From Craspedostauros australis (Eukaryota), in NCBI GenBank assembly GCA_030167865.1, contig JALAGF010006515.1, positions 1-58,514 of the forward strand: a DNA stretch of 58,514 nt. Reading direction: 5' to 3'. The position numbers were made by a program, and so were the translations under genes. Numbering within the stretch: position 1 is the stretch's first letter; each line of letters opens with the position of its first letter. The notes under the pieces are model-generated. The model ran no database searches, had not been told where the DNA came from, and worked only from the letters and a program-made list of their open reading frames with translations. Of the stretch, positions 1 through 58,514 are shown piece by piece.

Positions 1-3
1 TAT

Positions 4-1203
4 GTGGGCGAAGAACACGCGAAGCACCTCATCGGCGCTTTGCAAACCATCTACAAGTGTACGGTCGAGTGGAGCGGCGATCTCTACTGCGGCGTGAGTC
101 TCAAATGGGACTACGCGAAACGAACAGTGGAGCTCTCCATGCCAGGATACGTGCAAAAAGCACTCCACAAGTTCCAACACCCGATCCCCACTCGACCACA
201 ACATGCGCCAGCGCCATGGGACGCGCTGACCTACGGGGCGAAGACGCAAGAACCCAAACACGACGACACGTCGCCCAAGCTCCCGGCAGAACAAATCATC
301 CGCATTCGACAGGTGGTGGGGACACTGCTGTACTACGCCCGTGCGGTAGACCCAACCATCCTGCCAGCAGTAAGCGACATCGCCACACAGCAGGCCCACG
401 CGACACAAGACACCGAGCGGCGCGTGAACCAGCTCATGGACTACTGCGCCACACACCCCAACGCCATCCTGGTGTATCAAGCCAGCGACATGGTCTTGCA
501 TGTCGACAGCGACGCCTCCTACCTCAGCCTGCCGAAGGCGAGAAGCCGAGCCGGCGGCCACATGTACCTCAGCAAGCGGTCCACCGATACCAACAAGGCC
601 CCGAACACAGCGCCACCCAACAATGGCGCCATTCACACCGTATGCAACAAAATACAAAATGTGATGAGCTCCGCCGCCGAAGCCGAAGTGGGCGCCCTGT
701 ACTTGAACTGCACAGCAGCCACAGCACTTCGCACGACGCTCGACGAACTGGGACATCCCCAACCACCTACGCCCATCAAAACAGACAATTCCACAGCATC
801 CGGGATTGTGAACAACACGATGAAACAACGACGCACACGGGCAATGGACATGCGATTCTACTGGGTACGCGACCGCGTCCAACAGGGCCAATTCATCATA
901 TATTGGGCCCCAGGAGCAGACAACCTCGCCGACTACTTCACCAAACATCATCCGGCAGCTCACCATCGCAAAATGCGCGAAGTCTACCTCAAGCCCACTC
1001 CAGACAGTGGCAAGGCAACAGGACAGAGCATGCTGGGAGTTCCGCGAGGGTGTGTTGATTCCAGTCCCGCCCGTGACTCGCCTGTCCATCGCCAGAACGC
1101 TATGCACCTCGCGCCCACTTTTCTGCTAGAGACAGGCAAGCTACGATCAGGAATCCTTTCCGCAACTCCAGCGCTAATCAATACAATCTCTCATAAATAT
1201 TAG
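4..1203 (+). CDS. Copia pol polyprotein, partial (RT C-terminus + RNase H); reads into the 3' LTR
   Basis: Motifs VVGTLLYYARAVDPTIL, LHVDSDASYLS..ARSRAGGH, MSSAAEAEVGALY, TDNSTA, AMDMRFYWVRDR, NLADYFTKHH are typical of Ty1/copia RNase H; no internal stops. Confidence 0.93.
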   Translation: MGEEHAKHLIGALQTIYKCTVEWSGDLYCGVSLKWDYAKRTVELSMPGYVQKALHKFQHPIPTRPQHAPAPWDALTYGAKTQEPKHDDTSPKLPAEQIIRIRQVVGTLLYYARAVDPTILPAVSDIATQQAHATQDTERRVNQLMDYCATHPNAILVYQASDMVLHVDSDASYLSLPKARSRAGGHMYLSKRSTDTNKAPNTAPPNNGAIHTVCNKIQNVMSSAAEAEVGALYLNCTAATALRTTLDELGHPQPPTPIKTDNSTASGIVNNTMKQRRTRAMDMRFYWVRDRVQQGQFIIYWAPGADNLADYFTKHHPAAHHRKMREVYLKPTPDSGKATGQSMLGVPRGCVDSSPARDSPVHRQNAMHLAPTFLLETGKLRSGILSATPALINTISHKY

Positions 1204-1240
1204 CGAACAACATTGATTCACTCACTCAGTCCTATTAACA
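1053..1240 (+). repeat. Putative 3' LTR (~160-190 bp)
   Basis: Begins TGTTGAT just after the PPT-like tract; possible ends are CAACA (1208-1212) or ATTAACA (1234-1240). The 5' LTR is outside the window, so the end is ambiguous. Confidence 0.6.
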
Positions 1241-1690
1241 CTCGTGACGGTGATTTAATGACGATTGCTATTATCATTTACCATGCTACGAGTACTCAAT
1301 GGTACGAGCATGTATGGTATGGTTGTTGCTTCATCATTCGTCTCATGCATGTCGGTTCTTGTTCGTAATCAACGCTTCGTCATCATCGACAAAGCAGCAA
1401 CAGCAGCTGTATCTGGCGCAGCAGTGTGTGCAGAGTAGAGTAGGTGAGTGCCATACTCCCCATTGGTTTGTTCTTGTTTTACTCTTGCGCGGACACAGCT
1501 TTTGCAACTGGCGACAATGTGGTTGATTTCATTTCGTGTGATGTTTGATCGTTTGATTGTTTGTTTGTTTGGTTGGTTGTTTTGGTGTCGGTTTTGTTTC
1601 GATTCGTTTCGCAATACTTCCGCGAAAGACTGCGGAGATGGCTTCCATCGTGATCTCTATGCAGAACTCACTCAGGCCGCCATTGCACGC

Positions 1691-4049
1691 TTACCGACAA
1701 TCGGTACAGCAGGTGCACTGCACTTCGGGATCCGGCTCATCGCAGTCGGCGATCAAACTGGTGAGAGGGCCGTCGGGAGCGATCAGACCGCACACGGATT
1801 GCGGGATGGCTCCGGTGAAGTCATTGGCGTGCAAGGTGAAGGTGTCCAGCAGGGAGAGTCCGCCAAAGACATCGGGGATGGTACCGGTGAATTCGTTGAC
1901 GTGCAGCTGCAGGAATTCCAGCTCGGGGAAGGCGATGCTCTCGACTCCGGTGGTGGCGTTGACGACCGAAAAGCCGTCGATGGTGCCGGTGAAGTTGTTG
2001 TTATTGAGGTCGAGTTGGGTCAGGTCGGAGAGCTGGAACAGCTGGGTGGGCAGGTCGCCGGTCAGAGAGTTGAAGTCCAAATCGATGAAGATCAGCTCCG
2101 TCAGCTCGCCGATTTCGGATGGGATTGGGCCGGTCAGGTTGCCGCGTTCCATGCCCCAGATGACGAGGTCCTGGAGGAGGGCTATTTCCGTTGGGATGGT
2201 TCCGATCAGGTTGTTTTGCTCTGCGTGATTGTAGAGTGAGTTGGTAAGTGTGGGTGAGTGTTGGCAAGCGTGGGTGAATGTTGGAGGTGGAGAAGAATCG
2301 GATGAAAATGAGGAGCAGAACATTTCACGCAATCGGAATGTGTGAGTCGATGCTGCCATGATGGCGTGGGTACAGGCACACCCGTCGGCATTCCATACAT
2401 GCGGCGCACCACATCCATGGGGCGTCCAGAATGAACAACATCAACAGCAACTCCAGGTCAAACTTACCGAATACGACTTCCGTCACGCAGCCTTCGATGT
2501 TGCAAGAAATACCGGCCCATTCGCATTCATTGGCTTCGCCCAGGAAGCGTCTGCTGCCGATGAAAGGGGAAGTGACACCGCACACCTCGTCCAAGTCTTC
2601 TGCGTTACATGCCGTCCAGTTACCTCCGTTCGTGGAAAAGTATATGACGGCCAAGCTCCAACGCTGCACAATCTTCACGTTTGGGTCGATGGGACAGACT
2701 TGGCGTTCGTCAATGTTCAAAATCCAGTCGGTGGCAAGGCCTTGGGAGGTTGTGTTGTCAGTCAACAGAGTGGGATCGTTCGTGACCGACACCAGCTGTT
2801 GCAAGATCTCCGCCTTGCGTTGGTCGGTTGACAGCGCGCAGCCTGTCAGGGTCGGAGTGCTGGATGGCTCGGCGCTGACTGTGGGATTGGCAGACGGCGC
2901 GGCAGATGGCACGTTGCTTGTTGTGGGAGCGGAAGATGGGAAACCGCTTGGCATCGCTGAGGCGGTGACGGTGGGCACAGCCGATGGGTTTGTCGAGGGC
3001 ACGGCAGTTGGTGAGATTGTGGTCGCGGCGGATGATGGCGACTGCGAAGCAAGCTCAGTCTCGGAGGGGGCAGTGGATGGCGAGTCAGAAGCCAACACAG
3101 CCGAAGCAACTGTTGGTCTTGCGGATTCCGTGGGATTCTGCGTTGGCAGCATCGATACTGTCGGTGCCATCGAGGGCATGACGGAAACAGTTGGGGTCGA
3201 AGATGGCATCATGGAGACACTTGGTGCAGTGGATGGCGCAGAACTGAGTGTTGGCGTGGACGATGGCAACATTGAGACGCTTGGTGAGTTGGATGGAGCA
3301 GAGCTCACGGTTGGTGTCGACGATGGCAGCATGGAGACGCTTGGAGGCGAACTCAATGTCTCTGCTGCTGATGGCGATGAGGAAACAGTTGGTGCGGTAG
3401 ATGGGCGACTGCTCAATGATGGGGTGTCCGATGGAGGCGCTGAGATGGTTGGTGTGGTACTTATGGTCGGGCTGACCGATGGCATCATTGAGATGGTCGG
3501 TGCGATTGTGCTGGTGGTGTTGGGATCCAGGGTGCTTGGGGCCAAGGATGGTGGTGCGGACACTGTTGGGGCATCGGTGATCGTACGATTCTGAGTCGGA
3601 GAAGCTGTTGCGCCTGGCACGGACGTGGCGTTGCTGGGAGCAGGTGTGGGAACTTGAGATGGCGTCTCGGTGTCGTTGGCTGGGGCTGGGAGTTGGGTTG
3701 GGAGTTCGGTGATTGGGTCAGTCGGTGCGTCGGTTGTCGCGTTGGGCATACTGAATGCAAGGCCGGCGAAGACCGCGCTTTCGAAGAAAAGATCTTCCTC
3801 GAAGGTACTGTCCTGGCCATCGCCGTTGCCACTTTCTTCGCCAAAGGCAGTTTCGGTCGGACTGAACATGTCCGAAGCAAGGTTGCGCTTCATACTCCCA
3901 TCCGCTGGTTCGCCTTCGATCGCGCGGTTGCCTGTCTGTTCGTGGCTGCGGTTCCGAAGATACTTGGAGGTTGACTCCGCCGTGTGCTGCAACGAAGCGC
4001 AAGGCACAAGAAGGCCCAGCGTGGTGAGGAGGAAGGGATGGAAGATCAT
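1691..4049 (-). CDS. Secreted LRR protein with Pro/Ser/Thr mucin-like stalk (2 exons: 4049-2468, 2220-1691)
   Basis: Signal peptide MIFHPFLLTTLGLLVPCASL; PSxxPTxS repeats; QRWSLAVIYFST..NW and ECEWAGISC LRR cap; GTAAG donor at 2467 and CAG acceptor at 2221 join in frame to plant-type LRRs (NNLIGTIPTEI, NSLTGDLP, NEFTGTIP); ends in ADC..C.CCT.C. Confidence 0.88.
2850..3580 (-). repeat. Coding tandem repeat, 30/60-nt period (PSxxPT/SxSxx decapeptides)
   Basis: Sequence lines 3181, 3241 and 3301 align at a 60-nt period, e.g. PSVSMLPSSTPTVSSAPSNS. Confidence 0.8.
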
Positions 4050-4971
4050 GGTGCCGGTGAGATTGTGTATGTGTGATGTACGTGCGCTGGATTGAGCCGA
4101 GGGCAGGTGGTTCGAGGGCGATGATGCTTTTGTTGCTGTTCTGCATTTTATGATCGAAGCATGATCTGAAACCAATTCAACTTCTTAAGTTGCGCAATCC
4201 ACCGTTTGAACCACAGTTTCCCGTGCAGTGAATTGCGCAACATTGCATTGCACTTCATTGCGTCGTATTGCGCCGCATCGAAGCATCATTCTGTTCATCA
4301 TCGCCGCGCTCCGCCACACTCCACAACGCTCCGTATGTGCCCTTCTCGAAGTCGCAAATGGATGACGCCGGATCGGGCATCCGTTGCGGCATCATCCGTT
4401 CCCGCCTCATTGCAAACATTCCATGATTCATCCAGGTATCCGGCATGCCATGGGATTGGCCATTCTGCTTCTGTCCTTCAGGTGCGAGCGCAGTGTTGTC
4501 ATTGTTGTTGATCTTGCCGTTTTTGAAAATGTGACCCATTCGGGATTCAGGATCTTGTGGGAATGCATGTCCTCACGCGAAAGATTCACCAAAACAAGAC
4601 AGAGATCCATAGCAAACTCCACTCAAAATCATCCTCGGACGACTCCATCTGCACCCGCACGATTGCCACAAGAGCAAAGGGTCAATGAATGGACCTCCAC
4701 AAGAGCTATCGCATGACTCCGATTATTCATGATGTGCATGTGCTCGTACCATACATGCCATCATCAACATCAAAGAAGCCGGCATGGTTGGTAAATTGAA
4801 AATCGTGTGATTCATTTTTCGCAACAATCCAATCCCGACACCACAAGGAATGCGAAAATTGATCGTTATTCTGCTAGAGTACGTACGATCTACTCTGGCG
4901 TGGATGATAGCGTAGCGTTTTAGCGGCCGTACGAGTACTCCGTCAATGCTCTCTGGTACGATCGATGCTCT

Positions 4972-7167
4972 CTACGCGTTGTCTTGCTGCCAGACGGCCA
5001 TTGCATCCTGCAAACGCTTGAGGATGGTCTCTTCGGAAATCTCCTTGATGGTTCCCGTATCGTCCGCGTAATTGCAACGCCTGGCACGAATGCGCAGAGA
5101 GTCGGATGTAGTCTTCTCGACCAGCACAGTAATCCCACCTTCCTTGGCGATGCGTCGCCTGGACGCAGCCGACTTGGCCGTGGAAGTACCTGATTTGGAT
5201 AGCGTCTCCCGCTCACGCTCCTCGTCCTTGCTCATGTAGTTCCTGCCGGTGGCGGTGGGCAGGAAGAGCATTTGGACTCCGCTCTGCTGCGCCACCGTCT
5301 GCGCGGATCGTTGGGGCGGCACGCTTTCGATGGTCTGAATGGGCGTCGTCAAGCCCTTTCCAGTCTGTGCCAGCAGCAGCGCCCACTCGCGGATGTATTC
5401 GGAAAGCTGATCGTACAGCTCGACATTGTACGAGCCATCGAGATCCAACCGCCACAGTTCAGGTCCTTCGAGCGGCACGAAGGTTTCGGACCAGAAGCTT
5501 TGTGCGTCATCTCCGGTGCTGAGCATGTCGGCAGGCAAGCATCCCGCGCACGAAAAGGTTGAGTTGCGTGCCGTTGGTTGGAAGGCGGTTGCCTGGATGA
5601 TGACCTGCTCCGCAGTCGCAGCCGTGATGGTGGCATCCAAAACATCTCCGGGACGCAGTTCGAACGTCGCATCCTTGGCGTCCTTGATTTCGCCCAACTT
5701 GATGAGGGTGTAATCGAGTGGTGGTTCGACGGCACGTTGCTTGACGGTGTTGATGAGCACCTCCTCCACCTGGCGACGTTGATCGAGTTTGCCGCCCATG
5801 AGGTTCTGCATGCTGTAGGGGAATTTTTCGGTGCGTTCCGTACCGACTGTGGTGATGCCGACCAGCTGCGTGGGGGGTTGTCCGATGGAACCCGAGGATC
5901 CCAAGGTCTTGCGAAGCAGCTTGTCAAAGATTTGTTTGAGAGACGATGCCTGACTGATCGAGGAGCAAAAGACGATGACGCAGTCGGCATCGTTGGCACC
6001 GATGGGCATGGTAGCTGTTGGCGAAAGGACTTGGATGTCCAGGTTGGGGATCTTGGAAACACTGGCAAAGTTCTTCTCGAGTAGCGGGACGAGTTGCTTT
6101 GCCATCGAATCCTGTGTTTGCGAATGCGAGTGTATTGGAATTGGATTTTGTGCACGCCGTTTATGAATGAGCGAGAAGTTGGATGCAGAATAATGCAAAG
6201 TACCCGTACATAATCACACACACACAGAGATTCACGAAACTGATTCATGATGCACCAGAATTCATGAGCCTATACGTTGACAATGATGAGCTGAGAGAGA
6301 GAGAGAGAGAGAGCAGCAGCAGCAGGCTCCACTCATTCCATTGTCACGCTGGTGTCTACTTTCCACACTCACCTGCTTGACATCCGCAATAATGACGATT
6401 CTGTTTTCTTTGACGACGGACACAGCTTCCTCCAATCCCAAATCGGTGTCGGATGACACAGTGCCCGAACCTGCCGTTGCTTGTTTGACGGCGTTCTGAA
6501 CGCTGCCCAAGAGCGTCGCCTGCCCAGCCAGGGTGCCATCGGCCAGCACGGTCCTGCCATTGAGCACGCCCCACGTTCCAATCTCCATGCCGACGCCTTC
6601 CATGGCCCTGGAGGCCGCGGCCGCTTGCTTCGTCGATTCCCTCGTCGCGGACGTGGACGACAGGAAGGTCCCCGTCATGCCATCGATCTTGGTCTGCAAT
6701 TCTTCCTGCATGCGCTGCGCTTCGAGCTCCGATGCGAAATCCTTGGCCCGCTTCGACTTTTCGAGATCGCGCTTCATCTTCTGCCGCGTGCTTTCGATGT
6801 CGGCCAGACCGGCATTGACGGCCTCATCGATGAGCTGCTTGGCCTCGGCCTTGAGTTCGACGGCGTCCTTCTCCGACAGCGGATCCAGCTGGCCACCGAA
6901 GTTGATTCCCAGCTTGCCCGTGCTGTCCTCGACCGCGTCGTCGGACTTGGCGATATCGGCCAGCGCCTCCCATGGAGACAAGTCCTCCTCATCATCATTG
7001 CTGCTCTTCTTGGACTGCGCAAACAGGACGGACTGTACTCTGGCTGCCACTGCCCCATCCAAGCGCTGGACCGTGGAGAAGCTGCTGAAGGCCCGAGTGG
7101 CTGGGATGGCAGCAAGCATTGCCACCACTGCACAAAGCTGCGCCATCGCGAGTATCTTCGTTGTCAT
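4972..7167 (-). CDS. Predicted plastid-targeted protein: coiled coil + atypical NAD(P)-binding Rossmann-like domain (2 exons: 7167-6373, 6111-4972)
   Basis: Signal peptide ending ATRA-FSSF; GTGAGT donor at 6372 and ACAG acceptor at 6112 fuse two ORFs in phase 0 (VKQ|DSMAK); FPYSMQNLMGGKLDQRRQVEE..LDYTLIKLG resembles Tic62/atypical-SDR motifs. Confidence 0.8.
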
Positions 7168-7692
7168 CGTAATCTCCGCGACTTTCTTGCTCACACCGAC
7201 AGAATGGACGGTGACGTCAATGGAGTGATGTCTATGAACTGGATCTTCTAATCGTACTCGTATGGTATGTGGTCGTAAACTGAGCGGATTATCAGTCTGG
7301 AGCAGTCGTATATAATACTCGAAAGTATAGTATGGTACGCAAGTTGGTATAATACTCTGCAATGGTATCGTAACACGCTCGAGACCCGCTGTCTTGCAAT
7401 GGAGGTGAATGGGGTTGCACTCAACTTCAAGCAGAGCAGCTCTTCTCAGTTGCTCCAGAGCAGTCTCTTTCTCACTCGATCTTCAACTGGTCGAAGTCTC
7501 TTTTCGGATGGCGTTGTGGCGTTTGTGATCTTGTGCGGTGTTTGCCTCTTTCTCTGTTTGGGTGTTGATTTGCGCTTTGTGTGCTTCGATGTTGTTGTTG
7601 CGTCCAACACGGAGAAGCGGTTTGGTATCTTCAACACGCACAGCAGACATGACGCGCAGCGAAGAAAACAAGATCTTCTCGTGTCAACAACG

Positions 7693-7777
7693 TGACGTGT
7701 GGGCTGATCTATGACGTCAACAAGTTGTATTCGAACAAGTCATGCGTCTGATGACGTGTAGGTTTCGTATGATGTCA
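7693..7777. promoter_or_regulatory. Cluster of bZIP/CRE-like sites in a divergent intergenic region
   Basis: TGACGT at 7693, TGACGTCA at 7712, TGACGT at 7752, TGATGTCA at 7770; another TGACGTCA at 7212. Confidence 0.45.
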
Positions 7778-8587
7778 CAACCAAGACGAACTGATGACCG
7801 TTGGGCTCATTCGCTGGCACATCCTTCTTCTGCTTCTTCCAGTGTTCCTCGTGTGTTCCAATCATCTTCCTTCAGCGGCGAACGTAAAACGGGACCATTG
7901 CCAATTCTCCACGATGCGCAAATCCGAACTTTTCGATTTACCCCGATTACTCACGGACTTCTAGTGCTTTTTTCAGTCGCAACAGACGTGCAGAATTCGG
8001 AGCTGGACACCGCTGTACTTATGCCTCCGATCCAGTCGCGAAAAAGAACGATTGTTCACGACCTTCTTCGGAAGCTCGCAGAATGTCACCCTTCCACTCC
8101 AACCAAAATGACTCGCGGCAATACGGGTATTCAATACCTCATCAAATGGCCGGAATCCGAAGATTCGTTCCAGCGAACGTTCCAACTCGCCCAACCGAAT
8201 CCAAGACAGCGCACAAGCCACACAGCAAATACACCATTCCGCAACAGCAGAGCGGTAGCACCCTCCATTTTGGGAACACGGCATCAACTGCACGCGCCTG
8301 TTGCACTTGCGACAGCTGTTCCAACAATTGCAAAATTTTCGCAACAACAAATCCTGTGCGACAACAGCGACAAAGCAAGGATCGCAGGAGGAACAAACAC
8401 ATTCGTTTTCGTCCATCCCCAAACGGCCTCTCTTGGACATAAAATCAAATCACTGTCTAATCTGCCTGCCCCATCAGAGAACGCACTCCATCTCAATTCT
8501 CCTTTCGCGCCAGCACCACAGCCACAATCACATCCCACTCATACTCATACACATTCACATTCACACAACAACAACAACAGCAACAAC

Positions 8588-8905
8588 ATGTGCAGACAAA
8601 ACAAGAACACCGCTACCAAGACCATCATGGGCACAGAAAGCAACGCCACGCATATCAATGACACTGCCATCTCATCGTCATCCGCCTTGCTCGCGAACGC
8701 GTCAAGCGCTGCCGCCCAACATCAGCTCCAACTGCAGAGACGGGTCTTGTCCAACGTCCTTTCGCCGACGTCGCGAAGGCTCACGATTCCAACACTTCCA
8801 GCATCGTTCCGACCGCGCCCGGCTGCTGCCGCGTCACCGATGCAGTTGCATGATCTGCTCAATGTCATCGACGACGTCATGGACATCCTCGGAGACGATG
8901 AGTAG
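8588..8905 (+). CDS. Small disordered protein with C-terminal acidic amphipathic motif (copy 1)
   Basis: ATG after a CA-rich leader (caacaacATG); ends LHDLLNVIDDVMDILGDDE*; motif shared with the ORFs at 17804 and 40389. Confidence 0.65.
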   Translation: MCRQNKNTATKTIMGTESNATHINDTAISSSSALLANASSAAAQHQLQLQRRVLSNVLSPTSRRLTIPTLPASFRPRPAAAASPMQLHDLLNVIDDVMDILGDDE

Positions 8906-9313
8906 GAATGCCACCACAGCAATCCTGCCGCGCTCCGCTACATCCATCCATTCCAGTGTACCACTACTGTATAATACCATACAGTCAACTCATCTCATGC
9001 AGCACACCGAGGCGCATGATCGATTTTGAACATACCTACCATACTATACTCCACTCCACCATACTTTACGTTACGCTACGACATCAAACGCAAACTGCAA
9101 CATCAGATGCAATTTGGCTCATGCGGTTGGGCTGCTCGAGAGTACTCAACCATTCGCTACCATGCGATCGCACAACTCCACAATATACTTATAAAATACA
9201 AATAGACCACCACCACCACCACGACATTCCCACATCCTCTACGATAGCCCCTATCAATGCAACGCCGCGCTACGACACACAGCTCCTTCTCCTGCTCTCG
9301 TTCTCTGCTCTCA

Positions 9314-10144
9314 TTAGAGATCCATCTGCGCCAAGCCAAAGGCGAAGGCCGTCACCGCATCGAACGGAGACTGAAAATCCAAATGGTACTCGTCCGTATC
9401 CCATTTCACCATCTGCAGGACGACATCACGGTTCCCATCCTCGTCGCCGGCATGGTGACGCACCAGCTGCATGTTCTTGCGCGATGCGAGGCGGCCGCGA
9501 CCGCCAAAGTTCCACGGGCGCTGGCGATTCGTCAACACGACCTCATCCTGAAGTGACGCATCGCTCCAGCCGATCTGGACTTGCCGGATGGGGCTGTCTT
9601 GGCAGACCTTCCACACGGAATGGACCTTGTACTGCATCGTCATCGCGGCGGTCGCATCGTCCGCGTCCCACTTCAAGGCGTACATCGCGGCATGCTGCGC
9701 GGACAACTGGGCCACGCAGTTCTCGACGTTGCTGGGACGACCAATTGCGTACGTGCGGCACTTGAAATGCATCGCATTGGTCTTGCGCCGTCCCCACATA
9801 ATGGGACGCGGATTGGTCTCGTCGGCGCTGGAATGGTACAGCACGAAATGGTTCGGAGATGTGCGGACCAGCTTGGTGCGGACCATGTCTTGAAGGGTCG
9901 GCGGCGGTGTGGGCATGCATGCGTCACCGCTGATCTCGTCGTGAAATCCATCGACGTTTTGGACGATTGTCGGAGGAGGGCCGTCGCGGTGGTCTTCGCG
10001 GATCTTCATAGTGTTGTCAAGCAAGGGCTTGGCGAGGGCATGCTTTGTGCCTTTGTTACCGTTGCGCTTGCTGTTGTCATCCAAATTGGTGAGGTGGTCG
10101 GCAGGGCCGTTGATCATGAGAGAGTCGGCAGACGGGACCTTCAT
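9314..10144 (-). CDS. Tubby C-terminal domain protein
   Basis: NFGGRGRLASRKNMQL..VVLQMVKWDTDEYHLDFQSPFDAVTAFAFGLAQMD matches the Tub domain C-terminus; likely start MKVPS at 10144. Confidence 0.85.
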   Translation of the reverse strand: MKVPSADSLMINGPADHLTNLDDNSKRNGNKGTKHALAKPLLDNTMKIREDHRDGPPPTIVQNVDGFHDEISGDACMPTPPPTLQDMVRTKLVRTSPNHFVLYHSSADETNPRPIMWGRRKTNAMHFKCRTYAIGRPSNVENCVAQLSAQHAAMYALKWDADDATAAMTMQYKVHSVWKVCQDSPIRQVQIGWSDASLQDEVVLTNRQRPWNFGGRGRLASRKNMQLVRHHAGDEDGNRDVVLQMVKWDTDEYHLDFQSPFDAVTAFAFGLAQMDL

Positions 10145-11097
10145 GGTTTTGACGGCGGAGTTGGATGGGACGGAACGTGGCGTGACGCGACGCGACGCGA
10201 CGCGTGCTTGGAGATCTTGAGCCTTGAGATACGTGGTCGTCCGATCTGATGATTTCAGACGATGACGATGAACGAAATGCGAGCGGTTGTGATCTGAGCG
10301 ACGTCTTGTGGTTTCGTTGTGACTGTGGTGGGGCACTGATTCTGATGTGATGTGGTGTGATGTGATGTCGAGCGAGATCGTTATTGTGACACACACCACG
10401 GACGAAGTGATGGGAAAGCACGATGTGCATGAACCCACAGACGAAGGACCCACCAGCTCGTTGGATTGCATTGCATTGCATTGCATTGCATCATTTCGTT
10501 TCGTTGCACATCGCATCACGCCGTCTTGTCTCGTGTCAACAGCACAACACCGCAACACCATGATGCAGGATTTGCGGAAATGCCATCAACAGGGGCACCT
10601 GGTTTTGTGTTGCAAAATGTGAGAGTGTCGTTTGCGCGATTCGAGTGATCGTGAATAAATTATCGACTCAATTGACCAATATAACCGCCGAAACGGTTGT
10701 AGTCTTGCTTCGGCGCCGCAAGAACACTTCGTTCGTGGGGGTGTTCGCAACCAGCAACAGTGAAACAGTGACAAGAACAAGAACAACAACAGAGCAGCAA
10801 CGTGAAAACACCCACACGACCAAATGAAATGACTGCGACGAGAACGAAGGAACAACAAAGAGGCTCCCATCATCGACAACAGCAGCAGCAGCAGCAACAA
10901 CAACAACACAAGCACAGAGCAGAACAACACAAGGTCCACGCCTGCGCCTCCACACATCAGCTCAGGAACCATACCTGTTCGCAAGACCTCCACAAACTCA
11001 TTCAACAAACCGTCAAGCCATCATCCCTCTCTTGGCTAAACCCTCTTTTCCACTTTCATCAACACACTCGCATTCCATCCATCCATCACCCAGCACA

Positions 11098-11325
11098 ATG
11101 CCCGTCGTTTTGGCTGCCGCAGCAATCACAGGAGCCGCCTACGGGGCGCTCAAGGGCGGGCAAGCCGCTGTGAGGAAGGGCAAGGAGTCCGTCAAGGAGG
11201 CGACTCGCCGCCGGCGCCGCAACCAAGAGAAACGGGAGTTCGAGGCCAAGGCTGCATCGCGCAAGGACAAGATGAAGGCCCTCCAGGCCATGCGCCAAGC
11301 CCACGGTTCCGAATACCGGAGTTAG
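11098..11325 (+). CDS. Small (75 aa) protein: hydrophobic Ala/Gly N-terminus + basic coiled coil
   Basis: acaATG start, strong GC3 codon bias, MPVVLAAAAITGAAYGALKGG followed by a K/R/E-rich helix. Confidence 0.65.
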   Translation: MPVVLAAAAITGAAYGALKGGQAAVRKGKESVKEATRRRRRNQEKREFEAKAASRKDKMKALQAMRQAHGSEYRS

Positions 11326-12638
11326 GGAGAGAGGAGACAAGCCTCCCGTGATCGGTAGATTGGAACAGTTACTCCACAAAAGGCCAATTGATCCACCGCA
11401 GGAGTATTTGTTGAATTCCTCCGTTGTCCTATCCGCTGCCATTCAACAGAATGGCCGAGGATGTCGCAATTGTGTGGACGCTCTGCCGTGGGAGCGGTTG
11501 CGCTGTGTTCGAAGAACGAAAAGAACCAACGCGAGAGATCCCAGCCAACCCAACGAAAGGCAAACGATGAAAGAGCAGCAGCCAGCCACGACGCAAGGTT
11601 CAGAAAACGCATCAACTGTTGCCTCAAATGTGTTTCGAAACAGGAATCCTCACTCTCTGCAGAATGTGGATCCAACTGAACGCGCGGAGAGGCAATTAGC
11701 AGACTGCCCCCCTCGTGACTGCGGAAGTATGATCCTTGGCTATAGGCACCATCCTAGCATGGTGGCGAGGGGTGAGAAAGATCCGGGAGGGCGATGGCGG
11801 CAAGCGCACTTGCGCAAGTACGGTACTGACAAAGAGAAAAAGGATTGGATGGAGGTTGCAAACAGACGCCACACGGATGCGACAAGTTGGAGAAGTGGAC
11901 GGAGTAGATTGCAGGACACTTACCAGATGTATTAACACAAGAAAACGGGGCGCGGTAAAGGTGGGAGACTTTGGTATGAATCTTATGATGACAGTCTGTA
12001 CCATACAGCAGCGTTGAAAGGTCGTAGCACGAGCTAGAGTAGCATATGTTCGATTACCTAAAGCCAGTAGCACCAGTTTATTTACTCCACATTTCACCGT
12101 CACTATCATGCCAAAGGGTTTCCATAATGCTCCAACTACTCCGCTCCTGTTCCGTGAGCATCCATTGCATCCGTACGTTTCTTTCCATTTGTTGGCATTG
12201 GCGCATCCTGCAGAATCCATGGGTGATGGCCCTTGTTTGGGAGATGAAAAGAATGACGAACTTCGGCACGAGCAGCAGGATACTTGTGTTTCTTATCGGT
12301 ATTAATGCTACCTGCGGTATTGGTGGGGGTGCAGTTCGAGTCTGTATGCGTGCTTGTATGTATGGCAACATGCCCACATTTGTCTGGAGGCGAGGAGTTC
12401 CTTTGGCAAAGAGAGAGAGAGCTGCCGAAGAAGAGATCCTCCGAGGAAGCGCACAACGAACATGGGGCCTCTCGATGTTATTCCACCCGAGAGGTGTGCG
12501 GTATTCTGAACCCCGCTCTGCTCTCTTTCTCTGTCTCTCTGACCACAGACACGTCAGACGAGCTTGGACTCCATCACCCAATCGAGAAAGGTGACAACAG
12601 AGTCGTCACAGACTCAACAGAACCTTTTACGACCCGGT

Positions 12639-12784
12639 TGTGTGACGGGACCTGCAGTCGGTCCTGGAGGGGTGGCAACTTACGGGGCTTTCAGCCAAGC
12701 CACCCACATATTCATAAACTATAACAAAATATAAGAATCATAGTGGACGCCGATTTTGCTTTAATGCCTTCTTTTAACTTTTAT
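12639..12784 (+). repeat. Left terminal inverted repeat
   Basis: TGTGTGACGGGACCTGCAGTCGGTCCTGGAGGGGTGGCAACTTACGGGG... is the reverse complement of 17076-17221. Confidence 0.95.
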
Positions 12785-13223
12785 CCATATTTGTAGATTT
12801 ACGGTCCTCTTGGTCGAATATGAGCACTGCTCCGTGATGATCGCAAGGCATTGATTAGCTTTTCCGATGCAAACAACGCAATGTGCGCAGACACGTTCGG
12901 GAAAGAACTTTTTTTGACGGGTTGCGTACGGAATTTGACATTTCAGCGACGCCATTGTTCAACTAGTCCGAGCACGTTTTTGAAATAACAAACCGTTAGT
13001 TGACGTTATCATTCAAATTCAAATTTGACTCTCGTCACGTGTCACCAATCTCCTCACATTTTGCCACCAAATCGAGTTTTGCTTTTCTGCGGTGGTGTGC
13101 TGTGCTTGTGGCATGTTCATGTTCATGTAGTTCTTGTATTGTCACCTTCTTGCACTCCTCCTGCTCAGTTCATTTCCATCATTACTAGTTTTCTCTATCC
13201 GCCCATCAGTACCAATCAGCATC

Positions 13224-16200
13224 ATGCCCGTCTCTACCACGAACGCTGCGTCGAAGGACGCCAATCCTTCTCCCTCCAAGAAGCAGCGTTTTCCCTCCTC
13301 TCCATCCGTGCGTCCCTTCCCATCCGATCTGATTGATTGCAAGGAACTCTTCGCACCATCTACTGCTGAGAAGCTCTTGCCTCCATTGGATATGGATGGT
13401 AAGCAGCACAATCCAACTTCTGCAACAGACAAGCTCCTCCCTCCTGTGCTCGAAGGTGCGACCTTCGACAACGAGTGTGACATTGAGATCCTAGGCAACG
13501 ACGAGCAAAATCGCACACTCAATGCAACCAACGAGAAGCTCTTCGTCTGTGTGCACATCACCACCGATTATGGCATGATTCTTGACACCTCCAAGGTCAC
13601 AGTCCAGGCCTTTGGACAGGGCTCCAATGCTGGGACAAAAGTGCATGTCAAAGTCTGCGTCCCGACTCCTCCAGCTTTCCCCGCACCCCTTCCCNNNNNN
13701 NNNNNNNNNNNNNNNNNNNNNNNNNNNNNNNNNNNNNNNNNNNNNNNNNNNGACAACGAAGCCTTCCGCCCCAAGGGACGCAACAAAATCAAGAGCAGGA
13801 AATCAAATGCGGGAAGATTCCAAAACAAGCACAACACGAACAAGAGAGATGCGTTTGAAACCATCCACAAGGTTTGCAAGAGCTTGGAGTGAAACAACTT
13901 GCGACTATGCTGGCCGACTTTCCTCGTTGCGGATTTGTATTGGGCCGCAAATCCAACAAGCAAGTGTGGAGCAAAGCGAAGAAGATCTTCGCGGTGGCCT
14001 CCAATGCGCTGTGGAAAGCGCTGATTCTGNNNNNNNNNNNNNNNNNNNNNNNNNNNNNNNNNNNNNNNNNNNNNNNNNNNNNNNNNNNNNNNNNNNNNNN
14101 NNNNNNNNNNNNNNTCGTCGGCAAGAAAAACATTGCACGCAAAGCAAGGTGCATTCTTGCCATGTCTGTCTCGCCACGCCAATGTACTAACCTCCTCTCA
14201 CGACAAAAGAGCAAACTTCCTGACGATCAGCGTCTTCGCCTCTTGCCAGAGCAATACACCATCACACGGGGCCAGCTCCTCACTCTGCGCAACTACTACG
14301 AGCTCTTGCGCGAGGGCAATGTGCTTGGTGCTGCTGTTCATGACTATCGTGTCAGCACATACAGCTTGGCTGGCATGGTGTCCTTCATCAGCAACACAAC
14401 CACATACAAGGTGGGCCTTTGTCACAATATCAAATTGGGAGGGGTGATATTTGAAAACGTGCCAGTATTCGAATGTGGCAGAACGAGCGTAGACGAGCTG
14501 TTCCACATGTACAAGATTACAACGAACAATCCAGTCAGCAAGCCAGCATTCTGAGCAATGACAGGCCTGCTCACACACAGAGACAAAGTGGTTACTGGTC
14601 TCTCCTCTTTTGAAAACTACTTCTGGATGGCAATGAAGAAGTTGAAGGAGATGCTCATGCGCTTGAATACCCTACTCGAGGATTCATTCAACAGTGATGA
14701 CGGACATGATGACCTAACCGTGGAGTATATTCAAACCTGTGAGACATTGGTGCGCGATCTGGACCTAATGATCACATGCCTCAAGTGGGAGTATACTGTG
14801 TTGCACATGCAGATCAAGTGCAAAGAAGACTGCATGCACTGCGCTCATTTCGCGCTTCGCTGCGATCCAAAAACGCGACAGGCTAAATCTACACTCAACA
14901 CCACCACCACAACAGCACCTGCCAGCACCGATATGACATGCGTGGTCATTCATCCTCCCACAACAACAACAGAGTGTGATGCCAATGCCATTTCTCCCAT
15001 CACTCATGATCAACAAGGCAAAGTATGTGACAGATGTGGAGACGCGATGCGATTCATGGATGTTCACGTCGCACCATTCATCGAGACGCTCAAGGCCAAT
15101 CATCTTGGCGACCATGAGGATGAATTAGGCAGTATGTTGGAGGCGGTACCAGGCTTCAACAACAAGATCACTGTGTACATGGCACACTGAGTGAGAGCAA
15201 AGGTCCAATTCAATCAGATGAACAAGTACAAGGCCAAGCTCAACAACAATGACAAGTGCGCCTATGTCGTCATCAACCATAAGCAGAAGATTCTGCTGAC
15301 AGCACAAGGAGAATCGCAGACAGAGTACTGGGGCAAGAAGGGCATGTCGCTCCTTGGCGTTATGATTGTCACTTGCAAAGATGACGAATTCACGTATCGC
15401 TTTGTTGATATAATTGTTCATGACCTGCCCACCCAAGACACACTTAAAGTCGGTGGGCTTCTCAAAGCCATCCAGAAGAAGGTACGCGATCTCCTACCAT
15501 CGGTGACAGAAATCATCCTGCAGTCAGACAACGCTGGCTGCTTTGCCAGCCACGAGCACATCGCGCTCGTCTCATCACGGATCAACAAGAATGCGTCATG
15601 CAACGGACTTCCCCAATTTGTCATTTGGATCTACACAGAAGCCCAAACGGGCAAAGGGCGAATCGACACTCACTTCGCCTACATCACTATCGTACTACGA
15701 TCCTATGTGCAAAGTGGTGGCAAAATTCAAACCGAACATGAGATCTTCGACGCATTGCAAATGGGAAATATCAGAGGCACTACCACTGTCTTGGTTGACA
15801 CATCGGGTTTGAAAGGTTGCTGTGTGACGCACAAGACAAATGCACGCATCAGCTTCCACACGAAGGGCATGAATGTACGATCAACGCACGATGTGCAACA
15901 CAGAAACAGCTACACAGACGTACTTGCGGCTTCAAATGTCACTGCTCCAGTACGTGTAGAGGAAGCGGAATGGGAAGACTATGACATCATGAATTTCGAG
16001 GTTCCCATCATCAACGAACACCAATCGACGCAACAACCACTCACAGCAATATCACCGCGGAAGCAGAAAAAGACCCTCAGGTTCGCGAAGAGTGCCACCG
16101 AAAGCAAGGCACTGACGTACCTCGAAGGGATCAACATGGCAGCCTTGGAGACACCTGACGTAAGTAGTGTGCAGCAGGACACCACAGCAGCAACAGAACA

Positions 16201-16807
16201 TCTGCGATTGGCTGAACCTGGCTGGGCTGCGAAAGCCGTACAACGTAACAAGCCCATTCACCCATACCTGGTGGAAGTGTTGGAGGAGGTGTGCAGAGTG
16301 GCACGTGCGGACCTGAAGAACAGACCAACTGAGTACGAGGCATTCAGGCGGTGCATGGAGACAACCAAAATGAAGACTGACTGGTACGCGCGGGTACACG
16401 TGAACCCAATGCGAGTGAAGCAATACATGTCCGCGTCGTACCAGCGCACGAAACCGAAGGCCGCGAACACGAGAACCCCGGAAACCACGATAAACAAAAA
16501 CGTGACAAACACAACGAACACAACTAACACCCCACCACCGACGAACGCGAACAGCACCCACACAGAGATCGTGCCTGCACAACACACAACAGCAGAAGAG
16601 GAGGAAATCGCGCTGCAACAAGAAGAAAACGAAGCATCGGAGCAAATTGCGTGCGAGACACAAACAATGAAGGAGAATACGNNNNNNNNNNNNNNNNNNN
16701 NNNNNNNNNNNNNNNNNNNNNNNNNNNNNNNNNNNNNNNNNNNNNNNNNNNNNNNNNNNNNNNNNNNNNNNNNNNNNNNNNNNNNNNNNNNAGATGAAAA
16801 GGGGTAA
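13224..16807 (+). pseudogene. Sola3-like DDD transposase pseudogene
   Basis: Zn motif CMHCAHFAL..H..CDRC; core VVI(N)HKQK..ESQTEYWGKKGMS..QD..ILQSDNAGCF..YTEAQTGKGRIDTHF; in-frame TGA at 14552 and 15188; probable frameshift near 13880. Confidence 0.8.
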
Positions 16808-17075
16808 AGATGCAGATTATGAGTCTTATCGATGTCGTACGAGTCTGTGCAACTGCTTCACTGCTGGATCGTCCTGGATTAGTGCGCGCGTTCACAAAGT
16901 AACGTCAATTCAACGGTTTCACACGTATCACGGATTGGAGGGACTAAGAAAATAAATTAGCACTGCAATTGACATCGATAATTCTTCTTTTGGCGATACG
17001 AATCAAGGCACCAAGACACCGGATCTGGCCGTAGTGCGCTAGTCGTGTCTAGATGAGCGCGAAATCGATGGGTCC

Positions 17076-17221
17076 ATAAAACTTAAAATAAGAAATTAAG
17101 GAAAAATCGGCGTCCACTGAGATTCTTATATTTTTATCTAGCTTATGAATATGTGGGTGGTTTGGTTGAAATCCCCGTAAGTTGCCACCCCTCCAGGACC
17201 GACTGCAGGTCCCGTCACACA
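17076..17221 (-). repeat. Right terminal inverted repeat
   Basis: Reverse complement of 12639-12784, with scattered mismatches in the inner ~100 bp. Confidence 0.95.
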
Positions 17222-17803
17222 TCCATCTCGTAAACGAGATGGATCATGTGAAAGCCTGCTGGGCTTCGAAGAACGCGCACAGAACAACGAAATTCAGATT
17301 CTCCATCAAAGGCGAAGAAGGAACAAGTATTGTAATGTACTGTTAGGCCGCATCCGTTGTGGAGTACTTTGACGTCAATTATGCCTGAAGCCCTCTGCTC
17401 GCGCATTACGATCCCCTCATCTTCTTTGCACAACAACTGGGTTCTCCCTGGTTCGTTTGTTTGCGACAACGTGTTTCTGTGGATTGGTTGTCTCCCCACG
17501 AAAACTGCGACGCGTTTCACTTGGTAGAGAATTTGATGGGCTTCTGCGGATACGACAACTCGCACCATTTTGGCGTAACAAATTCGGCTCTTTTCCTCAT
17601 ACATTACGTTTGGGGCCCGACACAGAGTCAGCACGAGTGTCTTGCCTTTCGACACTTTTGTTCGGCAGAAGCTACCGTTCACACAAAATCGAAACAGCCA
17701 CAAAGCCAACCACAACCTTACCGCAACATTCCTCGAAAACTCGATCTCCAATCTCAACTCGTACTTGCAACGCACTGCAACACATCCAAATACAATATCC
17801 ACC

Positions 17804-18103
17804 ATGACGCAACAACAATGCAACAGCAACAGCAACAGCAACAATCCTCGTGGCATCGCAGCAAGCTATCACGATCTGAGTGGACTGCGGGCACGACCCA
17901 CATCACTCATATCAGTCGCCGTGCATCAATTTGCTTCAGATGAGGACGCCACAAGGATGGCATCCTCATTCCACAGCCTATGCGCACCACAGCTTCCGTA
18001 CGAGACGCAGCGAGGCCAGCGCTGTGGGCCTGCCATGACAAAGGCGGACCTCATCTCGATCCTCGATCAAGCCATTGACCTCATGGATGATGATGACTTC
18101 TAA
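17804..18103 (+). CDS. Small disordered protein with C-terminal acidic amphipathic motif (copy 2)
   Basis: caccATG after a CA-rich leader; ends KADLISILDQAIDLMDDDDF*. Confidence 0.65.
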   Translation: MTQQQCNSNSNSNNPRGIAASYHDLSGLRARPTSLISVAVHQFASDEDATRMASSFHSLCAPQLPYETQRGQRCGPAMTKADLISILDQAIDLMDDDDF

Positions 18104-18616
18104 ACTCCCATCGGTAGCGGAAGCGACAGCAGCAGCAGCAGCCGCACTGGTGGCGGCATGGAGGGCACCTTCTCGTGTCTGCCCCATGTCGGTCAGCCAG
18201 CAGCAGGATTCACCCGCGCAGGTCCGAGATACTGCATCTCCGACCCGTCCATGCTCTCTCCTTTGTCCGCATACCCCCATGTCCAAACGTTGCGCAAGGA
18301 ACAGCAAGATGCCTTCTGCATCCGATTTTGCAACTACAACTGCATCTGCAACTCTCACGTCCTGTCTTGGCGACATGTCAACGAGCAACACCCATAGAAA
18401 GCAAATAACCACAAATAGAACAAATGCATATGGATAGCAATACAGTAGAGTGGAGTAAAGTCGAGTACTCCAGAATAAAGTGTAATTTTCCCTGCCTTGA
18501 TTGCAGAGTGGTCAACCCACACTGTCTTGCGCGAGCATGAGTCTCGGTTCCAGTGAACTCTTGAGTGTATGGTACCGATGCGAGCAACAACAACAAGAAT
18601 CTATTTTTCGAACCGC

Positions 18617-18688
18617 ATCCCCTGTCCGGCAAGCGGATGCCCGGTGCGGTGATCCCCTGTCCGGCAAGCGGGTGCCCGGTGCGGTGAT
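18617..18688. repeat. 35-bp tandem duplication
   Basis: ATCCCCTGTCCGGCAAGCGGRTGCCCGGTGCGGTG x2 (18617-18651, 18652-18686), one mismatch. Confidence 0.9.
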
Positions 18689-19367
18689 GTGTCGTGTTGG
18701 TGGTTCGGGACTGTCACGGCACCACCTTCATTTGCAGCAAATTTCTCCCGGTATTATCAGGGGAATCTACCCTTGCAGTATTATTTGGCTCGTGGGGACT
18801 GGAGTATTTCAAGCGTTCTCAGTGAGTATTATTCTAATACGTATTCTACGTAAGAGAGTTGCGTGTGCGGTATGGTACTATGAGCGACATGGTACGGGAT
18901 TACACCTCAGCATCACCGTCGTGCATCGCACGGTGTAGGTATCGTAGGTATCATTGCAAGGGTGGCACGGGAGAGATGTCCTCACCGTACCGAAACCATT
19001 GCTGGATGGATCCTTGGCCCACACGCGGATCGTCAAACTGTCGTGAACGCATCACCTACTCTACGTGCAGCCTTGAAAGCCAAACACTGTTCGTGAGTGC
19101 AGGTACCGGACCATACACGTCAGGTAAGAGTTGTTGGTGGGTGAAGTTAATGGAAGTGGAATAGAAGAAAAGTGTACCAACAATAGAGTATTGGTTTCTT
19201 TCGTCTGCCTCTTTTCTGTCTACGAGTGCGTTGGCAGAGGAGCATTTGCGCGCTTCAATATTAATACCGACGGTGCTTCACAATCCGTGCTCATGTTGCG
19301 ATTGCACCATTCCCTTGCGGCAACAGTTGTACCTATATAGCATCCTCCCACCACCATTGAATCAAGC

Positions 19368-20918
19368 TCAATCCAAATCCATGACGTCTTCATCTTCCTC
19401 CACCTCCGCGTCGGCATCCATCTCTTCGACAGTTCCCATGTCATCCATATCGTCCATGTAATCGCCCGATGCCCCGTCGGCATCCTCGGGCGCCATGTTC
19501 CACTTGGATGCCTCTTCCTCCATGCGCTGTCGTCGCTGGCGCTCCATCTCGGCCATCTCCTCGGGCGTCTTTTCGCGGAAGTTGGGATTGTTGGCGCGGT
19601 GCTCGGCACGTCGACGTTCGCGTTCGGCCTTGCGACCTTCACGGCTGCCGTCATTGTCGTGGAAGGCGCCACCAGGCGTTGACGTCTTTTCTTCGGCGCG
19701 GCGTTGTTGATTCTGCTTGCGCTCGCGCTTGGCACGTTCCTGTTCGACGAGCTTCTTCGTTCGCGTTTTGATGCTGGGCAATATGGAAATCTTCTTCATC
19801 TCCTGCTTGTTGCTGACAATGCTGGCGACAAGGTTGCTCATGGGGCCGTAGCCGACGCTGGTGCCCGGCAGGGTGGCGATGCTGGTTTTGAGACGGCCCG
19901 AGCTCTCCTTGCTGGTGGAACCCGAGACCTTTTGGAACATGACGAAGCGCGGCACGCCTGACTCGTACTCTGGCAGATGCTCCTCAAGGTTGAGGACGTA
20001 CAACACGGATGTATCCACGGCCGCGAAGGTGATCTTTGGATGTTCCACCACGAGCTTCGCCATGGCGTCCTTGACGTACTTGGGTGATATTTTGGATCCC
20101 TTGAGCAGCAGACCGCACATATCCTTCTCCAGGCATTTGCCTCTCAGATCCTGCGTGGTTTCGATCTTCTCCGCCTTTGGTTCCAACAGATTCTTCAATG
20201 CCTTGACCAGCATGCTGCCTGTCTTGAGGTGCTTGGCTGGGACCTGTTGAGTTTGGTTCATTGATTAGTTGTTTGTTTGTTAGGTGGAATGCGTGAGATG
20301 GTTGCACATCGTGATGGGTTGAGTGTGAGTCAGTGACGAGGCACGAGTATGATCATGGCACCCATGATGGATGGTGTGGTACATTGCATGTTTGTATCAC
20401 AGAGCAACAACAACAACAACAACAATAGCAATAACAACAATAACATAACTTACCTGCTTGGGCGGCCCGACCTTACCCGAAACAAAGACGGTGGGCCGCT
20501 GCTTCAGTTTCAATTTGAACCGCTCCGCCACGGTCTTTCCCGATTCCAGGACGTGGTTGCAATCCAGCAGGCGGAACTGCGCCGGCGCCGAGGCGTCGTT
20601 GGCAGCATCTTGAAAGACGCTGCTGACGGGGATGTTCTTGGAGGGATTGTCGTCGTGACACAGGACGGCGTAATTGTGGGCACCCTCGCCTTCTCCGAAG
20701 AAGACGTCGCGCAGCTGCAGCTCGTCCTCGACGTTGACGCGGGCGATCTCGCTGTTGATGCCGCGCACGAATTGGTAGGCCAGCAAAGCGAGGCCGATGC
20801 CGATGGCCGGCTTCAGCAGCTTGTCGATGGCTGGTGGGCGTTCCTTGCCCTTGGATGGTGGTGCGGAAGGCTTCGCGGAGCCCTTCTTTGAGCCGCTCTT
20901 TGATTTTGATCCGGCCAT
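19368..20918 (-). CDS. Membrane-anchored protein, probable thioredoxin-like folds without CxxC, charged C-terminal tail (2 exons: 20918-20454, 20243-19368)
   Basis: Basic N-terminus then one TM segment (IGIGLALLAYQFV); FRLLDC..RPTVFV and FAAVD..PRFVMF resemble PDI b-type domains; GTAAG/CAG phase-0 intron (PKQ|VPAK). Confidence 0.75.
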
Positions 20919-21720
20919 GATTCGATTCGACAGATCCGGTTCAGTTCAAGTCAGTTCAAGTCAGTTCAATTCAATTCAGTTCAGTTGGGTGTTCTACTCT
21001 CTTTCTCTCTTTACTGATGCACGCAATTGGATTGGTGAGGCAGTTGTACTCGTACTCGTGCGAGGACAGTATTGGTCTCTCTTTTTCTGTATGATGCTGA
21101 GAAGAGATGGAAGTGAGGCGCAGGATGTGTGGGTGCGTTGCGTTGTGTTGGGTTACGTTGGTGGTGGTCATGGTTTGATGTGATTCTCGTCATTGTCAGC
21201 GTTCAAGTCACCCAGTCACGCATACTCATTCGTTTTTCCACGTGGATGGACACATCGTTGGCGTACCGACTCTTAGCGTGAATTTTAATAACAGACGAAT
21301 TCATGATTCAGTCGACCAACTACGTACGACATGCAGATAATGAATAAGGCAAATTGTATCAGTCCCGTCCAGATATGATTATGCGCCTCGTGACAGAATC
21401 TTCTGGCCACCCACAAACACGATAAAAATTTCGAAATCGTGGCGTCGCGATGGCAAATCAACAAAATCGAGACATCAACAGCCAACAAGCCAACGAGGCA
21501 GGACACACGTACGACTACGGATACAAGCTACCTACGTATCACACTCTCGCAGCCCACAAATACGCACATCGATCCGCATCCTCACTTTCTCGGCTCATTG
21601 TACTTTGTCGCTCTCGTCTGTTGTCGTTGGAACAAAGAGACCGAACAACGCGGAACAGCTGCATCGCCCTCCAAGTCAGGACAGAAAGAAGTCACCATTC
21701 AAATACCCAGAGCAGCCACG

Positions 21721-23001
21721 ATGAAGTTGATGAAAGGACTCTGCGTCGCGTTTGCCACGTCGGCATCGCTTCCTGGAATTGCCAATGGCGAAGCTGCCAT
21801 GGCGGCCAAGTCCGCGACTTCCGCAGCGCTGGATGCCATCAAGTCCATCGATTACAGGTACTTCGTGGCCGGAGGCACCTGCGCTGCCTTCTCCCATGGC
21901 ATCACCACGCCCATCGATGTCGTCAAGACCAAGATCCAGGCCAATCCTCAGGTGCGTTTGGACGTTCATTCGTTCGTTCATTCATTCGTTCGTTCGTTTG
22001 TTGTGCACTTGTGTTTGTGAAATGCTCGAATTGGCACTCCTTTCCTGTGTCGTCTCGTTCGGCATTGTATTGTATTTGATCACTCCTGCTTTCGCATTCT
22101 AATCATTCTTCACATGCCGTGTACACGCACCAACGCTCAACTTTCGAATCTCTTCCGATGCATCTGTATGCACATGGATGCACGCCGAATACTATTACGA
22201 CCTATTATATTATACATGATATATACCACGTTGCTCGTGCAGCAATACAACAAAGGACTGGCATCTGCTACCGTCGACATCATCAAGACTGACGGACCAG
22301 GCACCTTGCTGGCTGGACTGGGACCCACCGTTGTGGGATACGGCATCGAAGGTGCCATGAAGTTCGGAGTTTATGAAATCTGCAAACCAATCTTCTCCGC
22401 CCTCCTGCAGGGCGAGAACACGGCCGTTGCTTTCATCATGGCGAGCGCCGTTGCTGGAGCCGTCGCCGCGATCCTCCTGTGTCCCATGGAGTCGCTGCGC
22501 ATTCGCCAGGTCACCGATGTTTCCTACGCCGACAAGGGACTCCTCACAGGACTCCCCAAGCTCGTCGCGGAGGACGGCATCCTGGCCCTGTTCGGCGGAG
22601 TCTGGGCCATGCTGTCAAAACAGATCCCCTACACCTTCGGCAAGCAGGTCTCCTTCGACATCTTCGCCGGAATCCTGTACGCAATGCTTCGATCCTTGAA
22701 CGAGGCTGGCGAGGTCAATAAGTGGATCGTCTCCTTCGGCGCCGCCTTCATCGCATCGCTCTTCGCCTGCATGTTCAGCCAGCCGGGAGACATGATCCTC
22801 ACGGAGACGTACAAAACGAAGGGATCCACGCAACCCTTCTCGACCGTCATATCCAACATCTACCGGCGGGGCGGCCTCAGCGAGTTCTTCCGCGGCACCG
22901 GCGCACGTATCGTCCATGTCGGCATGATCATCACGAGCCAGCTCATGGTCTACGATCTCGTCAAGCAGATGCTCGGATTGCCAGCCACGGGATCGCATTA
23001 G
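21721..23001 (+). CDS. Mitochondrial-carrier-family phosphate carrier (MIR1/PiC-like) (2 exons: 21721-21951, 22243-23001)
   Basis: AGGTCAAFSHGITTPIDVVKTKIQ, GLGPTVVGYGIEGAMKFGVYE, LCPMESLRIR, KQIPYT, SQPGD motifs; GT..CAG phase-0 intron. Confidence 0.92.
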
Positions 23002-23497
23002 GCGAGTAACGGACGGTGTATGGGACGTATAATAGACTTCAGCACGCGAGCAGTCCACACACATGCTACGGGTACACCTCTGACAGTGTGCCGCTCCACC
23101 ACGCCATACCATGCCACACCATGACCTGAACCAAATGAAACCCAATCCAATTCATTCCATCGGCCGAAACGACTGAGCATCTGCCCATCATGCCACAATG
23201 CACGGAACTGACACATCATTCCCCGCAACGCAACGCATGAACGTAAGATGAGGGCCATGGAACACTAACCGTGTTCCTTTCTAAATTTGTTGGCTTCGTC
23301 ATCGTGCACTTGACAACGTCAGGGCTTACATAAAATATCCACTGCTATGTAAACGTATGATGGAAGTCACTTCCTGTACCTGTGGTCATGGTATGTATGG
23401 TATGCATAGCATCTTTCTAATCTCTACTCACAGAGAGCTGCGCAATGTCAGTACGGGCAGTGCTCCCGCGAGCACCATACGTCCCTGCACGTTGGCA

Positions 23498-26278
23498 TCA
23501 GGCCTCGCCATGGACCAGAGTATCCGTACCTGTAATGACGGACGCCAGAGCATCGACACCATCCGCACCGTAGCCGAGGGGGGCCACGGAATACTCGTCA
23601 TCGAAGAAACATTGATGCAAACTCAGAATGGCTTGCTCCAGCTGCGAGTTGTGAATGATGAAAGAGATGTTGACCTTACTGGCACCTTGCGACATCATTT
23701 GCACCTGAATGTTCTCCTTGGCAAAGACGCGAAACACGGTCGCCAGAACGGAGGACGATCGCTCGACGTCCGCGATCAGCGTGATGGTTCCGCGGTTTCG
23801 CTTGCGCGTGACATCGGCGCAATCCCTGAGATCTTCCATGACCTTCTCCACCTCCGTCACATCCTGCTTTTGATCGAGCGTCAACGAGATGGACACCTCG
23901 GAGCTCGCCAGGACGTCGACTGAGAGCTTGTGCTTGGCGAACAGTGAGAATACCCGGCTCAGGAAGCCGTAGGCACCCAGCATTTGTGTGGACGTGATGT
24001 CAAGCACGTTGATATTGCGCTTGTACGTGATCGCCGTCACCTATTCATAATATGTATGTGTGCGTATGTATGCAAGATGTGGCGCGTGCGCAAACAAAAG
24101 GAATAATTGAATACGAGACACGTGCAACGTCAGCTGGTTGCGGGTGCAATGGTGTGGCAGTGCAAGATAGCAGGCGTTTGCATGCCTCGAAACTGGCACG
24201 GCCATGTAGAAGGGAAAGTAATCGCGAAGAGGCACGCCAAGTACTGCCCAATGGAGGACCATTTTACATGCCCCAGGTTCCCGTTCCAGGTTCCTCTCCC
24301 AGCGGCCTCCACCCTGAAATGTGCACTTACCAACCGCCCTTTGTCCTTCTCGGGTAGACGCTTCTGGATGATGGTTCCTTTCGCATTGGGATTATACGAG
24401 TTCTTGACTCGAACTGGGATATCATACTTCATGGCCGGGCGCATGGCAATGGGATGCAGCACCTGTGCACCGAAATAGGCCAATTCGGATGCCTCCTCAA
24501 AGCTCACGCACTCCACAGGTTTGGCCGTCTTGACCATGCGCGGATCACTGGTGAGGATGCCATCGACGTCCTTCCACACCTGGATTTCATCCAGCTGCAA
24601 CGACGCGCCGATGGCGGTGGCCGTGAGGTCAGAGCCACCACGTCCCAACGTCGTGATCCTCCCCTTTGGCTCATGTCCGATGAAGCCTGTGACCACCGCC
24701 ACCGTGTTGACATCGATGCGATCGAATGCCTTCTTGACGCTTGTCTCGTATCCAGACACAAGCTTCGCATCACCGAACTTGGAGTCCGTCTGGATGCCCA
24801 CGTCCCATGCATCGAACGCCTCCGCTCGAACGCCAAGCTGATTCAATCGTTCGGCCATGATGCGGACGCTGCAACGTTCGCCATAGCTCACGAGCTGATC
24901 CAGGGATTTGGGCGACAGCTCTTGAATCATGCGGACGCCATTGAGCAGTTCCTCACATTCGTTCAGCAATCCATGGACTGCTTGTCGCGTGGGGCACGTT
25001 TCTTCGTCGCCAAAATCAAACTCATCCATCGTCTCTTCGTGTAGCGCCCGTATGGTATCGATGGCGACTTTCCCATCTACATTCCGCAGTGGGCGATTGA
25101 GTTTAAGAGGATATGAATGCCATGCCATGCCATGCCATGCCATGCCATGCCATGCAATGCAATGCAACGCAATACAATACAATGCAATGTAAGCAGTGGG
25201 GTGATCGCATCGGTACAATGTGAGAAATTCGCGCAGCACTCGTGTCGACGATAAGACGATGCGCCGCAAAGCATACAAGGTAGAACTGCATTACGTTGCA
25301 TTGCGCTGCATTGTGTGTTTCGGAAGTGTGCAGATACAGCCAGACGATGCAATGAAAGATACCATGCACCCACACCGACGCACAGCATTGCCGCATGTAC
25401 TCGGATACACAAACTGTGTTAGGTTCACGTACCAAGCAATGCCGATTCTCCCGCGCTCAGCAGGTTGTTGGTTGTCTTGCCCATTGCAGAGCACACAACT
25501 GCTCTCGGGCGGTACCCTTTTTCCAACTGACCCTGAATGAGCTTGGCGACATGGTCCACACGCTCGTGATTAGCCAAGGACGATCCACCAAATTTCATTG
25601 CGACGTCGAGCACCTGTATGTTAGCGTGATTGGAGATGGGGATGGGGATGCAAGCGCGTACGGAGATTCACCACCCATTGCAATGCAATGCCATCCAATG
25701 CGATTCAAATGCAATTCAAGATAAAATAAATCAAATGAAGCGAACCAAGACGGAAGGAGAATATGAGAAACACAGATTGTGCGAGCGGATGCCTTCGACC
25801 AAATATGAGATCGTACGATGACGACCAATGACAGTCAGCACTTGCTGCTCTCCGCATCCAATGCACGAACACGCACTTGCAGATCATGCAGCCATGCTCG
25901 CACCGATGGGCAAGCAGCAATGAGAAGAGGAGCAGCAGCAGTATGAAACGCACGACTTACGTTGTGATCGTTTTGAATCTTGTCGGCGCTGCTGGTTTCG
26001 TAGTTGATGCCACGGCGAAACTCTTCCACCTTGTCTGCCATGGAAAGGGCTACCGATGGGCGCGACCAAGAACATGGTTGAGACGGATACTCGTATGCTT
26101 GCATCGCTCCACCTGATGCTGCCACCGACGACTGGCCATTGTCGCACGATGATTGATGCTGGATGTATGGCTGTGACAACGAAGGAGCGAAAGCATTGGC
26201 GATGGGGAGCAGTGCGGTAAGCACCAGTTGCATCACCGTCAATGACAGCCATGGCGATCGCATTGCTGATGCCCGCAT
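23498..26278 (-). CDS. lysC: Plastid-targeted aspartate kinase (4 exons: ~26278-25961, 25613-25433, 25076-24331, 24040-23498)
   Basis: MKFGGSS, VVCSAMGKTTN, SYGERCS, TTLGRGGSDLTA, WKDVDG, ELAYFGAQVLHP and two ACT domains (SVDVLASSEVSIS, QGASKVNIS); presequence ANA-FAP; all three introns GT-AG and frame-consistent. Confidence 0.96.
25117..25190. repeat. (CATGC)n/(CAATG)n pentanucleotide microsatellite in a lysC intron
   Basis: Direct reading; a related (ATTGC)n run lies at 10465-10490. Confidence 0.85.
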
Positions 26279-27559
26279 GTTGGCTGTTTCATTCGCTGTT
26301 GGCTGCTTCATTCGCTGCTGGCTTGGGATTGCCTTCTGTCGGTGCAAGTGCGTGTTCGTACTCGTCGTAGGATGTTGCCGTTGCCGTTGCCGTTTCAAGT
26401 GCTTGCTCTCTATCTCTTGCGAAGCGTGGAAGCTGATGCTTGCAATACTCTCGATGCTGCACTGGAATGCTTTTGATCAGGAGCGGAACTTGTCAATATG
26501 TGTGTGGTGCGGTGCAGCGTGGCGCGTCTCCTGCTGTGTTGTTGCTGCTCTGTCTTTGCGGATGTCTTCTTGGCTCGTTTGTGACCCCAATGGAAGAACT
26601 GCTTCAATTGTGAGGTCGATTGCAACTCATACCAATTGCGCTCGAGATAGCACTCATGCGTGTCCACGTGCACGTATGTCAGTATCAACAGCAGCACGAA
26701 CGAACGAGCGAGCGAAGGAATGAATGGATGTGAGAGGGAGGGAGGGACGTGACGGAGCCAAAGAAATGTGAGAGAGCAACCACGTACGATCACCAATGCA
26801 TGGCACGAGCACGAGCATGCGAGAAACCAAGCACCGTCCATGCGATCGCGCTTGCGCCGGCACAAACGTCTCCACCGATTCACACGAGCGCCGGAAACAA
26901 CGCCAACAAAAGCCAACTGAATTGCCGCAGAACAGCAGAACCAGAAGCACGAGCAGAAGCCAAACGGAGAGACGGAAAAAGAACGGAACGGTCACAACAG
27001 CAGCACATGTCGCATTGGCAGTATCAATGGCAGTACCGCCGCGATGGGAAAGATACCTTCTCGTTTTCTTCTCCAAACCTGCATCTCTTCTCTGGTCGGC
27101 GCAGGACTGGTTGGCGAACGTCCTTCTCCGCTGTTCGGATTCGAATCATTCGACTCTCACTCCACCGGAATGTGGAATCTCTCTCGATCAGGAAGACGTG
27201 TTTGCTCATTCCTGTTACTAAAACAACGCCGCGTAGAATTATACGCATGATGTGGTACATGATCGACCCATACGACCACTTTGGGGTTCTTCACTTTTCT
27301 TTGCTGACTTGTTGCGCGCAACAAGCAGTGCTCAATGACCGATCGTGGCAGAAGCAACCAACGTGGTAACACCAGTTGCAACAGAAAAGCGCGTTGTTGT
27401 GCACCAAGGTGAGGGAATCATCGCAATCGAACTGGTCTCCACCCGCAACGACACCAGCATCAACACCAACAGCTCCGACGCCAACATCAACGTCAAGGCA
27501 AGCACCTGAAGTCTCGCCCATCCCAACCCAATCCACCTCGCCGTCCCATCTCATCTTGA

Positions 27560-27970
<411 letters not shown>

Positions 27971-30714
27971 GAGCCGTGCGCTGCTTCTCGCTCTGGGACG
28001 TCCGCTTGCGTCCTTGCCAGCCAAACACTCGGACCGCTGCGTCTCTGGAGATTTCAGCACCTCACGATGGCATGGCACGTGAGCCAACCGCGCCCACGAA
28101 ACGGTGGACAAAGCGGAGCATCATGCAGCAACAACTACTAAAAACAAAAGTAAACACCCACACCCCCATTCGTATTCAGGAGCCTCCATGCGCGTGGACG
28201 CGCAATAGAGTTTGCTTGTGACTAATAGTTGGAAGTCGGCACGGCGATCCAGGTGGAGACCGTGGCCGTAACCAGCAGCGAACGCCCATGGTACTCCACC
28301 CGCACAGAAAGGTTCGGTCGTGTTGGTCGATTCGTCTCTCATTCGCTCCCTCTAGTTTCTTCATGCCACCTCCACTGCAGAAAATGAGCTTTTGTTGCTT
28401 GCCCAATACTCGCGCAATACTTCAACGACATCGTCCTTACTCGCATCATGCAGGTACCATGCATTCGGCTTTTCACATGTTGCGGACGATCAACATACAA
28501 CGCTGCGCACCGCACACATGATGCTCACATGTTCCATTCCCATCGCAACGACGATGAGGCGATGCACACACACGCCGAGGCACTCGTGAATGCATGAATA
28601 CCCACCATACCACACACACGCGTAGAACCATTTCTCCTCTTCCATCTTCCGGCGCCACTTCCCTCACTCTCCTCGGACCCTGTGTTGCTGCAGAGATACT
28701 GGAATACCTTCACGGAGCCTTTCCCATTGACATTGTTGCACATGCTGAGATTCGTACACATGCTCGGTATTGGTATACTCGCACATTGGTAACTCGACAT
28801 CGACTCGGTTTAGATATATCTACAATCTGAGTCGCCGCGCACAGAGATAGATCCAGGGACCGACGACTCCATGTACACATACGTAGAGTGCTCCGTAAGC
28901 TTACGGAGCGCATGGAGCATGGTACAGCGTACGGTGAATACGAACGTCCCAGGCCGCAACCTGCCGAATCCTGCAGTTCTCTCATCCAGCTGAGTTGGTT
29001 GCCTGCATCTCTCGAGCAAGCAACTGTGATGGACTCCGGGTATCTGTCCTCCCAAGCCGACAATCCACTTTCGGAGGTCCTGTTCGCGGCTGCCATGCTC
29101 TCGCCGCGACCATGGCGAAAAAAGTGATGTTGCGATGAGCCACAGTTGTGCCAACCCGTGCCAATTAAGGAATCACAATTGGCGTGCTGGTATGGACATG
29201 TATCCGTACGAGTGTGCTGTTCCCCGTCCGAGTATTCGTACCGGACGAACAAGAAACCTTGGCTGACGCGTATTGGTGTGGTAAGCACGCAAGTATTCTA
29301 TGATACAATACCATGCCGTTCTCACCGTGCCGCAGCCATCCATGCCTCGACTGGAGGGCGATGGTAAAGCCTGTTCATGTTTGTAAGACTATGATACCAC
29401 ACCCACCAGACCAGACCACACCACAACGTGATGACCAGGTGCGGAACTAACCAGGGATCATGAGCGGTGCAATGGCGTCATCGCACCGCAATATGATGTA
29501 GTGCTGGAAATGCACGCAATTCTCTCATGGTGTTTTTCTTTGGTTTGGTTTGGCTCGGTTTCCGCTGAGGCCTTGCCCTGGTCTGCTTGCGCCACCTACT
29601 TGAGAGTGGGACGCCACCATGGAATCGACCAGAGACCACCCAAGGGCATCATAGGCTCTTGTTTCCTTCTCCATACAAGTGTGATGGAGGTGGTCGATGA
29701 TGCGGAGTACGGCCACACAGTCGGGGAGAGTAGTGTACATCATACCCGATGAGGGATGAACCTGCATTGGATGCATCCCGCAGTCTTGCTTGCTTGATTC
29801 CATTGCTGATGTGCTCACACGTTCCTGTTCGAACTTTGCATGGCAATTGCGCAGCATGCCGCATGGATGTACGTATCAGACCCTGTCGAAGGCGGCGTTT
29901 CTGATCGAATGGTTCACCTGTCGATGCTCAATACACTGCAGTACAAATCATATGCGGGAGAGTGTGGTCCATCCTCCGCCATGAAGCACCGCAATGTGTT
30001 CGAGTAGAGCAACGCAGAATGCTGCGGTGGAAGCATTGGCATGTTACTGCATGGTATTTTGCATTCCACGACTTCATGATGGAGAGGGGGCAAAGAAGGC
30101 CATATTTCGGATGGAGCAGATGTGAGCGCAGCCAAAGTTGGATGGGTAGATGGTTGTTGTTGAAGCTGAATTGGATATCGCTGTTCCCGCAGTGCGACTG
30201 GCAGATGTTGTTGTTCGAGACACACAATCCTGGAAGGACGGCACTTAGATTCCAGCAACTTCAACGCTGGAAAATGGGCTTACCTTGGATGGCTGGGTGT
30301 TCTGTGCTCCCGCCACCACTCTCATTCACCGCTGTTGGTTTTGGTACCATTTTCACTGCCTCCAACGCCTCATCTTGCCGCCGATGGTGTGGTTACCACC
30401 ACCATTACGCTGCTGCTGCTGCTGCTACTCCTGCCGTCACCCGGTGCCAACCCACACAAGGTGCTTCACAGCACTTTCGTCTTCTTCTTGCAGCAAGCCC
30501 ATATGTTAGCGCCACTAATTACTGTTTTCGATGCCTTGCCGTACATACCGTCAATGATGCGTCTACCATCACCACCCTCAATTGCTTCTTGTTTCTCAAC
30601 GCCAATATGGATGGAGTAGAGTATAGTAGTTCCATTTTGTTGGAGGACTATGCACCACTCGTTAGTACTATACCACCGATGATGCTGTTGTTGTTAGGGC
30701 GCTGCTGCCCGGTG

Positions 30715-32706
30715 CTAATTTGGATACAACAGTTCCATCTTCTTGCAGTACGCTAATACGTTGGCTGCATCTTCCAGCGAATTGGGCCACGATGGCTGGC
30801 CAAGCTGAAGCTGGTTGTCCTCCTCCAGCCTCGCCTTGGATTCGTTGAAATCGAACTCCTTCGCGAACGGCTGAATGCCTGTCGCTTTCGCCATGGTAGA
30901 CCAACCTAGTACGGTTGACACCCGCGTGGCTCTTACCTTCCATTCGCACAGAACCTCGCACGGGCTTGCAACGAGCCACTTGCTCAGGTTCGACCCATGC
31001 TCCGTATCCTTGAACGGGCTGTCTTCGGTTGGTAGGACGTATGGGAAGAGGTACTTGCAGGACGCACGGTCCTCGTCGTCTAAGGCCAGCACCCAGTGGG
31101 CGGTGTAGGAGTCAGTCCCATCCTGGGCGATGAACACATAGGGATATTCACCACTTGCGGCAAGCTCACGGCGCAGTGATCCCTCCTTGGCATTCTGCGC
31201 CACCCAGACCACATGACGGGAGAGAAGCGAACGGACAGCATCATCGTGGTAGCCCTCGCTTCTTGGAAGTCGAAGCCAGCCATTCTGACAGACGATGTGC
31301 CGCTCGTAATCCCTCGGGGGGCCGAAGCATAGCTCAACTGTGGGCTTGCGTGGCTTGTATCCCATTCTTGGAGCACTCGCTGTGGGGCGAGCCGAGGACG
31401 AAGCAAGACTGGATGGAGCGCTGTCTTCTTGCGTGCTCTTGGTCTTGCCTGCCTTGTTTGCCTCGCTGTCTGAATTGTTCTTGCCCTTGTGTTGGGGATA
31501 GGCTTTCTGTTTGTGCCTGTGCCTGTCCTTGTTCTGATCGTTCACTTGGTCTTGATTTGGCCGTTGTTCGCCATTTGCCCCGGTTTCCACAGCTTCAGAT
31601 GAAGGTTCGACTGCCTCTTCCGTCTCCTCCTCCTCGTCGTCGTCGTCATCATCGACGTCAACAAGATGAGGGAACTTGTGGCACACCTCATGCCACCATT
31701 TAGCCAAGGGAGGGCCGTCGATGATGGACCACATGTCGTCAAACAGCAGCGGGTGCGGTGAGCCGTCCACGCGACGGATTGCTTGTTGGGCCATCGCAGC
31801 ACGGTAGAGCTTCGGTGGGCAGTGGATGCCAAGCTTCGCGAAGGAAGACTGGATCTCGTGGCCAATGTGGATCAAGAAGTCGATGAATCCCCGCCAACCT
31901 CCAAGGATGGCATGATCAGCGGCTTGCTTGATGTCATTGGTCAGGAGGAAGTACTTGCAGATGCTACTCTCGACGATGGTCCACGAGACGTTGTGGAACA
32001 CTGTCTTGCTGGTGAGGCGGCATCGCATGAGAGTGCGAAAGTCACAAAAGCCGGAGCCATGGGAGAGGAAGATCTGAAAGACCATGTCTCCTGATGTCGC
32101 CATTGCTGTTGTTGTTTGTCTTGTGGGTACTGCTGTGGATGTTATTGGTGGTGTTGTCGTTGTCATTGTCAGATGTGCGCAATGGTTGTGGTCAACATGA
32201 TGAACGTTGCCATTGCCATTGGGGCTGTCATTGTCATGGTGATTGCCATTGCCATTGGTATGGTTTTGCAGCTTCGAAGGTCCATTCGTTGAGACAGATG
32301 CATGCACACCCTCAGGCTGTTCGTGCAGTCTTGTTGTGGGACGACCGCCATGGTGGATCATTGGAGAATGAAGAGCCGTGACCTTTTTGCCCATGTTCTC
32401 ATCGCTACCATTGTCTGTCTCAATGTCAGCGCAAGTATCAGTGTCACTGTTGCTGTAAATTCCACTGTCAGTGTCAGTGCCAGTACCAGTGTCAGGCTTC
32501 ATGTTGGTGCTTGCCTCATGCCATAGTACCGGTCCCCTCGTGGCTGCCGATGCACCATTGCCACAGATCGTCCCACCACGGCCCCCACCTCCACCTCCAC
32601 CTCCACCACCATCATCATCTTGCACTGCATCCCACAGGCCTACCAAGCGGTCCAACTCGGTGGGTCGCGGCCGTTTAGGCTTTTGGACATGTCTTGTCGA
32701 TGCCAT
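30715..32706 (-). CDS. Hypothetical 663-aa protein with an F-box-like segment
   Basis: Long ORF with aagATG start and low-complexity N-terminus; DMVFQIFL..FCDFRTLMRCRLTSK resembles an F-box. Confidence 0.7.
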   Translation of the reverse strand: MASTRHVQKPKRPRPTELDRLVGLWDAVQDDDGGGGGGGGGGRGGTICGNGASAATRGPVLWHEASTNMKPDTGTGTDTDSGIYSNSDTDTCADIETDNGSDENMGKKVTALHSPMIHHGGRPTTRLHEQPEGVHASVSTNGPSKLQNHTNGNGNHHDNDSPNGNGNVHHVDHNHCAHLTMTTTTPPITSTAVPTRQTTTAMATSGDMVFQIFLSHGSGFCDFRTLMRCRLTSKTVFHNVSWTIVESSICKYFLLTNDIKQAADHAILGGWRGFIDFLIHIGHEIQSSFAKLGIHCPPKLYRAAMAQQAIRRVDGSPHPLLFDDMWSIIDGPPLAKWWHEVCHKFPHLVDVDDDDDDEEEETEEAVEPSSEAVETGANGEQRPNQDQVNDQNKDRHRHKQKAYPQHKGKNNSDSEANKAGKTKSTQEDSAPSSLASSSARPTASAPRMGYKPRKPTVELCFGPPRDYERHIVCQNGWLRLPRSEGYHDDAVRSLLSRHVVWVAQNAKEGSLRRELAASGEYPYVFIAQDGTDSYTAHWVLALDDEDRASCKYLFPYVLPTEDSPFKDTEHGSNLSKWLVASPCEVLCEWKVRATRVSTVLGWSTMAKATGIQPFAKEFDFNESKARLEEDNQLQLGQPSWPNSLEDAANVLAYCKKMELLYPN

Positions 32707-33561
32707 CTTGGGTTTGTGCTAGCAAAACCACCACAGGTGTACCTTGCTCATGTTATGGCACATTTGTTATGGGGGGAAACAAGAGGTGTGCTTCTCGGGT
32801 TTAGTCGCAGCATTTCGCCTTTCGTGGAAATGTACTGAAATAGACCCAATAAAATTATTTTTGAAATGAGCATGTTGCGGAACGACAAAGACCGCACAGA
32901 TCACGATGACGAATCTGGAATAGTCTCTCAGGACATTCCAGCGTGGACGCTCCTCTCTTGTGCGCCACGCATGCCTGAGGACACACCAAAGGAAAGAGCT
33001 GTTGAAACAACAGCGTCCTCGCCGGTCTCTACCCGGCTTTGAGCCCTAGGACAGTTCCAGGCGATGATGCTGTGTGATCGTATCATTGGAAAATCAGCTA
33101 GTTACAATTGATTTTTATGTTGTTTGTTTGGTCTCTCTGTTGTTGCTGTCATGTGTTGTTGCTGCGGTGCTGCTGTTGAGTTGGCACCGTGTCGTGTCGT
33201 CTCGGTTGGCTCTGGTTGCCTAGTCCGTCCGTCGTCGGGTATTGACGAAACCACAGGTAGACCAGGAATGTAGACGTCTTCCCCAACAAGAGCTGCGCGG
33301 TGCAGAGAGGGAGAACCAGCGTGGTAGGGAAAGAAGCGAACACACAACAGAAAGAGACAGACGCCAAAGATCGCTACTCGATGGGTTGACACCTCGAGAG
33401 TGGGCGTGATGACACTGGCAAACAGAGAGAGACGAACCAGCGCGGTGGAGTGTGGATCATAAATCCAAAAAGATCACGATCTCAGCCGCCATCAACACAG
33501 CAGTCAGGATCCAACCAGCTCCCAGCCAGCGCCCCAACAGCCAACAAGAAACATAGACAAG

Positions 33562-33951
33562 ATGTCCGCAGGCGACACCGTCACCACCTTCTTTATCGCG
33601 CTCCTCGTCTTCACCCTCTTCTTCTGGGGATGGGCGGTGCTCAACACCATCGGCATGTCCGACGGGGATTATGATCTCGGCATCATCTCCTTCGCGACGG
33701 TTCTCATGACGTCGTGCTACGTGATCGGGATGCGCTCCGCCGATGCGGTGCCAGCACGCGGCATTCCACGCCACATCATCACCATCTCCCACCTCCTCGT
33801 GGCGATCAACTACTACCTTCCATTCGTCATGGGTGACGACAACCCGTTCGACACACCAGGACTGGCAATCTACTTCGCCGTCTTCACCCTCCTTTGGATC
33901 TTCATCGCCTGGTACGCACGCCAGCTCATCTACAAGGCTGAGGAGATGTAA
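33562..33951 (+). CDS. Small four-TM membrane protein, unknown function
   Basis: 129 aa with four hydrophobic stretches, high GC3, CA-rich 5' leader. Confidence 0.8.
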   Translation: MSAGDTVTTFFIALLVFTLFFWGWAVLNTIGMSDGDYDLGIISFATVLMTSCYVIGMRSADAVPARGIPRHIITISHLLVAINYYLPFVMGDDNPFDTPGLAIYFAVFTLLWIFIAWYARQLIYKAEEM

Positions 33952-35418
33952 GCGCAGCCTGTCCACAGGCGGGATGGGACGGCACCATGATGGTGTTGTC
34001 ACTACGAGTAGAGTGATGGTGATGACGATGGTGATGGCGATGGCGATGGCGATGATGATATCAACAAGGACTACGACGACGATGATTCTACGTGGAGGTT
34101 TTCTCTCAAGGTGGTTCGTCGACCCAGTCGGTGGTTCGTCGGAGAAACTGCGAAAACAATACGTCATGAGACCACCGTAGCGTGGAGCACTGGACATAGA
34201 CCATAGCTCATGGTGTTGTTATCATCAACCCTGCATGCAAGCACAACTCGATAAGCAAACTCTAAAGTACACGTACAAACGACAGGACTGCTCTACTAAT
34301 ACCCTGTGATGTTGAAGCCGTTGCTTGTCGAAGTTAAGTATATTTGTGTGCATGCGTACTGCGCTCGTAGAAGCAAGTCCGCATGTCGACGTTCATCAAA
34401 AAGGCCACGTGTAATTGCAGGCATCGCAGACAGTCGGAGGGTTGTACGAGTAGAGTAGAGAAGAGAGCGTGCATTGTGCTCGTATCATACTCTCTCTCTC
34501 TCTCTCTGGAGTGATTACGAATGCGTGGCAGTTGCGAATGGCCCACCATGGGCAGGACCCGAGACGTGGAAGGCAGGGCCGGAGTGATCGATGCCACCTT
34601 GCAATGAATGAAATGCCATCCGCCGAATTGCTCACCATCATGTCGCAAGTATTCTGTTGGATCATATGCCCTTCGTTGACTGACCAGGGGATGGGTGGAT
34701 AGCCGGCCGCGCTTTGCAGCTGGCGACAGGAGTGATCATCCCCACTGTGTGTTTGTGTTTGTGTTTGTGTTGGCACCATGTGGCATTGCATGTGCATGCG
34801 GGGTGCCTTTCCACGGATGTTGTGTGCATGTGTGCGTGGCTCTGCGGAACCGGTCCCGCTCACAAACTACCGTCGAATGTGCCACACATGGTCGTCACAT
34901 GATGCTGCTCCTCGTGCAGAGCGCATCGGTCTTGACGCATCACTGGAGTATCGGTACCAATCTGGATTGGGTCGCAGTGTGAGTGACTTGAATCGCTCTG
35001 AGGAGTCGCACCTCGTTGTGATAAAGCGTGCTCTACTTGGACATTGCTCAAGTGCAACATGGATAGAGTACTCGTATGTGTGACACCTGTCACTGTAGGC
35101 TGGTCGCACACTCCATCTCCAAATCCTCCATTTGGGAGAGTGAAACCTGGGGTTTGCCTGCTCATCGACAATGTTGAACTTCCTGCCATGCGGTGTCCAA
35201 CGTGCGCCGCGCAGGGCTCTTGCATGCGCTGCACCTATTGTGTGAGCGCTACCGCGATGGCGATGACGCCGGCTTTTGTCGATCTCTCCGATGCAGAAGA
35301 TCATTCCCCAGGTAGACAAGCGGGACCAATCTGCTCATGTTTGCTCATCGAAGCGAATGGAGCAACGGGCATATGTCAGCATCGGTGTCTCATTTCGAAA
35401 TGACCGATCATTGTCAGA

Positions 35419-37208
35419 TCAATCCCTTCCTCCGCTTGCCAGAGTGGATCCGTACGTGCCTGGCCCGCCAGGTCTCAAGAGCTGCGCACTCTCACGTTTG
35501 GCCGCGCTGGACGTGGAACTGTACGACGAGGTGCGCGGGAAGCCCTGGACCTGCCCTCGTGCTAATGGAGGTGTCGTAGTCGGCGTGCTGTTGTTGCTGT
35601 TCCCGCCGTTGGCGTTGCCCCGTCCTGCCGGGTTGCGAGTGTGCATCATGATGAGGAACAACGCAGATGGCACCAGCTCTAGACAGCCATAGCTCCACCA
35701 CCACGGCCAAGAGCCTTTGTTGTCGGGAGCTGCGGCAGCCACACCGTACGGTCCCGCCTGCCCTGCCTCGATGACGGTGAGACAGAAACCGATGATGCGC
35801 GAGCCAAACACGAAGGCGCAGATGACGCAGGTTGCGGCAAGTCGTACGGCCAACGCCGAGTGACGCGACAACGACAGCGATGGTCGCAGAAAGACGACCA
35901 GCTGGAATCCTGATGAGGCGCTGAGACCGAACAGGCCAGTGTAGATGAATGCGAGCAGGCAGTAGATCACCATGCCACCTCCCGTTGGATTGAACCTTTC
36001 TGTGATCACCAAGGTGACGTACATGGCCCATGCGCATAGCTGGATCACGAAGGTCGGCGATGAAGACGTCGATGATTCACCGGAAGCGATGCCCACCAGC
36101 TGCACCAAGAACTTCACCAGCAATGTCCAAGCGGAGCAGAACGTCATTTCCGGCAGCGTATCTGCAGTCACCTGGAACCAGAATTGCTGCGGGTTGGATG
36201 CGATGCCCTGGAAAGGCAAGACGATAGCTCTCAGTACCAGTGCTGCCAAGAGCATCCTCCGGAACTGAGGCGTAGTGTGCGTAGCGCATGGATGCGGATA
36301 TAGGTGTGGATGTGAATGCGGATGTTGAAGTTAACGACGACGACAATGGCAGTGGCGGCGCCAATGTTCACCATGTTTCATCAAGTTGATATTTGATGCA
36401 TCCAGGCAGAGTATGAAGTGAGTATAACAAAATGCAATGCAAGCTGGAGCGCAATACCAATTGAGTAGGCTTTCGTCGAGTACAGGTATGATAGCTCGTA
36501 ACCATCTGCGTTGCCCGTTGTGAAATGGTAGAGGACCCCAAAATGACATTGCATTCATCACAAAATGTGACCTATTGAGTTGAACAGGTGGTCTCACAAC
36601 CAAAACATGATAGCTTGGGTAGTATCCGCAGCAGCATCAAGAGCAATGCCAATGCCAATATCGCTGCCAATACGCCGCCAATAACAAAAACAATGACAGT
36701 ATCAACAGCAACACACGCAACAACGATAGCTTGGTGAGCAACTCTCTCTCTGTCTGTCTCTGTCTCTGTTGTGATTTCCGCATCGTTACATCAAACTCAC
36801 CATGCTCCTCGTGATGTCAGCGCTGCCAATGGCAGGTCCTGGGATGGCTTGCGCTTCGCTTTCTCCCATGGCATGATTCACACCCGACGATGCTTCCAGA
36901 TCGGCGGGATCGGGCCGCTTGTAGGTTTTCAGGATCTTGTACTCCTTGCGCACCTGTATCGTTGCGACCACGATGGCCGCCACGAAGAACAACCACAGCA
37001 GAGTGTGCTGCAGCGGACCAATCCTGTTGGAGGATGCGATGTGGATGCCGATGAAGCTGCTGGCGAACTCGAACCCCGTCGTGCTGGTATCATCTGGGCT
37101 CGCCATTGTGGCATTCTGCGTCTCGATCGTCGCTGCGGTGTTTGCCATGCTCAGCAGCTGAGGGAATATTTCCATACCTTGGTTGGATGCATCGGCGGTC
37201 ATTGCCAT
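35419..37208 (-). CDS. THH1/TOM1/TOM3-like multi-pass membrane protein (2 exons: ~37208-36801, 36264-35419)
   Basis: GTGAGT/CAG phase-0 join (ITRSM|FRRMLL); ~7 TM segments; TLPEMTFCSAWTLLV..LVQL, CVICAFVFGSR and YGCLELVPSALFLIMM resemble TOM1-family motifs; start codon uncertain. Confidence 0.72.
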
Positions 37209-40200
37209 GGCGGCTGCAGTTGAGCAAGGGCGCGATGAGTGGACTGGAAATGGGCGATTGGCTTGCTGAAGAAATGCTGCGATCTTCAGAGGCACTCGTA
37301 TCTTCGTTCCTTCAGTTCTTCTTCTTCTTCTTGTGGATTGAAGTACTCTCCACGACCTTTGGTGCTCCACGCTCTCTGGAGTACTGCTCGTAGAGAGGCA
37401 ATAGCGGGAGATGGCTGTCGTCCCACAGATCCAAGGCCAGATCCGCAGCACTTGGCGACCCCAGGCGTCAGCGCAGACGCAATGGCAATGCTGAGACGAG
37501 GCCCGAAGATCTGATGTCGCGCCGATGGCTGTCATGGAGATGGATGGCATCAGTGCACGCGAGCAAGCTCTCACGAGCAGCGCGGCCAAATACATAGCCG
37601 CAAAAAGACGATGGACCATCATGATCGCTGCTCTTTCCCTGTGCTCTGCACAGAGTGGCCCGATCCTCCCTCCAATCAACACGGAAGCAGCTGCCCAAAC
37701 GCAAACCAGCTGTCTTGCATTGATCGTGGTGGTCATCGCAGAAACGCTTTGTCCACGGATCGTGGATACCAATCAACGTGATCGACTCACGTACCGTCTG
37801 TTGCAAACGTGCATTGTCAAAATAACAGAGTGTCCCAGATTAATATTGTATATCGCAGAAAAAATGATTATCGCGTCCTTCTCGCCACCAAAGGAAGCCA
37901 AACACTGTTGGTGATGTTCGTCTCTGTCCAGAGAGGACTACTGAAGAGTACATCGCACTGAACGCGGATTAGGCGAGGTGTCCTCCGCGTCGTTGGTGGA
38001 CGAATACATCTCATCTCTTTCGCAAGCGAGGAAGTGAAGGAGTCGAGAAAGAGGCAAAGAATTCCGATTTGGAGGCGAGCAGTTAGAGAAAGAACTTGAT
38101 GGATCAGCCGTAACGCAATGTGGAACATAATGGCGGGAAAACAGCGCGGACGCCATCCATTACCTTCTTCCGCCGTGATGATTCGAACATTGGACTGGTT
38201 ACATCCTTCGTTGCACGACACGGGCCACCATCCACCACGATGCTCCACAGCACTCTCCGCAGCAGATGAAGATGCGACGATGCGACCTTTTCCGCGACAC
38301 GAGAGATCGATAAGGCTCTGGAGGGACAATGAGGCGGCTGACGAAACTCGCAAGGGCACAAGGGAACGTATCTCTCTCACCGACGAGAAGATTGACGTGA
38401 TCTCTGCCAAGTTTCTTCTTACATGCACGATCTACCGTGCATAGATGGGAAGCTATGGTGTCGAAGGAGACAGGAACTAAGAGTGCGCAGCAGAAGGCTG
38501 GGCTAGGGTACGAGCTACGAATCACCAACATTCACTCTCATGTTGAAGACGCAGGGACTCTTCGCGGCGCCCCCACATCGTGGGCAACCAACCATCCACG
38601 AGGGGGGATTATGGTAAGAACCCAATGTCGGCAATGAAGATGCTGGTACCGCCCATGACGGCAACGGCACAACCTATCCCGCTGTTGCTCTCTAGAGTAC
38701 TCATGTCGGTTCTCCCCACGCAGGAAGCCCCCGCACAGTACCTCTGTTGAAGACTGATCACGATCACGGTCATAGCTCATGAAGGTTGGGAGCAGTTGGG
38801 GAATTCTACCCCTTCCATTGTCCTTGTTGGACTCGTCCCTCGACTTTGTTTTGGGCGCTCCCTGCCATGTCGGAGTATTCGCATGAGTGTCACTGGTAAC
38901 GCTCTCGGTGACGTTCCTTCTCTGTTGCCACACAGGCGGCGCTCCGAACAATCGAGACGCATGACCACCACAGGACGCGCCTTGTGGACGAAGGAGGCGC
39001 AACGAAACAAAGGCAACGCAACGCAACTCATGCAAAGAAAGGAGAAAAATACACACAAAAGAAGGTCGACAAAGCGATGACTTCTCGTGTTGACCTCTCC
39101 CCTGTTTGAGCACAATTGGGATGTTTTGCCTGGTCTGTTGATACGGTAGCAATTTCACGGTTTGTCGCGAGCGTGGGACAAAATTGCGCGAACAAGACGT
39201 CCACACATCTCTTTCCGATCGCGATCCGTCTTTGCGCTTTTGGTGGTTGGTGGAAGGGCATGTGTTCTTCCACAGACAAACATCGAGACAACAGGGGGGA
39301 AGGGAGGCGCTGGAGACTGTTGCTCCCCGAGAAGGAATGAGTGTAACGAATCTACTCAACTCCAGTAGAGTATGCACGGAACGAGCCATGTGTGCCAAAT
39401 GCAATCCGCAAGCTCATGTTTGCACAAAGGTCGGCCGTCTCGCAGAGAAACCGCATTTTGCAATCCTCCAAAACAACATGAAACACGGCATCGCAAAATG
39501 GCTGATCGTGATATCCGTTTCCATGTGGACATGTTGTGCCTTCCATCACAAAGAAGCTCCGGGCTTACTTAGATCAGCCCATTGATGTTCATTTGCAAAT
39601 CGGCATTCGTTGATCGTGACCACCTTTGTGAAACTTGAAAGCGCCCAAATGATGTTGCAGCACCATGCTTGTTCGCAAGTGATCCAGCATAAGAGGGATG
39701 TCGTTAGTACCTTAGGTACTCTTTTCTCGTTGCTTTGTAAAGTACCCCACCGTCTGCATGTATTATGTAGTAGTTCACTGCCGAGATTCATAAATGTCCA
39801 AACAAGTAAAATAGCGAATGCGGGAAGATGTCGCGAGGCAACCCAACCAAAAACTGACGCACGCCTCCATCTCCCGCGAAAACACGTGTTCTGTTTGCAT
39901 TGCGACAACGTCAGTGGGTGGATCAGACAGATGGCATGTCCCAATCAAACGCAAAAGCGCGGGACAGCGCAGTCATGGCCAACCATTCAAAATGGCTGAA
40001 CCGGTTCTTGCGCTGGACAACGCCAATGCTCCGGAGTGATGACCGAAGGAGGAATTGATCATTTTGTTGCGCCTGTTGCGCGTGTGCAATCACTGAGACG
40101 AACCCGCCAACCAGCTCCAATTCAGCCTCCTGCCCTCGCTACGTGGTTGTAATGGTGATGTCCACGTTGTTGGTGCTGTTGTTTTGCGACCACAGAGCGA

Positions 40201-40388
40201 CAAGCGGCAGCCTTGCGACGCGATCAGGATCACACCGAAAACGAAAATGCTGGCCCCAACAAACGTTGTCATAAATTGATCACAAGCCACTTCACAACCA
40301 CACGCTCATTTTCCATCCACATCCACAGCAACATCCACGTGCCAAAACCAGTGCGTCAAATCGACACCAGACCATCACAGCCAGCATC

Positions 40389-40808
40389 ATGATGAACGAC
40401 CACAAGACGAATCCACGCAATGCATCCAGCGCATCATCCAGTGCAGCAGCCACCTCGCTGTTTCACAGCCAACTGCAATCATCGCGAGCAGACACAAGCC
40501 AGCATCCAAGCCGCACGAACCCACTGCTGTTCCCACCATTTCTTCCCAGCAGTATGAACGGAGATCGGCTGCCATCCACACAGGCACATGGTCCGCTGCA
40601 CCAGCAGTTCATGGCGAATTGCGCATTCAGCCCGTTGGCATTCCAGACCAGACAGGAACAAATGGAATCATCACGAGTCGACCTCATGGAAACCATCGAC
40701 AATGTTTTGGACATCCTCAGAGACGATCTGGGCGATGACAACGTCGATGACGATGAGACCGTGCTGAGCAACGACAGCGACACAAACGGTCACTTCGAGC
40801 CGTGCTGA
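40389..40808 (+). CDS. Small disordered protein with C-terminal acidic amphipathic motif (copy 3)
   Basis: ATG after a CA-rich leader; contains RVDLMETIDNVLDILRDDLGDDNVDDDE. Confidence 0.65.
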   Translation: MMNDHKTNPRNASSASSSAAATSLFHSQLQSSRADTSQHPSRTNPLLFPPFLPSSMNGDRLPSTQAHGPLHQQFMANCAFSPLAFQTRQEQMESSRVDLMETIDNVLDILRDDLGDDNVDDDETVLSNDSDTNGHFEPC

Positions 40809-43089
40809 GGCGAAATGGAATATGGGACTGATGCACTCGAGAGCAGAGTGCTCTGCTCTTGATCACGCCAGCATTCCGACGGCAGGAGCATGGGACTCGG
40901 CCGTTCATACCCACAGACCGTACATGCACATAATGACAATGATAATGACAATGATAACCATAAGCTAGAACACGCCAAGCAAACAACAAAGGATGCAGCA
41001 CTGTAGAGCGCTCGACTATTGCATTTGACATTGATCGATAGAACACAGTAAAAGTGCACACTTGCGTAGACAATCCATGCTCTCTATTTGCGGCAATGCC
41101 TCGGGTTGTCGCAGCCCTTCTTGAGGGTGTTCAGTGCGATCTATTCGTACAACTCGTTGAACCCAGCCCCCCTCGTTTGATAGCTCTCCTTGCGAGATGA
41201 GTATCTGCTCGGGTATGCCTTGCACACTCCATCCAGAGTTGATGATGCCATCCCGGTCGTCTACGACGATCCCGACGCTTCGTTTCAATACCCGCAGAAT
41301 GCCATTTCTCTGACTCCACGAGTGCGTTACTTCTCCAAGAAAGCCATGCATGGGGGTGGGCGATGGTGGAATTGATGCCAGTAGTGCCCACCCTGGGTTG
41401 GTGACGCCGATGCCGCCCGAGACAATCTCGCTCATGCTCCGCCTGGATCCATTTTCCACCTTTTCCATGCTGACCTGCGGCTTGCTTATCCCACTTTGCC
41501 TGTGTACTCGCTTGGTAATAGCTGTATTGTACAATACGAGTATGTATAGTAGAAATAGTAGGGAGTGAATGCCCTCTTCTTGGAAACACTCGGAAATGCA
41601 GCAACAGTACAGTAGAGTACTCCATTCGTACGCGCGAAGCAAGGAAGCGCTACGACAGTCACTCATTTCCCATGAGGTTTGCGTACGAGCTGTGCATGGG
41701 AGCCCATCTTGGCCATCCTCGCGTGATACAATACCGTCCTGAGAGCTGGCATTCTGATGATGATTCCCACTATCATCTCTCTGCAACGCCTCCACACAAC
41801 GAACAGGTATGATATAATACAACCCTTCACAAGAGATCTGCGCGCACCTCCATTTGGCAGGGACGGCATGGTACACAGACCAGCAGCTTGAGGTACCGTG
41901 TCATTGGTTAGATCATGCTCGTATGCGCATGGTGTACATGCACAGATTGGTGTGCGCTGGGATGGTTCGTCGCTTGTTTTGTTTCCTTCAAGGCCAACAT
42001 CATTGTCATCATCCTCGTCGTCGTCATCGTCATCGGCGGCGGCATAAACATTGGCACGGACAACAGCGACAGCGATTGCAGCGGCAATGGTGCGACTATT
42101 ATCATCGAATACACTCACCAAGTGACGAGAGCGGATGCTCAAACAACTGGGGTTCTCTGCAAGGTTTGGTCGCGAGGCGCAACCAACAATCGAAAGCGAA
42201 ACTGCGGGTGGTATCGGCAGTGCAACATTCGTAGTCCTCTGGAGGGGCCTCTCGCAATAGGTTGCGGCACTACTCTATCCTACGAGTACGATCGTCCAGT
42301 ACGAGTGCATACTACTCTCTGGAGCAGTCAGCACTCTTCTTCCGTTTCTGACTTTGCACCCCGCGCGTTTGTGAAGGCGCTCCAGGAAACGCTTTTGGAG
42401 TTGCGTGCGTGTCCTTCGCTTTTCGCTCTGAGCCGTGATCAAACTGCAGCGGTTGCGACCACTTCCAACTCCACGTCACCTTTGCGACACGCCCAAGAAG
42501 CGCTCTGCAAATCAACGCACCTCGCAACGGTATCGGTTCAGCTCATCAAAACCAATAGTCGCGGATGGGTTGCCGATGCCGCTATCATGAAATTGTTGTT
42601 TGCGGGGGTGAGTACGGCAGATTGCTTCTCCGAGAGTCGAAGCCGATCGTGTCGGAGCGTCCCTCACTTCATTTGACGAGGCAAGGAGCACAGTTTATGA
42701 TTCTTCTCGTCTTTTGGTTGAGCAATCACACGCGAACCATTTCGAGCGCAGTTTGAAGCTCTGAGCTGAGTGCTGTCCAAATGATTGTCGTCTCTGAATC
42801 ACCAATCGGGAGCAGCCTGGCCTGATACGCAACTTGACAGTTCCCTCCAAATGAGTTGATGAATGGATGGATGAAAGTGAAGTCATGTGCAAGTATGCTA
42901 CAAGCTGATGTTTTGGAAAGCAGTTCTAGGAGAGAATGTCACGAGGTATGGAGTGTATGTACGAGTATGTATAAGAGTATAGAATGGAATGTGGTGGCAT
43001 GCGTACGAGTATGGCAGAGGAGAGTGGTGGAAGGAGATGGAGATAACGATGGCACTGCAATTGGTATTCGATGCGATTGCCAACGGCCT

Positions 43090-44877
43090 TCAGTTTGCAG
43101 AATGAAAGAGCGTCGGCTGGTTCCTCAAAAAGTAGTAGATCACATGGTGCTGGAATGGAGCCCCTTGCTTCGAACCGTTTGGCGCGGTTGTTACGTCATC
43201 CGAAGAGTGTGCATCTCGGCAGTTGCAACTGTTGCCGTCGTCAGAATCTCTATCAACTCTGTGGAATATGTGAGGCCACAAACCTGGCGGGATGTGTGAC
43301 GGAGCTGGTGTGCACGACGACGACAACGACGATGAGGGTGGCCATGAGGCACATATCAACCGCCTGCCATATCGATTGAGCATCGTCCAGTACTTGACTT
43401 CCAATGCCAGCGCGGGATCCATGTCCGCCGACGCCCGCGGACGATCCAGGTGTATGGTTGTTAGGTCCATATTGCGCTGCAGCATGTCGAGGAGAGACCG
43501 CAGAGCCTTGGATGTTTTCAATCGATTGAATTTCAAGTTCAGCTCTTCCAATCTGGTGTGTTGGGATGCTTTTAACGCTGCGGATATAACGCGGATGCCA
43601 ACATCGGTCACGCCGCAGGAAGAAATATCCAGCCGGCGCAGGATGGAGTTGTGGGATAGCACACGCGCCAGAGGAGCCAGACATTCCGATTCGTCGGAGA
43701 GATTGAACCCCGTCATGCGCAGATTGGCAAGCGTCGTGTTCGTCTCCAAAGCATCAAAGAAGGCGCGGAACGACGCCTGTAGGATGGCGTCGTTGGTGGA
43801 CGATGCCACGATCTGCGGGTTGGAGAGGTCGAGCGATCGGATGGCGGGTCCAGGTCTAGGATGTTCATCAGTTGATGATGATGGTGATGATGATGTTGAC
43901 GGCACCTCTGTGCCATCACGTTTACCATCACCCGACCGCAGCAACTTCGCGAGGCCGTTGAAGGTTTGGTGAGCGCAGTGATTCCCCGTGAGATTGATGG
44001 TATGCAAGCGAGGATGATGCTGCAGCGATTGGCAAATGGCACCGAACAAGTCATCGGATAGGCCAGTAAACTTGAACTCCAGGACCTCGAGGCTTGCATT
44101 GCGCCGGAAGGCATCGACGATGCGTTGCGTCACGCAGTCCGGGTAGGTTTCGTGGTTGGTGCGCTCATCTCGAATGAAGTCGCCACAGCAGATGGAGAGC
44201 ATGCGCAAGGTGGTGCTGAATGCGATACCGTCCAGGAGATGGCTGAACGGGAACATGTCGTGGCCGGTTTGACGGAAGGATTCGGTGCAGTAGTCCTGGA
44301 AGCGCTCCACATACCGGCCTTCCGGCAACGATATGACCAGCTCTTGGATGTTGGAAGTGAGAAGCCGCTGAAAGGCCTGCTGCTGATTCCGGAACAATCG
44401 CGCATCGGCGCTGCTGGCATCGTAGGCCTGGAAGAGCATGGCCGAGCTCCCAATGATCTTCAAGGACGTAACGGAGGTTCGGGACAGCGCGGCGTACAGG
44501 TCGATGAGGCATTGATTGTCAATGTCATGATGGCTGTTGCGCCCACGACCTGCGGCATTGGCGTGCGCGTCGATCGCCGCAAGACTCCCGCGATGGTGGA
44601 AGCGCTCACATGATGAGAAGATGACGGATCGCAGCTGCGTCGCATGCTGCTCCAGAATCTGCACGACCTTTTGCGTGACGAGACGGCTGAAGGTGACGCA
44701 GCGCAGTTCGACCGTGTCCACGCGGTCCTCCTCGTCCAGGCCGGCAGAGGATCGGACATGCTCGTGCTTCTGCATCGAAGGCTTGAGGCATTCCTCCGTT
44801 CCTTCGCTGGTGACTCTGGGGAAGAGGATGAGGTGATTCTTCCTCCGCAGCACCGTCACGAACGTCGCCATCGTCAT
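43090..44877 (-). CDS. RNI-like (NLRC3-type) leucine-rich repeat protein
   Basis: NASLEVLEF, LHTINLTGN, NTTLANL, NSILRRLDISSCGVTDVG, LEELNLKFNRL; C-terminal YWTMLNRYGRRL..PGLWPHIF..VIYYFLR, as recalled from expanded diatom LRR families. Confidence 0.85.
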   Translation of the reverse strand: MTMATFVTVLRRKNHLILFPRVTSEGTEECLKPSMQKHEHVRSSAGLDEEDRVDTVELRCVTFSRLVTQKVVQILEQHATQLRSVIFSSCERFHHRGSLAAIDAHANAAGRGRNSHHDIDNQCLIDLYAALSRTSVTSLKIIGSSAMLFQAYDASSADARLFRNQQQAFQRLLTSNIQELVISLPEGRYVERFQDYCTESFRQTGHDMFPFSHLLDGIAFSTTLRMLSICCGDFIRDERTNHETYPDCVTQRIVDAFRRNASLEVLEFKFTGLSDDLFGAICQSLQHHPRLHTINLTGNHCAHQTFNGLAKLLRSGDGKRDGTEVPSTSSSPSSSTDEHPRPGPAIRSLDLSNPQIVASSTNDAILQASFRAFFDALETNTTLANLRMTGFNLSDESECLAPLARVLSHNSILRRLDISSCGVTDVGIRVISAALKASQHTRLEELNLKFNRLKTSKALRSLLDMLQRNMDLTTIHLDRPRASADMDPALALEVKYWTMLNRYGRRLICASWPPSSSLSSSCTPAPSHIPPGLWPHIFHRVDRDSDDGNSCNCRDAHSSDDVTTAPNGSKQGAPFQHHVIYYFLRNQPTLFHSAN

Positions 44878-45774
44878 CAACTCGTTTCCGCTGTGTTATT
44901 CTCTGTGCTATTCTCTGTGCTGTGTTGTACAATACCAGTGTATTGGAAGGTGGGCAGGAACGTATGCCACTCGTATGATACTATAAGCAGGCGCTCGGAG
45001 TGCTGCGCAATGGCTGTCTGGACGATGCAGTTGTGATGCCGGAGATGGAGAGTGTGCAGCAGAGGAGAGAGCTTCTCTTCTTCAACCATCGCAACCACAA
45101 CCAAACAACAGAACGCAACGCAATGCCTCCTGATGGCTGCAGAAGCATTGTCCCACATGTCCATTCATGTTGCCGTCGCCATCACTCCATCGCCGACCTG
45201 GAGTGGAACGGAACAAGAACAACAGAGAGCAGACACCACAAATGAGCACAAAGAACAAATCCAACAGATGGTGCCAACGCCATTTGGCAAAAGGCGCAAG
45301 AATGGAATGCGAAGTCCGGCTGGTCGCCATGTTCCGTTTCTCCTTGTCCAATGGTATTTGGTCCATCTGGTCCAGCTGCTACGGAAAGGAACACTGGGGA
45401 GAACCACTAATACTGAGAAAGTTAGTATAATTACCGTTGCTCCAACTGCAGATAGCTCTAAATCTAATTTATTTGTCGAATATCAATCTATATGAAATGT
45501 GGGACTCGACTACATACTCGGAAATAGACTATATTCGAAAAACAGAATTCCATCTATAGCTATGTTTGCAACCAAAGAAGAAGAAACAACACATCATCGT
45601 GACGAACAGAAGAGACATGACGAAAGATCGCACAACACAGCCATCGCAACCATCACAACGCTGGGACTGGGAGCTAGCATCCATACTGCTCCATCAAGTC
45701 TACTATACCACACTATACACTATTATACATTGTCTCACATTATAGAATACCAAAGTTGAGCAACAATTGTGAAC

Positions 45775-47133
45775 ATGAGGAGGCTGATCAGCGTTCTGCC
45801 ATCCAGGCTGCGTGCTGGCGGATCTTGCATGCACCCCATCTCCAGCCAGGTGCGATCGTTGATCATTCCATCAGCCGCCGCAGGTCCTGCCATCTCAACA
45901 ACTGCGAGTGGGCGCACCACGTTGCATCCAACTTCCGCAGCCGTGAATGCGCCAGCACCCGACATGACACAGCGATGGAACTCCGGCAGCACGGACAAAG
46001 GCGACGAACTGTACCAACAAGCGATGGATGCCACGGCCAAATCGCAGGAACTGCAAAAGGAGAAGGAGAAGACGCAGAACGAGCGCATGTTCGAGGCGTG
46101 GCAGAGCTCGCAGGAGTCGTCGGCATCCACCAAAGTCCAGGGCGTCAAGGTCGTGCAGACCCTCGCCAAGGCCACGCGATCGCCGAACATGGACGACCAG
46201 ATCGAGGCATGCAACCAGCTCGCCACGCGGTGTCTCAAAGAGGCCGCGCTGCAGCACCAGCATCCCATGGCCTTGGTGCAGCTGGCCAATCGGACCTTGC
46301 AAGATCTGAAACACGACGACAGCATGTCGCGAGATGACAAACGCGCCGCGATCGACGAGGCCATGGACATGTTCCAAAAGGCCGGCGACCGCGGCAACCG
46401 AGTGGGTTACTACAACCTGGGTCAGCTGCTGTGGACAGGATACCCGGCATTCGAGACGGACGATCCCATGGAGGCCGTCGACGAGGCCGTCGAAAAGGAT
46501 TTCAAGGCATCCCAACTCCTGCCACCCGACGTGCACCGCGCCATGGAGATCTTCACGCACGCCATCGATCTGGGCGACGTCGACGCCATGTACTTGGTCG
46601 GTGTGCATCGCATGGCGACGGGCGGTTCCGACGGCGTCTTTGCCGGATACAAGCTCGTGCAGAAGGCGGCCGATCTGGGACACGGCGGCGCCAAGTACTA
46701 CCTGGCCCTGCTGCATTTGAACGGCGAAGAAAAGCTGGCGCTGCCACCGTGCACGCCGCAACAATTCATGCAACGCTTGGACGACGCCGTCGCGGCCGGT
46801 GATTTGGATGCGACGTTCACGCGCGCGCATTCGTACTATCATGGCACGGAAGGGTACGAGCAAGATGAGCAGAAGGCGCTGTTGGATTTCCTCAAGGCCG
46901 CCGATGCAGGACACGCCGATTCGGCCGTGTCGGCCGGGGCCGTGCTGTTCCATGGCGTGGACGGCGTCATCGAGCCCGATATGGAGAAGGCGTTTCAGCT
47001 GTATCAGCAAGCCGGCGAGTTGGGCAGCAAGGAAGGTTGGCAGAACGTCGTGGAGTGTTACCGATCGGGTCAAGGCGTGCCGCAGTCCGAATCGACGGCG
47101 CAGTACATCGAGGAGACCATGTTGCGGTCGTAG
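45775..47133 (+). CDS. Sel1-repeat (TPR-like) protein, probably mitochondrial
   Basis: Arg/Ser-rich presequence MRRLISVLPSRLRAGG; repeats FQKAGDRGNRVGYYNLG, VQKAADLGHGGAKYYLA, FLKAADAGHADSA, YQQAGELG..CYRSGQGV. Confidence 0.9.
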   Translation: MRRLISVLPSRLRAGGSCMHPISSQVRSLIIPSAAAGPAISTTASGRTTLHPTSAAVNAPAPDMTQRWNSGSTDKGDELYQQAMDATAKSQELQKEKEKTQNERMFEAWQSSQESSASTKVQGVKVVQTLAKATRSPNMDDQIEACNQLATRCLKEAALQHQHPMALVQLANRTLQDLKHDDSMSRDDKRAAIDEAMDMFQKAGDRGNRVGYYNLGQLLWTGYPAFETDDPMEAVDEAVEKDFKASQLLPPDVHRAMEIFTHAIDLGDVDAMYLVGVHRMATGGSDGVFAGYKLVQKAADLGHGGAKYYLALLHLNGEEKLALPPCTPQQFMQRLDDAVAAGDLDATFTRAHSYYHGTEGYEQDEQKALLDFLKAADAGHADSAVSAGAVLFHGVDGVIEPDMEKAFQLYQQAGELGSKEGWQNVVECYRSGQGVPQSESTAQYIEETMLRS

Positions 47134-47443
47134 AATATATCGCATAATAGCGCATGGTCATTGATGGGCATAGAATGGCATTGCATGGCATTGTCAAATG
47201 AGCAGAGCAAGGTATCGCAGCTGCTCTGGCGGAAATGAATTTGGGCTTGAATCTGAGTTTTGCTTCCACGTGGAAGCTTAGCCACCCAATTCCGGTGACA
47301 GGATAAGATTCTTTGCGCTTTTTGTGCAGATCATTGAAAGCACATGCCACGTGCTTGCCATCATCATCATCATGACGATACGGACGCAACCACAAACATG
47401 CGTCCACAAGAGATGGACGCGGCTGTTTAGTTGCATGCACAGG

Positions 47444-49999
47444 ATGGGTGCCCGCATGATGATGATGACCGTGGCATGCATCGCTGCGTTTCAGCCAACC
47501 ACCGCCTTCGTGCCACCATCCGCACGATATGCGCCATATTCCATGCTATATGCCGAACCACAAATACCGGACTTGTCGCAGATCATCCACGAGCTGCGAC
47601 AACGCGACATTCGATTTCCGCCGACAGCCACGAAGTTGGAGCTGCTGGCCTTGTTGGAGACGCCATCGCAGGACGATGCGATTGGCATGGAAGAATTGAG
47701 GGCCGAGTTTGCAAGGCGCAGTCTGCCGTTTGCGTGCGATGCTTCGCGTGAAGAACTGGAAGCCCTGTTGGTGGCTCATGAGCGCAGCATGCAGCGCGGT
47801 ACGACGCAACAACGCAGATCCAGGCGATCTCGAAGGAAAGAGGAGCAGGGTTCATCCGCTGATGATGTCACGAAACAACGAGGGTCGTCATCAGCAGCCA
47901 CACGACCTCGAGAGGAGCCATCATCAATGAAAGAGGACGCAGCAAAAGAGCAAACTTCGGCATCACCACAACCTCGAGCGCAAGAGGAGCGATCGTCTGC
48001 GACAACGACGACACAACGACGAACATCGTCGAGACAGCAACAAACATCGCGCGCCAAATCGATGACGGAACTGTTGGCCGAGTGCGACCGCCGCGGGATA
48101 CCGTATCCACAACGTGGCACGCGTAGCGATTTGGAACAGCTGTTGCGCAATGAGTCTGTGCGACGACGTCAGCGCTCCTCTTCTTTTTCGCGTATCTCGC
48201 AAAAGGCGGCGCGTGTGGCGACGGTCCAAGCCAAGCGGGTTTCGAGGCAGGTTTCGGATCTGTTGCATGAGATGGAACAAGTCGACGAGCGCGGGCAACC
48301 GCAAGAACAACCGCAAGAAGAAGAAGAAGAAGAAGAAGCGCGGTATGCAGAGGCAGAGCCCGTTCCATTTCCATCTTCCAAGAACCAGAAACAACAGAAG
48401 GAGGTGCACCAGCAACAGCAACAGCAGCAGCAACAGCAAACTCAATCAACAGCACAAACAGCACCACAATCACGACCAACAGAAGGTGACGAACCAACCA
48501 AGAACGAGGATACGGCAGCAACAGTCGATTCAACTGCGGCTTCAATAAGACTCCCCTTGGAGGAACTGTTGAAACAGCTCAATGCCAAGCGCATACCCTT
48601 CCCACCCAACGCATCACGGTTCGACCTCGAAGCGTTGTTGAAACAGCGACGCCCACCCACGAATGTTGCGGAACCCGATGTCATCGATGTTGTCGCGGAA
48701 CCTGTGGCTGGGCAACATCGAAGGCGACGCAATACATCGCGCGAGACTATGCAGCGACCACGAAGGAGTCCAATGCAGGAACCGGAGGCATCACGACGAA
48801 GGCAACCGCCATCGAGAGAATCGAATGAGCCAAGACGAAGAAGGCAACCACCACCACCATCGAGAGAATCGAATGAGCCACGACGGCCAACCTCCGAGGC
48901 CAACTTTCGTCGTCGCAGAGATCCATACGATGCTCCCAGATCTCAACGACGGCCTCGATCTCGGCCTGCACATCAGGGCGATATTCCTTCGCGCATACCT
49001 GATCTCCCTCAACTTCCTGGAACTTCTCCTCCTTCTTCTTCCTCACAACGACAGCAGCGACGACGACAACGACAACAGGAACAGCAACAACAACAAAAAG
49101 AACAACAACCGGAACCACCAAGACAAAGGAAACGACCACAACGGAATACTCGTGATGAATCCACCAAGCGGATCTATTCGCCATACGACGATGTTCCGTC
49201 GATGGATTACCTCAATGAAGATGGTACCATCAAGGATGCCTTCGACCGTTGGGGCGATTATGCTTCGCATGCCGTCGATCGATTGCTGTGGGGTGACGAA
49301 GAAGAAGATGAACAACAGCAACAGCAGCAGCAACAGCAGCAGCAACAGCAGCAGCAACGTGAGACGCAACGATCGTCACAGCCACAATCGCAAGCACCAT
49401 CCAACCGTCGCCGCAGTCGTCGCGGCGGCACTGCAAGCAATAGTGCGGAGCAATCGGAGAAATCCAAGAGATTTTGGAAAGATCGCATGGAAGAATCGTT
49501 CGACAAAGTGTTGGGCCTGCATTCCGATACCAACAACTACAACCGATGGGAAGAAGACGAACGGCAGCAAGAAAACAGCGACGACGATCGCCGAGGTGTT
49601 GCCTCCACACGCAGACGTAAGCCAAAACGTCGCAAACGAGAACACATCGACGATGCAGTCTTTGGTGGATTGTTCGGCACGCGCCATTGGACGGAAAATG
49701 AACCGCGCGAACCCCGCCTCAGTGGTTCCATCGTGGCGGTGGCAGAAACGTTGACGCGGTCTGCCGTGCCGGTGTTGCGACGTGTCTGTCGATGGGCCGG
49801 TGTGGGCGGGACGCTGCCGCAACCGTTGGTGGGGGCTGCGATTGTCATCGCAGGTCTCGCAGCGCGGCCTGGTCGCAAATTGATCGACATGGTCGTGACG
49901 ATCATCGTCCTGCGCGTGTTCGGTGAGGTCGTTCAGGAGTATCTCTACGATGGCAACAACGACGCCGAGGAGGAGCGTGTGAACGTTCGGGATCCGTAA
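47444..49999 (+). CDS. Predicted plastid-targeted protein with four HeH/LEM/Ish1-like repeats, Arg/Gln-rich linkers and C-terminal TM segments
   Basis: Presequence ..VACIAAFQPTTA-FVPP; four copies of L..EL..R.I.FP..A.R.DLE.LL; hydrophobic C-terminus. Confidence 0.8.
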   Translation: MGARMMMMTVACIAAFQPTTAFVPPSARYAPYSMLYAEPQIPDLSQIIHELRQRDIRFPPTATKLELLALLETPSQDDAIGMEELRAEFARRSLPFACDASREELEALLVAHERSMQRGTTQQRRSRRSRRKEEQGSSADDVTKQRGSSSAATRPREEPSSMKEDAAKEQTSASPQPRAQEERSSATTTTQRRTSSRQQQTSRAKSMTELLAECDRRGIPYPQRGTRSDLEQLLRNESVRRRQRSSSFSRISQKAARVATVQAKRVSRQVSDLLHEMEQVDERGQPQEQPQEEEEEEEARYAEAEPVPFPSSKNQKQQKEVHQQQQQQQQQQTQSTAQTAPQSRPTEGDEPTKNEDTAATVDSTAASIRLPLEELLKQLNAKRIPFPPNASRFDLEALLKQRRPPTNVAEPDVIDVVAEPVAGQHRRRRNTSRETMQRPRRSPMQEPEASRRRQPPSRESNEPRRRRQPPPPSRESNEPRRPTSEANFRRRRDPYDAPRSQRRPRSRPAHQGDIPSRIPDLPQLPGTSPPSSSSQRQQRRRQRQQEQQQQQKEQQPEPPRQRKRPQRNTRDESTKRIYSPYDDVPSMDYLNEDGTIKDAFDRWGDYASHAVDRLLWGDEEEDEQQQQQQQQQQQQQQQRETQRSSQPQSQAPSNRRRSRRGGTASNSAEQSEKSKRFWKDRMEESFDKVLGLHSDTNNYNRWEEDERQQENSDDDRRGVASTRRRKPKRRKREHIDDAVFGGLFGTRHWTENEPREPRLSGSIVAVAETLTRSAVPVLRRVCRWAGVGGTLPQPLVGAAIVIAGLAARPGRKLIDMVVTIIVLRVFGEVVQEYLYDGNNDAEEERVNVRDP

Positions 50000-50284
50000 T
50001 GTGAGGCGGTGGCACGTACAAGCAGAGGGAGAGAGAGGGAGAGAACTTCGTGGGTGTATGGTAGACGGCCACATACATGTCGCACAATTCTCCTCTCTGG
50101 CCAAATGCTGTTGCTCAAAACGAGTACTCCTAACTCGTTGGTTGGTTGATATTGGTATAATACTACTATTATATTATAATTCGTTAATTTAATTTCCTCA
50201 CATATAAGTGGCCGGGCGTTTATTCGCCACACGGCCCACACCCGAGGAGATGACGACTCTTTCCATGTCGTTTGAACTGATTGT

Positions 50285-53200
50285 TCAGAGTTGCAAAAAT
50301 GCCAAATCTCGGCTCACATCGGCCATTGCGGTGTCAGTTCCTCCTTGTGGTGTCGCTGCTGTGTCATGCTGGAATACGTTGCTGCTATCGGTGGCTGCTC
50401 CGGCATGTTCAAACCAGGCGGGTTTGAGACACGTCGCATCGAGTGTGCAATTGGTGATCGATCCTTTGTCGGTCTTGGCTACCACGTCGTCCAGCCAGGT
50501 GGAGGAGGACGACTGCGGGAAGCCTTGCGAGTTTCTGTTGCTGTGACTGCTGCCTTGGCTACTACCGTCTTCAAAGTCCTGGGACAGAGCGGCGAGTCGG
50601 GAGACGTGCCGGTGCGCAAAGCCCTGGCCGGACGCATGCAACGCTGCGGCGATAGGCAGGTCGTTTTCGAGCGCCGGGACAACGCCCGCGTCAAGACCCG
50701 ACGATCTTGAGAGTTCCAAATCGACGGAAGAGGCTGTGGTGTCACACCTGGCGTGGCCGTGCACCACCTCCTCGAACCAGTCGGTTCCGGTCGTCGTTGT
50801 TGAGATGGTCTTGTCCGCGTCTGACTGCGTCGGAGAGCTGCAGTCTTCATTCTGTTTGTTTGGTGACGGCTTGCGGATAGGACTTGCTCTGCCAGCCCTC
50901 GACGACGCTGACGATCTGAATTCGCCTGATGTTAGCTGCGCCGTCGGCGCCATGCTAGCGGACTCCATCTGCTGCTGCTGTGCAACCCACTTCTGGTTGG
51001 CCATGGCTTCCTCGATGTTGCTGTTGTCTCCTAGCAATGAGTCGGTGCTGGACTTCTCGCCGAGGCCGCGCCGCTTGCTGGATCGGCGGAAGCTGAACCA
51101 GGACGAGGACTTCGAACCGTCCCCGTGGCTGGACTTCTTGTGTTGAGACGAATCCATCGCATCGCTTTCGCTGACGACATGGGACGCGGGCTGTTGCTCC
51201 ATGAAGTACTTGCCGCCCGCGGCACTGTTGCTGCTGTTGCTCCTCGTGGTTTGGTCCAACGCATCATCGTTCGGCAATCCGGAGATCAGACCGTTGAACG
51301 CTTCGTCGTTGATTCGCTGCGATGCCAACGCGGCCTCTGGTTCCATCATTTCAGTGCCTGGTGGTGCTTTCATTGCAGACTTTCGCTCCATGGACAGGCG
51401 ACGTTGACCTGACTTTCGGAACGCGAACCAAGACTGCTGCTGCTGTTGGTTGGCGGATGCGGAGGCAGCGTTGATCGGCACTGGCTGCGGTACGGCCGTT
51501 GCGTTCGGATGGATGACGGCAACGCCTGGGTGCGTCAAGTTCGACATCTCCACCGGACGGGCTTCGGCGCTGAATGTGGTCGCCATTTCGTCAAACTGCT
51601 GGGCTGTTGGTTCGTCGCTGTTCTCACGCGGAGACAGAGACCATGGATTGTCGGGCACGGCGAAGTCCGGCGACGCGGTAGCAACCCTGGACGACGATCC
51701 CATCTTCGGCGTGCCGTTGCCATTGCCACTTTGACCGTTGGTTGGCGACTTGGGGCGACGGAAACCAAACCACTTTGGCGATTTCGCGCTGGAGGGGGTC
51801 GTTCCGGACAGTGGTGGGAAGGCGGTCGCCGTGACGGGTGTGAGCACCGTCGGCGATGCACTGGAACGTGCTCGGAACAGCTTGCGCGATTTGGCACCGT
51901 AATGACCGGATGGATCGAAGGATTCGTCTTCCTGTTCGATCTCAAAGTCCTTCTCCTCGTCGGTGTTGCGAGCCTTGGTGGGTGTGCGCATCTCCATCTG
52001 ATCGTTGTGCGGCTGGTGCAGATCCAGTTCGCTCTCTTCGACCTTCTCCTCGTCGAATGTGAGCCTGGCAACAGCATCGTGCTTCGATCCGTTCTTGGGT
52101 CCTCCCGTGCTGCTGCTGCGGCGCAGTCCGAACCACTTGGCGGGAGACGAGGATGGCTTCTTGGGGCTCTTCGTGACGGAATCACGGTAGTTGTGAGCGG
52201 ATCGTTGGATCGAGTTGGCGGTGGGATCACCAGCGTTGTGGGCGGATCCGTCGAGGCCACTGACGAGCTGTCCCATCATGTCGTTGGCACCAGTATGCTC
52301 GCTGGCATCGTCCGCAATGGACTCCTGCTTGCGAAGGTGCAATTCGAGTCCCTCCAGCGTTTGCTGTTGCAGCTGGTTGGTGGCAGTTTCGAGTGACGCA
52401 CGGCGCTTGCCGGACGAGCTGTTGCGACGGAACGAGAACCATCCCTTTGACGACAACGATGATGGAATGGGCGGGACAGGCACAGGCATCGCAGGCGTGT
52501 CGTCGACACCAGAAGTAGGAAAAGCACCAGTGTTGTTCATATCTCTCACGTTGCCGTGCGGTGGCACCATGCTGCCAAGGGCCTCGTCGTCGACCTCCTT
52601 CAACGAGGCCATGGGATGGCGGTTCTTCTTGGATCCACCCAGCCTGGGGAACCACGACGAGGAGGAGGATGACGACGTGGGCGTCGCTGGCTGTGCCACC
52701 ATCGGCGGAGGCACGGTCGATGCATCGGGCGGCACGGGGATTCCGAAGGAGTCAGATCCCATGGATGCCAACGACATGGACTCCGCGGCTGTGATGGAGT
52801 GGGTGTACATGGTGGAGCGATCGTGGAAGGAATCACCCGTGTGCGATCCGTAGAAGGACGACGCGTCGGAGCCGTCGTCATAGGAATTCGCGTAGCTGGA
52901 GGCAGATATGGTATCGTGGGCAGCTGCGGCTGCTTTGGAATGATGGTGCTTGCGCTGGAACCACGTCCAGGACTGGGATGCGTTTGCATACGACGACGAC
53001 GACGATGCCGACGATGGTGGCATGCCTCCTGTTGCGCCTGACGCTGACGGGTTGGAGTACACGGACTCGTCGTAGCTGGAGCAGCTGTCGTAGCTTTGGG
53101 TGCGCGCACGCGGGTATCCTTGGCTGTGCCGGTACGGTGCTTCGACAACGCTGTGATGCTGATGTTGCTGCTTGTTGCCACGACGCGGCGTGGTGGCCTG

Positions 53201-54508
53201 GCCACCGCTGTTGCCGTTGCTGCTGTGGTCCTTCATTGGCGCAACCACATCCTCATCTTCGTAGTATGTGGTCTGCTGTGCCATGTGATCGACGAGGTCC
53301 TGCTCCCACTCCTTGCGGAATGCCTTGTAAAGGTCCATGGACGCAATGCATTCGAAGATTGGCGACTGACCAGTCGTCGCATCACTAGCACTGGCATTTG
53401 CACTAGCACTGGCGTTGTCGGTCGATGCTGCTTCCGTGTCTCCGGAGGTGCTGTCATGCACGCCCACTGCAGTCCCAACCTCCTGTTGCTGTTGTGGTTG
53501 CTGCAGCTGCAGCTCGATGCTCACCTTCTTGCTGCCCTTGCCGCGGTTACGGCGACTGCGTCTGCTGCGGCCTGTCTTTGCCGGCGTTCCAGTCTGTCCG
53601 TTGCTGGCAACATCGTTGACACCAACCTGCGCGAGGTCACGCTTGAGAATGGTCTTGACCAGCACGTCCAGCGACGGGCGCTTGTTGATGGAGTCGACCA
53701 ATGGACGGCCCGTGATCGGGTCCATGTTGGCGACGAAAGCGAACCGTGGGTATGCGGCGGTGTCACGCACGTCACTCCACGGATGAGTGAGACCCAGGGC
53801 CATGAGAGCCACGTCAAGGGAGTGCCCGATGAGGATCTTGCCGCGCAGCAGATTGCCCAGCTTTGATCGCACTGCGGCAAACTGGACTGCCCCGTTCTCC
53901 TTGTGCAGCGCCTCCGCCTGGATGCCCTGGTAGTCCAGCACGGGGACGGGCACCTGAACGTGCTTGTCGAGAACGATCTCGCCGTCCCAGTTGACGAGGG
54001 TGACGCGACCCACGGAATGGGCGCCGCCAGCGATGGCCACCATGCCCACCTGCAGCGAGAAGTAGAGATCCCGCTTCGTCATGGGCTTGTCATGTTGCTT
54101 CTTCTTGCTGATGCTGCTGCTGTTGGTATTGCTGTTGTTGCAGTTGTTGGTGTTGGAGGCGGGCGAGTGAACGTTTGCATAGTGATTGGAGGATGGTGCT
54201 GCTGACTGCTGTGGGATGCCTCCTGGCTGCTGGTGCATCGACGCATCCTCAACGAGAGGTTGGACCTTGAGTCCCTTGCCTGCCTTGTTGCGTCGTCGTC
54301 TGGTGCGCTTGCGCTTGGCCTTTGGCTTGTGATTCTCTCCATCCTCCGGTGTTTGCAATGGCGCATTCGCCTGTCCATACGGTGGCGAGTTGGCGCCAAG
54401 TCCGACTGCTCCTGCCGCAGCAAGGCTCTTGGCAAGCTCCTTGTCTCTCTTCGCCTGCTTCTGGGCGCCTGTGGACGAGTCATTCGCGGCGGCGAACGCT
54501 ATGCTCAA
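50285..54508 (-). CDS. Large protein with a degenerate REX4-like DEDDh exonuclease domain and long disordered tail (main exon; a short upstream exon is likely)
   Basis: VGRVTLVNWDGEIVLDKHV..VLDY, LRGKILIGHSL..LGLTHPWSDVRDTA, SMDLYK match the REX4 fold; ORF begins right after a CACAG acceptor; candidate mini-exon ATG|GTAAGG at 54878-54876. Confidence 0.82.
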   Translation of the reverse strand: MSIAFAAANDSSTGAQKQAKRDKELAKSLAAAGAVGLGANSPPYGQANAPLQTPEDGENHKPKAKRKRTRRRRNKAGKGLKVQPLVEDASMHQQPGGIPQQSAAPSSNHYANVHSPASNTNNCNNSNTNSSSISKKKQHDKPMTKRDLYFSLQVGMVAIAGGAHSVGRVTLVNWDGEIVLDKHVQVPVPVLDYQGIQAEALHKENGAVQFAAVRSKLGNLLRGKILIGHSLDVALMALGLTHPWSDVRDTAAYPRFAFVANMDPITGRPLVDSINKRPSLDVLVKTILKRDLAQVGVNDVASNGQTGTPAKTGRSRRSRRNRGKGSKKVSIELQLQQPQQQQEVGTAVGVHDSTSGDTEAASTDNASASANASASDATTGQSPIFECIASMDLYKAFRKEWEQDLVDHMAQQTTYYEDEDVVAPMKDHSSNGNSGGQATTPRRGNKQQHQHHSVVEAPYRHSQGYPRARTQSYDSCSSYDESVYSNPSASGATGGMPPSSASSSSSYANASQSWTWFQRKHHHSKAAAAAHDTISASSYANSYDDGSDASSFYGSHTGDSFHDRSTMYTHSITAAESMSLASMGSDSFGIPVPPDASTVPPPMVAQPATPTSSSSSSSWFPRLGGSKKNRHPMASLKEVDDEALGSMVPPHGNVRDMNNTGAFPTSGVDDTPAMPVPVPPIPSSLSSKGWFSFRRNSSSGKRRASLETATNQLQQQTLEGLELHLRKQESIADDASEHTGANDMMGQLVSGLDGSAHNAGDPTANSIQRSAHNYRDSVTKSPKKPSSSPAKWFGLRRSSSTGGPKNGSKHDAVARLTFDEEKVEESELDLHQPHNDQMEMRTPTKARNTDEEKDFEIEQEDESFDPSGHYGAKSRKLFRARSSASPTVLTPVTATAFPPLSGTTPSSAKSPKWFGFRRPKSPTNGQSGNGNGTPKMGSSSRVATASPDFAVPDNPWSLSPRENSDEPTAQQFDEMATTFSAEARPVEMSNLTHPGVAVIHPNATAVPQPVPINAASASANQQQQQSWFAFRKSGQRRLSMERKSAMKAPPGTEMMEPEAALASQRINDEAFNGLISGLPNDDALDQTTRSNSSNSAAGGKYFMEQQPASHVVSESDAMDSSQHKKSSHGDGSKSSSWFSFRRSSKRRGLGEKSSTDSLLGDNSNIEEAMANQKWVAQQQQMESASMAPTAQLTSGEFRSSASSRAGRASPIRKPSPNKQNEDCSSPTQSDADKTISTTTTGTDWFEEVVHGHARCDTTASSVDLELSRSSGLDAGVVPALENDLPIAAALHASGQGFAHRHVSRLAALSQDFEDGSSQGSSHSNRNSQGFPQSSSSTWLDDVVAKTDKGSITNCTLDATCLKPAWFEHAGAATDSSNVFQHDTAATPQGGTDTAMADVSRDLAFLQL

Positions 54509-56451
54509 CTGTGGCCATCAGCAGCATGGTGCGGATGCATGTTTGGAGATTGGTTGGGTCAGCGTATCAACGCATTAATGCATTAACGATGCATCGTGCA
54601 TGATTGTTGCGCAAAGGAGGGAAGAAGAAGAGGAACAAGGAGAAAAGCACGAGGCGTGTTAGTTGATGTCGATCATGTTGGAGTGCTCTCACGGGGATGC
54701 CCACGATGGCAAGAAAGAACGATCAGCGGGGTGGATTTGGCGTTCTTGGCCATGGTCGGTCGTCATCGCTGTTCGCACCGCCTTGTGTGGTCTTTGTTGC
54801 GGGCGAAGCCATCTGGAAGGCACACAACCGAAACGCCTCCGCACGGAGATTCGTTGGAGATGCTTGGCGCCTTACCATTTTCCTCATTTTATGAATCGTA
54901 CGACCAGGAAGCTTCGTCCTGGAGATCTGTTGCTGTGTGTGATGTGCTCCTGCGTGAAGGTGCACTTCTCTGGGGTGTTCTTGGAGCGTTGTCCGCAACC
55001 TTGCTGGTAGGTGGATTGTTACCGTAGTAGTATGTGGTTGACGTGCGCCACGCAGTTCCCTGTGGTTCGTATCTCACCAACACGGACACGACAGAGGAAG
55101 GTGATGCTCGCGCCTCCTCTTGATTGTTTGTGCCACACTGGGTTTGTCGGTATCACGATGAATGTGCCACTCGTGCATCAACACGAATAAGTGTACAATA
55201 TCACACAACGACCCAGTATGAGTGAAGCCTGATTGCCCCGAGCCTGGTTCAACCACTCTTGCCGCAGTTCGCAATGATGTTCGCGTACCACCGCGCTTTG
55301 GAGATCTGTTGTCACGTGGACGAGTGCCGGTGATACAGATCCGAGCGACAGAGTCCTGTCTGAACCTCCTCGCTCTTTTCCTCGAGTGAAGGAGTAGTAC
55401 GGCTCAAAGGCAATTGAAGAGTATCAATGCGGAATGGAATCGAAGGACAGCGGCAACGTTGATGCCGTGAATCCAGAGAGACCTCGTGGGCAGAAACCGC
55501 GTTCGATGTTTCGCTCGTTTCGCCTCCACTTCCGATTCCGTCGACTTCCTCCAACGGCTCCTCTCTCGACAACACCAACACCCTTTGGTTTGCGGATGGG
55601 TGGCGATGATGGACAGGTGGACGGATGGATGATGATGCTGAACCTTCTTGATTGTTCGGTTGCTCCTCCTGCCTTGCTTTGCTTCGGATGGCGAACAATG
55701 GGAACTGATGTGGTCCATGGGAAGACGATGGTCTCTCGCCTCTTTTCGTTCGTTCTTCTTGCTCGCGGCTCTCCGTCACAATTCCGCCACAACAGGAACA
55801 AGAAGCAACATCCACAACTTCGCCCAAACTCCAGCCAACCACACAAACTCCGCACACACAAATACACATACAAATAGTCACACGTAGCGCCTCCTTGTTT
55901 GGTCTCTTTTGGTGACACCGTACAGAAACATAAACACACAAACACACACACACACGGATAGTAAGACCACAAGTACGCGTCACAATGCGAAAATAGCGGC
56001 GGAATCAAACTCGGGAGAAGCCTTTCCCGAACCAATTCACGCGGGAGGAACAACATCTCGAGGCTTCACCTAACCTCTCTCTCTGCTACCAACCAAAATT
56101 GCGAGAAGGCGCAGAGGAGGGTCACCTTGTCTGTCCCTGTCTCAGACCCTGTGTACGTTTCAGTACTGAGCAATGCGTGACATCATTCCGATGGCACTGA
56201 CGGACAGACACAATGGCATTGTCAGCGACGAGTATCACCGTACTTCTTCTTCTTCTTGCATTCTTGGCTCAACCAACCAACTTCGGGAAGAGCGAGAAGA
56301 ACCAATGACCATTGGTTTGGCTGTTGGACAAAGGCCTCGTTCTTCCAGGCACATTGGTCCGTAACCAAAAAAGATCAATCACGAATTGATAAATGCTGTT
56401 GGTTCATCTCACAGTCCGTATCACGCTGTGAAACCGTCAGTGACACTCCTG

Positions 56452-56522
56452 TGACGTCAAATTAATTATTTTCTTCAACATCCGTAGGACATGCATATAG
56501 AGCATACGCAATCATGACGTCA
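56452..56522. promoter_or_regulatory. Pair of perfect CRE palindromes
   Basis: TGACGTCA at 56452 and 56515 in non-coding DNA upstream of the REX4-like gene. Confidence 0.4.
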
Positions 56523-58514
56523 TCCAACATGGGCTCCACTTCGCACTTCGCCGTTCCACACAGCCTCCTTTGACACTGTCAATGATGGATTTATTAAGCC
56601 TCCCACGAACAGGTCCCTGTTTCGTTGTTGGAACTGCTGGCGTATTGGTGCGTGTGTTCGTGCAAAACGCAAATTCTAACACGGACATAGCCGTTACGAT
56701 CGGCATCGCTGGGGACTGCGGACGTTATTCGGTGATACTACAGTCCGCCAATAGTTATCAATGGCGTTACAAGAACGTTGTGGGGCAAGCATTTGCCAAT
56801 CGAGCTGCGAAAACAAGACAGACGTTTGCCCCCTTGTTGGTAGGCAGACGCGCTCCTGTGGACCCAATCAACTGTGACAGCAGTATCACCTCACATTTCT
56901 GTTGTCGCGTCGCCGCTCTTTTTCCACGTCTCGTCTGTTGTTTCTCCTTTTTGTATTTTGTGGCTTTGTTGGGTCGTGCTTGCATCGGCAGCAACAATGA
57001 CGAGTGCGAGCAAGCAACTCGTAGAGTGCTCGTATTTCTCGCCGTTTGAATCCCACCCATAGTCCGTCAGCGCCAAAATGAATGCGTGCGAGTGCGGGTG
57101 TGCTGTTGTTGCGTGTTTCTGTGCGCGAATTCAAACGGATCTCCGTGTCGAGGATTGCCGAGAAAGAGGAGTCGCCAGAGAGCGAGAGCGAGAGAATTGG
57201 CAAATGGGAAAGAGTTGTCTCGCTTGTGCGGGTTGTCGTCGTTCATGATGATTGCGGTGGTGGTAGACATCTACTCCTATGTTGAAAACGAGCAATGCAG
57301 AGCACGCTACTCTCGGTTGAATAGAAATTTCGGAATGCAAGGACAGCGGCTGAGTAGACGAGAGTCCCTTTACGTGAGCAGGCGGTGCGAATGAACCACA
57401 AAGAAACGGGTGATGCCTTGGCCCACGGGACAAGTTCTCAGATCTCTCGAACATCTATTCCTCTAGATTCGACACATAGCCATGATTTCTCTCAGTCCGT
57501 TTGTGACAACGTCGCCTAAAACACGTCACTGGTGACGCTGACACCGAAGATACCTTTCGATGACGAAGAAACGTGCAGTTCACAAAACCAGCTCCCGATT
57601 CCATGAGAGGTTCCATCACACCAGTCCTGATCGTGCGGTGCACTGGTGCAGTCCAACCAAATGCAACAAACCGGCGCAACCCTCGGCAACAGGGTGAGGA
57701 TGGATCGACAAGAAAGAACAGAGACGGAAAGCGAATCTGGCAGAAGCTGCAGCACCTTCTCTCCTAACGCATGCATGGTGTGACGGCTTCGGCAAGAGAG
57801 GACCGCCAGTGTTTGATGGCACCAGCTTAGTTGATGTCGTTGGATCAGAATGTTGCGGAGCAGTTTGCAAACTCGATCGGAGCAAATCGTCGCTTTGTGC
57901 GGTTGCAAGTCCGAACGCACTTGTCGTGGTCCCCAACAGCGTCGTCAGTTCCATCAGCACTCATGTGAGCGTGGTGGTGCAGAAAATGGGTTGGGATTTG
58001 TGTCTGTCTGTGTCTGCATGGGATTGTACAATACAGTCCATTGCGCTGGTGATAAACCTGCACTTCATTCATCTCCGACCTTCCATCCAGGAGAGACCTT
58101 CATCCGTTTCGTCTGCTAGGGGGGGGGGGGAAAGACGGTAATTTTGCATTTCCCATGATAAGGCAACAACAGTTTCTTCCATAATCAGCAGTTCAAAAGT
58201 CAAAAANNNNNNNNNNNNNNNNNNNNNNNNNNNNNNNNNNNNNNNNNNNNNNNNNNNNNNNNNNNNNNNNNNNNNNNNNNNNNNNNNNNNNNNNNNNNNN
58301 NNNNNNNNNNNNNNNNNNNNNNNNNNNNNNGTGTGTTGTCCGGACATTCCTCATTGTCATGGCCAACTTGTGCTTCCTTCTACTCTCCCACTACCCACAC
58401 AATGTCATTCTTCTTGTGGTACAAATCAAGCATTCAGTACTTCCTCGTTTGTTCCGACTATCATGAGCACACTACATCCACAATAGATTCTTCAAAGGTG
58501 TGTATCTATTTCTC

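Follow-up and report, generated by a model that had tools for sequence, protein, structure and literature searches.

Why should three small genes lying within 32 kb, all on the + strand of one Craspedostauros australis contig, encode the same 16-residue acidic motif near the end of their products? The window analysed here is the whole stretch of 58,514 nt from contig JALAGF010006515.1 (GCA_030167865.1, forward strand). On our best reading, the three genes belong to a lineage-restricted family whose small, disordered products carry a portable docking helix at the C-terminus.

Three short ORFs with a common motif

The earlier translations of the three ORFs were reproduced exactly. The ORFs and their motif copies, with scores from the motif HMM described below, are:

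ORF1: 8588..8905, + strand, 105 aa; disordered body and acidic tail of net charge -7
Motif copy 1: 8852..8899, + strand, DLLNVIDDVMDILGDD, followed by E and the stop; 25.9 bits
ORF2: 17804..18103, + strand, 99 aa; net charge -5
Motif copy 2: 18047..18094, + strand, DLISILDQAIDLMDDD, followed by DF and the stop; 22.0 bits
ORF3: 40389..40808, + strand, 139 aa; motif at residues 98-113, then a 26-residue acidic tail
Motif copy 3: 40680..40727, + strand, DLMETIDNVLDILRDD; 25.0 bits

The motif follows the consensus DL-h-x-h-[IL]-D-x-[VA]-h-D-[IL]-[LM]-x-DD, has no aromatic residues and keeps an invariant Asp at positions 1, 7, 11, 15 and 16. It is separated from the stop by 1, 2 and 26 residues in ORF1, ORF2 and ORF3, respectively. 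The bodies of the proteins carry net charges of +7, +2 and +2, and the tails -7, -7 and -14; the basic body of ORF1 is rich in S, A, Q, N and T. No signal peptide or membrane segment was found in the three proteins, the latter consistent with a top 19-residue hydropathy of only 0.25-0.69 across them.

Codon log-odds are positive for each ORF in its own frame (+0.17, +0.14 and +0.25 for ORF1, ORF2 and ORF3) and negative in the remaining five, including the antisense ORFs at ORF2. All three values fall inside the range of nine confident genes (+0.11 to +0.34). Introns occur in this genome, as the fragmented Tub and amino-acid-kinase frames attest.

The ORF1 frame is open already from 7715, extending 291 codons upstream without a stop; an ATG at 7742 would give a protein of 387 aa, with 8588 as an inner ATG, and a second possible start lies at 8627. 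The codon log-odds of the upstream part are -0.01, against +0.17 for 8588-8902, and all three + frames are long there, as fits C+A-rich, stop-poor DNA. We consider a start at 8588 or 8627 likelier.

Two contigs of one public run, X1 (library type unrecorded, 'RNA?' being a guess), the sole run holding the loci, cover the first two ORFs:

717-nt X1 contig: 17720..18436, + strand, end-to-end over ORF2, with 0 differences and no joint
733-nt X1 contig: 8595..9224, + strand, spanning ORF1, with 0 differences and no joint

The 717-nt contig consists of an 84-nt leader without ATG, ORF2 and a 333-nt trailer. The remaining 103 nt of the 733-nt contig belong to a simple repeat (8507-8594) that was skipped. 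In both spans the motif ORF starts at the first + strand ATG, which has an A at -3.

Conservation of the motif

The consensus, written as a regular expression, matches at exactly three sites in the six frames of the window (8852, 18047 and 40680), all on the + strand, which bears out the earlier note's account of three ORFs with a common motif. A refuting outcome named in that note, a motif no commoner than in shuffled sequence, did not occur: 200 dinucleotide-preserving shuffles of the window gave 0 matches, even with a very loose pattern. The analytic expectation of ~1e-9 is an inflated figure, because the pattern was derived from the same three copies. The proposed HMM scan was run on the window with a profile built from five copies, three from the window and two from an outside protein, P0005 (see below). 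The window copies score 22-26 bits and the next best stretch 5.7.

The motif is conserved at the protein rather than the DNA level. Among codon pairs for identical motif residues, 9/22 use different codons; pS is 0.47-0.59 and pN 0.22-0.39, from which dN/dS ratios of ~0.3-0.66 can be derived for this small sample of 16 codons. In blastn comparisons among the three loci, the sole non-repeat match, between ORF1 and ORF3, covers 34 nt of the motif at 85%, and the others are simple CAA repeats. Searched as a degenerate DNA pattern, the motif gave only 25 loci in a metagenome collection and 24 in a prokaryote collection of 596 billion bases.

The ORFs had been described as otherwise unalignable. 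With the motif removed, this holds for ORF1-ORF2 and ORF2-ORF3, whose alignment scores are not above those of shuffles, but not for ORF1-ORF3: their bodies have a score of 48, which 0.95% of 2000 shuffles (30.9 +/- 5.6) also reach. This weak likeness points to paralogy.

Predicted structure

AlphaFold2 predicts in ORF3 a helix at residues 82-114, with a mean pLDDT of 92 for residues 91-100 and 94 for residues 101-110. The mean over the whole chain is 57.9, with 58 residues below 50 and mostly values below 70 outside the helix. The suggestion of a helical, acidic and amphipathic motif thus agrees with a helix predicted at pLDDT >90. An amphipathic helix of acidic and bulky hydrophobic residues in a disordered context, as expected of activation domains, is what the predicted structure and the tail charges of -7 to -14 describe. 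In P0005, helices are predicted at both motif copies; at a pTM of 0.27, their mutual packing carries no confidence. These data support one helical, acidic, amphipathic motif shared by the three genes.

Relatives in databases

Pfam returned 0 families at E<=1, and no DNA-binding domain, for the three ORF products and the 387-aa reading of ORF1 (P0001-P0004). A PDB profile search listed a single match, MCFD2, which is not significant (E 0.15-0.47), and the ESM Atlas gave no usable match for the motif proteins. By these searches, the ORF products belong to no named family and match no characterised domain; the earlier note, too, could not assign them to a family. An EF-hand reading of the MCFD2 match was rejected: the match spans the entering helix only, Pfam has no EF-hand at E<=1, and ORF1 and ORF2 terminate 1-2 residues past the helix, with no room for a 12-residue loop and a second helix.

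When 1.84 billion proteins were searched exhaustively with a profile at E<=0.001, there was one match; single-copy members of the large family suggested in the earlier note, at ~22-26 bits, would fall short of this threshold. The match is P0005, an unrelated-looking protein of 75 aa from another source, which its two motif copies alone lift over the threshold. Its relative P0006 (89 aa) also has two, and together they form the sole outside cluster found. Word-index searches returned nothing for ORF3 and nothing among proteins of 157-2000 aa; the window's own three proteins were not found in the very large protein collections searched.

In P0005 and P0006, one copy is ORF1-like (9/15 identical, pairwise E 9e-6) and the other of the ORF2 type, the two subtypes reading N-h-h-D-x-V...G-DD (ORF1 and ORF3) and S-I-L-D-x-A (ORF2). 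The first copy in P0005 is not terminal. Between the two proteins, 7/8 substitutions lie outside the 32 motif positions (P ~0.08).

Upstream DNA

The leaders of the three ORFs are C+A-rich, as had been noticed: C and A make up 73-77 of 100 nt, a content reached by only 1.3% of 100-nt windows; it is 41-73 in fourteen other presumed leaders. The TGACGT and CACGTG sites reported upstream of the ORFs do lie where they had been placed. In the window as a whole, TGACGT occurs at chance frequency (41 against 41.7 expected) and CACGTG is depleted (14 against 28.9). The palindrome TGACGTCA, which precedes two of the three ATGs by 876 and 434 nt, shows a weak excess (5 copies against 1.78 expected; 6/100 shuffles reach 5). 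Control by bZIP factors, which the earlier note had proposed, is therefore not supported, since TGACGT is at chance and TGACGTCA only weakly enriched.

Another element has a same-strand copy upstream of each of the three ORFs:

TGCGACAAC: 8357..8365, + strand, 231 nt upstream of the ORF1 ATG
TGCGACAAC: 17462..17470, + strand, 342 nt upstream of the ORF2 ATG
TGCGACAAC: 39901..39909, + strand, 488 nt upstream of the ORF3 ATG

With 6 exact copies in the window against 0.95 expected, it may be a cis element common to the ORFs, though as a candidate it is weak and post hoc.

A proposed docking helix and its alternatives

We lean, if only slightly, towards three diverged paralogous genes for small (~90-140 aa), largely disordered proteins, whose conserved 16-residue acidic helix docks on a common partner. 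Most likely, the helix would bring all three proteins onto one shared partner. Positions 2, 3, 5/6, 9/10 and 12/13 would form a hydrophobic face of ~180 degrees, with the invariant Asp residues on the opposite face. The helix would act as a portable docking peptide that folds upon binding, its hydrophobic face inserting into a groove with a basic rim, and the fast-evolving bodies would supply the paralogue-specific part. By analogy, the likeliest class of partner may be the helical-bundle groove of a nuclear co-regulator, comparable to the KIX, TAZ or PAH-type domains that acidic activation helices bind; this would make small adaptors or competitors of the three proteins, the earlier note having suggested competitive regulators. 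However, strong activation domains typically have aromatic residues, of which the motif has none, and the proteins lack a DNA-binding domain. The motif also fits loose nuclear-export-signal patterns, so this class of partner is a candidate only.

A bolder version of this reading, possible but doubtful, is that many fast-evolving, lineage-specific and unannotated microproteins compete for one hub, a co-regulator or a transport receptor, through a strictly conserved helix. It would include at least two ancient motif subtypes, both kept in a second organism (P0005). That the helix instead serves as a signal for CRM1-type nuclear export, in small shuttling or export-adaptor proteins of the PKI kind, seems to us unlikely. 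All five motif copies (three in the window, two in P0005) fit the spacing of classes 1c, 1d and 3 and sit in a disordered, acidic, near-C-terminal context. The spacing test is nonetheless low in specificity, since the same patterns match nine ordinary window proteins at 3.5-4.4 per 1000 aa; moreover, export does not require the five invariant Asp positions, and the bodies of the three ORFs, on reading their sequences, have no evident nuclear import signal. We give still less credit to the view that an enzyme of degradation or signalling, for instance an E3 ligase, recognises the motif, and that its carriers are unstable signalling peptides with an architecture like that of IRON MAN/FEP. The layout does match, the proteins being small, with several paralogues, a body of little conservation and a conserved, Asp-rich motif at the C-terminus, but what the ORFs carry is a long amphipathic helix, unlike the IRON MAN end, and it is not terminal in ORF3 or in the first P0005 copy.

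No more probable is that the ORFs are the last exons of larger genes with a functional domain encoded upstream. The 291 further open codons of the ORF1 frame, the presence of introns in the genome and the lack of transcript evidence for ORF3 speak for it. Against it, the X1 contigs run over ORF1 and ORF2 without joints and their first + strand ATG, with its A at -3, opens the motif ORF; the region upstream of ORF1 is not coding-like, and Pfam is empty for the 387-aa reading. Two more explanations we regard as very improbable. The helices could bind one another into homo- or hetero-oligomers, as the heptad-like hydrophobic spacing (positions 2, 6, 9 and 13) and the two copies in a single P0005 chain might suggest; however, the two helices of P0005 are not confidently packed, and a helix net charge of about -6 or -7 makes self-association electrostatically unfavourable. 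The motif could also have arisen not as a selected protein feature but through repetition of a DNA element or by chance from the biased composition of non-coding DNA: the ORFs are short and lie in C+A-rich, stop-poor DNA, and their translation is putative. Yet the shuffles never produced the motif, no DNA repeat exceeds the 34 nt inside it, synonymous differences accompany a kept residue pattern, the codon signal is frame-specific, and an independent protein from another source, P0005, has two copies.

If the docking reading holds, the strictly conserved 16-residue helix of these small, apparently unannotated genes could be a concrete, cheap bait for a hub of regulation in a eukaryote that has been little studied. 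Such motifs are central to eukaryotic regulatory wiring, and nearly all known docking motifs of disordered proteins come from animals, yeast and plants; small ORFs of this sort are missing from very large protein collections.

Comparison with known systems

LD motifs of paxillin-family adaptors have the consensus LDxLLxxL, and their usual partners, the FAK FAT domain and vinculin, are animal or amoebozoan proteins. They dock as short, acidic, amphipathic helices set in disordered regions, the role proposed here for the window motif too. The likeness to LD motifs and activation helices drawn in the earlier note holds in character only. A loosened LD pattern is found in 4/5 copies (background 0.67 per 1000 aa), where it covers the latter half, [IL]-D-x-[VA]-h-D-[IL]-[LM]; the strict pattern is found in 0/5, and membership was rejected. 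A paxillin-like carrier was rejected as well, the window proteins having one motif copy each and no LIM domain or paxillin homology (Pfam E<=1). The window motif is, besides, twice as long and has five invariant Asp.

Among the acidic activation helices with KIX/TAZ-type co-activator domains as their targets are the peptides of CITED2, MLL and the HIF-1alpha C-terminus; the CITED proteins act as small competitors and have no DNA-binding domain. The window proteins resemble them in the disordered carrier, the conserved C-terminal acidic-hydrophobic helix and its h-h-x-h-h spacing. They differ in having no detectable sequence relation to them (Pfam none; PDB only MCFD2, E 0.15), no aromatics in the motif and a positional conservation stricter than usual there. 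Leucine-rich export signals of the PKI/Rev type share the hydrophobic spacing of classes 1c, 1d and 3 and the acidic, disordered, near-terminal context, but binding to an export receptor leaves the conserved Asp positions of the window motif unexplained.

IRON MAN peptides end in a short Asp run with aromatic, Pro and Ala residues, not in an amphipathic helix. The plant IRON MAN/FEP peptides (10.1101/2021.10.07.463536) are encoded by small, often unannotated ORFs, occur as several paralogues and combine a variable body with a conserved, Asp-rich C-terminal motif for one partner. Compared by architecture alone, this family resembles the window ORFs, which differ from it in motif type and lineage.

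Three copies of an acidic C-terminal motif

Our translations of the three small + strand ORFs proposed by the earlier note, ORF1 (8588-8905), ORF2 (17804-18103) and ORF3 (40389-40808), reproduce the original ones exactly. Each carries one copy of a 16-residue acidic amphipathic motif:

8852-8899, + strand, motif copy of ORF1, DLLNVIDDVMDILGDD; the stop follows 1 residue after the motif end
18047-18094, + strand, motif copy of ORF2, DLISILDQAIDLMDDD; the stop follows 2 residues after the motif end
40680-40727, + strand, motif copy of ORF3, DLMETIDNVLDILRDD; a 26-residue acidic tail follows

Written as a regular expression, the consensus proposed for these copies, D-L-h-x-h-[IL]-D-x-[VA]-h-D-[IL]-[LM]-x-D-D, matches these three sites alone in the six frames of the window. 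The motif also stands apart from shuffled sequence: in 200 dinucleotide-preserving shuffles of the window, neither the consensus nor the much looser [DE]-h-h-x-x-h-[DE]-x-x-h-[DE]-h-h has a match. By calculation, about 1e-9 matches to the consensus would be expected, a figure for a pattern drawn from these same copies. Because the pattern came from the copies themselves, we additionally made an HMM of the three window copies and of the two in P0005, a protein from elsewhere. Run over all six-frame stretches, this five-copy model gives the window copies 25.9, 25.0 and 22.0 bits, and the best of the other stretches 5.7; the window therefore has exactly three copies, and none weaker.

A degenerate DNA pattern of the motif finds 25 loci in a metagenome contig collection, against 3 in the 58.5 kb window, and 24 loci in a prokaryote genome collection of 596 billion bases. 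In eight of the 25 metagenome loci, members of a single high-GC bacterial family, the match lies 85-93 residues ahead of the stop; the rest are helices inside proteins or very small, low-GC, Phe-rich ORFs. One locus, L001, is a bacterial-looking ORF of 93 aa. None of the 25 is a small disordered ORF with a D-L... helix at its end.

Coding evidence and relatedness

A codon log-odds score, for which nine large window genes served as the training set, gives +0.17 (ORF1), +0.14 (ORF2) and +0.25 (ORF3) bits per codon in the ORFs' own frames; the training genes themselves span +0.11 to +0.34, so that all three fall inside. The five alternative frames of each ORF score negative throughout, as do the antisense ORFs overlapping ORF2 and ORF3 in their own frames. 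With blastn, the three loci share a 34-nt stretch within the motif (ORF1 and ORF3, 85%) and otherwise only CAA-type simple repeats of the leaders. The motif likeness is a feature of the proteins and no DNA repeat. Across its 16 codons, 9 of the 22 codon pairs for identical residues use different codons, and pS is 0.47-0.59 vs a pN of 0.22-0.39, in what is a small sample. The small disordered proteins, whose acidic C-terminal helix is conserved, form a real, non-random and probably coding family here. The genes present (Tub, mitochondrial carrier, Sel1, LRR) mark the window as eukaryotic; searched as a whole, it has no match in Rfam or in a tRNA scan.

Outside the motif, the ORFs had been described as unalignable. 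This holds for the most part: ORF1-ORF2 and ORF2-ORF3 stay at shuffle level, and the motif-free bodies of ORF1 and ORF3 score 48, against 30.9 ± 5.6 for shuffles, and 0.95% of 2000 shuffles reach 48. Our preferred reading of the three genes is as old paralogues that have conserved the tail alone.

Protein properties and predicted structure

S, T, N, Q, A, P and G make up about half of each of the three proteins. The highest 19-residue hydropathy is 0.25-0.69, and we therefore assign them no membrane segment or signal peptide. The bodies are neutral to basic, with charges of +7, +2 and +2 for ORF1, ORF2 and ORF3, while motif and tail together carry -7, -7 and -14.

AlphaFold2, run without alignment, predicts a single long helix in ORF3, at residues 82-114. 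The mean pLDDT of the whole protein is 57.9, with 58 residues below 50; it rises to 92 for residues 91-100 and 94 for residues 101-110, two blocks that together contain most of the motif (98-113). In a helical wheel drawn with our own geometry, one face of about 180 degrees is hydrophobic (positions 2, 3, 5, 6, 9, 10, 12 and 13), and the invariant Asp residues 1, 7, 11 and 15 lie on the opposite face.

Relatives in protein collections

The earlier note could name no family, and Pfam agrees: neither the three ORFs nor a 387-aa reading of ORF1 hits any family at E<=1. A profile search of the PDB gives as its best match the entering helix of the MCFD2 EF-hand, which is not significant (E 0.15). 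The ESM Atlas yields no usable match with P0002 and P0006 as queries. In word-index searches, neither ORF3 (14 candidates) nor the motif alignment A5 against proteins of 157-2000 aa (7998 candidates scored) has a match at E<=10. The window's own three proteins are absent from the results of these searches and of the profile search described next.

A profile of the three tails, run without a word index against 1.84 billion proteins, has one match at E<=0.001, P0005. This 75-aa protein from a public-run assembly carries the motif twice, as CLLNILDEVLDLVGDD at residues 20-35 and as VLSILNEALAILEDDE at the very end, and passes the threshold only because of these two copies. A single copy is worth about 22-26 bits, below the listing threshold, so that the search is blind to the number of single-copy members. 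AlphaFold2 predicts two helices in P0005 without confident packing (pTM 0.27). P0006, a JGI 'hypothetical protein' of 89 aa, is 75% identical to P0005 and keeps both copies. Seven of the eight substitutions between the two fall outside the 32 motif positions (P about 0.08, by our own arithmetic), and the eighth is at motif position 1. P0006 also has a 14-residue insertion near its N-terminus (residues 12-25), which may reflect a short intron left unspliced or a different gene call.

The first copy of P0005 is of the ORF1 type (9 of 15 residues identical); the second resembles the ORF2 type (S-I-L-[DN]-x-A). There is a hint here, from sequence comparison, that two motif subtypes may predate the split between these organisms. 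Full-text searches in the main texts of papers outside subscription journals turned up no description of the motif. The family matches no described one; its kind, a short docking motif on a disordered carrier, is a known one.

Upstream regions

Control by bZIP factors had been suggested from sites upstream of the ORFs. TGACGT occurs 41 times in the window, against 41.7 expected. CACGTG is about two-fold depleted (14 vs 28.9 expected; at least 14 in 100 of 100 shuffles). For TGACGTCA, 5 copies compare with 1.78 expected, a count of 5 being reached in 6 of 100 shuffles; two of them lie 876 nt upstream of the ORF1 ATG and 434 nt upstream of the ORF2 ATG. These counts therefore lend bZIP control no support. 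The C+A-rich leaders are confirmed, at 73-77 of 100 nt, a level reached by 1.3% of windows.

The three upstream regions have six 8-mers in common vs 1.85 (reached by 5% of random triples) and one 9-mer vs 0.38 (reached by 12%), a sharing that is borderline only. The 9-mer TGCGACAAC is present 6 times without mismatch in the window (0.95 expected), a count reached in 0 of 100 shuffles:

8357-8365, + strand, TGCGACAAC, 231 nt upstream of the ORF1 ATG
17462-17470, + strand, TGCGACAAC, 342 nt upstream of the ORF2 ATG
39901-39909, + strand, TGCGACAAC, 488 nt upstream of the ORF3 ATG
41105-41113 (- strand), 47595-47603 and 47998-48006, further copies

The 9-mer emerged post hoc from a k-mer screen with a borderline overall result, and its position upstream of all three ORFs is a lead and no more.

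Gene models and contigs of a public run

Upstream, the ORF1 frame stays open as far back as 7715, and translation from an ATG at 7742 would yield the 387-aa protein; the upstream part of this frame has a codon score of -0.01. The candidate starts of ORF1 are thus 7742, 8588 and, as a further one, 8627. In the C+A-rich stretch 7715-9026, each of the three + frames is open, over lengths of 184-396 codons. The long upstream frame is probably compositional, as all three + frames are long in this C-rich and A-rich DNA, and ORF length is for the same reason a poor guide to genes there.

We placed contigs of X1, the one public sequencing run in which the region is found, on 7000-20000, which takes in ORF1 and ORF2; no run listed as RNA contains the region. 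Parts such as 7000-8301 and 13076-17415 have no cover and are uninformative. Two contigs span the motif ORFs:

8595-9224, 733-nt contig over ORF1; its other 103 nt lie within a skipped simple repeat, 8507-8594
17720-18436, 717-nt contig over ORF2; exact cover, 0 differences, no joints

In both spans, read on the + strand, the first ATG opens the motif ORF, and all three ORF starts have an A at -3. Should X1, whose library type is unrecorded, be RNA, the two contigs would represent unspliced units, each about 0.7 kb long and with one small CDS.

The highest depth seen (381.9) belongs to a 1217-nt X1 contig at 10920-12091, between the Tub-family gene and the next genes. A 35-nt dispersed repeat occurs at 12626-12660 (-) and 17200-17234 (+), 88.6% identical, and at 12626-12634 four X1 contigs with a common right side end loosely in differing left sequences; it looks like a short repeat common to several units. 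Four runs of N, of 57-124 nt, lie at 13695-13751, 14030-14114, 16682-16791 and 58207-58330, one of them within the long + strand ORF 15191-16804.

Proposed function and comparison with known systems

We lean slightly towards a short docking motif that would fold as it binds, since a strictly conserved amphipathic helix sits on a fast-evolving disordered carrier, is repeated on paralogues and is doubled in P0005. The hydrophobic face of the helix would enter a groove of one common partner, whose basic rim would contact the Asp face and the Asp-Asp end. By analogy with the activation-helix mode, our first guess for the partner class would be the helical-groove domains of nuclear co-regulators.

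The main rival is a CRM1 export signal. All five copies, three from the window and two from P0005, fit its classes 1c, 1d and 3, but these classes also match about 4 sites per 1000 aa in ordinary proteins. The other explanations rank after it. The motif may be a ligase or degron peptide, by analogy with the IRON MAN kind. The ORFs may be terminal exons of larger genes, a reading that the long ORF1 frame favours and the joint-free contig over ORF2 speaks against. Self-association of the helices is another candidate; a complex prediction for two copies of ORF3 residues 78-125 scores 0.02 against a mark of 0.32, and weighs neither way. The shuffles and the codon usage speak against a non-functional origin of the motif.

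Next to the docking motif that we favour, we compared SUMO-interaction, clathrin-box, PP2A-B56, UIM, MIM and EAR-type motifs by eye with their consensus patterns; each misfits some copies. Among solved chains, the PDB offers no significant match to the motif. The strict consensus of LD motifs is found in 0 of the 5 copies, and according to Pfam the window proteins have neither a paxillin-type domain nor a DNA-binding domain. The motif is thus a member of neither the LD motifs nor the acidic activation helices, but it would resemble both in its mode.
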